A DNA stretch of 64,000 nucleotides, taken from IMG/VR virus record IMGVR_UViG_3300007346_007557; one strand, given 5' to 3'. Positions within the stretch are counted from its first letter, which is position 1; each line of letters opens with the position of its first letter. The translations under genes were made by a program, and so were the position numbers. Positions 1 to 64,000 of this stretch are shown here, in pieces. The notes below the pieces were generated by a model. That model saw only the letters and a program-made list of their open reading frames with translations. It had not been told where the DNA came from and did no database searches. The DNA is from an uncultured virus (IMG/VR IMGVR_UViG_3300007346_007557) (lineage: Duplodnaviria; Heunggongvirae; Uroviricota; Caudoviricetes).

Positions 1-288
1 ATTGTGTTAAATGATTTATATTCAAAACATAATTTTAGTGCGTTTATAATTAAGAAATTTTTAAAATATCATTTTGACGAAACTTATTATTTAGATATGT
101 ATCAATGTTGGTTTGAAAAACTTAAATCTTTTAATAATTGTGTACACATAAAACATTTAAATATACCTATTGATGTAGATATAGACTTTCATAAGTATTG
201 GCTAAGTAATCGAGGATTTATAAATCATTACAATAGTCTTGGTAATCAACATATTTTTGAAATACTGGATGAACATTTAAAAGGTTAG
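1..288 (+). CDS. 3' part of a hypothetical protein entering from outside the window, possibly an SGNH-hydrolase-like C-terminus
   Basis: Frame is open from the window edge. It ends NHYNSLGNQHIF, resembling the H-x4-G-N helix at the end of SGNH/GDSL proteins. It overlaps the convergent radical SAM gene by 71 nt. Confidence 0.45.
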   Translation: MVLNDLYSKHNFSAFIIKKFLKYHFDETYYLDMYQCWFEKLKSFNNCVHIKHLNIPIDVDIDFHKYWLSNRGFINHYNSLGNQHIFEILDEHLKG

Positions 289-1291
289 TTTTTCTACTTT
301 TATCTAAAATTTTATTTACTTTAAAAAATTCTTCTAAATTTGTGTATTCATTTGTACATTCAATTTTAATTAATTTTGAAAGCCTATCGTTTGAAATTTG
401 TTTTAAAATTTGCTCTGCCTCGTATTTACTCCATTGACCTGTGCGTAAATATTTAGGTAAATTAACCGTGTCAAAATGCACATTCCAATTTGGAAAATTA
501 TTTTTTATAAAATTTAATATTTCTGGCATTCTGTGTAAATTTAATGCATTTAATACAACATGAAATGTCAATATAAAATTATATTCATTTAATTTATTAC
601 AGGTGTTTATAACTTGTTCAAAGTTTCCACCTGTTCTAAAATATTCAAATCCTTCAAATACATCATCTAAACTTACACTTACTATAACATTTTTTGCACG
701 TTTCCAAATATCTAATATTTCTTTTTTTGGCAGCACACTTCCATTTGTTGTATATTCAAATGTAACTTGTTCAACATTTTTTATTCTTAACAATAATTCA
801 TCGTGAGATTTATTAAGTAATGGTTCACCACCTAAAAATTTGTAGTATTTTATATCATCTAGGTTATTAATCTTTTCAATATCAAATACAACTAATTTTT
901 TATTAGGCAAAGGTCTACCTAACAATTTATCGTCTTCATACCATTTACTACTACTAAAACTATTACAATGTCTACAAGAATAATTACAATGGTTACTAAA
1001 TGCAAGTTCTATACTTTGTAATTTTGATTTCCATTTGCCTTTAGACGAAAATTGTTGCCGCATACTTTCTACATTGGCATCTTCATCATGCCAACACTTC
1101 CTGCAACCGTCAATCTTTATACCATCCTGTAACTGAGATCGTATTTCTCCTATCCAAGGTCCATTAAAAATATTATGTAAATTATCATCTGCAATATTAG
1201 GACCTTCAGTTTTTTTGTAACGAGTACAAGGTAATACTCTGCCAGAAGTAGTAACAGCAACGTGATTTTCACTTAGCCAACAGCGTGTCAT
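218..1291 (-). CDS. Radical SAM protein with N-terminal Twitch/SPASM-like Cys domain
   Basis: CNYSCRHC (CxxxCxxC), GGEPLL, TTNGS, SLDD; N-terminal C..GRVLPC..GCRKCW. Confidence 0.9.
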   Translation of the reverse strand: MTRCWLSENHVAVTTSGRVLPCTRYKKTEGPNIADDNLHNIFNGPWIGEIRSQLQDGIKIDGCRKCWHDEDANVESMRQQFSSKGKWKSKLQSIELAFSNHCNYSCRHCNSFSSSKWYEDDKLLGRPLPNKKLVVFDIEKINNLDDIKYYKFLGGEPLLNKSHDELLLRIKNVEQVTFEYTTNGSVLPKKEILDIWKRAKNVIVSVSLDDVFEGFEYFRTGGNFEQVINTCNKLNEYNFILTFHVVLNALNLHRMPEILNFIKNNFPNWNVHFDTVNLPKYLRTGQWSKYEAEQILKQISNDRLSKLIKIECTNEYTNLEEFFKVNKILDKSRKTNLLNVHPVFQKYVDYQDYCNDL

Positions 1292-2433
1292 AGATATCTC
1301 TCAAAATAAGGATGAACATCAAGTAAATGTGTATTTCTACTTTTGTCTAGTAATTGGTTTGTTTCAAGTAATCTTGTAAAGTTGCATTTATCACTAGTAC
1401 AAGACGCTTTTAATAATTTTACAATTTTACTTATGTTACGTTTTTTATGATCATTTAACAAACTATCTAACGGTATGCTTTTATCTATTTCTTGAAGTTT
1501 ATATATTTGGTGTCCAGCATGTTGATGACTCCACTGCGAAATATCTAAGTATGCAGGATGTATAATTTTATCAAATGTAAAATGCCAATTAGGAAAATTG
1601 TCTAACATAAACTGCACAATTTCATCTAGGTTATACAAATTTAATACATTAATACAACAATGTATATTACACCACATGTAATGGTGCTGTTGACGTAGTT
1701 CTTCAAACTTATGCATAGTATCTTGTATTGTGTTAAAGTTGCTATCTGTTCTAAAATAATCGCTTCTATCAAATATGTCATCAAGGCTTACAATTATGTG
1801 TAAACTTTTTGCACGTTTCCATAATTCTACAATTTCGTCGTCTGGCCATATACTACCGTTTGTAACATATTCTAAATTTATATTTTCAATGTCTATACTT
1901 TGTAATAATTTTTTATGTTGTTTACTAAGCAGAGGTTCGCCTCCAAGCATTTTTATGTGTTCTAAGTTTACAAGTTTATCTAATTCTAAACTTTCTACAT
2001 CTGGTTCAAGCAGTAATCGTTCTGGTACAGGATTACCCAGCATTATATCATCTTCTTTCCAACGACTACTATTAAAAGTATTGCAATGTCTACATTTGTA
2101 ATTGCAATGATTACTAAATGCAATTTCTAAACTATGTATTTTTTCATATGTTGAATAATTTTCTAATAAAGAAAAGTCACGTTCTTTATTATACTGAACA
2201 CGCATACTTAAAATGTTGTTTTCTTCCTGCATCCAACATTTACTACAACGTTTGTGTTTATTACCATTACGTAAACTATTTCTTAGTTCTTCAAGTTCTT
2301 CATTTTGGAATATATTTTTTATTTTATCATCAAAATTAACATTCCATTTGTTCTGCTTGAATCTACAGCAAGGTAAAACTTTGCCTACAGGAGTAATTGC
2401 TAAGTGTGTTTCGCTTAACCAACATCTACTCAA
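1288..2433 (-). CDS. Radical SAM protein with N-terminal Twitch/SPASM-like domain; close paralog of 218..1291
   Basis: CNYKCRHC, GGEPLL, VTNGS; N-terminal C..GKVLPCC..CSKCW. Confidence 0.9.
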   Translation of the reverse strand: MSRCWLSETHLAITPVGKVLPCCRFKQNKWNVNFDDKIKNIFQNEELEELRNSLRNGNKHKRCSKCWMQEENNILSMRVQYNKERDFSLLENYSTYEKIHSLEIAFSNHCNYKCRHCNTFNSSRWKEDDIMLGNPVPERLLLEPDVESLELDKLVNLEHIKMLGGEPLLSKQHKKLLQSIDIENINLEYVTNGSIWPDDEIVELWKRAKSLHIIVSLDDIFDRSDYFRTDSNFNTIQDTMHKFEELRQQHHYMWCNIHCCINVLNLYNLDEIVQFMLDNFPNWHFTFDKIIHPAYLDISQWSHQHAGHQIYKLQEIDKSIPLDSLLNDHKKRNISKIVKLLKASCTSDKCNFTRLLETNQLLDKSRNTHLLDVHPYFERYL

Positions 2434-3418
2434 TTTTGTTATATCCTTGACAACTTACACATCGAACAATTTCTTTATCTTTCCATTTTTTTGGTAATAT
2501 ATCTGTATAATATGTATTATTAAGAATTTCTTGTAATTTATTTTTGTTAATAGAATTAAATTTCCATAAATCTGTAAGTCTTTCTTTGCGTTCCATATTA
2601 CCAAAGATATCTAATGTAAAGTAACAGCAAGGATATATTCTTCCATACATGTCTATTTGTACTCTATTATCTTGTGCCCACGGACAAACACTTTTGCTTT
2701 TTATAAAATCTACTTGTACGTCAGGTTGAAAGTTAAAACGATCTGACAAATCTTTAACAACATTTTTTTCTGGTGCAGTTATAGTTTGTGCAGGAAAATC
2801 TTTATATAGTTTCATTTCAATTGTTTTTGAAATACTACGATTTAATTTAAATTCTTTAAAACCATATTCTTTTGCTAGTTTTGCTGCCTGCTCTACTTGA
2901 TCTATATTATGATCAAAAACAATGTAACGCCATACAGCATACCCGCCGGCATCAATAAAACTTTTTGCATTGCTAATTACATTATTAAAATTTACACCTC
3001 TGCGATATTGCGGTGCAGTATCCTCTAAACCATCTACTCCAAAAGTTATATTGTGCAAAGCAAACTTGTTTAAAACTTTGCTAAGTTGTTTATAAAATTC
3101 TGGAGTTCTCGCACCGCCATTAGTGTGTATACTTACAAACATTTTATCTTTAACTTGTGCTAAGTGTTCTAAAAATTCTAGCAATAATGGATGCATTGTT
3201 GCATCACCGTAATTTCCATTAAAAATAATTTGTTTAATATTTCTTAAATTATCTTCTGTAGCTAGTTTAAACCATGTAGCTGGTTGCATATGATGTAGTT
3301 CCAACCGTGGATGATTTTCGCCACCTTGAACATTTCTACTGCATTCGCCGCAAAAGCTGTTGCAATAGCTAGTAACATCAATAGCCAAAGATGTTGTTGT
3401 TTCAAAAGAAAAACTCAT
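2426..3418 (-). CDS. Radical SAM protein with C-terminal SPASM/Twitch domain
   Basis: CNSFCGEC near the N-terminus, GNYGD, HTNGG, GVDG; C-terminal CPW..GRIYPCC..CVSC. Confidence 0.9.
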   Translation of the reverse strand: MSFSFETTTSLAIDVTSYCNSFCGECSRNVQGGENHPRLELHHMQPATWFKLATEDNLRNIKQIIFNGNYGDATMHPLLLEFLEHLAQVKDKMFVSIHTNGGARTPEFYKQLSKVLNKFALHNITFGVDGLEDTAPQYRRGVNFNNVISNAKSFIDAGGYAVWRYIVFDHNIDQVEQAAKLAKEYGFKEFKLNRSISKTIEMKLYKDFPAQTITAPEKNVVKDLSDRFNFQPDVQVDFIKSKSVCPWAQDNRVQIDMYGRIYPCCYFTLDIFGNMERKERLTDLWKFNSINKNKLQEILNNTYYTDILPKKWKDKEIVRCVSCQGYNKIE

Positions 3419-4731
3419 AGATATTTTCCAAGACTTGGCACTACTTCTATTATACTTTCGTTTCTAATTTTGTCAAGTGAGTAGGTATAATTTAAAAATT
3501 CATCCCATTGTTCATTATACGACTCGCTATTCATATAATTACAAACACCATTTTTAACACTCTCTGCAGCAATAACATATTTCCTATCATAATTTTTTTC
3601 CGCAACCCAAAGAACAAAATCTTCAAATTTTTGTGTTATTTCTTGTTTGTATTCGTCTGGTAATACTCTTATGTTCAAATGGGGAGGGTTGTGTGCTACA
3701 TGATATGTAATAATAGGCTTAATAGCACTACTATTAATTTTTACAAAATTACTTTTTTCTAATTTCCATTTCATAAAATCAATCATATGTTCTACATTAT
3801 ATGCAGTAACGGTAAACGCTATCCATGCTTTAATATTTTTTGGAAGTTCGTCAATGGTTTTTAAATTTTTTAAAACTTTTGTCCATTTTACTGGATGCCT
3901 TTGATATTCTAATACAGAACCCATGCCGTCGATACTAACACCTAATCTAACTTCCTTAAATTGTGTCCATAGTTTTACAACTCTAGGTGGCAAGGTTGTT
4001 CCATTAGTATTATATTCTAACATAATTTTTTCTGCGTAGCCGCTATCAATACATTTTTGTAAAAATTCGTAATGACGCTCAATCAACATTGGTTCGCCAC
4101 CTGCAAAATAAACATGCTCCATGTATTCAATGTTGTTTTCTAGTTGTGTCCAAAACATTTCGCTACTTGGCCAATCAAAATCAGCAGCGCAAAGTTTGCC
4201 ATTTACTTCTTCTATAGTAATTTCGCCGCTAGTATCTCTAAAAGTATTTTTTCCAGTTAATTTAAGCCAATCTTCAAACCATGCATTACTATCACTAGGT
4301 CCGCACATTCTACATTTCAAATTACAAAAGTTGCCAAAACGTAAATCATAGTAACGTGTAGGAGATTTATTTACATCAATACTTCCATCTGGTTTTGTAC
4401 TTTTAAGTGCGTCTACGATACTAAATTTCCACTGAACACGTTCGTATTGTCTTCTACTTGTAAGTTTATTTTCTTCTTCTTGCCTACATCTGCCACACTC
4501 ATCGCTCCATTTACTGCTTAACATGTTCTTGCGTATGTCTTTCATTAATTGAGCATTACGTGCTTCGCTTAGGTCGTCTACGCCGGCATTGTAAGCTGTG
4601 CCGTCTTCTTTCCGTACAACACCTCTATTTTTTGTTACATTTGCTTGACAACAAACACGTATATCACCGTTGCTGCGCACAGCTTGAAATATCCAAGGTA
4701 TAGGGCAAAATGTTTTTTCACCTTTTATCAT
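3415..4731 (-). CDS. Radical SAM protein with N-terminal Twitch/SPASM-like domain
   Basis: FCPIPW..GDIRVCC..CGRC; CNLKCRMC; AGGEP; NTNGT; SIDG. Confidence 0.92.
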   Translation of the reverse strand: MIKGEKTFCPIPWIFQAVRSNGDIRVCCQANVTKNRGVVRKEDGTAYNAGVDDLSEARNAQLMKDIRKNMLSSKWSDECGRCRQEEENKLTSRRQYERVQWKFSIVDALKSTKPDGSIDVNKSPTRYYDLRFGNFCNLKCRMCGPSDSNAWFEDWLKLTGKNTFRDTSGEITIEEVNGKLCAADFDWPSSEMFWTQLENNIEYMEHVYFAGGEPMLIERHYEFLQKCIDSGYAEKIMLEYNTNGTTLPPRVVKLWTQFKEVRLGVSIDGMGSVLEYQRHPVKWTKVLKNLKTIDELPKNIKAWIAFTVTAYNVEHMIDFMKWKLEKSNFVKINSSAIKPIITYHVAHNPPHLNIRVLPDEYKQEITQKFEDFVLWVAEKNYDRKYVIAAESVKNGVCNYMNSESYNEQWDEFLNYTYSLDKIRNESIIEVVPSLGKYL

Positions 4732-5879
4732 TAAAATATCTCCGGTACAATATACGGTTCAATCATATTCCATAGTTCTGTATTGTGTGTAAGCCAATGT
4801 TCTTTTCTTATCTTATTAAATTCAGCATCATTGCGCACAAACATGCCAAAATCACCGGGCTGTTCCAATTCATTTAACAACTTTTTCCATATACTTAAAT
4901 TTCTATATTCATACTTTTGTTGTTGCATAGTAATTATATCATAAATTTTTGGTTTTACTTTATCTGGTAAATTTTTTACAGCCATCCAAGTAGGACCGTC
5001 TAGCATGTCTATTTTTAAATCTGCTTCTACACTATCTGCATAATCAATTAATTTATCAAGCACATTAACATTATAAAAACTACACACACTATCTATGCCA
5101 AATGGCTTATCAATTTTACTTACTAAGTTTTCTTTATACCAAAGAAGATTAGAATTTACATTTTTCCATACACTATCTTTACGTAAAAATTCATTTAATG
5201 AACCATATGCATCAATACTTAAATGTAAACTTACATTTTCACATTGTAGTAACAAATCTAAAAGTTCTTTATTAGGAACTAAACTACCATTTGTAACTAA
5301 TAAAATACCTAATTTAGGAAGATTACATTTCTTAAGTATTTTTATAAATTGTTCTTGCTCCATCAAAGGCTCGCCGCCGATTAGTTTTATGAAACGTAAA
5401 TCGGTTAAATCATAATTTTCAATAATACTATTTTTTGCTACAACACCTCTTGGTATTTGATATCCTAATTTTTTAGCATCACTATACCAATGTGTGCTGA
5501 GATCAGGACCGCACATTCTACATTTGTTGTTGCATTTGTTACTAAATGCTAAATCTATGTTTGTAAGTTTTTCCGTATTACCACGTTCAGGAGGAAATGG
5601 TAATCCAAATTCCCAACTTTGATTCATACGTGTACGCATACTGCTACCACTTAATTCTTCATCTTTGTAACAGCCTACACATCCATCTACATAAGCGTCT
5701 TCACGCATTTGTTGTCTTATATATTTTAGGTAAGGATGATTAAATGGATCTGGATGACTAATGTTTAAATCTTTAGGAACAACTTCTTGCCTAAAATAAC
5801 AACACGGAAATATTTGTCCATCAGGACGTATTGCCATATGATGAAATGGCAAATCACATCCATGTTTACGAAGCGTCAT
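4731..5879 (-). CDS. Radical SAM protein with N-terminal Twitch/SPASM-like domain
   Basis: CDLPF..GQIFPCC..CVGC; CNNKCRMC; GGEP; TNGS. Start moved to ATG 5879, which has GGAG upstream, from the track's 5918. Confidence 0.9.
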   Translation of the reverse strand: MTLRKHGCDLPFHHMAIRPDGQIFPCCYFRQEVVPKDLNISHPDPFNHPYLKYIRQQMREDAYVDGCVGCYKDEELSGSSMRTRMNQSWEFGLPFPPERGNTEKLTNIDLAFSNKCNNKCRMCGPDLSTHWYSDAKKLGYQIPRGVVAKNSIIENYDLTDLRFIKLIGGEPLMEQEQFIKILKKCNLPKLGILLVTNGSLVPNKELLDLLLQCENVSLHLSIDAYGSLNEFLRKDSVWKNVNSNLLWYKENLVSKIDKPFGIDSVCSFYNVNVLDKLIDYADSVEADLKIDMLDGPTWMAVKNLPDKVKPKIYDIITMQQQKYEYRNLSIWKKLLNELEQPGDFGMFVRNDAEFNKIRKEHWLTHNTELWNMIEPYIVPEIF

Positions 5880-6426
5880 ACCAAATCTCCGGTTGCATAG
5901 GATCAATACTAAGTTCATTTATATTCAAATGTTTAGGTTGATCAACTATCCATTTAATGTATTCAGCAGCAACATCAATATCCATACACTTTCTGTCAGG
6001 GTGCTTTTCTTGATTATTACTAAGTGTACCAAAACTAATGTAAGTTACTTTTGGACCACTTGCCCAAACACCAGTTAACCCTAATGTATTTGAATAATCA
6101 CGCAACGCTTTCTTTTCCGCATTGTACAACCACGCTCCGCCTTTTTTTACACGATCAGTTGTACTACCAATATTAATAATATGACAATTATGTTTTTCTA
6201 AAATGCATTTTTTGTAAACAATATCTAATAAACTTGTTTGTGTAAATCTAAATAATGCACTACAATTAACAAAAACATCATGACGTAACACAGCTTCAGC
6301 ACAACGTTCCATGTCAAGTTTTTTACCAAAGTCGTAACCTGTATCTCTACTAATAAATTCAGCGTCTGGATATAGTTTAGCAAGTGCTCCTGCTACTCCT
6401 ACGTCTTTATTACCTGTTATAATCAT
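5866..6426 (-). CDS. Short-chain dehydrogenase/reductase (SDR)-like oxidoreductase
   Basis: N-terminal IITG..GV Rossmann start, VNCS, IINIGS, catalytic YxxxK (YNAEK). Confidence 0.8.
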   Translation of the reverse strand: MIITGNKDVGVAGALAKLYPDAEFISRDTGYDFGKKLDMERCAEAVLRHDVFVNCSALFRFTQTSLLDIVYKKCILEKHNCHIINIGSTTDRVKKGGAWLYNAEKKALRDYSNTLGLTGVWASGPKVTYISFGTLSNNQEKHPDRKCMDIDVAAEYIKWIVDQPKHLNINELSIDPMQPEIWYDAS

Positions 6427-7564
6427 TCATTACCCCTAACTCAATATGATTGCCTAGTACATCAAAAAATCTATCTTGTTGCATACTTTTTGGCGCACAC
6501 AATCCGCAGCCACAAGTTTGTTTAGGACAAACAATTGTAGGCAATGAGTTGCTTTCCATTTGTTTTTTTAAGTCAGCAATTAATTTTTTTCCTTCACTGA
6601 TACGTCCTATAGATCCACGCTTACCGTCAAAACGTGCTTGACATGTTTGATGATGATATATTTGATCTGTTTGTTGTTCTAAATGCAAAAAGAACCAGTT
6701 CACACTGCAATTCCAACCTTTGAATTCTCTAAAGTCTACAAAGTTGCTTTTGCGTGACTCACTGCCGTTGTGTAACAACATGTCTCTACTGCCACAACAG
6801 GGTCTTCCAATGCTGTTGCCCAATTTTTTTGCATTTTTTACCACATCACCAGCAGCACTATTAGCATATGTTGCATCATTTTTTTGTTTCCAGTAGTTTT
6901 TCATCCATGCTAATTGTTCTTCGCTATACTTATGTGCAAATGTAGGTTTACTATCTGGCTCTTCACCTATTACTCTTGGTACAAAATCAACATTATGCTT
7001 CTGTAAAAACTCAACAAGTTCAACACATTCATCAAAATATTCAGCATGAAACATAACATTTACACTACAAGTAAAGTCGAGCATATCTCCTTGATAATGA
7101 AATTGTAAAATTCTATCTTTAACTTGTTCTTTGAGCTTATCATCGCTTTCTGCATGATAACTTACCGTTGCATGACCAAAATTGTTCATTACAGCATAAC
7201 CCATTTTTTCACTCATAGCACCATTTGTTGTCAGTGCAAATCCAGCTTCCCATTTATCTGAGTATTTCTTTTCGTATGTATCTCGTAAATATTGCGCAAA
7301 TGGTATAAAATTAGGATTAACCGTTGGTTCGCCTCCTGTAAATCCAAAATTTGCTTCTTTAAAATTCCTATACGTCATATACAAGTCAACATATTCAAAC
7401 AAAAAGTCAACATTGTTTTTTAATTCTTCTAAAGTTGCATGTTTGCTAAAATTATCGTGTCTATGCGCTGGACAATATGTGCAATCATAATTGCATCTAC
7501 GTCCAGTATCCCATGTAACTTGAAAAACTTTGCCTGTTAACAGGTCAATTGTATCAAAACTCAT
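6410..7564 (-). CDS. Radical SAM protein with Cys-rich C-terminal extension
   Basis: CNYDCTYC, TGGEP, TTNG, SYH; C-terminal PCCG..CSVNW..CQA..CPKQTCGCGLC. Confidence 0.9.
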   Translation of the reverse strand: MSFDTIDLLTGKVFQVTWDTGRRCNYDCTYCPAHRHDNFSKHATLEELKNNVDFLFEYVDLYMTYRNFKEANFGFTGGEPTVNPNFIPFAQYLRDTYEKKYSDKWEAGFALTTNGAMSEKMGYAVMNNFGHATVSYHAESDDKLKEQVKDRILQFHYQGDMLDFTCSVNVMFHAEYFDECVELVEFLQKHNVDFVPRVIGEEPDSKPTFAHKYSEEQLAWMKNYWKQKNDATYANSAAGDVVKNAKKLGNSIGRPCCGSRDMLLHNGSESRKSNFVDFREFKGWNCSVNWFFLHLEQQTDQIYHHQTCQARFDGKRGSIGRISEGKKLIADLKKQMESNSLPTIVCPKQTCGCGLCAPKSMQQDRFFDVLGNHIELGVMNDYNR

Positions 7565-8378
7565 TTATTTCCTTAATTGTTTCTACAACTTTTCTTTCTG
7601 CCCATGCTCTTTCCTCGCACCACCAACATTGTGTACAAATAGGAATAGTCATTCCTTCTTTATAATCCTTAAAATGGCTACATGCCTCTTTAACATTGTC
7701 ATGATGATTGATATCTCCTTCACAACTTCTTGTAAGTCTGTATAAATCACCAATATTAAAAATGTAGTATTGAGCAACTATCCAATCTTTTTTTACAAAT
7801 CTAAAAGGATGCACAAATATACTTTCGGCCTTTTTACTTTGCATCCATAAATCAGTAATGTTTCCGTCTTCGGCATCTTTATCTCTATTTGTCATACGAT
7901 CTTCACGTAAATCATCAGGATTTTTACTAGTAGCATTGTATACAGCATCTAAGTTATACTGCCATGCAGCAAACTTATTGTAACTTCCTACAATAATTTG
8001 ATCACCACTACGTCCGTCAACAATTGGTCCTATAACTCCATGCTCTAATTCGGGTGGAATATAACATAAATGTCTTTCTTGTATAATATTAGGAAATCTA
8101 TTTGCTAACCATGTGTAAACTTGATGTGCTATGTATCCTTGCCAAGGTCTAGTTTCCCAACAACGTTGATATGTAATAATATCAATTTTTGTATCAAGTT
8201 CGTTAGTATCAATAATTGTGCATAACAAAAAGGTAAGCAATGCACTATCAGCACCACCACTTAGATTGACGCCAATTTTATTCCAATTTTTATCAAAAGG
8301 AATAATTAAATTTGAAAATTCAGATAATAAAATATCTTTAGGCACATTTTGATACATGCTATTGTTAACTTTAAACAT
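7554..8378 (-). CDS. QueC-like PP-loop ATP pyrophosphatase (adenine nucleotide alpha-hydrolase)
   Basis: LSGGADS PP-loop; C-terminal TRSC..CTQCWWCEER matches the QueC-type Zn-binding pattern C..CxxCxxCxxR. Confidence 0.75.
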   Translation of the reverse strand: MFKVNNSMYQNVPKDILLSEFSNLIIPFDKNWNKIGVNLSGGADSALLTFLLCTIIDTNELDTKIDIITYQRCWETRPWQGYIAHQVYTWLANRFPNIIQERHLCYIPPELEHGVIGPIVDGRSGDQIIVGSYNKFAAWQYNLDAVYNATSKNPDDLREDRMTNRDKDAEDGNITDLWMQSKKAESIFVHPFRFVKKDWIVAQYYIFNIGDLYRLTRSCEGDINHHDNVKEACSHFKDYKEGMTIPICTQCWWCEERAWAERKVVETIKEINEF

Positions 8379-9699
8379 TTGCTACAATATCTCCATCTAA
8401 AAATTTATAATTTTCAAAATAATTATTAAAATCTTGTTTCCATATCACGTCAGTTTTTTCTATATACTTACAAAAACTTTTCCAATGACTACGTTTAGCC
8501 GAATAATTGAGAATATACTTACGTATATCTTCTAATGCACGAATAGCACTTAATATATCTTGCCATACGTGTATATTTAAAACATCATCCCAATAATATG
8601 ATTCTAACTTTTTAGTATTTTCTAAATCTAATTCTCTCTGCTTTTGCAAATCAAAAATTGAATTACGTGTATTTTCAATGTCATTTAGAACTTTACTTCT
8701 AAATTTTAGCATCATAACAGCAGGATTAAGATAGAAGGGTGTGTATATAATACTTGCATCTATAAAATTACAATTTAAATCCAAGAAATTTAAAAAAGCA
8801 TCTTTTATTTCCATTAATTGATATGTACCTGTAGTACACACAACATTCATTTCTGTGTGTCCTTGATTGACTTCTCTAAATTTATCAATATTGCGTTTTA
8901 ATACGTCCCAATCACCGTCTCTAAAATACGAATAGATACGTGGCCCTGCATCAATACTCATCATAATATGTGCATATCCAAACTTTCTCAAAGCATCACT
9001 TAATTTTACAGGATCAAAATCAGCATTAAAGTTACTATGAAAAATAATTTTAATATTTTTTGCATTAGGGTGTTGAGCTAATCTTTCTAATGTTGGAAAA
9101 AATTGTTTTTGATACAATACTTCGCCGCCTGCAAAATCAACACGTTCTAAATTAGGAAAATTAGCATTCAAGTCATCGACAATTTCTAACGCTCTAGGCA
9201 AAGATAGTTGCATAGTCAGATCATCATTTGTATCTTGTCTATGCATCTTACCGGCTAATTGTAATAAATCATATTTTTCAACTTCTTCGTCAGGTGTATA
9301 TCTTTTGAGTTTACTTAACCAGCCACTGCTAAACACTTGACTGCAATGCAAACAAGCCATATTACAACTATGACTGAAACGTATTTCTACGGTTTTTAAA
9401 CCTTCAAAACTACTTTCTCCAGTTTCTTTGTTATAAAAAGAAGTGTCAGCATCTAACTGCTGTCTCATACTTTTACCAGCATTTACATGTTCAACATGCT
9501 CACACATATCACAGCCTTTACTCCATTTTCCTGACATCATTTCAAGTCTGTGTTTTTTAAAATACTCGTTATTAAATATTTCAGACGGTAAATAGGCTTC
9601 ATCCATAATTTGCATTTTTTCATGCTGTTGTGGACAACTTGTTACAAATCCATTTTTATAATTTAAACCACCTAATGTGTAATAGCAATCGAGACTCAT
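8371..9699 (-). CDS. Radical SAM protein with N-terminal Twitch-like domain
   Basis: C..TSC..GCDMC; CNMACLHC; AGGE; SIDA. Confidence 0.88.
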   Translation of the reverse strand: MSLDCYYTLGGLNYKNGFVTSCPQQHEKMQIMDEAYLPSEIFNNEYFKKHRLEMMSGKWSKGCDMCEHVEHVNAGKSMRQQLDADTSFYNKETGESSFEGLKTVEIRFSHSCNMACLHCSQVFSSGWLSKLKRYTPDEEVEKYDLLQLAGKMHRQDTNDDLTMQLSLPRALEIVDDLNANFPNLERVDFAGGEVLYQKQFFPTLERLAQHPNAKNIKIIFHSNFNADFDPVKLSDALRKFGYAHIMMSIDAGPRIYSYFRDGDWDVLKRNIDKFREVNQGHTEMNVVCTTGTYQLMEIKDAFLNFLDLNCNFIDASIIYTPFYLNPAVMMLKFRSKVLNDIENTRNSIFDLQKQRELDLENTKKLESYYWDDVLNIHVWQDILSAIRALEDIRKYILNYSAKRSHWKSFCKYIEKTDVIWKQDFNNYFENYKFLDGDIVANV

Positions 9700-10550
9700 A
9701 AATTCTCCAATAAAAATCCTTCACTATTGTCAATACCCCACTGACGCTCTTGACAAAAGAAACAATCTCCACAAACAGGCGGCATTAAGCCATTCTTAAT
9801 CCACATGTTACCTAGTTTTACAACATCTGCTTCGCAACTTCTTGTAAGACTTAATAAGTCATCTAAATCGTAATTTTTGTATTGAGCCATTGTAAAACTT
9901 TTTCTTACAAGGCCAAACGGATTACAATTATTTAAAGACAATACCCATTCAAGGTTGTCTTTTATTAATTCTTCGTCTCTAAACTTGGGCTGATCTTCAG
10001 TGTTTAAAGGTGGATTCATTGTAGTTCCTGTATACATAAAATCTATTTTGTGTTTTTTCATTAAAAAATGCTCATACTCATTAACACAAATAGTATCACA
10101 CTTTGAATACTTAGGATATATTTTTTCTAAAAAAGGTTTGTTAAGTTGTGAAACATAAACATCTTCTAACTCCGTCGGAACAAATCCCCAATGATGTTCT
10201 TCAATTATATCTCCAAACTTTTCTTTTAAATAACTTGCTACTTCTTGTGCATTGCGTTCTAACCATGGCTTTGAATTCCAAAATCTTACTGCACTAAAAA
10301 AATGTACTTTGGTAGCAATCTTATTTGTTTTTATATAATCTAACAACATGTATGCTAATATAGCACTATCAGCACCACCACTTAAACTAATAAGTATTTT
10401 ATCAAAACTGCTATCAAAATGGATAGGTAATCCGTTGATATAAATCAAGTCAGGATATTTTCTCCTGTACAAAAGTTCATATTTTGCAATTTCTTTTTTA
10501 TTTTTGTAAAGATTATCTAAGTGCTTTAAATAATTTTTATCGTCCATCAA
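9696..10550 (-). CDS. QueC-like PP-loop ATP pyrophosphatase; paralog of 7554..8378
   Basis: LSGGADS; TRSCE..CGDCFFCQER; shares W.(S/T)(K/R)PW and P.ELE motifs with its paralog. Confidence 0.75.
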   Translation of the reverse strand: MMDDKNYLKHLDNLYKNKKEIAKYELLYRRKYPDLIYINGLPIHFDSSFDKILISLSGGADSAILAYMLLDYIKTNKIATKVHFFSAVRFWNSKPWLERNAQEVASYLKEKFGDIIEEHHWGFVPTELEDVYVSQLNKPFLEKIYPKYSKCDTICVNEYEHFLMKKHKIDFMYTGTTMNPPLNTEDQPKFRDEELIKDNLEWVLSLNNCNPFGLVRKSFTMAQYKNYDLDDLLSLTRSCEADVVKLGNMWIKNGLMPPVCGDCFFCQERQWGIDNSEGFLLENL

Positions 10551-11937
10551 ATATGTCCTTCATTTCAGGAAATACTTCTGCAAAACTATTACCACGCTGA
10601 GCATCACATCTTTGTAAAAATTCTTGCATCTCTGGTAAACGTCTACTCCAGTCTTCACTTTCCATAAATGATAACATACCTTCTAAACGTTTTAAGCCGT
10701 AAGGTGCGTTATCGAACATTTCTTTTGTGACTTTACCTTTGTGCCAACTGGGCACACCAAGTTCCCAGTTTTCCTCCCACCAAGGATAAAACTCCTCATA
10801 CTTTTTACGCACTTCTGCTTTAAACCATTCTGGTAACACTTTTACATTAAGGTGTGGCGGATGATACACAAAGTGATAGTTAATACCTCCTGCGCCAAAT
10901 GGCCACATGTTTATTTTGTTAAACTTTTGTGTTAACTTCCATTTGATAAAATCAGGCAAATAATAGATGTTTAATGCTTGTACTGCACAAGCAACCGTAA
11001 CTTCTACATTATTGCTTGTTTCTTTATCTAAAATATGAAACACTTCTTCTGTGCGTTTCCATTCACTTGGATAACGTATATAGCTGTTCATTTCATGTAT
11101 ACTATCTACCGAATAGTGAAAACGCACAAGTTTGAATTCTCTCCATAGATCAAATAAATCTTCTCTCCATTCGACTCCATTTGAGTTATAACGTAGTTCA
11201 AGGTCTTTTGCAATACCTTGTCGAATTGCTTCTTCAAGTATTTCATAATGCTCCTCAATAATAAGACTTTCGCCACCTGCAAAATATATCTGTTGCATAT
11301 TTGGCATTTGTTCGTAAAACTGCTTCCAAAACACATCATTTTGTTTGTGCCAGTTGTAACTACTGCCATTTGTACTTCCTTTATCTTGCCATTGCATAGT
11401 TTCTTTAAGAGATTCATTTTGAACAGCAGGAAAAATCTTTTTATAATCTTTAATCCAGCCACTACTATCATGCGGACTACACATAACACAAGCAAGTTGA
11501 CATTTTGTTCCAAAACGTAAATCAATGTATGCTAGTTGAGGAGGTACTTCTCCATCTTCTGTTGTATTTGCAATTAAGTCATTTACATTAACACGCTGAC
11601 TCCAGTATGCTGTTTCCCACATACGTTTTGAATTGTGTCCTGCTGCTTCTTCTTTATAACACTTTAAACAACTAGGAGGCTTTTCGCCATTCATCATTTG
11701 CTTGCGCACATTCTTCATATAATCACTATTCCAAGCAGTCTGGAAATCAGTAACATTCAAATTGTTGGGTTTACCATCATCTGTTTTTAAGATGCCAACT
11801 TGTCCACCATGTTCTTTGTCATTTGTTGGACCAACACTTGATGCATTGGCTGTGCAACATACTCTCATGCTGCCATCTGGTCTTGTGCTTAGATGCACCC
11901 ATGGTAGGATGCAGAATGTATCGGAAACTTTGCTCAT
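10537..11937 (-). CDS. Radical SAM protein with N-terminal Twitch/SPASM-like domain
   Basis: FCILPW..GSMRVCC..CLKC; CQLACVMC; AGGE; NSNG; SVD. Confidence 0.92.
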   Translation of the reverse strand: MSKVSDTFCILPWVHLSTRPDGSMRVCCTANASSVGPTNDKEHGGQVGILKTDDGKPNNLNVTDFQTAWNSDYMKNVRKQMMNGEKPPSCLKCYKEEAAGHNSKRMWETAYWSQRVNVNDLIANTTEDGEVPPQLAYIDLRFGTKCQLACVMCSPHDSSGWIKDYKKIFPAVQNESLKETMQWQDKGSTNGSSYNWHKQNDVFWKQFYEQMPNMQQIYFAGGESLIIEEHYEILEEAIRQGIAKDLELRYNSNGVEWREDLFDLWREFKLVRFHYSVDSIHEMNSYIRYPSEWKRTEEVFHILDKETSNNVEVTVACAVQALNIYYLPDFIKWKLTQKFNKINMWPFGAGGINYHFVYHPPHLNVKVLPEWFKAEVRKKYEEFYPWWEENWELGVPSWHKGKVTKEMFDNAPYGLKRLEGMLSFMESEDWSRRLPEMQEFLQRCDAQRGNSFAEVFPEMKDIFDGR

Positions 11938-11948
11938 ATTGTACTTAC

Positions 11949-13223
11949 CTAATTATCTGCGTATTTAATTAATGTTTGAAAACATGCGTCTTTCCAACTC
12001 GATGTTTTACCATATTCGTCAGGAAATCCAGCAAATCCTTGTTTAGGAGCTGGTGTTTTTTTATACATGAATTTATAATAGTCTTTTAACGTTTGCTTGT
12101 CTGCTTCTGCTAAGTATTGCTTGCTATTCATAAACCTTCTATCTAGAAATGGTGCTCTTGATTCAATAGTAAAACATCCTAATGCTAAATTTGCACCCAT
12201 ACATGCAGCTGGAATAAAATACTTTTGATCACTTAACTTATTATTAACTAAAAAGTTAGATTTGTCAATCTCAAAATAATCAGAATAAGGAGTTCTTTGT
12301 TTTAAACTATACCCAGGATAACCGCCAAATATTTCATCCGCACCTTCACCTGTGTAAAGTATGTTAATTTTTCCTTGTAATTTTTTACCTAAAATATAGT
12401 ACCCTATCCAACTCCATGTATATGGAAACAAATATGTTGCTTCAATAAATTCATCTGTATAATTACACCATTCTTCTTCTGTGATATTATATGCAAAATC
12501 TAAGTCATTACTAACAAAATCTTTTCCAATATGATTGAGTGCCACTTGAAATTCACCAAACCATTTACTTACTAAACCGCTATCAACTCCACCGCTGTTT
12601 ATACTTGCACTTTTAAGTTTACTAGAATAATCAATTATCATGTTATGGAACGTTGTATACACAGGCACATCTTCATAACATGGTTCAACACTATAAGGTT
12701 CTACACTATAAATATCTTGCCACGGTGTTTCATTAAAAATATAATGTTTAGATTGTTTCCATAAATGTAAAGCATTTTTATTAATACATGTATTTGTAGT
12801 TTTTACTATACTTTTAATTGTATTAGATATAACAAAATGTCCGTCTTTGTTATATACAAATAAAGGTATTTGTCCAGTTTTATCTCTACCATACTTTATT
12901 TCTTTAGTTTTTTTATTATAAAATACATAGGCATACATTCCGTTATAATGAGATATAGAATTACCATTTACTAAATCATGGAAAAACATTTCTGTATCGC
13001 AGGTAAACTTTCTATTGTAATTGTAAATTTCACCTGTGTACAAAAATAAAAAATTATCATTTTCATATAAATCAAAATTTATATCATTTACACAAGGTAG
13101 CACACTTTGAATAGCAAAATAATCTTTGTCTATAAAAACCCTATCATCTATTCCACGTTGCAAAACATCTTTAAAATCATAATCAAATTTTGGATGCTGG
13201 TTACTAAAATAAAATCCGCACAT
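11949..13223 (-). CDS. Asparagine synthetase B-like glutamine amidotransferase
   Basis: N-terminal MCG (Ntn nucleophile Cys), GEIYNY, GMYA, RD..G..PL, SGGVDS, GEGADEIFGGY, ESRAPFLD. Confidence 0.85.
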   Translation of the reverse strand: MCGFYFSNQHPKFDYDFKDVLQRGIDDRVFIDKDYFAIQSVLPCVNDINFDLYENDNFLFLYTGEIYNYNRKFTCDTEMFFHDLVNGNSISHYNGMYAYVFYNKKTKEIKYGRDKTGQIPLFVYNKDGHFVISNTIKSIVKTTNTCINKNALHLWKQSKHYIFNETPWQDIYSVEPYSVEPCYEDVPVYTTFHNMIIDYSSKLKSASINSGGVDSGLVSKWFGEFQVALNHIGKDFVSNDLDFAYNITEEEWCNYTDEFIEATYLFPYTWSWIGYYILGKKLQGKINILYTGEGADEIFGGYPGYSLKQRTPYSDYFEIDKSNFLVNNKLSDQKYFIPAACMGANLALGCFTIESRAPFLDRRFMNSKQYLAEADKQTLKDYYKFMYKKTPAPKQGFAGFPDEYGKTSSWKDACFQTLIKYADN

Positions 13224-14047
13224 TACAAATTGTTACTACCCCATTCAAACATTTCAAACATTATTTTATTTTCAACTTCTTTACTATTAGGAATAGTAAT
13301 TTCAAATTTTTGAAATTGATATTTGACGTTTAAAGGTATGCTAACTTTTTCTCCATCTAAATCTTGTGTGTGTTTTTGTAACCTTTCTAAAAATAAATCG
13401 ATCCTAAAGCGGTCTTCTGGTACATCACTATTCCATCTTAAATATCCGTTAGGATCCCATCTATTAAAGTTACCATGTTTTACCATACATTGTAGTCCAT
13501 GATGTTTTTCTTTTCCAACAAAAAATGCATATAATTTTTTATCTGCATATATGTCCTGTATGTCTTGTAAACTTTTTATTGTTTTTAAAACTTTGCCATT
13601 ATCATTAAAAAATTGTGGAACTACTCTAATTACACAACAAGGCTTGTTAAGCCAAATTAATGAGTTCATAAGTGTGTTACCAGGATGAACTCTACTAGGC
13701 CAAATGTATACTGGATAAACATTTACAGAATTCTTATACAAATCACAGCATAATTCAATTATTTGGGTTGCACGCCGTTGACATTCGTCAGCTACAAAAC
13801 ATTTAAATAATTTCATGTCTGTATAACCTAAATACTTGTGTGGCGGATCGAGCCATTCTTTTCCTTTTACATACTTGTGCTGATCATACCATTCATGTGT
13901 TTTATAATATACAAATTCTACTTTAGATTGCTCAAACATAAATTTGTATTGCTTCTTTGTAGATTTTTTTACTTTTGCAGAATCTATTCCATTTTCTACA
14001 TTGTAAGGATGAATAAATTTTTCAAAGTCAATGTCAAACTGGTTCAT
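13223..14047 (-). CDS. Hypothetical protein
   Basis: Long ORF packed between coupled genes; likely start ATG 14047 (MNQFD); no recognised motif. Confidence 0.7.
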   Translation of the reverse strand: MNQFDIDFEKFIHPYNVENGIDSAKVKKSTKKQYKFMFEQSKVEFVYYKTHEWYDQHKYVKGKEWLDPPHKYLGYTDMKLFKCFVADECQRRATQIIELCCDLYKNSVNVYPVYIWPSRVHPGNTLMNSLIWLNKPCCVIRVVPQFFNDNGKVLKTIKSLQDIQDIYADKKLYAFFVGKEKHHGLQCMVKHGNFNRWDPNGYLRWNSDVPEDRFRIDLFLERLQKHTQDLDGEKVSIPLNVKYQFQKFEITIPNSKEVENKIMFEMFEWGSNNL

Positions 14048-15092
14048 AATTAATCTCGTTATGATATGCTTTGTTTTTAGCACAAGTACGAATACATCTT
14101 GTAAAATGCAACGGGTGTGTTGGTTGCCAACTTGCTTCTAAAAGGTGTTCAAACCATTTGTGTTTTTGTATTTGTTCAATAGTATGATGTTTCAAACTAT
14201 TCCAATTTGGTTCAAATTGATTTAGTTTATATAAAATATCTTCTTTATTTTTAAATGCGCTATCCCACAAAAAACAACAAGGCCACATGGTCTGATCACT
14301 TGCAATAAAAATTTCTTGCTCATGTATATATTTACAAACAATGCTGTTTACAATGTTTTGTGTTTTTTCCTTGTCTACAACATTAGATTTATATTCAGTA
14401 ATAAATTTATCTAGATCTTTTACAATATCTTTTTTGCTATGTTCTTTTTTACCTGTAGTTGTAATTTTTTGTTCAACTTTTTTATTTTTTTTGCCTAGTT
14501 GAGATATCCATTGATGATAACTATTTCTCATACCTGTACGTGTTGCAAATTCAAAACCTAAAATATTAGCGTGTGCTTTGGCTTTTGCTAATTCATATTC
14601 GTTATGATCAAATACAATAAAAATCCAAGTAGCATGTTTATCAGGTGCAGTTTGCGCAAAGGCATTAATATTACGTTCAATAGTTTTCCACTTGGTGTTA
14701 ACTCTATAAATATGATTTGTTTCTTCATATCCATCTATACAAAAATGAATATGCAATTTTCCTGGGTGCTTTGTTGCTATTGAGCCTAATTCGTTCCACC
14801 ATTTACCTGTGTTGTATCCGCCATTGGTGCTAACTTCACAATAACCACCTAAATCGGTAAGATACTTAACCATATCTAAAAAATCTTGATTTACAATAGG
14901 ATCTCCTAAAACACCGCAAAACTTAAATTCTACTCCTGTATAATCATCAACAGGAAAAATACGTTGCAAATCTTGCAACGTAAATGAATTTATTTGCAAC
15001 AATTCTTTGTTAAGTGTTCTAGCACAACCTGGACATGCTGCATTACAATCACTGGTAATTTCTAGTTCAACTTTTTTGATAGAAGTATTCAT
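14034..15092 (-). CDS. Radical SAM protein with C-terminal SPASM/Twitch domain
   Basis: CNAACPGC, CGVLGDP, STNGG, IDG; C-terminal C..WPCC..CIRTC. Confidence 0.9.
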   Translation of the reverse strand: MNTSIKKVELEITSDCNAACPGCARTLNKELLQINSFTLQDLQRIFPVDDYTGVEFKFCGVLGDPIVNQDFLDMVKYLTDLGGYCEVSTNGGYNTGKWWNELGSIATKHPGKLHIHFCIDGYEETNHIYRVNTKWKTIERNINAFAQTAPDKHATWIFIVFDHNEYELAKAKAHANILGFEFATRTGMRNSYHQWISQLGKKNKKVEQKITTTGKKEHSKKDIVKDLDKFITEYKSNVVDKEKTQNIVNSIVCKYIHEQEIFIASDQTMWPCCFLWDSAFKNKEDILYKLNQFEPNWNSLKHHTIEQIQKHKWFEHLLEASWQPTHPLHFTRCIRTCAKNKAYHNEINYEPV

Positions 15093-16167
15093 ATATTTCT
15101 TTGTTTAAATCTTTCAATTGTTCTTTTTGGAATTTGTCTAAAGAATTATTAAATTCTATAAACTTATTTTTTAATGATGTATTATCTTCTTCTTGTAATA
15201 TAATTATTTTATTTGCTTGTTGTGAAATTACATCATTTGATTTAAGCATCCAATTTTTTCTTGTATCAATATCAATCATATCAATTGATAAATGCTTAGG
15301 ATATCTAACTTTATTAAAATTTAACCATAGTTTGTTTTCATTACAATAGGTTATTAAATCAGATAATTTGTTTATGTTGTACACACTTACAGAACAATGA
15401 ACACTATTAATTACATCTTTTGTAGCAGCCCATTGTTTTAAATTTGTGTCTATTATATTCCAATTTACGCCCCATCTACATAATTTAGAAAGATCGCCTA
15501 CAGCATCAATACTAAATTCTATATGTAATTTTTTACAAGCAAGTAATTTTTCTAATAATTTTTTATTAGGAAATACACTACCATTTGTTGTTATATAAAT
15601 TTGTAAATTTTTGTAATCAGTTTTTTGTTGTAAGTATTCTATAAACCATTCTAGTTTTTTACTATAAAATGGTTCGCCTCCTAAAATTTTTATTCTTTCT
15701 AATTTACTAATATCGCTATTTGTTATGATTTGTTTAACATCATACTTGGGATATGCAACACTATAGTCGTCTATGTGATTTATTTCTTTTTTTAATTGAT
15801 GTGCTGAATTCCATTTACTGCTTAACATAGGAGTGCAAATTCTACACATCATATTACATGTGTAATCAAGAGCAATTTTTAAACTGCGTAATTCTATAGT
15901 TTCTCTATCTTTACGTATATGATTTTCAATTTGCCTATCACTTACGCCATTGATGTTTTCAATATTCCAACACACATCACAAATAGAATCTTTTTTATTT
16001 TCAAGCATAGTATTTCTTACCCGTTGGTATGTTTTACTATGCAACAAATCGTTTAAATTTATAATATTTTTTATGTGTAAATTTTCTTCATCTGGCATTA
16101 TGTGGCAACATGGACTTGCAAAAGGTCTTGAAAAATCAATTTCTTCATATGCTAATATGCATTTCAC
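15067..16167 (-). CDS. Radical SAM protein with N-terminal Twitch-like domain
   Basis: C..SPCC..CDVC; CNMMCRIC; GGEP; TTNGS; SIDA. Confidence 0.9.
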   Translation of the reverse strand: MKCILAYEEIDFSRPFASPCCHIMPDEENLHIKNIINLNDLLHSKTYQRVRNTMLENKKDSICDVCWNIENINGVSDRQIENHIRKDRETIELRSLKIALDYTCNMMCRICTPMLSSKWNSAHQLKKEINHIDDYSVAYPKYDVKQIITNSDISKLERIKILGGEPFYSKKLEWFIEYLQQKTDYKNLQIYITTNGSVFPNKKLLEKLLACKKLHIEFSIDAVGDLSKLCRWGVNWNIIDTNLKQWAATKDVINSVHCSVSVYNINKLSDLITYCNENKLWLNFNKVRYPKHLSIDMIDIDTRKNWMLKSNDVISQQANKIIILQEEDNTSLKNKFIEFNNSLDKFQKEQLKDLNKEIYEYFYQKS

Positions 16168-17246
16168 TTAAATTGCTCCGCAAATGGATCAAATTCTGAA
16201 CCACACTTTTGAGCACAAACTCCTAGTTTACCATCTTTGACGCTAGGAAGATTCCAACTATCTGTAATACCTTTTAACAACTTTCCGTTGACAACGTCCT
16301 TAATATCATTTTTAATTATGTCAATGCCTTCTTTTCCTCCAGCATTGTCAATATGATCCCAAATTTGTTCAACTCTAGGATCAGGATGCCACCATTTATA
16401 CATACGTCCAGCAGTCCAGCAGCATGGCATTAATAGTCCTTCAGCAGTGATAAACACACTACCTTCTTCTGCTACTTTACATTTGATACTGCACTTATCA
16501 AAGTATTCTTTCATGCTTCCGTATGATTTCTCAATTTCTTTTTGTTTTAACAATGCTAAATTGTTATTTTTTTCGTCTTTAGGTTTTTCAAGTTTAGCAG
16601 TTTCATTGCCTTTTCTATCAACTGCTTGATGAGATTCTTTTGGTACAATATTGCTAGTAACAAATCTTCCGCTTTTCTTTTTAATAAATCGTTCACAACC
16701 CCACGCATTTGCTAATGCTTCTGCTTCTTCTACTTGATGTTCGTTATGTTGAAAAATAAGAAAATCCCAACGTGCTCTGCCGCCTGCATCAATAAACGCC
16801 CGCATATTGCGTTCTACATTGTTCCAGACAACATTCTGCCTGTATAAATGATTAGTGTCACTAAGACCGTCCACACTAAAAATAACAGCACCCATTCTAC
16901 CAAAGACTTGGGCAAGTTCACGCCACCATGTTTCATCTTTTGCTCCTGCGTTTGTGTTCATCGAGAGCCAAATGTCTGCATTATGTTCTCTAAAGTAACG
17001 GAATATTTCTAAAGTATCTCGTGCTACAATAGGATCACCTAAGTTACCACACATGAACATTGTGTTAAGTTGTGCAATAAATTTTGGTTTGAAGATACGT
17101 TTGCAATCTTCTAAACTTAGTTCAGCATTTGTAATGTGTGGATTATCAGCACCACCGTTCATATTACGATCGCACATAGGACATGCTGCTTGACAACGCT
17201 GTGTAACTTCTAAATGAACTACTTTTATATCTTCATACTTGTACAT
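16164..17246 (-). CDS. Radical SAM protein with C-terminal SPASM/Twitch domain
   Basis: CQAACPMC, CGNLGDP, NTNAG, SVDG; C-terminal CKV..MPCCW..CAQKC. Confidence 0.92.
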   Translation of the reverse strand: MYKYEDIKVVHLEVTQRCQAACPMCDRNMNGGADNPHITNAELSLEDCKRIFKPKFIAQLNTMFMCGNLGDPIVARDTLEIFRYFREHNADIWLSMNTNAGAKDETWWRELAQVFGRMGAVIFSVDGLSDTNHLYRQNVVWNNVERNMRAFIDAGGRARWDFLIFQHNEHQVEEAEALANAWGCERFIKKKSGRFVTSNIVPKESHQAVDRKGNETAKLEKPKDEKNNNLALLKQKEIEKSYGSMKEYFDKCSIKCKVAEEGSVFITAEGLLMPCCWTAGRMYKWWHPDPRVEQIWDHIDNAGGKEGIDIIKNDIKDVVNGKLLKGITDSWNLPSVKDGKLGVCAQKCGSEFDPFAEQFK

Positions 17247-17252
17247 TGTTTT

Positions 17253-17280
17253 ATTATAACACCTTTTTAGTTTTTGTCAA
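17253..17280 (-). promoter_or_regulatory. sigma70-type promoter, leaderless arrangement, for 16164..17246
   Basis: Minus strand TTGACA-16 nt-TATAAT with extended TGn; ATG 6 nt after the -10. Confidence 0.7.
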
Positions 17281-17833
17281 TAATCCAAAAATCATTATCA
17301 ACAAATAATTTTTTATCAACAGAAAATAAGTCAACATCTTTTTTATTATGTTCATTAGTATAGCCAGTTCCACAAATAACACTATCTGCAAAAAATTCTA
17401 GTTGTTTTAACAAAACTGGCAGATGTTTTTGATTATCTAAAAATACAAAATCAAAAGTGTTTTTTTCATTTTCTATAAAATCCCATATATCTTGTTTAAT
17501 TACAAAACAAGGGTTTTGATGTTGATCAATCAACCAGCAAAATATATTGTAATGTTCATATGCATCATTAACAATTTGTTTATCTTGTTTTGCTTTTTCA
17601 TAATAAAATTTATGTTCTTTAATTTTTTCTATTCTATATGGTTCTGTATTAAATTCAAATTTATCTAAAGCATAAACTATAGTGTTGGATACACTATCAA
17701 GTATATTCCAAGTACTACTACCTAATCCAACTCCTACTTCAAGTATTTTTTTTGGATTATATTTTTTAATTGCGTTAGAAAGATTAAAGTCAATTGACGG
17801 ATCTTTAAAACTAGGAATATCATTATGCTTCAT
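17267..17833 (-). CDS. Class I SAM-dependent methyltransferase-like protein
   Basis: ILEVGVGLGSST motif I, YALD motif II, FDFVFLD. Confidence 0.7.
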   Translation of the reverse strand: MKHNDIPSFKDPSIDFNLSNAIKKYNPKKILEVGVGLGSSTWNILDSVSNTIVYALDKFEFNTEPYRIEKIKEHKFYYEKAKQDKQIVNDAYEHYNIFCWLIDQHQNPCFVIKQDIWDFIENEKNTFDFVFLDNQKHLPVLLKQLEFFADSVICGTGYTNEHNKKDVDLFSVDKKLFVDNDFWIIDKN

Positions 17834-18650
17834 TATACTTCCTGTCTATAAATTGAGATTCATATGGTTTGTAATATATGCTACATTTTCTTTTACAAAC
17901 TTCTAACGGATTATCTATTATATCTGAGAACCTTTTTGCATCAAAATTCTTATCCCAATCTTGCCATTCTTTTTTATATCTTGTACTGCCTATCCAACAA
18001 CAAGGCATAACTTTGCCTTCGGCGCTAACATATATACTGCGTTCTTTTTGTACTTTACATTCTACACCTTTAGGAACTTTTGGTAAAGATTTACCCCTAG
18101 TTGTTTCTTTGGTTACAAACTCTTTAAATCCTAACATGTCTGCCAATGCTTCGGCGTCCTTGACTTGATGCTTGTTATGATCAAATATTAAATAATCCCA
18201 TCTTGCATATCCACCATTGGTAATATAAGTTCGTGCATTTTCAATAACTTTGTTCCAAACTACATTTTTTCTATACAAATGATTTGTATCATTAAGTCCA
18301 TCTATACTGAATGTAACTACATCAACAACTTTTGCTATTTTCTCCCACCATGCTGTATCTCTTGCACCGCCGTTGGTTACCATGCGTAAATGTATATTAG
18401 GATTTATACTTTTAAAATATTCAAATATTTCCAACGTATCATGAGCAATAATAGGATCTCCAAAATTGCCACACATGTACATAACTTCTAATTGTTTAAT
18501 AAAACTTTGAGAAAATAATTTTTTGCAGTCTTCTAAATTTAATTCTGCTTGCATGATATTTATACCTGTCCTTCCACACTGAGGACAGGCTGCTTGACAA
18601 CGTTCAGTAACTTCTAAATGTAATGTTTGGATTTCGTTAATTTTGTACAT
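17823..18650 (-). CDS. Radical SAM protein with C-terminal SPASM/Twitch domain; shorter paralog of 16164..17246
   Basis: CQAACPQC, CGNFGDP, TNGG, SIDG; CKV..MPCCW..CKRKC. Confidence 0.9.
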   Translation of the reverse strand: MYKINEIQTLHLEVTERCQAACPQCGRTGINIMQAELNLEDCKKLFSQSFIKQLEVMYMCGNFGDPIIAHDTLEIFEYFKSINPNIHLRMVTNGGARDTAWWEKIAKVVDVVTFSIDGLNDTNHLYRKNVVWNKVIENARTYITNGGYARWDYLIFDHNKHQVKDAEALADMLGFKEFVTKETTRGKSLPKVPKGVECKVQKERSIYVSAEGKVMPCCWIGSTRYKKEWQDWDKNFDAKRFSDIIDNPLEVCKRKCSIYYKPYESQFIDRKYNEA

Positions 18651-19710
18651 TCCAGAAATTTTGTTTTCTTAATTTATCTCTTATTTTTGTTTGCTCAACA
18701 AACATATCATACAAATGTTGGTCAAACGGTTTTTTTGTAGCAATAACACTAGGCATATCTTTGTGCTTATTTGGATCTAAGTTGTAATTTTTACCTTGCA
18801 CAAAAGGATACATGTAATTAGGTGTAATTAAAGGTGTCATATGAAACTCTGTATCGGCAAAATAATCAATTATGTTATTTAACTTAAAAATATTATATGC
18901 ACTAACAACACAAACAACATTCATGTTACTATTATCTTTTATAGTATTATATGCTTTTTCAAAGTTTTTCCATTTACCTGGCCATCTGATATAATCGTAA
19001 ACATCTTCAATTCCGTCGCAACTTATACTAATGTGTAAATCTTTAAACTTGTTTAACAACTTAAAATGCTTTTGTTTTAATAACAAGCCGTTGGTAATAA
19101 ATTTTAAACTTATTTCTTTTTTATTTTTTAATGATTCTAAAAATTCAAAAATTTTAGGATTTGCAAAAGGTTCGCCGCCTGTAAATTTTAATTCTTTTAC
19201 ATTTTGCTTTTGAATTTGATCAAAAGCATTTTGTTCCCATGTGCCAACATTTGCAGGAAATCTATATTCTTCTCTAAGCCAATTTTCATTAGGATTATTT
19301 TTAACTTCTGCTTCTAAAACACTGCTTATTCCAGGTGCACACATACGGCAGCCTAAATTACACAAACTACTCATTTTCATATCAAAGTAAAATGGAGTAA
19401 TTTTTGTTGAACCAGTTTTTGTAGTATTAGTTTTTATTTCTTCAATGTAATCTTGAAATTTGTAATTGACACTTTGACGTCTGCTAAATTTTCCTAAATC
19501 TTCATGGTTCCAGCATGTAGTGCATTCTTTTCTACGAACTCCATTTAACAAATCTTTTCGTAAATCATCAAATTTACTATTGTTGTTTTCTATTGTATCA
19601 GACCAGTGAGCATCGTTACTAGGATTGTATACGCAACAAGGTCGATAAGCGCCAGTACCTGTAATACTACTGGCACCTATCCAAGGTAAGACACAGAATG
19701 TGTCAGACAT
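18637..19710 (-). CDS. Radical SAM protein with N-terminal Twitch/SPASM-like domain
   Basis: FCVLPW..GAYRPCC..CTTC; CNLGCRMC; TGGEP; ITNG. Confidence 0.92.
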   Translation of the reverse strand: MSDTFCVLPWIGASSITGTGAYRPCCVYNPSNDAHWSDTIENNNSKFDDLRKDLLNGVRRKECTTCWNHEDLGKFSRRQSVNYKFQDYIEEIKTNTTKTGSTKITPFYFDMKMSSLCNLGCRMCAPGISSVLEAEVKNNPNENWLREEYRFPANVGTWEQNAFDQIQKQNVKELKFTGGEPFANPKIFEFLESLKNKKEISLKFITNGLLLKQKHFKLLNKFKDLHISISCDGIEDVYDYIRWPGKWKNFEKAYNTIKDNSNMNVVCVVSAYNIFKLNNIIDYFADTEFHMTPLITPNYMYPFVQGKNYNLDPNKHKDMPSVIATKKPFDQHLYDMFVEQTKIRDKLRKQNFWNVQN

Positions 19711-20641
19711 AACTTACATATGCATCCAAATCTGGTTTTGTGTCGTGATCACTTCTTGGAATTGGAACCATTTTTTGATAATACGGACAGAAATATTCTT
19801 CTGCTGGATCTTTGTAACCTATACCGATTGTCATTTCTGGAAAAAAGCCAATTGCTTCCTTTATTAGATCAGGATAATTTACACACCGACATAATCCAGT
19901 ATATAAACCTTTATCTGCTGCACTATAAATTATAGTAGCAGTTGCAATTCCTACATCCATATAAAAATCCGTCATGCTATAATCATCACTAATTACTCTA
20001 GGTTTAAAGAATAATAAGTATGGAGCAAGCATTTGAGGGTTGTGTCTAGCCGTTTCACTTTTACTTGCAGCGCCAGCTCTATAAATTTTGTTACGTTTTT
20101 CTTCATTGTCGTTTCTGTATATCTCAATACTATAACGTGTGACACGCTGCTTGCTAGGTGAAAAATTATGCACATCACTAATAATATCTTTTATCATATC
20201 AATTGGCGGAACTGCGTCTGTCCAATTATAAGTGTTAACTCTTTGTTGTGCTGCACGATGCCATGTATTAGGCTGTTCAATCGGTCCTCTTTCAATAATA
20301 GTTTTTAAAGTATTTTTCAAATCACTAATTTGATTAGAAAAATCTTCTGAGCACATTAGTTGATTTTGTATAAAATCTACTATCCAATCGTATACTGCAA
20401 ATTCAACTTCGGTACTAACAATTTGTCTTTTGCCTCTTACCCAAAATTTGTTACCAATGTATATTGTATTAGTATTAGTGTTGTTTTCAACATCATGAAT
20501 AAATGCATCAATAATGTATCCTAAATCTCTAAAACATTTTTCTGGTTCTTGCGTTCGCTCAGGATGATGTTGTTTCATATAAGATACAGCATTGTTTAAT
20601 AAACGCTTTTTATTTTCTATTAGGATACTTAGATCACTCAT
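19703..20641 (-). CDS. Nitroreductase-family flavoprotein with an N-terminal helical domain carrying a KCFRDLGY motif
   Basis: C-terminal half: SPSKQ, APYLL, DVGIA..IIYSAADKGLYTG, IGIGY (nitroreductase pattern). N-terminal EKCFRDLGYIIDA resembles the phycobiliprotein C-x-R-D chromophore helix. Confidence 0.7.
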   Translation of the reverse strand: MSDLSILIENKKRLLNNAVSYMKQHHPERTQEPEKCFRDLGYIIDAFIHDVENNTNTNTIYIGNKFWVRGKRQIVSTEVEFAVYDWIVDFIQNQLMCSEDFSNQISDLKNTLKTIIERGPIEQPNTWHRAAQQRVNTYNWTDAVPPIDMIKDIISDVHNFSPSKQRVTRYSIEIYRNDNEEKRNKIYRAGAASKSETARHNPQMLAPYLLFFKPRVISDDYSMTDFYMDVGIATATIIYSAADKGLYTGLCRCVNYPDLIKEAIGFFPEMTIGIGYKDPAEEYFCPYYQKMVPIPRSDHDTKPDLDAYVSYV

Positions 20642-20642
20642 T

Positions 20643-20867
20643 TTAATTCTCCATTACCAATTTAACATCTTTACCAGGGCCTACTTTGCTTGGCAAATCT
20701 CCGTATTGTTCTACATACCATTCAATAACAGCTTTATACCAATTTTGACTATTATGGTGAGCTTTTTTATTAAACTGCCATATGTTATTGTTTGTTGCTT
20801 GCATTGTACTCAATGCTCTTGCACTTTCCGTTTGTAATTGTCTTACACTTAGATCATCTAATTCCAA
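20643..20867 (-). CDS. Small hypothetical protein (74 aa)
   Basis: Exactly fills the gap between two coupled minus-strand genes; ATG overlaps the end of the upstream gene. Confidence 0.7.
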   Translation of the reverse strand: MELDDLSVRQLQTESARALSTMQATNNNIWQFNKKAHHNSQNWYKAVIEWYVEQYGDLPSKVGPGKDVKLVMEN

Positions 20868-21900
20868 TTTTCATAAACCTTGTATATTTTCCTAAATTTA
20901 ATTCGCCTTCATATAAAGTTTGTGCCATAGGCGAATACTTGCTAAACTCTTCTAGTGTGTTGCAGCAATTAACATGCTCTGGTATTTCAAAATAATTATT
21001 ACCTTGCAAAATACAAATTGTTCCTTCTGGAATTTTATGATACCATACATGATAATTTTCAATGTGCTCGGTGCTTGTGTTTATAACGGTGTTAGGTGTT
21101 TCCCAGATTGTTTCTTGGGTTCCGTCAAATTTATTTACATCGTAAATATGTCCATCAAATCTAATATCATGTATATCTTGTATGCAATGTTTATATGTCC
21201 AATTGTTTAAAATATAAGGCTTGTTAATAATGTTTGCAATTTTTTCGCAAGACTCATCTACATCAAATGTTGTAATTTTATCAATTTTTAATTTTGCATC
21301 TAACATCATAGTTGCTAAAATACCATACCAGCCTGCACATAAAAAAACTATTCCTAAATCTAAATTTAATTTTTTAAGTTCATCTATAAGCCAGAGTTTA
21401 CTTTGTAATTGACCTCTACTTAAACAATCTTTATCAAACTCTATATCGTTTGTAATTAAATTTTTTAGTGCATTTACAAGAGTTGAATCTGAATATTCTG
21501 CAAGTAATCTAAACAAACTAAAAAGATTATCGTCTAAAACAAGTTTACGTATATCATCATTACCAGCACATTTAAAAATTGAATTTTCATCTTTTTCTAT
21601 AATAGCAAGTTTTAAACTATCGTTTCCTGCTAGTAATCTAAACAAACTATGAATATTTTGCTCAAGAATTGCTTTCCTTAAATCTTCAATATCGCCAATA
21701 ATTCTTTTGTTAGTTACAAGCCTAAATATACTATGCCAATTTTCTTCTAAAATAGCACGCCGTAACTCATCCTTTTCAACTAACTCAAATAAACTAGTGT
21801 AATCTTTATCTATGTATAATCTACGTAATTTACTAAAGCGAGAATCGTCAGCATGAATTAATTCAAATCTATCTAATATTTCAAAAATTTCCAGCATCAA
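20854..21900 (-). CDS. Methyltransferase-like protein with N-terminal helical repeats
   Basis: C-terminal Rossmann-type VFLCAGWYG..TTFDVD..VINTS.EH; N-terminal repeated LR.AILE.N..S(L/I)FRL units. Confidence 0.55.
   Translation of the reverse strand: MMLEIFEILDRFELIHADDSRFSKLRRLYIDKDYTSLFELVEKDELRRAILEENWHSIFRLVTNKRIIGDIEDLRKAILEQNIHSLFRLLAGNDSLKLAIIEKDENSIFKCAGNDDIRKLVLDDNLFSLFRLLAEYSDSTLVNALKNLITNDIEFDKDCLSRGQLQSKLWLIDELKKLNLDLGIVFLCAGWYGILATMMLDAKLKIDKITTFDVDESCEKIANIINKPYILNNWTYKHCIQDIHDIRFDGHIYDVNKFDGTQETIWETPNTVINTSTEHIENYHVWYHKIPEGTICILQGNNYFEIPEHVNCCNTLEEFSKYSPMAQTLYEGELNLGKYTRFMKIGIR
21503..21649. repeat. 18-nt direct repeat agtaatctaaacaaacta (21503-21520 and 21632-21649) within protein repeats
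   Basis: Exact repeat 129 nt (43 codons) apart, encoding SLFRLL twice. Confidence 0.85.
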
Positions 21901-22939
21901 ATTTTTCTTTCAACCAATCAAAATCATTTATCTTTTTAAGCTCGTCTGGTTTACCTTGATTTCTAGCACCATATGCTGCACCTGCTTTAGCACCAATAAT
22001 TGCATACTCTGCAAATTCTGCATCATCTTCTGTGTATGTGCACCAAGTTCTTAATCTACGATTTGTTTCTTGATCCTTTTGCCTATCAATTACTTTACTA
22101 CTTAATTTAGCACATTCTCTAAATGCACCTTTCCATGTTTCAAATGGACTAGTGTTAAATGCAGTAATGTTTGAAATTTTTTGCACAGCAACAAATTTAT
22201 TACTAATGCTTGTTGTCATATCAGGCTTGTTTACATCCATATCAAGCGTTTGTTGCCTTGGCAACAACTTAACACCGCCGTAACCATAAACTAATCCATT
22301 TACTGGATTTTGTGATCTCCATACGTGAACTGCATCTTTATTATGTGTTTCAGGAACAAAGGTGTCAAATTTAAAATAGTCTGTAAGTTGGGCATCGCCG
22401 TCGACAACAAAAAACATCTTAGATTGACACAATTTTGCTGCTTCAATATGCGCTTGGTGAATACCTTTTACTCCATGTACACGTTTTGCATGAGGTGCTT
22501 TTTCGAGAAGTTTTTCAAAATTTTCATCTGCATTAGGTTCTTTATAGCTAATAAACACAACATCATACTGATCAATTTTTGGCCTGCTTGCAACAACAGG
22601 AACAAACTTTTTATTAATGTAATATCTTGCTTGTAATTCGCCTGGCCCGTGATGACTATCTTTCGGCATTAAACACACGCCATCATAATATTCTTCTTTA
22701 TAATATAATCTTTCATTCAAAAATACATGTGTGTATTCTTTACTATACTCATCTACTTTGTAATCAAATTTCCAATCATCAACCAAATCAACGTCATTAT
22801 ACACAATCCATAAATGTTTTGTAAGTGCTTTTTGTTTTGCTTCTGGCACCGTTTCTACACAGCGAGCCATAGGAAATCTTTCTTTTAAGGCTTTGTAGCC
22901 ACTCCAATGTTTTTGACCTATAAAAAATATATCATACAT
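21881..22939 (-). CDS. Glycosyltransferase-like (GT-A) protein with a degenerate N-terminal duplicate domain
   Basis: DVVFISYKEPNA..RVHGVKG..FVVDGD (DxD-like). Start moved to ATG 22939 (MYDIFF), directly after a consensus promoter. Confidence 0.6.
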   Translation of the reverse strand: MYDIFFIGQKHWSGYKALKERFPMARCVETVPEAKQKALTKHLWIVYNDVDLVDDWKFDYKVDEYSKEYTHVFLNERLYYKEEYYDGVCLMPKDSHHGPGELQARYYINKKFVPVVASRPKIDQYDVVFISYKEPNADENFEKLLEKAPHAKRVHGVKGIHQAHIEAAKLCQSKMFFVVDGDAQLTDYFKFDTFVPETHNKDAVHVWRSQNPVNGLVYGYGGVKLLPRQQTLDMDVNKPDMTTSISNKFVAVQKISNITAFNTSPFETWKGAFRECAKLSSKVIDRQKDQETNRRLRTWCTYTEDDAEFAEYAIIGAKAGAAYGARNQGKPDELKKINDFDWLKEKFDAGNF

Positions 22940-22945
22940 ACTATA

Positions 22946-22974
22946 ATTATATGATAATATAACTAGCTTGTCAA
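22946..22974 (-). promoter_or_regulatory. Consensus sigma70 promoter, leaderless arrangement, heading the GT/radical SAM array
   Basis: Minus strand TTGACA-17 nt-TATAAT, then 6 nt, then ATG 22939. Confidence 0.8.
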
Positions 22975-22984
22975 GTTTAGAATT

Positions 22985-22992
22985 GATAAATA
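22985..22992 (+). promoter_or_regulatory. T4-type late promoter box
   Basis: GATAAATA upstream of 23012. Confidence 0.6.
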
Positions 22993-23011
22993 GTTTGTAC
23001 GGAGGATTACC

Positions 23012-24439
23012 ATGACAATTATACCAGGTGACGCATATAGAATTGATGTTGTAGGCGCTGATGAACAAGTTATCGTTGACAGCTGGACAAGCCAAGTTAA
23101 AGGCAATGTTGTAACACGTGACGGTGTTTTACAAGTTGACACAACAAACGGAAAAATATATGGTCCATTAGTAGGAGATATTGAAGATATTTCCGGTAAC
23201 ACTATCTTTAATAACGATCTACGTTTATTTACTACTGATATTAAAGGTGATGTACGTAACACAAATGGTAATATTGTTTTAAACAGCGAACAAGCACTAC
23301 TGGTAGGCAACATGCAAGGTAATATGTATGACAGCGAAGGTGTTGTCATGATTAACCATACTACAAAATCAATAGATGCAACAACAATTGTAGCTGATAG
23401 TATTACTGGTACGTTTTACGGAACTCTTAACACAACAGGTACAATTAGAGGTAACTTAATTGGTAATGTTGTTGGCGATGTTACTGGAGAAGTTACTGGA
23501 AATACAACCGGACATCACTTTGGTAATGTAGACGGTAATGTTACGGGTGATGTTACTGGTAACGTTACCGGAGATTTGTACGGACAAATTATGGCTGTAC
23601 AAAGAGATGAAACAGATCCAACCGTACTGATTGCTTACAACGAACATGCAGCTCATAGACAATGGGAAATGAGAGGCGGTATTTCTCATATTGATAATGC
23701 TGGAAAGGGACCTATTTTAGGAATTGGTGCTACACGCACAGATGCATATTTAAAAGCCGATATAGTTGCATATGATGGCACTCCACAGCTAACTTTAACA
23801 CCAACAGAAGACTACGGTCTAGAAGCAGACATTGTAAAAAGTAATTACTTTGGTGCTGTACAAGGCAGGCTAATGGATGGAACAACTGACATTATGACAT
23901 GGGTTGGTAGCACAACTTCGATATATGCTAATAACGGTGTACTACAACTTGGTATGGATTACACAAGTGATATTGAGTTTAATGCAGAAAGTATTGTTAA
24001 AAACTTCAATATATCTGACGGAGATGCAACTGAATTAGTCAACGCTTTTAGAGGAACACCAGAAGCAAAAACAGCATTACAAACATCAGATCCAATGCTT
24101 ATGGTTGCAGCTCTTGGTTATAATGGTGCAGGATTTGTTGATGCAGGACATTTTGGATTCTTTGTTGACAGAAACACTGCTCCTACTTCAACTGATAGTA
24201 GTGTAAAAACAGGGTTTAGTGTTGCACTAGGAACAGGATCTGCAACTCCTATAGCAAATCAAAGCATGAATTTAGAATTTAATAGTGCAGGTGTTTTAGA
24301 AGTTCCTGTTTTTAAAGCCCGTGGTACAAATTTTGCAGCAAGAGATAGTATGACTGCTGAAGCAGGAATGATTATTTTCAATACAAGTAATAATAAATTC
24401 CAAGGATACACAGGTTCTGCGTGGGTTGACTTACACTAA
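23012..24439 (+). CDS. Virion structural/fibre-like protein
   Basis: G(N/D)V(T/V) tetrapeptide repeats; C-terminal ARD..AGMIIFNTSNNKFQGYTGSAW fibre-type motif; GGAGG RBS and GATAAATA box upstream. Confidence 0.65.
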   Translation: MTIIPGDAYRIDVVGADEQVIVDSWTSQVKGNVVTRDGVLQVDTTNGKIYGPLVGDIEDISGNTIFNNDLRLFTTDIKGDVRNTNGNIVLNSEQALLVGNMQGNMYDSEGVVMINHTTKSIDATTIVADSITGTFYGTLNTTGTIRGNLIGNVVGDVTGEVTGNTTGHHFGNVDGNVTGDVTGNVTGDLYGQIMAVQRDETDPTVLIAYNEHAAHRQWEMRGGISHIDNAGKGPILGIGATRTDAYLKADIVAYDGTPQLTLTPTEDYGLEADIVKSNYFGAVQGRLMDGTTDIMTWVGSTTSIYANNGVLQLGMDYTSDIEFNAESIVKNFNISDGDATELVNAFRGTPEAKTALQTSDPMLMVAALGYNGAGFVDAGHFGFFVDRNTAPTSTDSSVKTGFSVALGTGSATPIANQSMNLEFNSAGVLEVPVFKARGTNFAARDSMTAEAGMIIFNTSNNKFQGYTGSAWVDLH

Positions 24440-24453
24440 AATTGTGTTATAAT
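24426..24453 (+). promoter_or_regulatory. sigma70-type promoter, leaderless arrangement, for the AMP ligase
   Basis: TTGACT-16 nt-TATAAT with TGn extension; ATG 5 nt after the -10. Confidence 0.65.
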
Positions 24454-24458
24454 AAAGC

Positions 24459-25520
24459 ATGAAAATTTACATAGATGGTGAACAAATCTCTGAACAATGG
24501 ATTAGCGATTATACACTGAGCAATCCTGTAGATTGTTTTAGTGATAAGCCTGACTGGGAACAGAATGTATTAAAACTACTACACAACTGGTACTGGCAAA
24601 GTGGATATAGTTATGGCTATAGAGGCGATAAATTTTTAAATCTAAGTACAAGTGGCACTACAGGATTTCCACAACATATCGGTCATAGTAAAGAAACTAT
24701 TGAGCAAGCAGTAAATGCAAATATAAAAATTTTAAATTTAGAAAAAAATAGTAAAATACTTAGTTACTATTCACCTCGTGGTATTGCATTCAGTGTATTA
24801 AGTGTATATCTTGCTCTTAAATTAAATTGTGAACTTTACATTGAAACTTTTAAAGGAATTGATTATGTAAATCGTATACATGATATCCGTCCTACACATA
24901 CGCTGTTGTTACCTAATGTTTGGAAAACTTTATACAAACACAAAAAATGGCAGACATTAGATTACAGCAGTGTAAACACACTTATTACAGGAAGTGATTT
25001 TACACCAATAGGAATGCTAGACGAATTACGTGAACATGGCCCAAATAAAGTTTACAATGTGTATGGTAGCACAGAAGTACCTCCTATTGTTTTATACAGC
25101 GAAGAAGAAAATACTTATACAGCAGAAAGTATTGCACCAGGTGCAGAACTAGATATTGTAAATAATCAAATATGCTGTAAATGGAGTAGTCAACCTAATA
25201 TATGGGTAAGTGGTGATTGTGTACAAGGTGATAGAAATCGTTTTACACTTAACGGACGAATGCCAAATATGTTTAAGCAAGATACAATTAGAGTGTATCC
25301 AGAACAAATAGAAAAAGCAGCAGTAGCAGCAGGCGCAGAACTTGCATTATGTCGGCAAGTAGGAAATCAATGCGTGGTCCATTACACCGGACATATAAAA
25401 TATATGGCGGAATTTGTAGAAGAATTTAGATATATTCCTCGCTTTAGATTGCGAGCAGTAAATGAAATAAAAATTGACGATAACTTGAAAAAGATTATAA
25501 GGACACAAACTTTTGTATAG
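24459..25520 (+). CDS. Compact AMP-dependent synthetase/ligase (ANL superfamily)
   Basis: STSGTTGFPQ P-loop, YGSTE, SGD, GR..MFK..RVYPEQIE, C-terminal KKIIR. Confidence 0.8.
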   Translation: MKIYIDGEQISEQWISDYTLSNPVDCFSDKPDWEQNVLKLLHNWYWQSGYSYGYRGDKFLNLSTSGTTGFPQHIGHSKETIEQAVNANIKILNLEKNSKILSYYSPRGIAFSVLSVYLALKLNCELYIETFKGIDYVNRIHDIRPTHTLLLPNVWKTLYKHKKWQTLDYSSVNTLITGSDFTPIGMLDELREHGPNKVYNVYGSTEVPPIVLYSEEENTYTAESIAPGAELDIVNNQICCKWSSQPNIWVSGDCVQGDRNRFTLNGRMPNMFKQDTIRVYPEQIEKAAVAAGAELALCRQVGNQCVVHYTGHIKYMAEFVEEFRYIPRFRLRAVNEIKIDDNLKKIIRTQTFV

Positions 25521-26127
25521 ACTAGAAATATACAACGGCACACAGGATTTGACAGAGTTTTATGCTGGCGCAGAAGCAAAAGGTTTTTACAATAATCATA
25601 ATAAAACGGTACTTATTGACTACATTGACAAACACGAAGATGCTACACTATTTTTAATGTATTACAAAGATAAAGTAGTTGGAACAAGTATAAGTCATAG
25701 TCTACGACAATTGGGTATATTAGGAAAAAACGCACATCGTATTAGTGCAAGGACCTGCGTATTAAATGATTTAATCGATGGCAATCGTGCTCATGCTGTG
25801 CATAACTATCGACACTCGCCAATGAATCATTGGACTAGTCAAATGCTGACTCCAGTTTGTATGCATTACGTAGGATTAGAAAAACCTATGTATATTAGCA
25901 CAAACACAAACGAAGTTGGAAGCCAAAACAAAGTACATCGCATTTGGGCTAAAATAATGCACAATCAAGGATATTTAAAAGACCCTATTGAACTAGAATA
26001 CAAAGGCACTTTCCAAACATTTTGGCGTGTAGATGTAGATTTTTATATTAAAAAACTAAAAGAAAATATGTGGCCTGAAACAGAACTTGCACTAAACGTA
26101 TTTCTTGCAGAGTTCAAAAAAGTCTGA
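25513..26127 (+). CDS. Hypothetical protein, possible GNAT-fold acyltransferase
   Basis: TTG start overlaps the ligase stop; LFLMYYKDKVVG..RISARTCVL hairpin-like pattern is GNAT-like but weak. Confidence 0.4.
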   Translation: MYRLEIYNGTQDLTEFYAGAEAKGFYNNHNKTVLIDYIDKHEDATLFLMYYKDKVVGTSISHSLRQLGILGKNAHRISARTCVLNDLIDGNRAHAVHNYRHSPMNHWTSQMLTPVCMHYVGLEKPMYISTNTNEVGSQNKVHRIWAKIMHNQGYLKDPIELEYKGTFQTFWRVDVDFYIKKLKENMWPETELALNVFLAEFKKV

Positions 26128-27465
26128 CATTTCTGGAAACACTTCTTCGTGATTGACTCCACGTCTACGACCTTGTTCTGCAAAAAAGTTGTGAAAGTCT
26201 TTACGTCCTTGAATAATTTTATCTAATGGATATTCAGTTGTTTCCATATAGTCAACAACACGTCTAAACTTTTCATACTCAATTGTACTAAATGCATCTT
26301 TACGATTATCATCTACATTTTCTTTTATAAATTGCAAATGATCACGCATATAACTCATGTAGTTATTAGGCAAAATGTTAATATCATATTGTAACGGCTC
26401 TTTAAGATGTGGTGTATCAAAACCTAACCGCTGCCATCTGTGTGTTTCTACATCATTATATTTTTTACGCCATTCTAATATTTTTTCTAGTAGTGTGCGA
26501 AATGTTGTTACACTGAAAATGTTGAACGTAATCATTAGTACCATTGGTGCTTGACAATTACGCATAAAATAATCCAAGTTACGTTCAAACACTTCAATGT
26601 CTAATCCGTCTCGTATGTATTCTGCACGTTTGCCCCAAGTGTCAATACTAGTAAACATTTTAAAGCGTCTAATCTTGTTGTTTGTTAACAAATCATTTAC
26701 ACGGTTTGTAAACTTTTCTAACTGCTTTGGTTTTCCACCTAAATTGCTGTTGCAATTAAGCTCTAAGTCAGGCTTAGGATCAGCATCAAGCATATCAAAC
26801 AACCGGTATGTGCTTTGTTGTATAGTAGGTTCTCCACCAGTAATACGCAGTATGTGCAGTTCTTTACTAAGCTCGGGCCACCATCGCCAAAATGCATCTA
26901 AATAAGGATTGTTTTCTTCTTCAAATATTTGAAACCAATCAATATCACATCTGTGATTTTTTACATTTGTGTACGGGCCATGTTGTTTAATTTCTTGATA
27001 GTATCTGCTGCTGGCTTTAGGATGACAATAACCGCAACGGAAGTTACACTCGTTGCCAAATGATACTTCTAAGTATTCTGGATTTACGTCAAACTCTGCA
27101 CCGCCTTCTTTTACTGCTGCTAATCTATGTTTGAAGAAAATAGTTTGGTTACGCTGTTTCCTATCACTAACATAATCTTTGCCAAGTGCTTCAATTTTCC
27201 AGCAATAGTTGCAACCACTAGGCTGTTCGCCACGCATCATAGCAGCACGTTCTTGTTTCTTTTGTGCTGTGTTGTGTATTGCACTTGGATTTTCTAATAA
27301 TGGTGCTGTGTCAATTTTATGGGGAGCAGGATGATAACAACTATGTGTTTCACCTGTTTGAAAATATATGTTGGCATGATACCATTTTGCAAAACAAAAC
27401 GTTGGTGATATTTCTTGTGTTATACCATCGATGCGTTTAATTTCTTCGCTTTCGCTACGCTCCAT
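26092..27465 (-). CDS. Radical SAM protein with N-terminal Twitch-like domain
   Basis: FCFAKW..GETHSC..GCNYCW; CNFRCGYC; TGGEP; NSN; SIDTW. Confidence 0.92.
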   Translation of the reverse strand: MERSESEEIKRIDGITQEISPTFCFAKWYHANIYFQTGETHSCYHPAPHKIDTAPLLENPSAIHNTAQKKQERAAMMRGEQPSGCNYCWKIEALGKDYVSDRKQRNQTIFFKHRLAAVKEGGAEFDVNPEYLEVSFGNECNFRCGYCHPKASSRYYQEIKQHGPYTNVKNHRCDIDWFQIFEEENNPYLDAFWRWWPELSKELHILRITGGEPTIQQSTYRLFDMLDADPKPDLELNCNSNLGGKPKQLEKFTNRVNDLLTNNKIRRFKMFTSIDTWGKRAEYIRDGLDIEVFERNLDYFMRNCQAPMVLMITFNIFSVTTFRTLLEKILEWRKKYNDVETHRWQRLGFDTPHLKEPLQYDINILPNNYMSYMRDHLQFIKENVDDNRKDAFSTIEYEKFRRVVDYMETTEYPLDKIIQGRKDFHNFFAEQGRRRGVNHEEVFPEMSDFFELCKKYV

Positions 27466-28391
27466 TATTGCTCTCTATCTAAAAAGTTTTGACCTTTTGA
27501 TCTATCTGGATTAATATATACCGTTTTGAAGAAACGACTTTGATTACCATTTAATGGCTCAGCTGCAATTGGCAAATCAAGTTCTTCAATCAAACTATAA
27601 CCAAGCGATAATGTATTATCTTCCATTTCGTCTTCGTTGAGATCTTTGCTATTCCAATATTCATTTAACCATTCAAAGTCACGTACATTAACAAAATCCC
27701 AATCAGTACACATTGTTTTGTACAATCCTTCACGTGCGCCGTAGATAGCCCAATCGCCGTTTTCTACATCAGCACCAACCATTAACCACACATACAGACG
27801 ATGTAAATTTTTCCAATGATTTAATCTAAAATTTTCTAGTGTTGGACGTATACCTCTGTCCAATGCCATTTTTACACCTTCGCGGAAACCTGCCCGCCAC
27901 GCTTGTTGGGGTGTAGCGTTATTATAAATTGTGCTAAATGCACCTTCCATTTGTACATATTCTGTATCCCAACAAAAGTCAACTTGTGCATGTGGATTAT
28001 CAGGATCTGCATTTTCGTGTGTACGCATATTTAAAACATGCATTTTAGGCCAACATTTAAGTCCGCCGTTTCCATACATTAATCCATTAATTTTGTTTTT
28101 TGCTTTCCAACTAATAACTTTGTTACTTAAATCAGCATTAACATCAAAATTAATAACTTGTTGTAAAAACTCATCATTAATTTTATTGTCACCATCGACG
28201 GTTATAAATCTATCAGTTTCGCTTAATTCTGCACATGCTTTATGTGCAGCATCACTACCTTTTACACCGTGAACACGTTTTGCCCACGGAACTTTTCTAC
28301 ATAAATCAGAATAATTTTCTTCTGCATTAGGTTCATCATAACTTAAATAAATGATATCATAATCAACAACTCTAAAAACATTATCCATCAA
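27465..28391 (-). CDS. Glycosyltransferase-like (GT-A) protein; paralog of 21881..22939
   Basis: YDIIYLSYDEPNAEEN..AKRVHGVKG..AH..TVDGD..NGLMYGNGGLK..W.AGFRE. Confidence 0.6.
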   Translation of the reverse strand: MMDNVFRVVDYDIIYLSYDEPNAEENYSDLCRKVPWAKRVHGVKGSDAAHKACAELSETDRFITVDGDNKINDEFLQQVINFDVNADLSNKVISWKAKNKINGLMYGNGGLKCWPKMHVLNMRTHENADPDNPHAQVDFCWDTEYVQMEGAFSTIYNNATPQQAWRAGFREGVKMALDRGIRPTLENFRLNHWKNLHRLYVWLMVGADVENGDWAIYGAREGLYKTMCTDWDFVNVRDFEWLNEYWNSKDLNEDEMEDNTLSLGYSLIEELDLPIAAEPLNGNQSRFFKTVYINPDRSKGQNFLDREQ

Positions 28392-28935
28392 CTACCTCAT
28401 ATCCATAAGAATGAAACTTTTTAGTAGTATAGATTGAAAATGGGTTATCGTCAAGTTCAAAATCGTATGCAAACGGAATAGTTTTTGTTTCAAATTGTAT
28501 CATTCTATATAGAATATTAGGATCACCTTTTTTTGTTATACTATAAAAGTGTTTACTTGTATCAACAGGTATATTTTTTTCAAGCATTTGTGTTTCAAAT
28601 TCTTTATCAATCTCTAATACCCATTGATAATTTGATTTATCTTGAATAATTTTTATTTGAGGATTTTCGACATTTGTTTCAATTTCAAACAAAAAAGAAT
28701 TAACATGACTTTCTTCTTGTAATTGTGTTTGATTTTTTAACACAAACTTTTTTTCTAAAAAATCATATTGTACTTTATGACTTGCAAATGAATATTTTCC
28801 TGAAAGTAAATCTTTTACGTCATCAATGTTTACTTCTATAGTATTTGAATCTTGCACAATTTTTTTACCAATTGATAAAATATTGCCATCGTTATCAAAA
28901 GATATCATTCTAGTTTTTTTAACTTTTAAGTCCAT
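28381..28935 (-). CDS. Hypothetical protein
   Basis: Coupled ORF in the operon; no recognised motif. Confidence 0.7.
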   Translation of the reverse strand: MDLKVKKTRMISFDNDGNILSIGKKIVQDSNTIEVNIDDVKDLLSGKYSFASHKVQYDFLEKKFVLKNQTQLQEESHVNSFLFEIETNVENPQIKIIQDKSNYQWVLEIDKEFETQMLEKNIPVDTSKHFYSITKKGDPNILYRMIQFETKTIPFAYDFELDDNPFSIYTTKKFHSYGYEVVDG

Positions 28936-28936
28936 G

Positions 28937-29782
28937 TTAGATTCCTAATAGTTTTTCGTACTTTTTTATAATATCGTCTGTTACAAAATCATCTTCAGTA
29001 TAATGAAACACACCACTTTGACGATAGTTACCAATTGTTAATTTACAATTTTCATCTAAATACACACCTACACGAGATTGCCAGTTGTCTGAAAAATTCT
29101 TGTTCCAATTTTGCACTTTAGGTTTCATGTGTGTAAAGCTAGGATATTGTGTTTTGCTGTTGGTAATAATATTTTCTACATCCATAATTTTTGCAGCAAT
29201 AGATGCATTCAAATCCATACTGCACCATCTTTGTATTTTTTTACCATTTGCTACTGATTTATAAAATGTCATCCAATTATTATTAATCATTTCTAACCAT
29301 GTATAAAACTCATGTGCTAAGTCTGACTTTTTAAAGTAATGTAATCCACAATACAAATTAGGCAAATTATATGTATCCCAACTACGTCTGTAATAATTAC
29401 TTGTTACTTTATCTCCTCTGTATGTATAAACATTACTAGTAAAAAATAAATCATAATTGTTTAAAAAATCAAACCAATCGCTCATATCTTCTAATACAAG
29501 CATATCAGTATCCATTACTATAGTTTCAGTATAAGGAATAGCATGATATATTTTCCATCTATTGCTGATTTTCCAATCTTCATCCGCAGCATGATCTCCC
29601 CAAGGTATTTCAACTACGTGATCAAAAAGATCTTTGTATTTGTTTGGTACTTGATCATTTGTAATAAGACAGATACTTGCGTTACTATTTGTAGTTTTAA
29701 TACTCATAGCAGCAAGACATGCTTGTTGAACATAATCTGTTGTAGAATTTTGTGCCAACATTGTAAAGTTATTCGTTGTCAA
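28937..29782 (-). CDS. Glycosyltransferase-like protein (GT-A, GT8/mannosyltransferase-like)
   Basis: YVQQA..SIK..ICLIT..FDHVV..PYTETIVMDTDML (DxD)..HMK. Confidence 0.65.
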   Translation of the reverse strand: MTTNNFTMLAQNSTTDYVQQACLAAMSIKTTNSNASICLITNDQVPNKYKDLFDHVVEIPWGDHAADEDWKISNRWKIYHAIPYTETIVMDTDMLVLEDMSDWFDFLNNYDLFFTSNVYTYRGDKVTSNYYRRSWDTYNLPNLYCGLHYFKKSDLAHEFYTWLEMINNNWMTFYKSVANGKKIQRWCSMDLNASIAAKIMDVENIITNSKTQYPSFTHMKPKVQNWNKNFSDNWQSRVGVYLDENCKLTIGNYRQSGVFHYTEDDFVTDDIIKKYEKLLGI

Positions 29783-30608
29783 TGATTCTCTCCAAACTAA
29801 ATTTGTTCATAATATGCACGTTTGATCCTTTCATCCGCACTCCTGTGTACTCGCCAAACCGATTTGTTTTTTGAACTAATACTTTAATTTCGTCATCTTT
29901 AATATCAAGTGCAACATCTTTACCAATTGTATAATATTTTTTGCCTGGTAACTTTCCTACAAAATTGCCTGCTTGATATCCGTTCATAATATGTGCTGCA
30001 ATACTAAATGCAAAATCATTTCTAAACACACTACTAGTAAACTGATATACATTTCTATAGTGCCAGTAATTTTCTTCTATGTGTTTAACTAGATCAAAAA
30101 ATATTTTTGTTTCTTTGGTTTTTCTAAAAAAGCAAACCGTTGCCCAATAAAAATCTACACTTGTGTCACTGATGTGTTGAAACTCTGGAGTTTTATCATG
30201 AATACCTAAATGTGTTGCATCTTTATACAACATTAGATCTTTGTGTTGTGTAAAACAATTATTCAAAATATCGTTTGATATAATGTAGTCAGTATCCATA
30301 ATAATTGTTTGATCATATGGAGTTAAATCATATGCAGATGCTCGGTGTTTATTATGAAATGGTAAAACTTGATTATGTAAGTCTCCGTCATAATGTCTAC
30401 GACTAGAGCTGTTTTGCTTTAGCATTGCAAAAACAATGTTATCAAAATTTTCTACATATTCGGGATATTTTTCTTTTACTTTTACATCTGTAACTAAAGT
30501 TACTGGTAAATCCATATATTTTTTTATTCGTTTGGCAAGAAAATTTGCTTGTTTAACATAGTTCATAGACTGGTTATTACTTGCAAATAATAGTACACCT
30601 TTTGTCAT
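29769..30608 (-). CDS. Glycosyltransferase-like protein (GT-A); paralog of 28937..29782
   Basis: GVLLFA..YVKQA..PVTLVT..PYDQTIIMDTDY (DxD)..RNDFAFS..HIMNK. Confidence 0.65.
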   Translation of the reverse strand: MTKGVLLFASNNQSMNYVKQANFLAKRIKKYMDLPVTLVTDVKVKEKYPEYVENFDNIVFAMLKQNSSSRRHYDGDLHNQVLPFHNKHRASAYDLTPYDQTIIMDTDYIISNDILNNCFTQHKDLMLYKDATHLGIHDKTPEFQHISDTSVDFYWATVCFFRKTKETKIFFDLVKHIEENYWHYRNVYQFTSSVFRNDFAFSIAAHIMNGYQAGNFVGKLPGKKYYTIGKDVALDIKDDEIKVLVQKTNRFGEYTGVRMKGSNVHIMNKFSLERIIDNE

Positions 30609-30952
30609 AGATTCATAATACTTTCTACTGATCTATTATTTTTTAGTTCGTTATATCCAAACAAGTATTCATTTGATGCTTCAAAGTATTTTGAATATAC
30701 TTCAGTATTAAATTTTTCTAAATCTTCAACAACAATAGGAATATCGTTGTCATCTACTAAAATAGTGGTATCAACATTCATTGCTGTTAAACTTTGGCAA
30801 AAACTAATCAAATCATGTGTGATAGAAAATTGTCCGCCATTGTAGTAATATACTAAATTTTCTTTATACTTTTCATTTAGTAATCTTTTTTGATTGTTTA
30901 ATGTAACCATATAGTTACTGATATCGAGTGCTTTTTCGAGACGTTCGTCCAT
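30605..30952 (-). CDS. Hypothetical protein (possible tail-fibre assembly/accessory factor)
   Basis: Strong AGGAGG RBS and sigma70 promoter upstream; no certain motif. Confidence 0.7.
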   Translation of the reverse strand: MDERLEKALDISNYMVTLNNQKRLLNEKYKENLVYYYNGGQFSITHDLISFCQSLTAMNVDTTILVDDNDIPIVVEDLEKFNTEVYSKYFEASNEYLFGYNELKNNRSVESIMNL

Positions 30953-30974
30953 AGAATCCTCCTACTATGGTTAA

Positions 30975-31003
30975 ATTATAACTAATTTTTATGTTGTTGT
31001 CAA
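30975..31003 (-). promoter_or_regulatory. Consensus sigma70 promoter heading the glycosyltransferase operon
   Basis: Minus strand TTGACA-17 nt-TATAAT, followed by AGGAGG RBS and ATG 30952. Confidence 0.8.
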
Positions 31004-31004
31004 C

Positions 31005-32048
31005 TTATAAATTACTTACAACGGTGCCTGTAGGTGGTGATTGAGTAATAGCATCATATGTTATGCTATTGTAACTAAAATCACTATCAGGTGTGTATGT
31101 ATATAAATTGCTTGTAATTGATGCTGTTACTGATTCGTCGATTGGATCAATGCCTGATGTACCTGTATCTCCGTCATCAAATTCTATTTCAAAATTTAAT
31201 TGTGTAGTGCTACTAAATGCACCATTTGTCCATGCATAAATTCTTGTATAGTTGTCGTTATAGATAGAACCGCCGCCTTGTTTTTCAAATATCAAAGTTT
31301 TACTGGCTTTTGCATCTGCTATATTAGCACCGCTAAATCCGGTTCCAGTGCCGCCAACTGATTCACTTCTCCATGTTGTATTTGCTATTCTACCAAATCT
31401 AATTGTGCCCATGTCTGTATACATTTGTGCCCAGTTATAATCTTTTGTACCAGCTGTACCAGTAGTACCACCTGTTGCACTTGCGTCAAATCTAATTTCT
31501 CCGCCTGCTGCAAGAAAATACAAAAGAGCATTGTGACTAGAAAAGTTTACAGAAACTTCATGTCGAATAATTTTAACTGCATCACTTGCACCTCCCCAAC
31601 TGGTGCTTCTAGTAGAAGATGTACTTGCGGCGCCTGTTGTTAATAAGCCTGCTGTTGTAAAACTTGTTGAACTAAAATCAGTAGTAGCATGATTAAATCC
31701 TAAAATAGCAGTACCAATAGTGTTAAAATCTGTTATTTCTTGAATATCAACAGGATCTACGCCTTGTTCAAATGCTGTTGGATCAATAGTAGCGTTTACA
31801 CTTCCAAAAATATGTACATGAGCTGCTTGTAAATCTTTCCATAAATCAAAGTATTGTTGTTCAGTTACGGTATCACTTACACCAGGGGTGTTACCACCAA
31901 CAACTAGTCCACTTGTAAAATTTCTTCCATAACCACTAGATGTGGTACTTGTTGCAATACTATGATCGGCCCATACACCAAAATTGCCTACTCTTTGAGC
32001 AATTGATTGTCTAACATTATTGTATTCACTAGCAGCTATTAGTGGCAT
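31005..32048 (-). CDS. Ser/Thr/Gly-rich virion structural protein
   Basis: Fibre-like composition; paralog of 32102..33016 (STR..WGG, F.S.NA..F..AGG.I.F, NW..M..I.FG). Confidence 0.6.
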   Translation of the reverse strand: MPLIAASEYNNVRQSIAQRVGNFGVWADHSIATSTTSSGYGRNFTSGLVVGGNTPGVSDTVTEQQYFDLWKDLQAAHVHIFGSVNATIDPTAFEQGVDPVDIQEITDFNTIGTAILGFNHATTDFSSTSFTTAGLLTTGAASTSSTRSTSWGGASDAVKIIRHEVSVNFSSHNALLYFLAAGGEIRFDASATGGTTGTAGTKDYNWAQMYTDMGTIRFGRIANTTWRSESVGGTGTGFSGANIADAKASKTLIFEKQGGGSIYNDNYTRIYAWTNGAFSSTTQLNFEIEFDDGDTGTSGIDPIDESVTASITSNLYTYTPDSDFSYNSITYDAITQSPPTGTVVSNL

Positions 32049-32068
32049 AAAATACTCCCTTTTAATCT

Positions 32069-32097
32069 ACTATAATATATAGTTTTCCATTTGTCAA
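32069..32097 (-). promoter_or_regulatory. sigma70-type promoter for 31005..32048
   Basis: Minus strand TTGACA-17 nt-TATAGT. Confidence 0.7.
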
Positions 32098-32101
32098 GCC
32101 T

Positions 32102-33016
32102 TTATAAATCTTGAGTTTTTTGGAAGTTAGGAGCAGGGTTATTTACATATAATCCGTCTGCATCATATGGTCTATAATGTAGAACTTCACTTACTAGTTC
32201 TCCATCTACGTATTCGTCGCCGCCGCCTGTTCCTACATCAGCGTCACTAAATTCAATCTCAAAATCAATTGTAGAATCATTAGGCGCTTTTGCTCTAATG
32301 ATATATTCATTTTCTGTATAATCAGCCGTACCCTGTTTTGTGAATACAACTTGATAACTTGTTGTCAAGTCTTCATTACCAATTGCAGAACCGGTACCAC
32401 TTCCTGGATTAGTATTAGTTGTTTCTGTTCTGCCAAAATCAATTCTTTGCATGTTTGTAAGAATTGTTTCCCAGTTTTGGTTTTTCAAAACAATAACAGG
32501 ATCTGTATTCGAAACATCTCTTGCAAAAGTTGCATTAAATTGTATCAATCCGCCTGCATTAAAAAATCCTCTACGTGCATTTGGAGATGTAAACCCTGCG
32601 CTAAAACGATGATATATACTTTGTGGTAATGCTGTACCACCCCAATTATTTGTGCGAGTGCTGTTTATGCCGGCATTAGTTTGTAACATGGCATCTGGGT
32701 CAGCAACAAATCTATTTGTTTCAAGATCGGTAATCAGTAATTCGTATGCTGCATGTAATGCTTCTGTAATTTCTGCTGTTGTAGTTACTTGTGTAATTGT
32801 TGTGGCAAGATCAGGAGCGTTTTGATGAAAATAAACTTTTTGAAAATCTGTATACAATGCATTCATATGTGATGCTTGTACCGTTTCTCCAATAGGAACA
32901 GAACTACTAGACACAACGTTATTGTATCCTTTGTCACCTGCTCCTGTACCTAATAATGCTGCTATTTTTCCTTGTAACTGATTGTACCTTGCTGCTGAAA
33001 TGATTTGGTTAACCAT
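32102..33016 (-). CDS. Virion structural protein
   Basis: Lies in the tail module, late box upstream, paralog of 31005..32048. Confidence 0.6.
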   Translation of the reverse strand: MVNQIISAARYNQLQGKIAALLGTGAGDKGYNNVVSSSSVPIGETVQASHMNALYTDFQKVYFHQNAPDLATTITQVTTTAEITEALHAAYELLITDLETNRFVADPDAMLQTNAGINSTRTNNWGGTALPQSIYHRFSAGFTSPNARRGFFNAGGLIQFNATFARDVSNTDPVIVLKNQNWETILTNMQRIDFGRTETTNTNPGSGTGSAIGNEDLTTSYQVVFTKQGTADYTENEYIIRAKAPNDSTIDFEIEFSDADVGTGGGDEYVDGELVSEVLHYRPYDADGLYVNNPAPNFQKTQDL

Positions 33017-33029
33017 AAAACTATCCTTT

Positions 33030-33037
33030 TATTTACT
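33030..33037 (-). promoter_or_regulatory. T4-type late promoter box
   Basis: AGTAAATA upstream of 33016. Confidence 0.55.
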
Positions 33038-33039
33038 TA

Positions 33040-34566
33040 TCATTTAAGCACACACTCTACTAGTTTTTCATCATTGCTATCATTTGATTCAAGCGCCACT
33101 CCTACTAGTCCTGTGGTTGCTGTAGTTGTGCATACGCCCTCTTCCCATGCATAAACGGCTTGACCTTTTTTAACAGGTCCTTTTACACGTACTGGTACAC
33201 GACCTTTAAGTGCAATGTATTGTCCTTCTGCTTCGCTGTTCATCATAAATGCTGGATCAGTGCTTACAACACCAATACACATCGAACTGCTTTTTGCTGG
33301 AACAACTTCACAGCAATCATCATCACCAACTGCTACTGCTGTTCCTGGTTCTAAATCAGTATCACCTGTAGTATACTTTTCAGCTAGGTCTGCATAACGA
33401 GCTTTTGTAGCTGTACCATTAAATTCAACTGCTGTAATATCACCTGTGCTGTCTCTCGAAACAATAGATGTTTTATCAGAAGTTCCTGGTACTGCAATAC
33501 TAGCTGCATATGTTATACCAGAAATAACTAAACCATTTGCTGCATCAGCAGTACCTTTAAATGCTGTAGCATGAATTTGAGCAAACTTTTTAGTTGTACT
33601 ACCAATGTTGTATAAATCATTAGTAACTGGGAATAACCCTGTATTAGAAGCATCAGTATTTTGGACTGCTAAAATTTTTGTTGCTGTTCCTGATGGTCTA
33701 GTTGCACCTAAGTATAGTTTATCACCGGCTGTTGTATTTTTATTCCAAATAATTGGACTTGTACCATCTGTATCAATTTTAACTTCTAAATCATTGCTAT
33801 CACCTAACGTAAATCCAGCATCGTTAAAGTTAACAGATTCTGATGTAAGTCTATAATCAGCTGCTGGTCTTCCGCCTAAATTTAATGCATCATTTGCTGT
33901 ACCCCAGATAATAGGTTCATTAGTATCACCTGAAACTGGGTTGCCGAGGTTGTTTTGTGTTTGACCGCTAGAACTATTTACTAGTGTAACACCTCTTTTA
34001 ACAAGAGTAAATCCTGTTAATGTTGGAACACCTTCTGGCTGTTCTGATTTTAATGTAAATTCAACATTAGATGTAATATATAAAGGAACGTCATTGATTA
34101 GAGCAATAATAATATTTCTTTCAGTGTCAGTGTTATCTAGGACGGTAGCACTTAACATTTGTGTTGTGCCTGTACCTGCTGATTGCGGTCCTACAAGCAC
34201 AAATTCTCCTGACCCTGTTTTTCCGTACAATTGGTTGTTTACGGTACTCCACCATAAATCACCTTCATTTAATCCTGCTGGCTCACTTGATGCAACTTCT
34301 GCACCGCCTGCATTTTTCCATGCTGTACCAGTATAAAACTTTAATTTAGTAGTTCCTGCATCATACCAAACTTGCCCTGTAATTTTATTACTAGGTGCAG
34401 TTGTTCCTGCAAAACTTTCTAAAAGATGCACAAAGTTTTCGTTTTGTGCTTCACCATACCCACTATAGTTTTTACCAACTAATTTTAGGTCAGTGCTTTG
34501 ATCAATTGTACCGTCTTCAACTACGGTAAGTTGTGTTCCGTTAAATAAATTAACAATATAAGCCAT
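33040..34566 (-). CDS. Tail fibre protein with C-terminal intramolecular-chaperone-like domain
   Basis: Shared N-terminal baseplate-attachment domain (LVGKNY.GYGE..NENF..LLE.F, GQVWYD); C-terminal ADLAEKY..GVVST.P..ALKGRVPV. Confidence 0.7.
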   Translation of the reverse strand: MAYIVNLFNGTQLTVVEDGTIDQSTDLKLVGKNYSGYGEAQNENFVHLLESFAGTTAPSNKITGQVWYDAGTTKLKFYTGTAWKNAGGAEVASSEPAGLNEGDLWWSTVNNQLYGKTGSGEFVLVGPQSAGTGTTQMLSATVLDNTDTERNIIIALINDVPLYITSNVEFTLKSEQPEGVPTLTGFTLVKRGVTLVNSSSGQTQNNLGNPVSGDTNEPIIWGTANDALNLGGRPAADYRLTSESVNFNDAGFTLGDSNDLEVKIDTDGTSPIIWNKNTTAGDKLYLGATRPSGTATKILAVQNTDASNTGLFPVTNDLYNIGSTTKKFAQIHATAFKGTADAANGLVISGITYAASIAVPGTSDKTSIVSRDSTGDITAVEFNGTATKARYADLAEKYTTGDTDLEPGTAVAVGDDDCCEVVPAKSSSMCIGVVSTDPAFMMNSEAEGQYIALKGRVPVRVKGPVKKGQAVYAWEEGVCTTTATTGLVGVALESNDSNDEKLVECVLK

Positions 34567-34587
34567 TTTTGCTCCTCGTCCTTATTG

Positions 34588-34595
34588 TATTTATC
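34588..34595 (-). promoter_or_regulatory. T4-type late promoter box
   Basis: GATAAATA upstream of 34566. Confidence 0.65.
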
Positions 34596-34596
34596 G

Positions 34597-36573
34597 TTAT
34601 ACCGCAGATGCAGCGATCTCCCCAGATGATGCAGTCCACAAACCTGCTGAAACTTGCATCGTGATTGTCAATCTTGTAATAGTAAAATCAATGTTTGCAG
34701 TTGTATCACCAATTGTAAAATCACTAACAACATTAACGTTTTGTACACCAGCACTATCAACAGCAGTAAGTGTTTTAGAAACACCAGTGTTAGTGTCAAT
34801 AGTTTGTGTTACAGCTTGATATCTATAAGCATGAATACTTGCTTGTGTACCAGACGGTCTGTCAGCAGCAGGTGCAATTTCATTTAAGATAGTTGCAACA
34901 TTTGCAAGCAATGTCTGGTCGCCGCCGCCTGCATATGTACCAGTAGCATATGTTGTTCCTAGGCCAGTAACATCCAAACCTGTAACCAGTGGTGACGCTA
35001 ATATTTCGTCGTCTACATATTTTTTAGGTGCTACATCATAATCGTCGCCTTCAGTTAAAAGTGGATTAATTGCAACTTCTCTTGCACTATATGGTTTTTC
35101 AACATTTGTAATTTTTTGTCTGTTAATTAAATTAATGCTACCAACAGATTGAAGTTCTAAATTATTAGTTGTAGAAATCCTGTCTTCTGTTAAAGTCATT
35201 GTGTCACTTTGATTTTGATCTCCAACAACTAAACTATTCAACTGGCCAATAGTTCTTAAACTACTATTAACAACATTTGCTCCAAGAGTATCTTTTGTTA
35301 AAACATCAACACCCTCAATTTTGTATGAAAAAACATCTCTTTTTAAATTAAAGTTAGTAGAACTAGTCCACGAATCAGTTGCTTGATACCATAGTAGTTC
35401 TTTGTCATCACCTGTAACTCTTACAACAATACCTGATTCGTTAACTTCTGCATCTGTAGGTAAAGTACTATCATCAGTAATTGCTAGTTCAATTTGTTTA
35501 TCTTCAATACGTAAGTTAAACACATCAAGTGCAATACTATCACCTTCGACCATAAGATCTTTAGTAATTCTTACGCTACCGTTTACATCTAATGCATAAG
35601 CGGGTGTATCTGTTAAAATACCAACTGCTGGACCTGCAACAACTTCTACTTGAGGATCTGTTGGATTTACACGTTCTATTCTGTTTTCATTCCATGCATC
35701 AAAGTACATTAATGTGTACTGGTTTCCTGCACCGTTTGTGTAATTTTCTTTCATGCTAATTTTATGATCAGCATTACTAATATTATTTTGCCAAACCGTT
35801 GTTTGTCCTTCAACACGTAAAGTTATATCACTATCATTACCTACAATTAATCCGCCATCATTTGCAATTGTAATTCTACCTGTAGTAACATCATCTTGTG
35901 TTGTTCTCATAAGTGCATCAACATCAACATAACCGCCAGCGCCATCATTTAGTTGATCTGCATATAATGCTTTACCAGTAATAGTATAATTAGGAAATGC
36001 TCCATTAACATTAAATCCTTGTACAAGACTATCAAAACCTACAATTGCAGGAAATGGCGTAAATGCTTCTTTTGCATATATTCCTAGTAATGCACCGTTT
36101 ATATATTTTTTAATTACAACTTTTGTTTGTCCGGCTGTATCTTTTATTGTTTCAACAACATCGCCTGTTTTTTGCTGAGTTTTACTATAAATTGGTCCAA
36201 CTAAAACTGCTTCTGTTCCATTCCAAAATTTAAGTTGATCATTTGAACCATCGATCCAAATATCACCTTGTATTAATCCCTCTGGTTGTGAGCTTGAAAA
36301 AATTGTACTATCTGTACTTCTAAATGTAGATCCATCATAAACTTTAAGCCTGCCTGCGCCGCTATCATACCATAGTTGTCCTTTTATAGGTGCATTTGGA
36401 GCAGCACTATTACTAAAGTTTTCTAAAATTTTAATAAAGTTTTCATTAATACTTTCACCAAAACCTTGATAGTTTTTACCAATTAAATTAATATTAAGTG
36501 TTGTTGTATCTAAAACACCATCAACTAATTCAACCAGTATAGAGCCGTCTGTTTTGTTTAACTTATATGCCAT
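34597..36573 (-). CDS. Tail fibre-related virion protein
   Basis: Same N-terminal domain (LIGKNYQGFGE..NENF..GQLWYD); LDVNG and K.YVD fibre motifs. Confidence 0.7.
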   Translation of the reverse strand: MAYKLNKTDGSILVELVDGVLDTTTLNINLIGKNYQGFGESINENFIKILENFSNSAAPNAPIKGQLWYDSGAGRLKVYDGSTFRSTDSTIFSSSQPEGLIQGDIWIDGSNDQLKFWNGTEAVLVGPIYSKTQQKTGDVVETIKDTAGQTKVVIKKYINGALLGIYAKEAFTPFPAIVGFDSLVQGFNVNGAFPNYTITGKALYADQLNDGAGGYVDVDALMRTTQDDVTTGRITIANDGGLIVGNDSDITLRVEGQTTVWQNNISNADHKISMKENYTNGAGNQYTLMYFDAWNENRIERVNPTDPQVEVVAGPAVGILTDTPAYALDVNGSVRITKDLMVEGDSIALDVFNLRIEDKQIELAITDDSTLPTDAEVNESGIVVRVTGDDKELLWYQATDSWTSSTNFNLKRDVFSYKIEGVDVLTKDTLGANVVNSSLRTIGQLNSLVVGDQNQSDTMTLTEDRISTTNNLELQSVGSINLINRQKITNVEKPYSAREVAINPLLTEGDDYDVAPKKYVDDEILASPLVTGLDVTGLGTTYATGTYAGGGDQTLLANVATILNEIAPAADRPSGTQASIHAYRYQAVTQTIDTNTGVSKTLTAVDSAGVQNVNVVSDFTIGDTTANIDFTITRLTITMQVSAGLWTASSGEIAASAV

Positions 36574-38600
36574 TATGATACTCCGGTCCAGATAATAAAG
36601 TTAATTGCTAAGTATGGGTTAGCAACAAGTAGGTCTGTAGGTCCTGCGTAATCTCTTATTCCACCTGTGCTTTCGATTCTTGTACCTGTACCTGATGTGT
36701 CACCATCATTTGCAACCGTTCCAGTTGCACTATGTGTAGCAGTAGTTGTAGCATAATATGGATTACCTGCTGAATCTACTAAATCATGTTGGTGATCTGG
36801 CAAGTTATCTACCGTAATAGCACGTCTGTCTGCACCAGCAACTGCACCCATTGTTTCAACACTTCCAACTTCCATACGATTTGCGCCGCCTGGTCTTCCT
36901 CTACCAAGTGGAAAACGTCCTCTAAGATCAGGTACACAAAAATAAAGGTTTCTGTCGAAGCCAAAATCTGCAGGATCACCAAAATAGTAAGTGTTGGTAT
37001 CGGTCGCATCGTAACCAAGTGCATTTTGTAATAACCCATAAGTGTTTATAGGTGCAGGCTGTCCGTCACACCATAACCAACCGGTTGGTAATGAAGCACC
37101 GCCATACATAACAACCGTTCCAACAGGATTGGTTGCTACCGTACTAATTAATTGATCAGGTGTTGCTTTTACTAATGTACCACCTTGATTTATTAATATT
37201 TCATCTGTAGCACTATTAATACTTGCTGCTGCTGGTTTGCCAGTTACAAAGCTAGGATCAATAGTAGTTGTAAATGTCTTAGATGTGCCGCCAACTTGAC
37301 CATCAAATGTAAAACTTGTACCTGACACATCTCCTGTCATATTAAATGTCGTTGCACTATTAAGTTTTGCTGCTCTACCTGCTGCACCACTTACGTTACC
37401 TGTTACATCACCAGTTAAGTTGCCTGTGATACGATTAGCATACAAGCTATCATAAGGCGCAACCGTACTACCAATTGATCTTACATTTGCTGTATCAGGT
37501 AAAAGATTTCCAGCAGTAACACTACCATCAACGGTTGCACTACCACCAACATTTAAATTTTTTGTAATACCTGCGCCGCCTGCAACTCTTAAACTACCTG
37601 TTGTTGCACTGGTGCTTTCAGTTGTACCACCTACAATTACATTACTATCAGTTTGAATATTACCTGTTACATCTAAACTCTCTGTTGGATTTAAATTGTT
37701 AATTCCAATATTACCATCACTCTTAATCCTAATAGGAGATATTGTACTTCCTGCATTGTTTACACGAATATCAATATTAGCGCCCGAAATACTTTGTTGT
37801 ATAACACCTGTAGTACCTTCGGCAATTAAACTTAATGTTTTTGCTGTACCAATTTCAATACCGCCGTTATTTCTAATTTGTTGTTTTTTTGTAAATTGGT
37901 TTGTTAGATTTACTTGTGCAAATTCTGAAGATGCTATTTCTGCACCACTAATTAACAAATTTTCTGCTGTTTTTGCCAAACCATTAAATTTTATATTTGA
38001 TAAAGATTTACTAGGATTTATTCCAACTCTAATTGGAACCGTTGAGCTATAACCAGCAATTGGAGATTTTGGACTAAATTCTTCGTTACTGATAATTGTA
38101 ACAGGAATATTGTTAATATAATTAATTACTACCGTATAAGCAACGTCATCAGTTCCAGTAATTGTTTCAGGAAGTGCGCCGGCTTTATTACCGTCTGAAT
38201 ATGTAGGACCAACAAGTAGCCAACCGCTGCCACTATACAAATATAATTGACTATTGGTTGTATCTACCCATAAATCTCCTGTAACACTATTTCCAGCATC
38301 GGGCTCTGATTGTCCTTTTTTAAGGCCGCCAGCAGCCACCCAACTTGTACCATCATATATTTTCAGCTGATCAACGCCATCTGTTGTATCATACCAAAGT
38401 TGTCCTTCTACAGGATTACTAGGAGGATTAACATTTGCAAAGTTTTCAAGTAAATGTAAAAAATTGCTGTTTAGAATTAATCCGTAATCATTTAAAAGTC
38501 TTCCTACAAGTGTTAAACTTGTTTCGTTATTTGGTGATTTATCCTCTACGGTAATATTACCTTTATTGGCCTCATCTGTAAATGGTACTGAATATGCCAT
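36573..38600 (-). CDS. Tail fibre protein with tail-collar domain
   Basis: Same N-terminal domain; C-terminal PVGTVVMYGG..P.GWLWCDG..VPDLRGRFPLG..PYLAINFII collar motif. Confidence 0.8.
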   Translation of the reverse strand: MAYSVPFTDEANKGNITVEDKSPNNETSLTLVGRLLNDYGLILNSNFLHLLENFANVNPPSNPVEGQLWYDTTDGVDQLKIYDGTSWVAAGGLKKGQSEPDAGNSVTGDLWVDTTNSQLYLYSGSGWLLVGPTYSDGNKAGALPETITGTDDVAYTVVINYINNIPVTIISNEEFSPKSPIAGYSSTVPIRVGINPSKSLSNIKFNGLAKTAENLLISGAEIASSEFAQVNLTNQFTKKQQIRNNGGIEIGTAKTLSLIAEGTTGVIQQSISGANIDIRVNNAGSTISPIRIKSDGNIGINNLNPTESLDVTGNIQTDSNVIVGGTTESTSATTGSLRVAGGAGITKNLNVGGSATVDGSVTAGNLLPDTANVRSIGSTVAPYDSLYANRITGNLTGDVTGNVSGAAGRAAKLNSATTFNMTGDVSGTSFTFDGQVGGTSKTFTTTIDPSFVTGKPAAASINSATDEILINQGGTLVKATPDQLISTVATNPVGTVVMYGGASLPTGWLWCDGQPAPINTYGLLQNALGYDATDTNTYYFGDPADFGFDRNLYFCVPDLRGRFPLGRGRPGGANRMEVGSVETMGAVAGADRRAITVDNLPDHQHDLVDSAGNPYYATTTATHSATGTVANDGDTSGTGTRIESTGGIRDYAGPTDLLVANPYLAINFIIWTGVS

Positions 38601-39208
38601 TAGCTATTCCCTCCGCTAAGGCTTTGCACTCTAACGGTGTAATCAACTTGAATTAATCTGTTTAAAGACTTTTGTACAGGATGGAAAATAACATGTGTTA
38701 ACAATCTGCCACTACCGTTTGTGTCACTTGAATATGCTTTCAAGCCTAACTCATCAAAAACAAATTGATCTTCAGTATTTGCTGCTGTGTCAAAAGCATC
38801 TTGTCCATCTGGTTCGCCATAATCTAACAAACAACTTACAACTAGGTCGGTGTAATTTGTACCACTAACATGTCTAGTTTCAATTTTATTTCTTGTAGGA
38901 TCTGAATTATTAACACTTCTGTCGTCCACAACTTTAGCATAAGTTTCGTTATATAAACTTGAATTTGTGCCAGTGCTGTTAGGTGTTAGATATGTTATAA
39001 TACCTGTCGGATCAACGCTAGTACCACCGTTGCCAAACGCCATTTGATACACAAATCCTTCACCAGCATTTCCTAAACTTTCAGCTAGTGAAATACTCAT
39101 GTTTTCATAATGAATAGCATTACGCTTATTCACAAATACAAAGCCTGATTCAGGATTGTATATTTTTATATGTCCTTCTATGTGTACTCCACTTTGATCA
39201 TTAATCAT
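38600..39208 (-). CDS. Baseplate/tail-fibre attachment protein
   Basis: Position between the giant wedge protein and the fibres; MAFGNGG..ELGL..LLTH pattern; late box upstream. Confidence 0.55.
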   Translation of the reverse strand: MINDQSGVHIEGHIKIYNPESGFVFVNKRNAIHYENMSISLAESLGNAGEGFVYQMAFGNGGTSVDPTGIITYLTPNSTGTNSSLYNETYAKVVDDRSVNNSDPTRNKIETRHVSGTNYTDLVVSCLLDYGEPDGQDAFDTAANTEDQFVFDELGLKAYSSDTNGSGRLLTHVIFHPVQKSLNRLIQVDYTVRVQSLSGGNS

Positions 39209-39231
39209 TTTTATTTTCCGTTCCTATATTG

Positions 39232-39239
39232 TATTTATC
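39232..39239 (-). promoter_or_regulatory. T4-type late promoter box
   Basis: GATAAATA upstream of 39208. Confidence 0.65.
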
Positions 39240-42200
39240 GGGGATACGATATTGTTGATTTCTTTATAAAATTAGCAATTTGATTATTACTATCTACAAG
39301 TGATTTATCAGTGTCTGACCAAACTTTACCAGTTTTTCTTACAATCTGAATGTTTATTCCGTCTGCAGGAATATCTGCAAGTGTTAACACCGTTTGCAAT
39401 GTGCCATCTACAGATACAACTTCGACAGAAAATTCTGCCGGCACCGTTTCGTCTGCGTCAGGCGAATCTTGGTCTAATGTTTGATTAAACACACTAATAC
39501 TATTTTTTCTTAATCTACGTCCGCCAACAAAGACATCAAATGAATTGATTGTATCAGTTACAAAGTCTAAAACAAATTGATGTGTTGAACCGTCGCCTAC
39601 ATACTTTGTTGTGTATGTTGCATCTTTGTATGGTATATTTTCTTCTATACCTTGTCCGTAAACGGTTGTACCTTTTGGTATTATATTAGGTGTACCTGTG
39701 CCTAATGTACCTCTACGAATTTGCCTTAAAACATTACCGGTAACAGAATAGTATTCAATGCGTTCTTTATCTACCCAAATAACTCCAGGCAAGCCAATAG
39801 ATCTATTTGGTTCTTGAATACCCGTTGCATCAGTTAACACAATACTATTATCATAGTAATTTAAAGGTTGATTTAATTCATATGAATTTGAATTACTAAT
39901 ACGCTTATAATGAGTTCTGTTGAGCATATCTTTAAATATTCTATATGCAAACTTAGGTTTACTTACAATTGCTGCAAACTGAATTACTTCAATAGTTTCT
40001 GTACCGCCAGGTTTTCTCATTAATTGCACAGCATCTAAACCAGGAGTTAACTTGTAATCAATATTAGGCGTTTGTAAAATACCATTTCTCAACACCCAAA
40101 CATATTCAGCAGATACTGCTGTTTTTTCAAGTTTAATATAACCTCTCGACAAGCTATTCTTTTCAATATATTCATCTGAACCAACTGGTGCGTGTGTTGT
40201 GTAGTATACAACATCGTAAGTGTTTCTTCTTATATCGTTTATGTCATGATTACTAAACACATAAATGTTTACATCACTTCCAGCAGCAGGAACTTGATCT
40301 AATGTCAAGTTGTCACTTTCCACACATTCAATTTTGCTAATAACAACTTGTGTACTATCAACAAGCGAACTTGCAATAACTGGAGGTGTATCATCTAAAC
40401 TTTTAATTTGTATTAGGTCTCTAAGGTATCCTTGAAGTTTAATTTTTACCTCGCTACCATTTCTTGTAAAAGTTTCAACGGTTGCTACTTGGGTTGTACT
40501 ATCGTCAGTTGTTGCAAATTCAACAACATCGCCTTGCTCGTAATTGTTAATTGCATCACCGTTAGTGATTGTAACAACGGTATCTACAAAATAATATTCT
40601 GCATCACGTACTACATATATGTCAAGCACTTGACCTGCTAATCCAACGGTGTTACTTAATAATTGTACTCTACCATTAATTGGATCATACAAATAATCTT
40701 GTGGTCCTAATTTTTGATCGTTTACGTAGGCAAAAACATCGCTGTTTCTAATTTGAGTAGGATCTTCAAATTGCCATAGATCAATTGGATATGCACGTTC
40801 TGTTGTTAATGTATGTCTTGTTTTATAGCCAGGATTCAAAAACTTGTTATCAACTGACACAAGTATTCTATGAGATAAAGGCATTGCTACACCAGGTAGC
40901 GGTACCATAGGATCTGTAGTAAACCTGTGTACTCTGTTTACGCCGTCTGATACAAATGTTTGATCAACAAGTAATTGACTATATTGATTTGTTTCACCTT
41001 CATACAATGTATAATTTACAATATCTCCTGTTTGTAATGGCACAGGAAATTCTATAACACAAAATCCGTCTGCATCTTTTTGTAAACTATAATTTGCAGG
41101 ATCTGTTGTAAACTGCAATGTACCATTTAGTGTAACAAATCCGCTCATGTCATTTACAAATTTAACATTTGTAGGAACTAGTCTAGTGGTGTTATCTACA
41201 GCAATATATTGATCAGTGTCAATGATATTTTTACCATTTGCACCAATTGTTAGTATGCTTAGTAATGCATTGGCTTCCCATGCACTACTATCGGCTAATC
41301 TAATTGTAGCAGTTTCCCAATCAATTGTGTAGTCATTACTATCCATAACATAATTGTTTAATTTTACAATCATGCTTGTATCTGCTTGTGGATATTTTAC
41401 AAAATCATATTCAATTGTTGAGCCATCTGTTATATGAGTTTTAACACTTATAACACCTTGTCCGTCATTTACAACATTGTAAACTTGCAAATCCATTGTG
41501 TCTAAAACTTGTCCGGGAACTTGTTCTTCGGGACCTTTACTTGTTGTTTCTGTAACAAATCCATCTCCGTCAACAACAATATCTCCAGCATCGATACCGT
41601 TAGCAGTAGTATATTCAAAATTACCGCCTTGTAAACTAACATCATATGCAGTTGTTTCAGGAGTAAAGCTACCATCACTAGTTGATTTACGCACAATTAA
41701 AATATCATTTGCAGCAGTTGTAACATAATCACTATCAAGGAATACGGTATTTGAAATACCGTCACCTGTAATAGTTACCATTTTAGCGTTTGGATTAGCT
41801 GTTGCACTACTACCATCGAAGTTTGGATCATCTATTCTTACATTATTCAAATATACATTATATTGAACATTTGATTCAAGTACATTGGCAAGCTCTACTA
41901 CTTGTGTACTTCCATCTAATGTAATAATTTCATCTTCAAATGTTGTGTCAAAAGTATCAAAATCTAAACCAAATGGAGAAGCTTCAAAACCTCTGTCTGT
42001 TCCAAAGTCAACACTATCAAGTTGCACACCGCCATAATCAATACCATCCATAAGCTGTGATAAATCTTTTCCCAACATACCAGTTTTAGGATTATAGAAA
42101 TAATTAATTCTATCAACTGCATGTAACAAGTTTGTTGATTTTTTATACTCAACTACGATTGTACTTGTATCAACAGGTGCATTTGTAAATGTAATTTTAC

Positions 42201-45200
42201 CTAAGTATCTATCGTAACCTTTTGAAGTATCTAAGGTGTTAGAAACTACATAATCATTTGTAAGTAGCTGTTCGTTATTGACAAAGATTTTCGTATCTGC
42301 CTTTTTTGTGCTCATTGGCCACTTAGTTGAAAACTCGGTTTGGCCACCATTTCCTGTAAATGTTTGTGTTTCGTCTAATGTAGAGAACAAGTAATTACCT
42401 GTAATTCTATCAAACTTAACTAACATATGTGTCCTTCTCGAAACACCGTTGCCTATGATAGCGTATGCTTTTGCAGATGAACCGCCTTCTTCAACACTTC
42501 CGTTAATTTCAACCGTAGGTGCTGAGTAATATTTTGCACCTGTTGTATTAACATCTATTAAGGTAATTTTGCCGCCGCCTACTCTAGCATAACCTGTTAA
42601 TGTAGGACCGCCGCCACCTGATACTATTACATTGGCTGTATCCGTATACAAGTTTCCTGCATTAGATATTACAAATTTGGTAATTTCATATCCAGCATTA
42701 TCTAACCAATGTTTTTGAGGATATGTTGTAATTTCATTATCATAGAAAACAATTTGATTGTTAATAACTTTAACTAAGTCTGTGATAATTTTACCTTTAT
42801 CTGCATCATATCTAGGAGGAACATCAAAATCTGTAATTGTAGTTCTTGTTGGATCAACTTTTTCATAGGAACTAATATATTCTCTAACTTTTGTTGAGAA
42901 TGGTTTTACTTCATTGACGTAATCTTGATAATTTGGCAAGTTATCGTTTTGATAAGTAATTTTTTGTTCTAGTTCTCCAACATTGTGCTTTGCTGTAACT
43001 AAACTTGTTTTAAAGATCCAATCAATACTTGGTTGCTCTGCAAGTGCATATCTAACACTGCTAAAGAATAGTTTGTTCCATTCCACTTCTAACTGATCTA
43101 CAAAAATATTATCTCGTAAAGCGTACATAATAATACGTGTTTCGTTGATTGGTTCTCTATCGTAAAGAACTGCATCATAAACTTGATTATCAAAACCACT
43201 TGTCTGATTGTTGTATAATAGTTGGCTAATTTGTATTGTTCCGTTTTGTCTACCAATAGTTTTATAATTTACGGTGTAATCTACTTCGGCTTGATTATCA
43301 ATTTTTTCTAACAATAACCAGCCGCCTGAACCAATGTTTTCTATCTTTACAACACTACCAATTCTATTGTTTAATGAAGATAGTGCATATGCACCAGGCA
43401 CAACTTCATCAATTGCTGTTGTTGCATTGTAACCTGTAGCATACCAATCTACATATTGCCAGTATCTAGTTACGTCATAACTTTGAATATATTGTCTAAA
43501 CCAATCACGAGTTGAGCTATTCCAAGAGTACACACTCCAAAAACCGCTAATTGTGCTGTCGTTTTCAACTAAGACACTGAACGGACGAACTACAAGTGTA
43601 GTTGTATCTAAATAATTTTTTCCGCCATTTACAACTTCTACACTTGTAATTTGTCCAATTTCATTTATGTAAGTTTGCAGTTCTGCGTTTTCGCCTGTGC
43701 CAACTATTTCTACCACTGGACCTTTTCTAGCACCAGTGGTATAATTTGGATCGATGTAACCTCTACCTTTATTGGTTATTGTAACTGCTGTTATTACACC
43801 ATCAACTATAGTAGGTGTTAGTTTTGCTTGTGTAATTTTTGCAGTACCTACAAATCTCAACAAGTTTTCAGATGCAACTTTTGTATCCCATGCTCCACTA
43901 AATTTACTTGGTGCAGCATCTATTGAAAATAATGGCGAGATATCAAATTCATCAACAATTAAATTGTTTGAAAATACATTGTTAACTCTTTCTACTATTT
44001 GTTTTAATGCTTCTGTTTTGTTTACAAACATAGATTGTAGAGGGCTATCTAAAATACCGTATCTTCTTCCTACACTCACATCGAGTGACGGAATTTGATT
44101 TTGTTGTGCATCGTAGCCTACTAAACTATCAACCCATTTTCTAACGGTATTATCAGATGGTTTGCTTGATGCTAACCCTTCAGTTAGTAATTTATATTCT
44201 GTATGAATATTATAATCTAACGCATCTTCAATAGCATTGTAGTTAACATGCAAAATTGTATCGGTATCTTTTATTAAACTTCTTACATTGTGTAATGATA
44301 TTTTATTTTGATCTAATAGTAAAGCAAACCTATATCCATTACCTGCTGGATCAGAAATTAATTGAGATACTGATTGAGCACTAATTTTTCTTGATTCAAC
44401 ATCAGGAGTAACTTTTTTATTTTTAACCCAATAAAAATACTGATTACTAAAAGTTTGACTGACAGGATCATAAACTTTTGTTGTAGTGTATTGACTATCG
44501 CTGTATTTAGATTGACCGCTTATGTTATTTGCTAATCCTTCAACCGTGTCGGCAATTTCATCCCATTCACTTGGTAAAAGATCTGATTGTATCCATTCAT
44601 AAACATCAACTTCAAACCCCGGTATTACTTTATTCCAAGTGTTTGATTTATATTCAATATTACCTTGATAAGGATTAAACCATTTAACCGTGCTTAAATC
44701 CCACCATAACTTTCCAACTTGTGTTGAATCCCATATATTTGAATCTGTAATAAGTCCAACGTTATAAGTTGCAGGGTCGTAGTATGTTTTGTAACTTAGT
44801 TCTTGTTCTGCAGGTCCTGCAATTCTACCTTGAATAGGGTCTAATACATCTAAGTATGTGATTAAGTCACTTGTTATTTTATCATACAAATAGACGCCGC
44901 GAATTTTATCAATGTTTACATAATTTTCACCAACACTATTTGTCATCCATGCATTTGCACCTCTTTCACTTCTAAAGTCAGTGACAAAACCACGTTTAGT
45001 AGTATTTTCAGCAAACGGTGCAGATAGATAATAATGGTTGTCAACAAAGGTAACAAACGGGTTCCTTGCATCTGCAAAATTATTAGCATAACGCATTTTT
45101 TCAGCATAGACTAATTTGTTGTTTAATGGTTCAAAAACATAAATTTGTCCAGTGTCGTATTCTACATCAGTTAATTCTGTTGCCTTGTTATCAAAATATG

Positions 45201-48200
45201 TTAAATTGCTATCAAACGCAATAGTATATGAAGTATTTCCATTGACACTCATAACTGCAAGTTTGTTGCCAAAGAAATCTACTTTTACACCAAACTCTTC
45301 ATTTTTCTCACCATCAGGAGAAAATAACTCTTGATCCAATACAAATTCTGTGTTATTATATTTGTAGACATATACTTTACCATTATTAATACCGGTGTCG
45401 TCTGCTTTAATTGCTCCTATTGCAACTTTTGATCCGTCATCACTAATTGCAATACTTGCTCCAAATAAAATATCATCTAACGGTGCATCTAAGTTTTGTG
45501 ACCAAACAAATCTATTATTAGCATATCTATAAACACTTACACGATATTCTGTAGCAGCAGTAATGTATCCGCCGATTACTAAAACATCTCCGTTTCTACT
45601 TACATCAAAATTTCTACCAACAGCAGTTGCTAAATCAAACTCACTACTATCTTCATCTAATAAGTCTCCGTCGCCTGCACTAGGAATGTATCCTAAATAA
45701 TCTATTCCTGCGCTAAGTAAAGTCCATTGACTAGAATTAAACAGATCACCTGCTAATACCGTTGTGTTTGCTTGATACAAATCACCATCATAATATACAA
45801 TTTCATTTTCTATATATTTTGATATGGTTAACCATTCGCCTTTGTAGTTTTTATCTTTTGTGAATTTAATTTTATTATAATCATCTTCTTTGTTTTCTGT
45901 AAAATAAACTCTACCATTGTCTGTAGCACTACGAATAAAAGTTCTGTATCTAAAATCACTAATATTTTTTGACTTTAATGCAAGACCAAATTTTTCATCT
46001 GCAACAGGTTCAGGTGAAACAAATCTTTCTAATAAGTTAAAACTATTGTTTGTATCTTTTTTATAAACACTTACATATCCCATATTATTGTAAGGAATAG
46101 TATAACCTTCTGCATCAATGTTAATAACATCAACTTCTTCCCAATCTTGACTTAAAAGATTGATTGTGCTACTTTCTGGAATAATGTCTACTTTGGCTCT
46201 CCAAAGAGTACCTTTTTGACTTACTATGTCTCCTGTTTCATATGCACCAGCTGGATCTAATACGCCGCGATATCTTGTTGCAACATTTGATGCATCAGGA
46301 GAGCCTACAAACAAATAATTTGAATCTGGTGATATAGAAACACTAGTACCAAATTTACCTAAAGGATCAAATAATAATTTTGCCATATCTCCTCTAGTAG
46401 TATGTACTAAAGGATTGTAAACATATGCACCAAATCCAGTTCCGTCTACAGAAGATGTTAATGCCCCATCATTATACAAATTAAGTGTAGTATCGTCAAC
46501 AACTTCTATGTAATAGTTGTTGTCGTTAATATCAGTCATACCTGGTACATTTGTAAATCTTACTCTTCTACCGTCAACTAAATTATGATTTTCCGATGTA
46601 GTAATTACAACAGGATTAGTTTGAGTAGCATTTGTAATTTCTATAGAAATTTGATCTACTGGAGATAGAGTTTGTATTAGTACAAAATCAGACGCTTCGC
46701 TAAGTCTTGCATAAATGTAAACTTCGCCATCTTCGTATTCAGGTGCGCCAACAGCCATTATTGTATTATTATCGCTTACTGCAATAACGCTACCAAAACC
46801 AGTATCTCCTGTTCTAGGGTTTAGTAACTCTTTTTTGAATTCAAAAACAGGTTTGTTATCAAACACTTCAAACTTTCCTGTTCCGTTGTCATCTACCCAA
46901 ATACGTTCGTTATCTGTAATATCATATTTTTGCACAATATCATTAATATTTTCAGATGTTGTAACACGTCTTGAATTCATTTGTGTAACAATACCTAATG
47001 TGCTATCTGACAAGTCTATAAACTCATCTGATATAGGTGTATCAAGATATATTTCCATTTTGTTATATGTAATATTTCTTGCTAACCAAAAACCGTTTAT
47101 TTCATCGTTTATGTTGTTAAAACCTACAATTTCGCCATCTGCAAATGGAACAGGTTTATCAAATTGTGCTTCAAACCCGTTGGCTGTTTGTGTAATAGAC
47201 AAAATTCTAATAGGAGATTGAATATGCTTGTATACATTCCATGTCTGGTTATTTTCTGGAACCCATACATAATCTCCTATGTCAACTGAATCAACATCTA
47301 ATGCTAAAATGTCTACAAAAGTTTTTGCAATAAAATCAATTTGATCTAATTTTACATAACCACCAGTTTTGCTATATTCTTCTTCTCTGTAAATAACAGG
47401 AAATGGTTCGTTATTATACTCTGTTGTAGAAAGATATATGTCTTTCTTAGGATACTGGTAAACTAAATCTGTTCTAGTATTATTAACACTTTGTACTAAT
47501 TCAATAGTTTGAGGTTCTATTCTAAATTTGCTTTCATCAAGTTGGAATTCAACTTCTTCATAACTGCTAGTAGCACCGTATTGTCCGACACGAATTGCCC
47601 ATTCTTCAAAGAACTCTAAACTATCTTTATCAGCACTGCCTAGTTTATCAAATAATTTAGTTAATGCATTATTTGTGCCTTTGTCTTGAATAAAACCTTG
47701 ATAGAATTTATACTGACTAACATCATCTTGAATAATGTTTTGTAAATAATCTCTTTTTTGGTACCCAATCAAATGCTGTGCAAGTCTTTGTTGTTCGCTA
47801 TCAAAATTATCTGTATCTAAATCGTAAAAATCTGTAAACTGATTCGCTTTATAATCCCAGTTAGGCGTTAAGGATTTTTGAGGACGTTCAGGTAAACGTT
47901 GCCATAAACTATAATTAAATTCTTCAGTACCGCTGTGCTTTACATTTGCAGAATAATAAAATTCTTTAAATTTAACTAAATCTCCAATTTGGTAATCTTT
48001 CCAACTTTTCCATTCTGTAACTTTAGAATCATCATACGTAAATCCAGGAATGTTTAAGCTACCGTTCCATCCGTCTGTTCTATAACCTACAACTTTTAAA
48101 CGTTCTTGTCTATAACCAGTTTCAGGATCATATATTGTATCATTGAAAACCGTTTTGTTATCTAAAATAACAACATGCTCTTTTTGAATTAAATTTAATT

Positions 48201-51200
48201 TACAGAAATAGATACCTTCATTATCAGATTTTAAACTAAACAAATTTGTTTTGTCTCTAGCAATATTAGACTTTGCATTTTTAATAGGTTTTTTTGATTC
48301 GTTTAAAACTGCTCCAGTAATAGAATCAAAAATATTATCTACAACAAAATATTCACTACTAAACAATAATCTATTAGCACCTGGACTTAATGTTATAACA
48401 CTATTTTCTGACCAGTTTTGTGTGGTCCAGAATAAAAATTCTTTAGCACTTAAACTCCAATTTTCTATAGCATTAATTGAAGAATTATAATAATCAAAAA
48501 CAAATCCTTGGTTTTGTAATTGTTTACCATATCCAATGATAAAATCAACTACTTCTTGCACACTCGGTAAAATTGTTCCATAGTCTAAAACGCTTACTTG
48601 ACTTTCAAAGTTTTTACGTAATGTTGCAGTTACACCGCCGACAATAGGTAAACTTGATAATAAAGAAAATTTAGAACTATCAAAATCATTTGTACTAGTG
48701 TGTGTTTGATTAACTCTATAGTATTTGTCTTGGTATTGAACTATTTTTCCAGCAACATAAATTTTGTTTTCTGCCCAAGGAATAAAACTTTCACTTATAC
48801 CGCCAACACTAAAATTAGGATCATTGGCTGTTGTTCTATGTGCAAAATATTTGAATGTTGGATTTTGATCATCAAATCCATTAATTTTATATCCGCCGCT
48901 AACTCTTTCAATTATTATACCACTATAAGTTACAACATCTAACACACTGCTTTTACGTAAACTAATATCATAATTTTCAAAAGGAACAAATACATTTCCT
49001 TTATTCAACGGTGTTTTGCTGTCCAACACAAGTTTTAATTTATTTTTATCTGCAAATCCTGCAAGTTTAAATGCAATTTTATTATCAAATGTTTGTATGT
49101 TGGTAATGTATTGACTATAATCAGCATCAACGTTTGTGTTGCTATATTCAGTAATCCAATTTACAAATCCACCAGTTATGCAATATCCATCATCTAATTC
49201 TTGTTGAGGAAATTTAATATCTTGTAATCTTATTGTTTTGTTAGTATCTGCATAAATTAAATCGCCAGACAAATCTCTAGTGATTCTGCTTCTGTCAAAA
49301 CCAACACCGATTACATGAGAAGGTTTTAAAACGATAGCTGCTACCATTAAACTAAACGGATATCCGCTACTACGTCTCCATGCTGTTTCAGTAGGACCAT
49401 GATCACCAAATTTGAAAGGTAAAAAATTAGATGTTGTATAACTGAAAGATCTTGAATATCCAGACTCAACAGGGGAAACAACTTGCCCATTGCTATTTAC
49501 AGGCAAATGCTTTAACAAATTTGGACGAACATATTTTGGGTTTATTCTAACAGGTTTATTAGGTTCTCTAATTATACCTTTTGACAAGTCGTTCCATAAA
49601 ACTAAGTTGTCTGAAGTATACGGCGCAGGACCATACTGCGCTTCCCACCATGAAGGTTTTATACTAAAACCAATCATTTGCCAAGGTGTTAGGTGCGGAG
49701 TATCTGTATCATACGCAAACTTGTATACTCCTCTCCAAAATCCTGGTAGTTGAACATTACTAGGACTTGTACTTAATCTATAATTGTAAGTAAAAGGAGA
49801 ACCAAATGTTACAAAATCATTATTAGTATAATCTTTTACTTTTGCAATTTTATTCCAATCAAGAAAATCTTTAATCATGATTGCATCTATTTGCCTATTT
49901 GTAATTTTAGTATTTCTATTTTGTCCACCTATAATATCATGAATGTCAAAGATACTAGTGTCATAGGCAACTTTTAAATTGTTGAAAATACGCTTTTCTA
50001 ATTCTAAAAGTAATTCATCTCTGTAATCGTTAAATGCAACGGTTAAACTACCATCATGTCCTTGTATTACTTGAGTAGGTGTGCTATAAGATGTATCTAA
50101 AAACTTTTTTGGTTCAAATGCAGGATACATTCCAATTTTAGTCGGAGTAGGAGGTACAAAGCTACCTTCTGTATTAGCGTATTCAAAAATTTCAATTTCG
50201 TCACCATTTGATAAAGTTGATGTAATTTTTACAAATCCATTTTCATCAAATTCATAATCAATACCGTGAGTTAATTGAATGTTATTAACATAAACGTTTA
50301 CAGCTTTGTTGCTAATTTTTGTTTTATCAAAAAGTTCTGATAATGCATAATACTGATTTCTAAAATCTAAAACTTCATAGGAAAGTTTTTTAGAACCGCC
50401 AACACCTAACATGTCTGAGCTGTAAAAAGGCATACGTTTATTTTTTTCAGAGTTTATAGAATAAAATATTTGATCTACTTGTTCTTTTACATTTCCTGTA
50501 AAACTATTTTCTTTTGCCACTTGTAAAAATAATCTTTTGAACTTTGTATATTCATTTAATGCAAATCTTGCTGCATTTACAATGTTATTTTCTTTTGATA
50601 CTAAATGATATAGTGCTAAATTAAACGGACCTGAATGTTTTACAAATTTTCTTCCAAATGGAATAATGTCTCCGAGATCTCTTAAATTATTTTCACCAGG
50701 ATGAATACCAGAAAAATTAGATAGCTCTTGTACTAAACCTTCTACGTGATCGTTTACTTGACCTAATGTAAATTCTATTATATTATTGTTTAATGGATTT
50801 CTTTCAAAGTTATGAGGTATTTCATAATATCCATTTTCATTTTTGTTTGCACTACTATATGTTTTAACAATTACAATGTCTGTAAATTCTATATTTTTAT
50901 TAAGAACAATTTTACGAACATTATTTTCATTTATAAATGCATAATCAACACCAGCAATTTTATAATCGTTATTAACAAATACTCGCACATCAATATCAGT
51001 TAAATTTGCACTATTTGTGTAAACATCAATAGGAAAATTATTAGTAAATTCTTCGCCGGTGTATTTTCTTACAACATATTGTCTACTTTTTCTATTGGCT
51101 TTTTTCCATGCATTTACTAATGTAGTTCCATTATCAGTTTTCTTTAAAAATAATGTATCGCTAGAAATAGTGCCAGTAGTGTTATCAATTTTTTCATAGC

Positions 51201-53148
51201 TATAAGTTTTATTCAACATAGAAAAATCAAATACAATATCACCAATATTAACAAAGTTTTGATAAGTTAATGGAAATCCTAATTCTGTATCGTTAGTTCC
51301 TTCTCCAACTCTGTAATTAAAAATTCTATTTCCAGTAAAATCATTATTCAAATAATAGTTTGTATCACTTATACTATATCCGTCTTTGTCAAATAAATCA
51401 AATAAAGGTGCTTGATTAACACCTGATTTATCTTGTGCTAATTTCCACTCAGTTCCGTTGTACCAAAAACTTTTGCCGCCGTTTTTGTTACCTTGGCTTG
51501 CAAGTATTGTTTGATCTAAAATAGGATCGGTATCATCAGTTTCAATTAATGCAATTTGTTTTACATTGTTATGTGTAATAAATTTAACTTGGAAAATTTT
51601 TCCGTTTACAAGATAATCTTGATCTGCTGTAAACAAAACACGCATGCCTTCCGCTAAATCTATTCCATCAACATTATATCCTACACTGCCTTCGATTGTA
51701 GACATTACATCTTTTGTAAAATTGTCAACAAGATTTACGTTTTGTTTAAATGTAGTGCCGTGATTGTATAAACGTAAATTTGGCTCAAATTCAATAATTG
51801 GACGTTTTGCTCTTGAACTTTGATCTAATTCTAAAAGTTGATTATTAATCTCAGCACTTTTAACAATTACATCTCTATGGAACCATTTGTTATATCTAGC
51901 CCATGCATTTTTACTATTATCTCTTCTAGAAATCACAAAGTAATCTTTTGTTCCAGCAAATGTTGTTGCATCACTAAAAGGTACTCTATCAAAACCATTA
52001 GTATCAAACGGAACGAAAGTGTTGGTTGTAAATGTAGCAGGAACTTCTAAACTATCAACCGAAATAAGTTGAATTTTTGATCCTACTCCTTCTACATAAA
52101 ACAAACCGTTAGCATATTCAGCAGGCGTAACTTCGCCTGTAAAATACACTTTCATTCCATTGCTAAATTTCCACCCTGATTCTGTAGTATAAGTTTTTTT
52201 ACCAATAATTTCTTCTTCAACATTTATTTCAGTATTTTCCTCAATGTCGAATATGTTAAAAACACCACTTGTGTTAATATCGTTTTGACTGATGTAATAT
52301 AAAGTGTCTGGTGCATTAGTCGGAATAGTAAATTCTAATACTCCATTTTCAACAAAACCTTCTTTAATATAGTCATCTTTGTCAATTACAGGATTATCAG
52401 TTTCATTATGTGTAATGGTTACACCGTCTGTAAAAGGATTAATTATTAAAGCACTATCTTCAAATACACCACTTTGATATGCACGTGATAAAGCAATACC
52501 AAAAGGATTTCCTGGTGCGTTTACTTCAAATCTATAAGTTTGTCCTCTAAACAATTTTATAGATTTATTACGTGTCAGCCCATCTGGTGTAATTAAAAAT
52601 GCAGTATTGTCATCATCAACTACCGTTTCAACTACATAAGTGCTAGTTACTTCTTTGCTTTGTCCTCTTACAGGAACTTCTTGAGGCCCATTTGGCAGCC
52701 AATAATATTCACGGAAATTTGTAAATTTATCAAAATCAATGTGAGGATCCCAAGCATAAAATTCTTGTTCAAAAAGGTTGTTATGATTGTCAATAGTACC
52801 ATTAAATGATTTTAATGTGCCTAACATATCAAGGTAGTCAGCATCAAAATTTACATTTCCTAAAATATCAGTTACAACACCAAAAGTTTCTAATTGATAA
52901 TCTTCTCTATTTTTTGTAATGTCTGCAACATATTGATCATTAATATTTGCAGCTTTAGCTTCTCTACGTCCAACAAAACCGTTGATCTTTTCTACTACAC
53001 CAGGATTAGTAAATTGATCAAGTGTAGCACTTAAAAACTTTTTGTTTTGATCAGTCCTAAAATATCTCGGTAGCAAAGCATCGTTGTTTCTTTGCTCGTT
53101 GCTATTTTGTGGAATAGGATATTCGTTTTGATTATCGTTGTAAGCCAT
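39235..53148 (-). CDS. Giant (4637 aa) multidomain virion protein, probable gp7-like baseplate wedge with adhesin-type inserts
   Basis: Uninterrupted 13.9-kb ORF directly after gp6; FG-GAP-like propeller repeats, CBM5/12-like W..Y..G.IV.Y motifs, an FCCH-like beta domain, (V/I).N.G.(G/N)Y repeats. Confidence 0.75.
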   Translation of the reverse strand: MAYNDNQNEYPIPQNSNEQRNNDALLPRYFRTDQNKKFLSATLDQFTNPGVVEKINGFVGRREAKAANINDQYVADITKNREDYQLETFGVVTDILGNVNFDADYLDMLGTLKSFNGTIDNHNNLFEQEFYAWDPHIDFDKFTNFREYYWLPNGPQEVPVRGQSKEVTSTYVVETVVDDDNTAFLITPDGLTRNKSIKLFRGQTYRFEVNAPGNPFGIALSRAYQSGVFEDSALIINPFTDGVTITHNETDNPVIDKDDYIKEGFVENGVLEFTIPTNAPDTLYYISQNDINTSGVFNIFDIEENTEINVEEEIIGKKTYTTESGWKFSNGMKVYFTGEVTPAEYANGLFYVEGVGSKIQLISVDSLEVPATFTTNTFVPFDTNGFDRVPFSDATTFAGTKDYFVISRRDNSKNAWARYNKWFHRDVIVKSAEINNQLLELDQSSRAKRPIIEFEPNLRLYNHGTTFKQNVNLVDNFTKDVMSTIEGSVGYNVDGIDLAEGMRVLFTADQDYLVNGKIFQVKFITHNNVKQIALIETDDTDPILDQTILASQGNKNGGKSFWYNGTEWKLAQDKSGVNQAPLFDLFDKDGYSISDTNYYLNNDFTGNRIFNYRVGEGTNDTELGFPLTYQNFVNIGDIVFDFSMLNKTYSYEKIDNTTGTISSDTLFLKKTDNGTTLVNAWKKANRKSRQYVVRKYTGEEFTNNFPIDVYTNSANLTDIDVRVFVNNDYKIAGVDYAFINENNVRKIVLNKNIEFTDIVIVKTYSSANKNENGYYEIPHNFERNPLNNNIIEFTLGQVNDHVEGLVQELSNFSGIHPGENNLRDLGDIIPFGRKFVKHSGPFNLALYHLVSKENNIVNAARFALNEYTKFKRLFLQVAKENSFTGNVKEQVDQIFYSINSEKNKRMPFYSSDMLGVGGSKKLSYEVLDFRNQYYALSELFDKTKISNKAVNVYVNNIQLTHGIDYEFDENGFVKITSTLSNGDEIEIFEYANTEGSFVPPTPTKIGMYPAFEPKKFLDTSYSTPTQVIQGHDGSLTVAFNDYRDELLLELEKRIFNNLKVAYDTSIFDIHDIIGGQNRNTKITNRQIDAIMIKDFLDWNKIAKVKDYTNNDFVTFGSPFTYNYRLSTSPSNVQLPGFWRGVYKFAYDTDTPHLTPWQMIGFSIKPSWWEAQYGPAPYTSDNLVLWNDLSKGIIREPNKPVRINPKYVRPNLLKHLPVNSNGQVVSPVESGYSRSFSYTTSNFLPFKFGDHGPTETAWRRSSGYPFSLMVAAIVLKPSHVIGVGFDRSRITRDLSGDLIYADTNKTIRLQDIKFPQQELDDGYCITGGFVNWITEYSNTNVDADYSQYITNIQTFDNKIAFKLAGFADKNKLKLVLDSKTPLNKGNVFVPFENYDISLRKSSVLDVVTYSGIIIERVSGGYKINGFDDQNPTFKYFAHRTTANDPNFSVGGISESFIPWAENKIYVAGKIVQYQDKYYRVNQTHTSTNDFDSSKFSLLSSLPIVGGVTATLRKNFESQVSVLDYGTILPSVQEVVDFIIGYGKQLQNQGFVFDYYNSSINAIENWSLSAKEFLFWTTQNWSENSVITLSPGANRLLFSSEYFVVDNIFDSITGAVLNESKKPIKNAKSNIARDKTNLFSLKSDNEGIYFCKLNLIQKEHVVILDNKTVFNDTIYDPETGYRQERLKVVGYRTDGWNGSLNIPGFTYDDSKVTEWKSWKDYQIGDLVKFKEFYYSANVKHSGTEEFNYSLWQRLPERPQKSLTPNWDYKANQFTDFYDLDTDNFDSEQQRLAQHLIGYQKRDYLQNIIQDDVSQYKFYQGFIQDKGTNNALTKLFDKLGSADKDSLEFFEEWAIRVGQYGATSSYEEVEFQLDESKFRIEPQTIELVQSVNNTRTDLVYQYPKKDIYLSTTEYNNEPFPVIYREEEYSKTGGYVKLDQIDFIAKTFVDILALDVDSVDIGDYVWVPENNQTWNVYKHIQSPIRILSITQTANGFEAQFDKPVPFADGEIVGFNNINDEINGFWLARNITYNKMEIYLDTPISDEFIDLSDSTLGIVTQMNSRRVTTSENINDIVQKYDITDNERIWVDDNGTGKFEVFDNKPVFEFKKELLNPRTGDTGFGSVIAVSDNNTIMAVGAPEYEDGEVYIYARLSEASDFVLIQTLSPVDQISIEITNATQTNPVVITTSENHNLVDGRRVRFTNVPGMTDINDNNYYIEVVDDTTLNLYNDGALTSSVDGTGFGAYVYNPLVHTTRGDMAKLLFDPLGKFGTSVSISPDSNYLFVGSPDASNVATRYRGVLDPAGAYETGDIVSQKGTLWRAKVDIIPESSTINLLSQDWEEVDVINIDAEGYTIPYNNMGYVSVYKKDTNNSFNLLERFVSPEPVADEKFGLALKSKNISDFRYRTFIRSATDNGRVYFTENKEDDYNKIKFTKDKNYKGEWLTISKYIENEIVYYDGDLYQANTTVLAGDLFNSSQWTLLSAGIDYLGYIPSAGDGDLLDEDSSEFDLATAVGRNFDVSRNGDVLVIGGYITAATEYRVSVYRYANNRFVWSQNLDAPLDDILFGASIAISDDGSKVAIGAIKADDTGINNGKVYVYKYNNTEFVLDQELFSPDGEKNEEFGVKVDFFGNKLAVMSVNGNTSYTIAFDSNLTYFDNKATELTDVEYDTGQIYVFEPLNNKLVYAEKMRYANNFADARNPFVTFVDNHYYLSAPFAENTTKRGFVTDFRSERGANAWMTNSVGENYVNIDKIRGVYLYDKITSDLITYLDVLDPIQGRIAGPAEQELSYKTYYDPATYNVGLITDSNIWDSTQVGKLWWDLSTVKWFNPYQGNIEYKSNTWNKVIPGFEVDVYEWIQSDLLPSEWDEIADTVEGLANNISGQSKYSDSQYTTTKVYDPVSQTFSNQYFYWVKNKKVTPDVESRKISAQSVSQLISDPAGNGYRFALLLDQNKISLHNVRSLIKDTDTILHVNYNAIEDALDYNIHTEYKLLTEGLASSKPSDNTVRKWVDSLVGYDAQQNQIPSLDVSVGRRYGILDSPLQSMFVNKTEALKQIVERVNNVFSNNLIVDEFDISPLFSIDAAPSKFSGAWDTKVASENLLRFVGTAKITQAKLTPTIVDGVITAVTITNKGRGYIDPNYTTGARKGPVVEIVGTGENAELQTYINEIGQITSVEVVNGGKNYLDTTTLVVRPFSVLVENDSTISGFWSVYSWNSSTRDWFRQYIQSYDVTRYWQYVDWYATGYNATTAIDEVVPGAYALSSLNNRIGSVVKIENIGSGGWLLLEKIDNQAEVDYTVNYKTIGRQNGTIQISQLLYNNQTSGFDNQVYDAVLYDREPINETRIIMYALRDNIFVDQLEVEWNKLFFSSVRYALAEQPSIDWIFKTSLVTAKHNVGELEQKITYQNDNLPNYQDYVNEVKPFSTKVREYISSYEKVDPTRTTITDFDVPPRYDADKGKIITDLVKVINNQIVFYDNEITTYPQKHWLDNAGYEITKFVISNAGNLYTDTANVIVSGGGGPTLTGYARVGGGKITLIDVNTTGAKYYSAPTVEINGSVEEGGSSAKAYAIIGNGVSRRTHMLVKFDRITGNYLFSTLDETQTFTGNGGQTEFSTKWPMSTKKADTKIFVNNEQLLTNDYVVSNTLDTSKGYDRYLGKITFTNAPVDTSTIVVEYKKSTNLLHAVDRINYFYNPKTGMLGKDLSQLMDGIDYGGVQLDSVDFGTDRGFEASPFGLDFDTFDTTFEDEIITLDGSTQVVELANVLESNVQYNVYLNNVRIDDPNFDGSSATANPNAKMVTITGDGISNTVFLDSDYVTTAANDILIVRKSTSDGSFTPETTAYDVSLQGGNFEYTTANGIDAGDIVVDGDGFVTETTSKGPEEQVPGQVLDTMDLQVYNVVNDGQGVISVKTHITDGSTIEYDFVKYPQADTSMIVKLNNYVMDSNDYTIDWETATIRLADSSAWEANALLSILTIGANGKNIIDTDQYIAVDNTTRLVPTNVKFVNDMSGFVTLNGTLQFTTDPANYSLQKDADGFCVIEFPVPLQTGDIVNYTLYEGETNQYSQLLVDQTFVSDGVNRVHRFTTDPMVPLPGVAMPLSHRILVSVDNKFLNPGYKTRHTLTTERAYPIDLWQFEDPTQIRNSDVFAYVNDQKLGPQDYLYDPINGRVQLLSNTVGLAGQVLDIYVVRDAEYYFVDTVVTITNGDAINNYEQGDVVEFATTDDSTTQVATVETFTRNGSEVKIKLQGYLRDLIQIKSLDDTPPVIASSLVDSTQVVISKIECVESDNLTLDQVPAAGSDVNIYVFSNHDINDIRRNTYDVVYYTTHAPVGSDEYIEKNSLSRGYIKLEKTAVSAEYVWVLRNGILQTPNIDYKLTPGLDAVQLMRKPGGTETIEVIQFAAIVSKPKFAYRIFKDMLNRTHYKRISNSNSYELNQPLNYYDNSIVLTDATGIQEPNRSIGLPGVIWVDKERIEYYSVTGNVLRQIRRGTLGTGTPNIIPKGTTVYGQGIEENIPYKDATYTTKYVGDGSTHQFVLDFVTDTINSFDVFVGGRRLRKNSISVFNQTLDQDSPDADETVPAEFSVEVVSVDGTLQTVLTLADIPADGINIQIVRKTGKVWSDTDKSLVDSNNQIANFIKKSTISYPR

Positions 53149-53150
53149 TA

Positions 53151-56100
53151 TTAGCTATTGCCTCCAGTATAATAGGTAGTAGTAACTTCACTTTGTATTC
53201 CTGTGTTTAATACTTCGTCACTTGTAACAACTTTACCTGATGCTTTAAGTCTAGTTGCAGTTAATGCATCAATAATTTCAACATCTTCAACTGCTGCTGC
53301 ACTTATAAAAATTTCATCATTTTCACTTTTTATTTCATATAAGCTACCAAACACTTGTGTTTCGTCTCTTGGAACAAGCACAATATTACTTACATCTGGA
53401 CTTAGCTGTTTCATAATATAAGTTGCTAATTCACTAAAATAAAATGTTTCACCAAAATCCCAATTTTCTAATGCAAAAAATTCATTTATAGCACTAATTG
53501 TTCTTGATTTTACGTCATTATCATTTACAACTCTGTTTGGATTTTTAACAATTTTAATATCAGCTTGTAAATCAACAGGTGCTTGACTTCCAAACAATGG
53601 TTTATATTTTACAGGATGATAAACCACTTCGTCACTTACACTTTTAATTTTATTAATTTCAGCACCATAACTTAAATACAATGCATCACTACTTGGCGGT
53701 AATGGTTTTACACTAACTTGCCCTGACAAATATTTTCTATAATTTTCATCATAATTTTTAGTAAGCAAATAAACATCCATTATGTTACTACTACTTGGAT
53801 CAATTCGTCTATTTTCAGCAGCGGCATGAACATAATCAAATCTAATTTTATCTCTACCTACATATGCAACATAATCCACTGAAAGTGTAAGTGCTGTTTT
53901 TGTTGAATTAAAGACCTTGAAAATGTCCTTTGTTTTTATGTAGAATACCGCATCTGCATCATATTGACTATAAGCACCTATACCGCTTTCAGTTTCAACA
54001 ATAGTAATTTTTGCTTTGTCTTTGTCAATATAATTAAAATTTTCACTGCCATTTTGAACAACTTTTTTACCAAATACCAATTTTGTTAAAGGCGATGTGT
54101 CTGGCTGTACTATATGCACAAATAAATCAGGATCGTCAATTACTCCGTCGTTGTCTGTATCGATAAAACTTAATTCTAATTTTTTACTATCAACATATCC
54201 TGCTTTATTTCTAAATGCAGCACTAACTTGCCAAGTCCAATTTTGTGTAAAATTAATTAAACTATCTGGTTGATTATTGTTGCTTAGTACACTAATACTA
54301 TCAGTAACAATTTTTCCTGTTTTACTATCATAAATTCTATCTAATCCATCAAAATAAAATCTAATTTGCTCATCGCTTTCAAACACATATCTTGTACCGC
54401 GACTTTTAATTGTATATTTTTCACCATTAGTTTCAAATAATAATAACCAACTAGAATCTAATTGTTGATTACTTGCATCTCCAGTTTTACTTGTACTAAA
54501 ATTATCTTTTGTGTTTAAATTATTTGCAAAAACTACGGCCCATTCTCTACTATTTGTATCATAACGTAAACCAAAGGTTTTGTATGCAAATGTTTGATCG
54601 ATTATTTCTGTAATTACATCATCATTTATTGTAATATTAAGTTTTGGAATAATTTCACCAATGCCGCAACCGTTAGGAATTTTTTCATTAAACACAATCG
54701 GTCCTAATCCGTTTTCGTCTGCACCTGTTCCATCTTCTGTAATAGAAACAACTTTTGCCCAAATATAATTTTTATCGCCAAGCACCGACGGTGTTCCTGT
54801 TTTTAAATTATTGTATTTGTCAAAATATTGATTTGCGGGAGGTAAAAATTTAATTAAAGAATCTTTTTCTACAAATTTCATTATTCCTGATGTAAATGTT
54901 GATACTTGTACTGAAATGTCAAACTGATCAATAAATTTGCCAGTACCTCTATTTGTTTCATTTGAAGAAGACGACCATGAGTACCCTAAATCTTGTATAC
55001 TTTTGTTTCTATCAAAATTATCAAAGTAAAAGTTTTTCACATATGTATTTTTGATAATAGGTACTATTTGATTATATATTACACCTTCAATATCAGTTCT
55101 ATTTGTAAATTCAAAACTATCTTTTGAATCTATGTTTTCTTTATATAAACTTCCGTCATCACCAAACATCAATGTGTTACTATATTTTCCAGTAGCATCT
55201 TTCAAATCGTAATATCGACTAATACCGCTACTAGTTCTGTTCACACTTTTTGCTTTAATAATTTGTTGGCTTACACCTAAAGGACCAACATTATAATCTT
55301 CTGCTGTAATTAATCTATTTTGAGTGTAATAATTACTAGGAGCATTTATTTTAATGCTTTCGTTTGACTCTTCTGCATCTGCATTTTCAACAACTGATTT
55401 TAATTCTAAAATAATGTTTAAAGTTTCTTGTGTACCGTTTTTACTTACATATGGAATTTGCAAATTAATACCAATTAAATCACTTGGTAAAATTTTGTAA
55501 CTTTCGTTTTCACTTTGACGATAGTATGCTTTAAATTTTCCTTTTGGTAATTCTCCAAACGTGCCATCACTAAAAATTAAACTAATACGATTGTTAACTC
55601 TACTTAAAACACTATAGATTGAACGTATACCTTTTGATATACTATTGTATATAATATTATTGCCTTCGGTATTTGAAACTTTATTCCAAAGGTCTGATTC
55701 TGTTTCGTTACTATCTAATTTGTAAAGCCAAATATCATCATTGTTAATATTATCAGCATCAATATTAATAATTGTGTTAGGTGTTGAATTACTTACAGCA
55801 AAAGTTGTATTATTTAAGGTACCTTGTCTAAAATGAACAAAGAAACCACTATTTGAGCTGCCTGCACCTTGTCCGTTGTCACGATATAAAAATCCTAATC
55901 TATTACCAGGATAGGGTGCTTCTTCAACAATACTAGATGTATCGTTATCAATACCTGTGCTAACAATTTCAAATCTTTTTGTTGTTCCGCTTACTAACTT
56001 ACTAAAGCTGTATACTGGAACATCGGTATTATTACTATTAAATCTGTATTGTTCTGTACTAACACCATCAATTTGCATTTTACTAACTGGTCTACCAAAA

Positions 56101-56606
56101 ACATTATTAGCAGGTAATGCAGCATTTAATATTTTAACAAATTGCTCATACCAATTAGGATTGGTATTGTCATTCCAAATAATACTTTGGTTGGCAAGAT
56201 TATTTCCATTGCTGTCTACAATATCTTCTGTGGTGCTTATTGTTTCAAATTTTAACAAGCCACTAGCAGCAATATTACGATTAGAATTATAACTAATTAA
56301 TCTTGCTAAACGTAAAATACTTTCTCTTCTATCTGCAAGTTCGATATAGTTTTCTCTTGCATTTAAGTCTGTACGGAAAGCAAGGTTTTGACCTAAAAAT
56401 GCAATCAAATCGATTAAGGCAAGATATTCCGAACTTTCAATATAATCATTGAAATCTTCAGGATAATTTTCCCTAATGTAATTAATCATTGTTCTACGCA
56501 AATTATCAAAGTCATAACTTTGGAAATCTGCATATCTAAAACTCTGGTAAATTGTTTTCCAATCTTCTGCCAGAAGTAATCTATTTTGCCTGTCGGTTGT
56601 TGACAT
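53151..56606 (-). CDS. Baseplate wedge protein, T4 gp6-like
   Basis: DFDNLR, FNDYIESS, DLNARENY..A..RESI..LA, FSDG.FG..P, ES.ESIK.NAP..Y.TQNR.IT.EDY. Likely start ATG 56606 (GAGG upstream). Confidence 0.85.
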   Translation of the reverse strand: MSTTDRQNRLLLAEDWKTIYQSFRYADFQSYDFDNLRRTMINYIRENYPEDFNDYIESSEYLALIDLIAFLGQNLAFRTDLNARENYIELADRRESILRLARLISYNSNRNIAASGLLKFETISTTEDIVDSNGNNLANQSIIWNDNTNPNWYEQFVKILNAALPANNVFGRPVSKMQIDGVSTEQYRFNSNNTDVPVYSFSKLVSGTTKRFEIVSTGIDNDTSSIVEEAPYPGNRLGFLYRDNGQGAGSSNSGFFVHFRQGTLNNTTFAVSNSTPNTIINIDADNINNDDIWLYKLDSNETESDLWNKVSNTEGNNIIYNSISKGIRSIYSVLSRVNNRISLIFSDGTFGELPKGKFKAYYRQSENESYKILPSDLIGINLQIPYVSKNGTQETLNIILELKSVVENADAEESNESIKINAPSNYYTQNRLITAEDYNVGPLGVSQQIIKAKSVNRTSSGISRYYDLKDATGKYSNTLMFGDDGSLYKENIDSKDSFEFTNRTDIEGVIYNQIVPIIKNTYVKNFYFDNFDRNKSIQDLGYSWSSSSNETNRGTGKFIDQFDISVQVSTFTSGIMKFVEKDSLIKFLPPANQYFDKYNNLKTGTPSVLGDKNYIWAKVVSITEDGTGADENGLGPIVFNEKIPNGCGIGEIIPKLNITINDDVITEIIDQTFAYKTFGLRYDTNSREWAVVFANNLNTKDNFSTSKTGDASNQQLDSSWLLLFETNGEKYTIKSRGTRYVFESDEQIRFYFDGLDRIYDSKTGKIVTDSISVLSNNNQPDSLINFTQNWTWQVSAAFRNKAGYVDSKKLELSFIDTDNDGVIDDPDLFVHIVQPDTSPLTKLVFGKKVVQNGSENFNYIDKDKAKITIVETESGIGAYSQYDADAVFYIKTKDIFKVFNSTKTALTLSVDYVAYVGRDKIRFDYVHAAAENRRIDPSSSNIMDVYLLTKNYDENYRKYLSGQVSVKPLPPSSDALYLSYGAEINKIKSVSDEVVYHPVKYKPLFGSQAPVDLQADIKIVKNPNRVVNDNDVKSRTISAINEFFALENWDFGETFYFSELATYIMKQLSPDVSNIVLVPRDETQVFGSLYEIKSENDEIFISAAAVEDVEIIDALTATRLKASGKVVTSDEVLNTGIQSEVTTTYYTGGNS

Positions 56607-56631
56607 TTGCACTTATCCTCGCTGTATAGTA

Positions 56632-56639
56632 TATTTACC
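56632..56639 (-). promoter_or_regulatory. T4-type late promoter box
   Basis: GGTAAATA upstream of the gp6-like gene. Confidence 0.55.
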
Positions 56640-56660
56640 TGATATGATAAAGTGCGTAGT

Positions 56661-57095
56661 TTAAATTAAACCGTTGTTTTGATCAAATCTTAATCGTAAT
56701 GTTTCTGTAATGCTGTATGGCAAATATGTAATACTACAATCAATTTGAATACCACTTTCGTATGTATCAATAATAATATCTTTAACATTAACACGAGGAT
56801 CATAATTTATTATTTCTGTGACATTTTTAATAATTGCTTGTTTTACATCTTCTGTAAACGGTTCAAAAAGTATATCCCAAATAATTGTTCCAAATTTAGG
56901 ATTTTCTAACTTTTCTCCTTGACGAATATGGAAATGATTTATAATATCTTGTTTAATAATTGCAATATCATATAAATTAAAGTTTTTTGAATTAGCTACC
57001 GTGCTAATACCTCGATAGGTTTTACTTGCAGGAATAGAATCTTTCTTTCCTTCAATGGTAATATTTTTGTATAAGGGTTTTTCACTTGTAGCCAT
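56661..57095 (-). CDS. Baseplate wedge subunit, gp25-like
   Basis: IKQDIINHFHIRQGEKLENPKFGT.IWD.LFEP..I..YDPRV. Confidence 0.88.
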   Translation of the reverse strand: MATSEKPLYKNITIEGKKDSIPASKTYRGISTVANSKNFNLYDIAIIKQDIINHFHIRQGEKLENPKFGTIIWDILFEPFTEDVKQAIIKNVTEIINYDPRVNVKDIIIDTYESGIQIDCSITYLPYSITETLRLRFDQNNGLI

Positions 57096-57099
57096 AACG

Positions 57100-57107
57100 T
57101 ATTTATT
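57100..57107 (-). promoter_or_regulatory. T4-type late promoter box
   Basis: AATAAATA 4 nt upstream of the gp25-like ATG. Confidence 0.5.
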
Positions 57108-58266
57108 CCGTTATTAAGAACACAGATCCATTAATTACTTTGCGTACTTGTTCTATTCTTTCATTTGTAGTTTGCTTACGCAAACCGTATCTACCATTAG
57201 ATTTTCTTATGATTTCTTTATCAAATTCGATAGCTGCTTCTCTTGCATTTGAATACAATTTGTCAAATAAAGGATCGTTTATAGTTGGATTACACAAAGT
57301 GTGCAATTCTCTTGCACGATCAGATACATTTTTACACGCCACTGCTGGATGTTCGTCAAACTCTAAATTTGCTGCTATTGCAACAGCATCTACAGCAGAA
57401 ATGTTTGGCTTTGATCTTATTGCTCTATTAACTAAATTAGCGCCCACACCAACTGCTGCGGCCTGCATTAATGCTTTTTGATCTGCTGGCAATCTATTAA
57501 TAGCACCATTAATGTTTGAAACTAATCCACCAACATCTCTGGTAAATTGTCCAAAAACTGGGCCTACACCTGGTATAGACGATATTGCCTTTCCAATTCC
57601 TTGTGCAAGACCGCCAGCTGCTTGTCCTAATGCATTACTTAAACCTCCTAGTGCTCCATTTAGCGCACCGCCAAAAGCACCTCCAATACTAGCTAATGAT
57701 CCTGTAAGTCCTGTGCTGTTTAGTAATCCACCTAAAGCACCACCTAACATAGCACCAAATATATTGCCTCCGCCTATACTAGACAAACTTCCTTGCACAC
57801 CTTGCAAAAAACTATCAATTGTTATTTCAACAGCTTCTCCTGCTGGATCAACTATACTTGTACGTTGAGGTGCATAATTGCTTGCTGGACTTGTGCCACT
57901 AAAAGTGACACCACCAGCACCGCCAACACCTCCAAAACTACCAAATGCTTCTCCTAGAACACCTTGTAAATTAGGTAATCCCGGTAAATTAGGTAATTGC
58001 GAAAGTGCACCTTGTAATTGTCCTACAGCATTACCAATTAATGCATTTGCTGCGCCACTTACTGCACCTTCTAATGCACCTTTTAAACTGCCCCCTGTTG
58101 CAAGAGCACCTACAGCACCAGTTAATGCACCTGCTGCTGCAATATTTCCTTGTGTTATATTGCCAATAGTAGCATCTACTTGTCTATTTGCAAGTCCAAA
58201 TGCACTTTGTCTAATAGTGCTATCAATACGTCCTAAGCTGCCTTTTTTAACTGGAAATGTTGCCAT
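57103..58266 (-). CDS. Gly/Ala-rich hypothetical virion protein with glycine-zipper segments
   Basis: Long GxxxG runs (GAMLGGALGGLL, GGAFGGALNGALGGL); lies between gp5 and gp25. Confidence 0.6.
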   Translation of the reverse strand: MATFPVKKGSLGRIDSTIRQSAFGLANRQVDATIGNITQGNIAAAGALTGAVGALATGGSLKGALEGAVSGAANALIGNAVGQLQGALSQLPNLPGLPNLQGVLGEAFGSFGGVGGAGGVTFSGTSPASNYAPQRTSIVDPAGEAVEITIDSFLQGVQGSLSSIGGGNIFGAMLGGALGGLLNSTGLTGSLASIGGAFGGALNGALGGLSNALGQAAGGLAQGIGKAISSIPGVGPVFGQFTRDVGGLVSNINGAINRLPADQKALMQAAAVGVGANLVNRAIRSKPNISAVDAVAIAANLEFDEHPAVACKNVSDRARELHTLCNPTINDPLFDKLYSNAREAAIEFDKEIIRKSNGRYGLRKQTTNERIEQVRKVINGSVFLITE

Positions 58267-58282
58267 GTTGTTACCCTCATAA

Positions 58283-58290
58283 TATTTATT
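58283..58290 (-). promoter_or_regulatory. T4-type late promoter box
   Basis: AATAAATA upstream of 58266. Confidence 0.55.
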
Positions 58291-59785
58291 CTAGCTCGTT
58301 TAATGGCGTTCTATCAGTGTGTACAGGTCTACCTTCCATATGAATATCTTGACTTTCTTCAACTGCTTCAGTTTTATCTGGTGCAGTTTCAGGCGGATTC
58401 CAATTTTCATGTCCATCCCAAGGTTCGTGCTGTGGCACACGCTGCGGAAATTTTGCTTTAATTGCAGCGGTTGCTGTTTCAGCTTCGGGTCCATTCATAT
58501 GAATAACAGCCGCAGTTTCGTAATGTCCGCTACTACTACTAATATGACTCTTGCCAGTACTTGTAATTTTTGTATCAACTGCTGTTGTTTCAAGAAAGTT
58601 GTTAGTTGTTATTTTTCCATCAACTCCTACTTTAACTTCCCAGTTTACTGCTGCTGTTTGATATATGTTAGATACAGCATTAAAGTTGATATTTCTGCCT
58701 GCTTCAAAATTAATATCTCTATCAGCAACAAAATTTAAATCATTTTCACTATGAATACTAATACTATCTTGAGCGTAAATATCAATCTTACCATTGCTTG
58801 ACATTTCAATCCATGCTGTGCCTCTACTATTATTGATGTATATTAAATCTTCACTAGTGTTCATCATTATTTGAGCACCTGTTCTTGTACGAAGTTTAAT
58901 CATTTCGTTTGCAGGTCTAGTTACATCGCCGCCTTTTTCACTAGCTTCTTTGTTCTTGTATTTGTAAGGTGTATCTGCTGGTGATCCTTCTCTAATTAAT
59001 TTGTCATCGCCATCATCAATTACAATACTACTACTTCCTAGTCTGTTAACATGTACGGTTGCTCTGCTTTCTTTTAAACCAATTTCACCTTGAGGTGATC
59101 CACCACGTTTGTCTATTGGACCAGGAGAACTAAAACCGTAAACTGCACTTGGAAATTCACGTTGAGCACTTGTTGTGGTAATACCACGTATATCATCTTC
59201 AACTAAACCTTGTTCAGTTAATGCAGAAACTAAATCTTCATTTACCGGTCTTTTGTATTTTACGACATTATTAGTTTGAGGCTTGGTAATTTTTTTGTTG
59301 TACTCACCTGCAGGAAGTCTTTTTCCTTTTAACTCACTAGGAACAGGACCACTTAATTGTTCTGTACTTGCTTGCCCGCTCGGCAGCATAAATGTCATGC
59401 CAACTTCAGGTACACAACCAAACCAATAACCAAATTCTCTGCTACCTTCAACAAATGTACACAAAACAAGTGTGCCTGGATCAGGTGGAACTGCCCACCA
59501 CCCGTAACTTTTTTGTGTATTTGAATAGCTGTCATTTTTTCCTAAGTGTTGGGCTCCAGTAACACCATAAAAAGGACTTGCATAATAAACAATTGCAGTT
59601 TGTCCTAATGTTTCGCCTTGGTTGCCTGCTTCAGTCATTTTAAGAAGTTCAACTTCTAACCCACCAAGATAATAAGGATCAGTGTGTTTTACAACTCTTC
59701 CAATATATGGACCACTACGAGATATTTCTGCACCAGAATCAGGTGTTCTAGTAAGTTCCGGAGTCATATTCTTTTTGTTATCCAT
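58286..59785 (-). CDS. Baseplate central spike, gp5/VgrG-like (no lysozyme domain seen)
   Basis: N-terminal OB-fold (GRVV..DP..G.LEV, PPDPGT.V.C.F..G..YW.G); beta-helix repeats; C-terminal RVPQHEPWDGHE. Confidence 0.8.
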   Translation of the reverse strand: MDNKKNMTPELTRTPDSGAEISRSGPYIGRVVKHTDPYYLGGLEVELLKMTEAGNQGETLGQTAIVYYASPFYGVTGAQHLGKNDSYSNTQKSYGWWAVPPDPGTLVLCTFVEGSREFGYWFGCVPEVGMTFMLPSGQASTEQLSGPVPSELKGKRLPAGEYNKKITKPQTNNVVKYKRPVNEDLVSALTEQGLVEDDIRGITTTSAQREFPSAVYGFSSPGPIDKRGGSPQGEIGLKESRATVHVNRLGSSSIVIDDGDDKLIREGSPADTPYKYKNKEASEKGGDVTRPANEMIKLRTRTGAQIMMNTSEDLIYINNSRGTAWIEMSSNGKIDIYAQDSISIHSENDLNFVADRDINFEAGRNINFNAVSNIYQTAAVNWEVKVGVDGKITTNNFLETTAVDTKITSTGKSHISSSSGHYETAAVIHMNGPEAETATAAIKAKFPQRVPQHEPWDGHENWNPPETAPDKTEAVEESQDIHMEGRPVHTDRTPLNELE

Positions 59786-59787
59786 AA

Positions 59788-62127
59788 TTAAATGTCCTTA
59801 TATGGCGACGGCATTTTTTGGCTTGTTTGTGCTTCAACAACTTTATTAGAATTCGCTGCACCATCAACACCCAAATCTTCTGGTTGATTTCTTCTTCTTA
59901 ATAATTTAAGACGTTGTGTGAATTGATTTTGTCGCACAATGTTTTCAATTTCTATAACTTTATATAGTCCACTAAATGCACCTACAGGTACCGTATCCTC
60001 AGGAAATATCATGTTACCAAGTTCATTGTCATAATCAATAGGTGTTCTAAAGTTTAATATAACATCGCATTCACTTCTTTGGTATTCTATTTGCCCAGAC
60101 GAAGTTTCATTTAAACTAGCTGCCGTATCAGTCCAATTTCCTAGTCCTGAATCAAACATATAGTAAGGATCACCGTGTATTTCTAAGTCAACTTCAACTA
60201 AATCTACACTACCTGATCCTAAAATTTGATCATGGAATTGTCTTGCCCAACGTATTGCACTATTATCAATGCCACTACCACCGTTGCCCATTGTACTTGT
60301 TGAATTAGTAAACATTTGTACGGTAGCACCTGACGCACTTATAGATCCTGCAGGGTTTGTATCCAGTGAAAGTGTTTGTACAGGTTGTTTTACTGCTCTG
60401 TTTTGTGTTCCGCCTTGTTTAAAATCATTTGAACCGTTATTTACATCACTTTGAACATATTGAAAGAAACTTGCGTTAAATCTAATATTAAAATTAAGTA
60501 TGTCAATGTTTTTTCCTGTGTAAATGTAATTGTATTCTTTCACAGCATTATTTTTTAGTTGAACATAACTAGGACCTGGATCATTAGGTTTTTGGAAATG
60601 GCTAGTATGCACCATATATTCAGTAACTTTGTAATGATAAACCTTTGCATCAGTACCATAAACCGTTTCTTGGTTTACATTTGGTTTCAAATATGTTTCT
60701 GCATCTATTCTAAACCAAGGAACCATACCATTAGCATCAGGAGACCGCTGCCTTAATTCTTTTGCCCAAGCAGTTGTAAGAATTACTTCTTCTATCATTC
60801 TAGTAATTTTTGTTCCTGCAGGCCAAGAAAACATTCTTTCATCGTTGCTGATAACGTTTTTTGCTCTGGTCATAACTTTATTTTTTGCATCATAAACTTG
60901 TCCAGTTTGTGCCATAGGTGCTTGACCTTGTTCTGTAAAGTCTTCTACAATTTTACTTGCTCCAATGCTATTTGCACTGCCTTCAGATTGAGCAATTCTC
61001 GCTAAATTTTGGCCAATATTACTTTTCGTTAATACTTGACCAGTAATCATACTTAAAAATGCCTCAAAATTTTGTGGTGCTTGAGCTCCTAGGAAGCCAC
61101 TTATGTTTTGAAAGAGTCCATTAATGTCTCCAGACTTGAATTGTGTTAGTAATCCTCCAAGTCCTTGTCCTAATCCACCAAGTAGACCGCCGCCGAAACC
61201 ACCTAATGCACCACCTAACGCACCTTGAAGTGCGTTTTGACCAATATTTTTGTTTCCGCTTAATGCACCACCTATAACTCCACCTATTGCTCCTGCTGCA
61301 ATTTGCCCAAAAATACCGCCTGACTTACTTTTCCGTCTTGTTGCACCTGTATTTGTATTTGATGAAGTTTGTGCTGCATTTGTTTTTGTATCAATGTCTG
61401 TAGGAAACGTAATTACAATTTCATCTGCTTCTAACAATTGATCTTGTTGTTTTAATTCTTGTAATCTACCATTTAAAATTGTTGTTAAACTTTGCTCTCC
61501 GTTTTGTAATAACTGAATTGAAGTTTTACCTTTGATTTGGATATCACTGCCAATACCTTGTACTTGATCGCTAAATGCTTGTTCATTCCAAGGCATTGCT
61601 TCTACAGAATAAGTACAACCACCTTGATCAACTTCAAATTCTATGTTTGTTATTTTAATTGGAAAATCTCTTCTAATGTTTTCGCCATTTTCTGTAACAA
61701 GAACATCACCGTCGTCATCATATCCAACAAATTCAACACTTAACATAAAAGGTGAAGCAATATAATTTCTATATCCGCTATTTGTTGCTGCAATTTGTAG
61801 TGTTTGCATGAATAAACCCATAGAATACGGTTCATAAATTGTAAATTCAAAGTAATTTGCGTTTGCAACACGAGATTTATTATTAGGCGCAACTAAACTT
61901 TTAATTGCTAAATTGTCTATAAAATATTCTAGCTTACCACCTATTAAATCTTCATAAATTGTGTTTACTTTGTTTGTTGCGCCGCCGCCACTACGTAAAA
62001 TAACATTAGCAGGAATATTATTTTTATATGTTTCATTAGGCATTGCCAACTCGTCTCTAGTTAAACAAGACAGAGTAAAAATAGTGTTGTAACTTGCAAA
62101 ATAATTTAAAATATTTTCTTTTACCAT
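59788..62127 (-). CDS. Baseplate hub protein (gp27/gpD-like) with a glycine-rich insert
   Basis: Position between the gp53-like and gp5-like genes; LEIHGDPY..FSGLYKV.EIEN..F.Q.L.L C-terminal hub pattern. Confidence 0.65.
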   Translation of the reverse strand: MVKENILNYFASYNTIFTLSCLTRDELAMPNETYKNNIPANVILRSGGGATNKVNTIYEDLIGGKLEYFIDNLAIKSLVAPNNKSRVANANYFEFTIYEPYSMGLFMQTLQIAATNSGYRNYIASPFMLSVEFVGYDDDGDVLVTENGENIRRDFPIKITNIEFEVDQGGCTYSVEAMPWNEQAFSDQVQGIGSDIQIKGKTSIQLLQNGEQSLTTILNGRLQELKQQDQLLEADEIVITFPTDIDTKTNAAQTSSNTNTGATRRKSKSGGIFGQIAAGAIGGVIGGALSGNKNIGQNALQGALGGALGGFGGGLLGGLGQGLGGLLTQFKSGDINGLFQNISGFLGAQAPQNFEAFLSMITGQVLTKSNIGQNLARIAQSEGSANSIGASKIVEDFTEQGQAPMAQTGQVYDAKNKVMTRAKNVISNDERMFSWPAGTKITRMIEEVILTTAWAKELRQRSPDANGMVPWFRIDAETYLKPNVNQETVYGTDAKVYHYKVTEYMVHTSHFQKPNDPGPSYVQLKNNAVKEYNYIYTGKNIDILNFNIRFNASFFQYVQSDVNNGSNDFKQGGTQNRAVKQPVQTLSLDTNPAGSISASGATVQMFTNSTSTMGNGGSGIDNSAIRWARQFHDQILGSGSVDLVEVDLEIHGDPYYMFDSGLGNWTDTAASLNETSSGQIEYQRSECDVILNFRTPIDYDNELGNMIFPEDTVPVGAFSGLYKVIEIENIVRQNQFTQRLKLLRRRNQPEDLGVDGAANSNKVVEAQTSQKMPSPYKDI

Positions 62128-62429
62128 TACAATCCTAGTTCTTGCGCCAAAGATGACGACTTAGGCAAATAAATTTCTACGCCAGGAATCATATCAAATA
62201 CCGGATCTTTTAAAATATCCATGTTTCTTTGTGCAAATACCCACCATAGTTTACTTGTCCCATATAAATCAAATGCTAACAGGTCTGGCCTATGGGTATA
62301 TTGCGCTTCTATTTTATACAGATAATCGTCGTCTTCTGCAGGAATAGGTCTGATTGTTAAAATATCTAGTTCACCTGACGTTGATATTGTAGTTTTTGAC
62401 CAAGGACTGGTTTTTGTATAACTTGCCAT
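62127..62429 (-). CDS. Baseplate protein, gp53/LysM-like
   Basis: YTHRPDLLAFDLYGTSKLWWVFAQRN..PG..IYLP. Confidence 0.8.
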   Translation of the reverse strand: MASYTKTSPWSKTTISTSGELDILTIRPIPAEDDDYLYKIEAQYTHRPDLLAFDLYGTSKLWWVFAQRNMDILKDPVFDMIPGVEIYLPKSSSLAQELGL

Positions 62430-63208
62430 TAGATGTATCCTTCATCAGATAATTGTCCAGCAACAAATTTATCAAAACTAAATTGTTCAACTTTTGATCT
62501 GCTGTATGTTGGTTTGAGAGTAAAGTTTAAGATACTACTTGTTGGTACATATTGAGTTTTACCTGCAAAATCTCCTGGTAAAGGTGCAACATTAGTTTCA
62601 ATATAATCTACATTATTTGGAAGTTCTATTGTAAAACTAGTGCAAACCACAGGTACATTGTTCAATACATAATCTCCATACCCATTCAATTTACATAATG
62701 GAGGCGGACTGCCTTTATTACTTGTTTCACCATATGCCATTTTAGTAATACTTCTACCAAAATGACAAACTGCAAGCCAATATGCTGCATCTTGAGGTGT
62801 TTGCACAGGAAATTCACCTGCAACATTTATGTCTTCTGTTCTGCTGTGTTGATACACAGGAAAAGGATAATTATTATGTATAGGAGCCATTTCACCATAC
62901 GCAGCCGATGTCACTAATGATATTTGAGGAACTAAAGGAAAAACAACTTGATAATCAGTTGCTGCTAATGGACGCAAAATTTCACTACTTCTAAAGGTGC
63001 TTAGGTAAGGAACACTAATTTTGACTCGCCAATCTGAACTTAATTTATCAGTATTAGCAAATCTTGCTGTAGAAGCATTTACAGAATCGTTTTCTGCACC
63101 TGCAGGACCTGTCCATCTTCTCGATCTACCGTAATCGTTGTAGTTACCTACACTTAGTTTTTGATTATTTTGATCAAATCTTTGTTGTTCTGGATTTCTA
63201 GTAACCAT
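62429..63208 (-). CDS. Tail tube initiator/baseplate protein, gp48/gp54-like
   Basis: PPPLCKL..YG..VL.NVPVV.TSF.IELP..P....LNFTL; first gene of the baseplate module. Confidence 0.6.
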   Translation of the reverse strand: MVTRNPEQQRFDQNNQKLSVGNYNDYGRSRRWTGPAGAENDSVNASTARFANTDKLSSDWRVKISVPYLSTFRSSEILRPLAATDYQVVFPLVPQISLVTSAAYGEMAPIHNNYPFPVYQHSRTEDINVAGEFPVQTPQDAAYWLAVCHFGRSITKMAYGETSNKGSPPPLCKLNGYGDYVLNNVPVVCTSFTIELPNNVDYIETNVAPLPGDFAGKTQYVPTSSILNFTLKPTYSRSKVEQFSFDKFVAGQLSDEGYI

Positions 63209-63226
63209 GATATCACTCCTATATAG

Positions 63227-63234
63227 TATTTAGT
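63227..63234 (-). promoter_or_regulatory. T4-type late promoter box heading the baseplate operon
   Basis: ACTAAATA upstream of the AGGAG RBS of 63208. Confidence 0.6.
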
Positions 63235-63262
63235 TGACAAAATTATCTACGTATATTATAAT
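63234..63262 (+). promoter_or_regulatory. Consensus sigma70 promoter for the gp55-like gene
   Basis: TTGACA-17 nt-TATAAT. Confidence 0.8.
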
Positions 63263-63283
63263 ATTAAAAAGGACTATTTTTTT

Positions 63284-64000
63284 ATGAGAAAAGTTAATTA
63301 TCTTAACAATAAAGACATGCTTGCTGAAATACACAAATCGAAAAGCACGTTTTGTAGTTTTGTAGCACCTGAATATGCTACATACGACATAATTTTACCA
63401 GAAGTAGATAAGATTAATATCAGAACTATAGCAGAAGCAAAGCGTAATAAAGCAAAAAAACAAAGTCAAGCAGCATACGAAGAAGCTAAATCAGCTGGTA
63501 GAAAAGTCAAAATGGCTGATTTTGAAGTAGACTACAGAACAATTGAAAAAAACGAATTAATTTTTAGAATTATGACATTTGAACACGTTCCAGACGAGCC
63601 AGGACGTAAAAAGAATCCGAAATCAGTTGCAGACACTAAAACAAAACTAAACTTTCCGCCTTTTCAGCATTATAAATTTGACGAAGACGATAATTTAATA
63701 TGTGTAGGTAAAAGCCACTGGCAAGGTGGTATGCAAAACGGACATTTTTCAAAAGATCACGGTAAAGCTACAGATAAACTAGCAAGAATGTGGATGAAAT
63801 TATGTGATCGTTATGCAACACGTGGTAATGTACGTGGATACACATATAATGACGAAATGAAAGGACAGGCAATCCTTCAGCTGGCACAAATAGGACTACA
63901 ATTTGATGAATCTAAATCCAATAATCCCTTTGCTTATTATACCGCTGCTGTTACTAATAGCTTTGTGCGTGTTATTAATATAGAAAAACGAAATCAAAAC
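63284..64000 (+). CDS. gp55: Late-transcription sigma factor, T4 gp55-like (truncated by the window end; absent from the ORF track)
   Basis: My translation: MRKVNYLNNKDMLAEIHKS..RGYTYNDEMKGQAI..QFDESKSNNPFAYYTAAVTNSFVRVINIEK; open for 239 codons; AAGGA RBS. Confidence 0.85.
   Translation, partial: MRKVNYLNNKDMLAEIHKSKSTFCSFVAPEYATYDIILPEVDKINIRTIAEAKRNKAKKQSQAAYEEAKSAGRKVKMADFEVDYRTIEKNELIFRIMTFEHVPDEPGRKKNPKSVADTKTKLNFPPFQHYKFDEDDNLICVGKSHWQGGMQNGHFSKDHGKATDKLARMWMKLCDRYATRGNVRGYTYNDEMKGQAILQLAQIGLQFDESKSNNPFAYYTAAVTNSFVRVINIEKRNQN

Follow-up and report, generated by a model that had tools for sequence, protein, structure and literature searches.

An island of radical SAM and glycosyltransferase-like genes behind the tail-fibre genes of an uncultured jumbo myophage

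Introduction

Among the described systems that resemble the locus reported here is the host recognition cluster (HRC) of marine T4-like pelagimyophages and cyanomyophages, a non-syntenic, hypervariable region with a mean length of 44.6 kb, which follows the tail fibres and a giant structural gene within the structural part of the genome (Zaragoza-Solas et al., 2020, PMC7029224). By its published description the HRC is rich in glycosyltransferases (GTs), GT8 being the commonest; radical SAM (rSAM) cassettes are mentioned there, but the cluster's description neither counts, classifies nor analyses them (PMC7029224).

Two further kinds of system invite comparison. Virus-encoded virion glycosylation relies on soluble GT-A transferases coded next to structural genes, an arrangement that the island's predicted GTs share. 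The chlorovirus and mycobacteriophage systems of this kind (the latter reportedly treated by Freeman and colleagues in 2023) lack rSAM enzymes, unlike the island. The sugar-tailoring pathways that contain DesII and BlsE form the other group, together with BtrN, a twitch/SPASM rSAM that acts on carbohydrates or nucleosides. All three enzymes resemble those of the island in joining an rSAM core to an auxiliary cluster domain; where present, however, that domain is C-terminal, whereas in the island's main family it is N-terminal, and the known pathways use one or two such rSAMs each, compared with twenty here.

The first-pass annotation was aware of no characterised system composed like this one. 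Nothing characterised matches it, although the type of region has been published, going by the HRC description (PMC7029224), and the main rSAM family is catalogued (NF033640).

Results and discussion

The window, by which we mean the whole 64,000-nucleotide stretch of DNA that was analysed, contains exactly 14 ORFs with a CxxxCxxC motif between 218 and 27465, the number first reported for a 31-kb island. That length proved an understatement: past the window start, 15 kb more of the contig carries six further rSAM genes, reaching the contig end, along with two FkbM methyltransferases, a nitroreductase and an S8 subtilase-like gene. The island thus spans at least 46 kb with 20 rSAM genes and is open-ended at the contig end. 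As originally described, its minus-strand genes come directly behind the tail-fibre genes, each touching or overlapping the next.

The contig is a genuine phage fragment and not a chimera with host DNA: in relatives the island is internal to the genome, flanked by the fibre module on one side and a second fibre-like gene on the other. The contig comes from an uncultured jumbo myophage, in which the block makes up a hypervariable accessory island next to the fibre genes. CheckV completeness figures put the relatives' genomes at ~350 kb, and the baseplate is nearest to those of Atu_ph07, Phosso, SCTP-2 and PA5oct-type phages, so the phage is not a ~150-kb pelagimyophage. The island therefore resembles the HRC, as published, in being a large, hypervariable, fibre-adjacent region with GT8 and rSAM genes (PMC7029224), and differs in its jumbo myophage genome, its 20 rSAMs and its fixed core of four GTs.

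In each of four compared records (this contig, G000, and relatives G001, G002 and G004) the island stands right behind the fibre genes, giving the proposed fibre linkage of this phage-encoded island a physical and an evolutionary basis. The second fibre-like gene ends the island in the three relatives and sits within it in this contig. Two GT8-like proteins, two GT2-like proteins, a 115-aa protein and a 74-aa protein make up the fixed core, while the rSAM set ranges from 9 to 20 with cassette-like swapping. The adjoining module comprises three tail-fibre genes (33040–38600, minus strand) with a common N-terminal module, assigned through PHROG tail-fibre/collar-fibre families and the Phage Tail Collar domain. 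Between these and the island lie two Ser/Thr/Gly-rich paralogues without Cys (31005–33016, minus; 29% mutual identity), which have counterparts in relatives and no PHROG or Pfam family match; they are candidate fibre-associated proteins.

The four GT-like proteins are supported by profile, fold and orthologue evidence. Two GT8-like GT-A paralogues (29769–30608 and 28937–29782, minus) carry an invariant DxD motif (D105, D107), and the only PDB matches of the GT8-like profile are glycogenin chains (best E 1.5e-5). The GT2-like protein at 27465–28391 (minus), 68–71% identical to its orthologues in relatives, yielded an AF2 model (pLDDT 84) whose best Foldseek matches are ThuS, SunS, TarP and PBCV-1 A64R (PDB 2p6w/2p72/2p73) (E ~2e-4); model residues 4–170 align with B4GALNT1 over 134 residues (VIA Z 10.3, rmsd 2.8). 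ThuS, SunS and A64R glycosylate peptides or a capsid protein, but likeness to the GT-A fold is generic, the nucleotidyltransferases IspD and MobA scoring almost equally. The second GT2-like protein (21881–23095, minus) is a paralogue of the first (31% over 248 aa) in which the C-terminal ~225 aa are conserved; with orthologues of 226–447 aa, its real start is probably downstream of 23095.

Such a set also suits a different acceptor. LPS and O-antigen loci typically encode GT8, FkbM and AsnB-like enzymes together with CMP-sugar cytidylyltransferases, and the same glycan chemistry might be directed at a host envelope glycan (LPS core, O-chain or capsule precursor, on the cytoplasmic face), with the phage rewriting its own receptor during infection so as to exclude superinfection or keep progeny off debris. 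Genes that edit a receptor would be expected to travel with receptor-binding fibres, cassette turnover suits a cell-surface arms race, and the published reading of the GT8-rich pelagimyophage cluster, as far as its description goes, favours modification of the host O-chain (PMC7029224). We nevertheless regard a host-envelope acceptor as somewhat unlikely: membrane-embedded transferases, flippases, polymerases and ligases are all missing from the island, replacement of surface LPS is slow within a single lytic cycle, and 20 anaerobic-type Fe-S enzymes are costly for exclusion alone. A hydrophobic 19-mer occurs in only two of 50 island proteins, both times resembling a Rossmann strand, which indicates that the island itself supplies no exporter, flippase or polymerase.

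Twelve of the 14 rSAMs in the window pass the Pfam cut-off for PF04055. The remaining two also hold as rSAMs: 26092–27465 (23.7 bits) passes NF033640 at 298.6 bits, and 14034–15092 (16.7 bits) is a clear paralogue of 16164–17246 (30% identity, E 2e-37). All 14 have the extra Cys-rich domains noted at first sight (8–13 Cys apiece), the auxiliary Cys motif being N-terminal in nine, each of which passes NF033640, and C-terminal or otherwise placed in five. NF033640 (N_Twi_rSAM; curated cut-off 170 bits) is the NCBIfam entry for a twitch domain-containing radical SAM protein with an auxiliary 4-Cys domain ahead of the core; four invariant N-terminal Cys precede the CxxxCxxC core, and the cut-off is exceeded by 13 of the island's 20 rSAMs. 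Our literature search found no paper on the family, only the catalogue entry. In sampled cellular genomes it is mostly single-copy (29 of 301 genomes), whereas in the island it has grown to 13–14 anciently diverged copies.

All rSAM genes in the window lie on the minus strand. Nearest the fibres is the N-terminal-twitch (N_Twi) protein at 26092–27465, with a homologue in a cultured Ralstonia phage (RsoM2USA_202, 34.6% identity over 456 aa). By family profiles and paralogy, the stretch 14034–19710 holds five rSAM genes and a small methyltransferase-like gene (17267–17833): 18637–19710 and 15067–16167 are N_Twi, and 17823–18650, 16164–17246 and 14034–15092 have C-terminal Cys-rich parts. Of these, 16164–17246 belongs to the core (66–67% identity in relatives; present in 77 loci examined). 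The N_Twi protein at 10537–11937 has the top score (423.6 bits) and is the most conserved family member in the island; 203 viral-contig stretches encode a relative, and the 80 retained are 81–100% identical. Next come N_Twi 8371–9699 and rSAM 6410–7564, placed by family profiles, and then a stretch (218–6426) in which profiles identify four further N_Twi genes (4731–5918, 3415–4731, 1288–2433, 218–1291), a fifth rSAM gene with a C-terminal SPASM domain (2426–3418) and an SDR-like fragment (5866–6426), for which the SDR assignment is weak (E 0.0018).

The AF2 model of 10537–11937 (pLDDT 78) has fold neighbours in Foldseek that are led by the peptide-modifying rSAMs CteB, PqqE and SkfB; the sugar-acting DesII (rank 6) and BlsE (rank 18) are included, and BtrN is absent among the matches listed. 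With peptide-modifying enzymes in the lead, the fold gives no pointer to sugars. Moreover, peptides or proteins are the substrates of most characterised SPASM/twitch rSAMs, and the island enzymes might likewise take fibre proteins, or a ribosomal peptide (the conserved 74-aa protein, for example), as direct substrates, introducing cross-links, epimerisations, methylations or similar changes, with glycosylation as one further step. Relatives' islands with a SET domain, two Asp/Asn-hydroxylase-like proteins and an S8 subtilase, the S8-like last gene of this contig and the position of the very conserved small protein after a helical-repeat and methyltransferase-like protein would all fit. We consider direct peptide modification unlikely, since no RRE/PqqD domain, Cys- or Ser/Thr-rich repeat peptide or leader-core pattern was found, the 74-aa protein lacks Cys and is conserved over its full length, the N-terminus of the N_Twi proteins is a cluster domain where RiPP maturases typically have a peptide-binding domain, and the invariant part of the island is its GT set.

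The remaining genes form a mixture of core and variable elements. The first island gene (30605–30952, minus) encodes the conserved 115-aa protein, whose orthologues are equivalently placed in G001, G002 and G004 (39–59% identity) and which has no Pfam, PHROG or NCBIfam match; nor has the 184-aa protein in a variable slot (28381–28935, minus), with a counterpart only in G002 (29% identity). A further core protein (20854–21900, minus; orthologues 40–59% identical) combines a helical-repeat, armadillo-like N-terminus, matching designed armadillo repeat proteins weakly (E 0.0012, no stretch passing alone), with a methyltransferase-like C-terminal domain, for which the Atlas lead is Methyltransf_31 (in 21% of the nearest named cluster, score 0.94). 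The two methyltransferase-like proteins annotated at first, this one and 17267–17833, thus stand as leads. Overlapping the stop of its upstream gene is the 74-aa gene (20643–20867, minus), overlooked by the first-pass annotation; 68 loci examined yield 44 distinct sequences at 69–100% identity, and all 3215 cluster representatives at E <= 1e-3 are unnamed. The two-domain protein at 19703–20641 (minus) was called a nitroreductase; its C-terminus scores below the cut-off (PF00881, E 0.0034), but its paralogue beyond the window start (L001:11402–12064) passes, and residues 7–144 match part of phrog_4527, 'short tail fiber protein' (E 5.9e-8).

The AsnB-like amidotransferase (11949–13223, minus) is borne out by its GATase_7 and Asn_synthase domains and by TIGR01536 (E 1e-21); it and the adjoining 286-aa protein without assigned function (13223–14083, minus) are rare cassettes, each found in only two loci examined. 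Within this contig, the accessory enzymes of sugar type are the AsnB-like protein and the two FkbM methyltransferases. On the plus strand, a block at 23012–26127 holds a fibre-like gene (23012–24439) whose product shares 28% identity over 442 aa with the Mtd_N-bearing proteins found at the end of the relatives' islands, an ANL ligase-like gene (24459–25520), confirmed by AMP-binding (E 1.8e-17) yet truncated to profile positions 170–377, and a 204-aa protein (25513–26127) suspected of being a GNAT, which did not hold up (E 0.96). A second, three-gene plus-strand block starts at 1–288 and runs on beyond the window (L001:29–1918).

Together with aminotransferases, a nearby halogenase and an IMPDH-like gene, the rSAMs, ANL ligase and amidotransferase form a natural-product-like mix of soluble proteins that might make a diffusible aminoglycoside-, nucleoside- or cofactor-like molecule acting on host or competitors. 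This seems improbable: no exporter or self-resistance gene was recognised in the island, content varies among phages while the GT core and fibre linkage stay fixed, and a secreted product is of little use to a lytic phage.

The two PP-loop ATPase-like paralogues (9696–10550 and 7554–8378, minus; 33% identical), each following an rSAM gene within 6410–10550, were annotated as QueC-like; the SGGADS motif and their paralogy agree with this, while HMM support is weak. Combined with rSAMs they recall 7-deazaguanine pathways, and phage GTs frequently glycosylate DNA, such that phage DNA or the nucleotide pool might be the target, with hypermodified or glycosylated bases evading restriction. We judge this very improbable. 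No hydroxymethylase, kinase or DNA-transferase hallmark occurs within or adjoining the island, which is located in the structural and not the replication region; PF00303 occurs in one of five records, ~45 kb off the island and with a score typical of ordinary ThyA, and the GTP cyclohydrolase I and phosphoribosyltransferase of G004 lie outside.

Six sites in the contig match TTGACA-17-TATAAT at 12/12 positions, versus 0.28 expected (100 shuffles, maximum 2), and five such perfect sigma-70-type predicted promoters are inside the island. One (30975–31003, minus) lies 23 nt ahead of the 115-aa gene; others, also on the minus strand, are at 22974–22946 (second GT2-like gene), 17280–17253 and 3476–3449, and an 11/12 match falls in the Ser/Thr/Gly-rich region (32097–32069, minus). 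A TAAATA motif, seen ahead of structural genes, precedes 11 of 32 non-island genes versus one of 41 genes on the island's gene strand, and is found upstream of both plus-strand blocks. This distribution of promoters and motifs speaks against a virion acceptor, and close co-expression of island and virion genes cannot be taken for granted; in relatives, both motif types are present in the island. Expression outside the late virion programme would favour a host-envelope acceptor, and early-type promoters would suit a DNA target. RNA-library contigs from three runs start at 23013–23016, at the fibre-like gene, and contigs identical to island genes occur in four libraries.

Relatives' islands additionally encode an NAD epimerase/dehydratase (E 9e-48), a CTP_transf_3 cytidylyltransferase, class III and IV aminotransferases, an aldehyde dehydrogenase and a GNAT; among this contig's genes there is no nucleotide-sugar-making enzyme, such genes being found in relatives only. 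Eight cellular NF033640 loci were retrieved and six scanned with Pfam, and in three of the six (L104, L105, L106) the rSAM adjoins glycan-type genes: L105 has three NF033640 copies with AsnB, two epimerase/dehydratases, a DXD glycosyltransferase and UbiA, and L106 has a GT22. The other three contexts are uninformative or different. These surface-glycan-type loci would also accord with a host-envelope acceptor.

Conclusions

The original proposal of an assembly line decorating virion proteins stands in that the island is phage-encoded and tied to the fibres, and the evidence supports its being biosynthetic and soluble. A glycan product is backed by the GT-A core, the FkbM methyltransferases, the relatives' sugar-nucleotide enzymes and the cellular glycan loci. 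Gene content, folds, conservation, position and cassette turnover are what the analysis shows; a sugar as substrate, its tailoring by the rSAMs and a virion protein as acceptor are what we infer. In such a cytoplasmic, soluble pathway, the four invariant GT-A-type transferases (two GT8-like, two GT2-like) would assemble a glycan, which would then undergo oxygen-independent radical editing by a swappable rSAM set, chiefly of the unstudied N-terminal-twitch family NF033640, partnered by FkbM-type methyltransferases, the AsnB-like amidotransferase, PP-loop ATPases, nitroreductase-like proteins and the ANL ligase. That the edited glycan is placed on the phage's own fibre or virion proteins is our leading explanation, held tentatively. 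Most likely, then, the island makes and chemically edits a sugar decoration, for which virion fibres are slightly favoured over the host envelope as acceptor.

Extent and setting of the island

The window corresponds to bases 18816-82815, read on the reverse strand, of a linear IMG/VR viral contig of 97,785 bp, for which CheckV estimates a completeness of about 20%. A myophage tail module occupies 31005 to 63208 and comprises three fibre genes, a 4637-aa virion protein, and baseplate wedge and hub proteins; genes for the major head protein, prohead protease and portal lie at the contig's other end. From 30952 down to 218 run the island genes, nearly all on the minus strand and arranged end-to-end or overlapping. 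This span, the extent proposed in the first-pass annotation, is real but too short: the island continues 15 kb past the window start to the contig end, through a stretch (L001) that holds six more radical SAM genes, two FkbM methyltransferase genes, a nitroreductase gene and an S8 subtilase-like gene. In all, the island measures at least 46 kb and its far end lies off the contig. Its 20 radical SAM genes are the highest number among the six records examined (five relatives of 99-169 kb have 9-16 matches to PF04055, against 20 Cx3Cx2C ORFs in the source contig).

An assembly chimera with host DNA was ruled out, as the junction recurs in three relatives' records (G001, G002 and G004) and the far flank consists of phage genes; GC content is similar along the contig. 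Jumbo phages of Agrobacterium, Sinorhizobium, Salicola, Pseudomonas and enterobacteria have baseplate wedge proteins 33-37% identical to that of the source phage.

The window differs from the record of the source contig at 31 single bases in 64000 (the first at 1942, 3601 and 4588), and a tRNA scan found no tRNA genes in it. The contig's head-side stretch (L002) contains a 21st radical SAM gene, encoding 284 aa (986-1840, minus strand; phrog_1802, E 1.9e-7), which lies adjacent to the gene for the major head protein, at a distance of about 50 kb from the island. The same stretch carries a gene resembling flavin-dependent tryptophan halogenases (13972-15615, minus strand; phrog_2928, E 6e-90), and another halogenase-like gene lies at the far island edge in G001 (L088:147-1514, plus strand; PF04820, E 8e-75). 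A 141-aa ORF (L002:13524-13949, minus strand), adjoined by a 465-bp gap devoid of ORFs of at least 80 aa, matches both homing-endonuclease PHROGs and phrog_447, which is labelled 'NAD synthetase' (E 8e-37).

Radical SAM enzymes

The CxxxCxxC motif occurs in exactly 14 window ORFs, the number first reported, and in all six further radical SAM ORFs of L001. At the PF04055 cut-off of 29.5 bits, 12 of the 14 window ORFs and five of the six in L001 score above; 14034-15092 (16.7 bits) and 26092-27465 (23.7 bits), which fall below, are backed by NF033640 or by paralogy, and L001:10198-11415 scores 26.7. Motif and profiles together predict SAM-cleaving radical chemistry for the island enzymes. Most belong to the N-terminal-twitch family NF033640: 13 of the 20 (nine in the window, four in L001) pass its whole-protein cut-off of at least 170 bits, and L001:10198-11415 is marginally short at 168.2. 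The remaining six, either Cys-rich at the C-terminus or members of other groups, reached no named NCBIfam equivalog cut-off.

An alignment of 14 N-terminal-twitch paralogues shows four invariant cysteines (C9, C27, C90 and C93) N-terminal to the core C146/C150/C153, together with an invariant GGE motif, and in seven of these paralogues Pfam places a SPASM match at residues 1-94, before the core. We regard this N-terminal cysteine set as a putative auxiliary cluster domain ahead of the core. Extra Cys-rich domains had been flagged as unusual; their N-terminal order is real, but it is not new, being catalogued as NF033640. No paper on the family was found in the literature searched, which lay largely outside subscription journals, and its substrates and reactions therefore appear uncharted.

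An AF2 model of 10537-11937 (pLDDT 78) has CteB, PqqE, SkfB, DesII, viperin, BlsE and anSME as fold neighbours. Because these include peptide, sugar and nucleotide enzymes, the fold search with this model did not tell the three substrate classes apart, and no substrate class is indicated. The paralogues are 18-41% identical, which rules out recent tandem duplication and marks the set as old rather than recently amplified. To our knowledge, no characterized pathway comes near this single phage island, with its twenty radical SAM enzymes, all intact and long diverged.

Glycosyltransferase-like core and other island genes

The four glycosyltransferase-like proteins noticed at first reading fall into two families of two members each, both with GT-A-type support. 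One is the GT8-like pair at 29769-30608 and 28937-29782, for which a profile search of PDB sequences yielded glycogenins (GT8) alone (E 1.5e-5 to glycogenin-2) and in which D105 and D107 of a DxD motif are invariant. The other family is GT2-like: its members are 27465-28391 and, over its C-terminal half, 21881-23095, and D66 and D68 are invariant in it. Modelled at pLDDT 84, it adopts a GT-A fold (134 residues aligned over model residues 4-170, Z 10.3, rmsd 2.8); Foldseek neighbours include ThuS, SunS, TarP and chlorovirus A64R, and the nearest Atlas clusters bear automatic GT2-like names. These GT-A proteins are predicted sugar transferases; another type of transferase would fit too, since nucleotidyltransferases of the same fold score Z of about 9. 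Each of four records compared has exactly two members per family.

Among the remaining assignments, the AsnB-like amidotransferase is clear by Pfam, as is the ANL ligase, except that the latter is truncated. The pair first described as QueC-like are PP-loop proteins with an SGGADS motif and are mutual paralogues; the nitroreductase is upheld through a paralogue that scores above cut-off. The SDR and two methyltransferase-like proteins amount to weak leads, and the GNAT found no confirmation. Each PP-loop ATPase-like gene comes immediately after a radical SAM gene and overlaps it (6410-10550, minus strand: 10537-11937 then 9696-10550; 8371-9699 then 7554-8378), an arrangement that suggests a repeated two-enzyme unit.

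Hydrophobic 19-mers occur in only two of 50 island proteins, in both cases in Rossmann-type strands, so the pathway is predicted to be soluble and without an exporter of its own. The first reading overlooked a gene for a 74-aa protein (20643-20867, minus strand), which is 69-100% identical in 68 related loci and has 3215 cluster representatives in the protein database, all unnamed. Searched against PDB sequences, profiles of two island protein families (A1 and A6) gave nothing usable; for two more (A3 and A5) the matches were all short and armadillo-repeat-like, none passing singly.

Conservation and turnover among relatives

The link from fibres to island, for which a synteny check had been proposed, is kept in G001, G002 and G004. 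In all three the start follows one order (fibre genes, a 115-aa gene, two GT8-like genes, a variable small gene, a GT2-like gene and an N-terminal-twitch radical SAM gene), and the island closes with a convergently oriented fibre-like gene whose product has an Mtd_N domain. Beyond it lie DUF2201/VWA, AAA ATPase, NifU (in G001) and 5'-3' exonuclease genes; in the source contig a homologue of the closing fibre-like gene (23012-24439, plus strand) is found inside the island. The NifU-like Fe-S scaffold gene of G001 (L088:10064-10483, minus strand; PF01592, E 2e-53) sits a few kb beyond the island and adjoins the conserved DUF2201/VWA and AAA ATPase pair; its product may help load the island's many Fe-S enzymes.

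Between these conserved ends gene content turns over. Two related loci contain the AsnB-like gene and its neighbour, versus 83 for the core radical SAM gene 10537-11937. The collected related stretches contain 694 CxxxCxxC ORFs of at least 200 aa, which form 136 clusters at 45% identity (46 singletons), an approximate figure in that some contigs are present twice in the set. The island is a fixed core plus many rare, swappable enzymes. Relatives' islands also encode a SET-domain protein, two Asp/Asn-hydroxylase-like cupins and an S-adenosylmethionine decarboxylase (L083:9402-9938, plus strand; L083:16356-16928, minus strand; L087:17392-18039, plus strand; L090:9242-9610, plus strand), none of them present in the source contig.

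A relative of one island radical SAM protein is encoded in 203 viral-contig stretches (the 80 retained are 81-100% identical), and 14 DNA runs contain at least 91% of sampled words. From these numbers and the 3215 database representatives of the 74-aa protein it follows that the product of the island is common in nature and the lineage abundant in aquatic metagenomes. Among cultured phages, the Ralstonia phage RsoM2USA has one homologue of 26092-27465; a small version of the island there was rejected, with no member of families A1, A2 (the GT8-like pair) or A3 within 14 kb of it. The sole MAG match, titled Crocinitomicaceae, gives no host evidence, being itself a fragment of the phage island (95% identity to a radical SAM protein of G001). 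The MAG bearing that title (G006) has seven N-terminal-twitch matches above cut-off on five contigs, at least one of which (L092, JBDNIA010000282.1) is a phage island fragment, and their presence looks like a binning artefact.

Expression signals

Against an expectation of 0.28, six perfect TTGACA-N16/17-TATAAT sites occur in the contig. Five of them are island sites on the gene strand, just upstream of gene starts. The sixth (17-nt spacer; window 63206-63262, plus strand), the only 12/12 site outside the island, is located 22 nt before a gp55-like late sigma factor gene (63284-64000; phrog_12791, E 2.7e-68). TAAATA, which we take to resemble the T4 late promoter core, is found no more than 45 nt upstream of 11 of 32 non-island genes, one of 41 island genes on the gene strand and two of eight on the opposite strand, one of these two being the fibre-like gene. 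Among relatives, two records have a perfect sigma-70-type site before the orthologue of the most conserved radical SAM gene, and such sites also stand ahead of replication-type genes beyond the island (AAA ATPase, 5'-3' exonuclease, GTP cyclohydrolase I); TAAATA precedes all four fibre-like genes and some island enzymes as well. Judging from these promoter motifs, a host-type polymerase probably transcribes at least part of the island, separately from the late virion operons. The sigma-70-type consensus also argues against a Bacteroidota host, whose promoter consensus is different.

Contigs from RNA libraries of four runs match island genes without mismatch, and in three runs they begin at 23013-23016, the start of the fibre-like gene. 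They are a weak hint of island expression, given possible DNA carry-over, and they carry no information on strand, level or timing, uncovered bins being uninformative.

Comparison with described phage islands

Pelagimyophages carry a fibre-adjacent host recognition cluster (HRC), a hypervariable island of about 45 kb rich in GT8 genes, for which the authors favour host O-chain modification; in the available part of the paper its radical SAM genes are left without analysis (PMC7029224). The two regions are alike in position and content, as far as that part of the description extends: both are hypervariable, lie in the structural region beside tail-fibre genes, and contain glycosyltransferases and radical SAM cassettes. 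HRC carriers are T4-like pelagimyophages and cyanomyophages; for the source phage's baseplate, the best cultured matches are jumbo phages of Agrobacterium, Sinorhizobium, Salicola and Pseudomonas, at 35-37% identity. The type of region is already described, and the source island is an extreme form of it, made up mostly of a radical SAM family for which no assay was found in the literature. Apart from passing mention of such cassettes, no study of phage radical SAM arrays turned up in the literature searched, mainly journals open without subscription, and term searches of the accessible text of papers on a moraphage (PMC12619734) and on cyanophage S-SCSM2R (PMC12801897) retrieved no such island.

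Directly upstream of the source phage's fibre genes, the 4637-aa virion structural protein (phrog_10938; 39235-53148, minus strand) has CBM_5_12, FG-GAP and E1_FCCH domains. Its gene may correspond to VrlC, the giant gene at the boundary of the pelagimyophage HRC.

Product and acceptor

A biosynthetic line for a glycan or other decoration tied to the fibres had been proposed, and the evidence bears this out in part. Pointers of glycan type are the invariant glycosyltransferase set and the FkbM methyltransferases; islands of relatives include an NAD epimerase/dehydratase (E 9e-48), a CTP_transf_3 cytidylyltransferase, two aminotransferase classes, an aldehyde dehydrogenase and a GNAT. Among cellular genomes, 29 of 301 sampled from one bacterial order have NF033640 above cut-off, mostly single-copy, versus none of 14 controls. 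Eight of these cellular loci were fetched and six scanned with Pfam: three have glycan-type neighbours, and two contexts are uninformative. In one of the three, AsnB, two epimerase/dehydratases, a DXD transferase and UbiA accompany three copies of NF033640; a context of TraB/GumN, an ABC exporter and GT2 is common to three genomes by ORF layout (one of them scanned).

Direct modification of proteins or peptides by the radical SAM enzymes is the reading suggested by the top fold neighbours of the N-terminal-twitch model and by the SET-domain, cupin hydroxylase and subtilase genes found in islands, and characterized SPASM/twitch enzymes, by base rate, favour peptide or protein substrates. Neither a recognizable precursor nor a recognition domain was found, however: Pfam and NCBIfam gave no RRE match, and the only small conserved ORF, that of the 74-aa protein, has no Cys and is conserved throughout. 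For hypermodification of the phage's own DNA, another candidate, no linked hallmark gene was found; PF00303 is present in one of five records (all genome fragments), far from the island, and GTP cyclohydrolase I in G004 lies outside the island.

Overall, we lean towards a sugar-based product. That it is a glycan on the virion is a tentative proposal, and the same glycan chemistry with the host envelope as acceptor seems rather unlikely. A still more speculative, improbable elaboration is combinatorial radical editing of a glycan, in which a scaffold of four transferases would build a sugar chain on the receptor-binding apparatus and a lineage-wide stock of well over 100 swappable radical SAM cassettes, with many of the 136 clusters belonging to the N-terminal-twitch family, would rewrite it, such that the decoration differs by strain. 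Such a system, if real, would open a new way of tuning host range or evading defences and would be a large, as yet untapped reservoir of anaerobic carbohydrate chemistry. Should the enzymes edit sugars, they would form a large new set of oxygen-independent carbohydrate catalysts; and if the product decorates fibres or rewrites receptors, the island would bear on the host range of giant phages.
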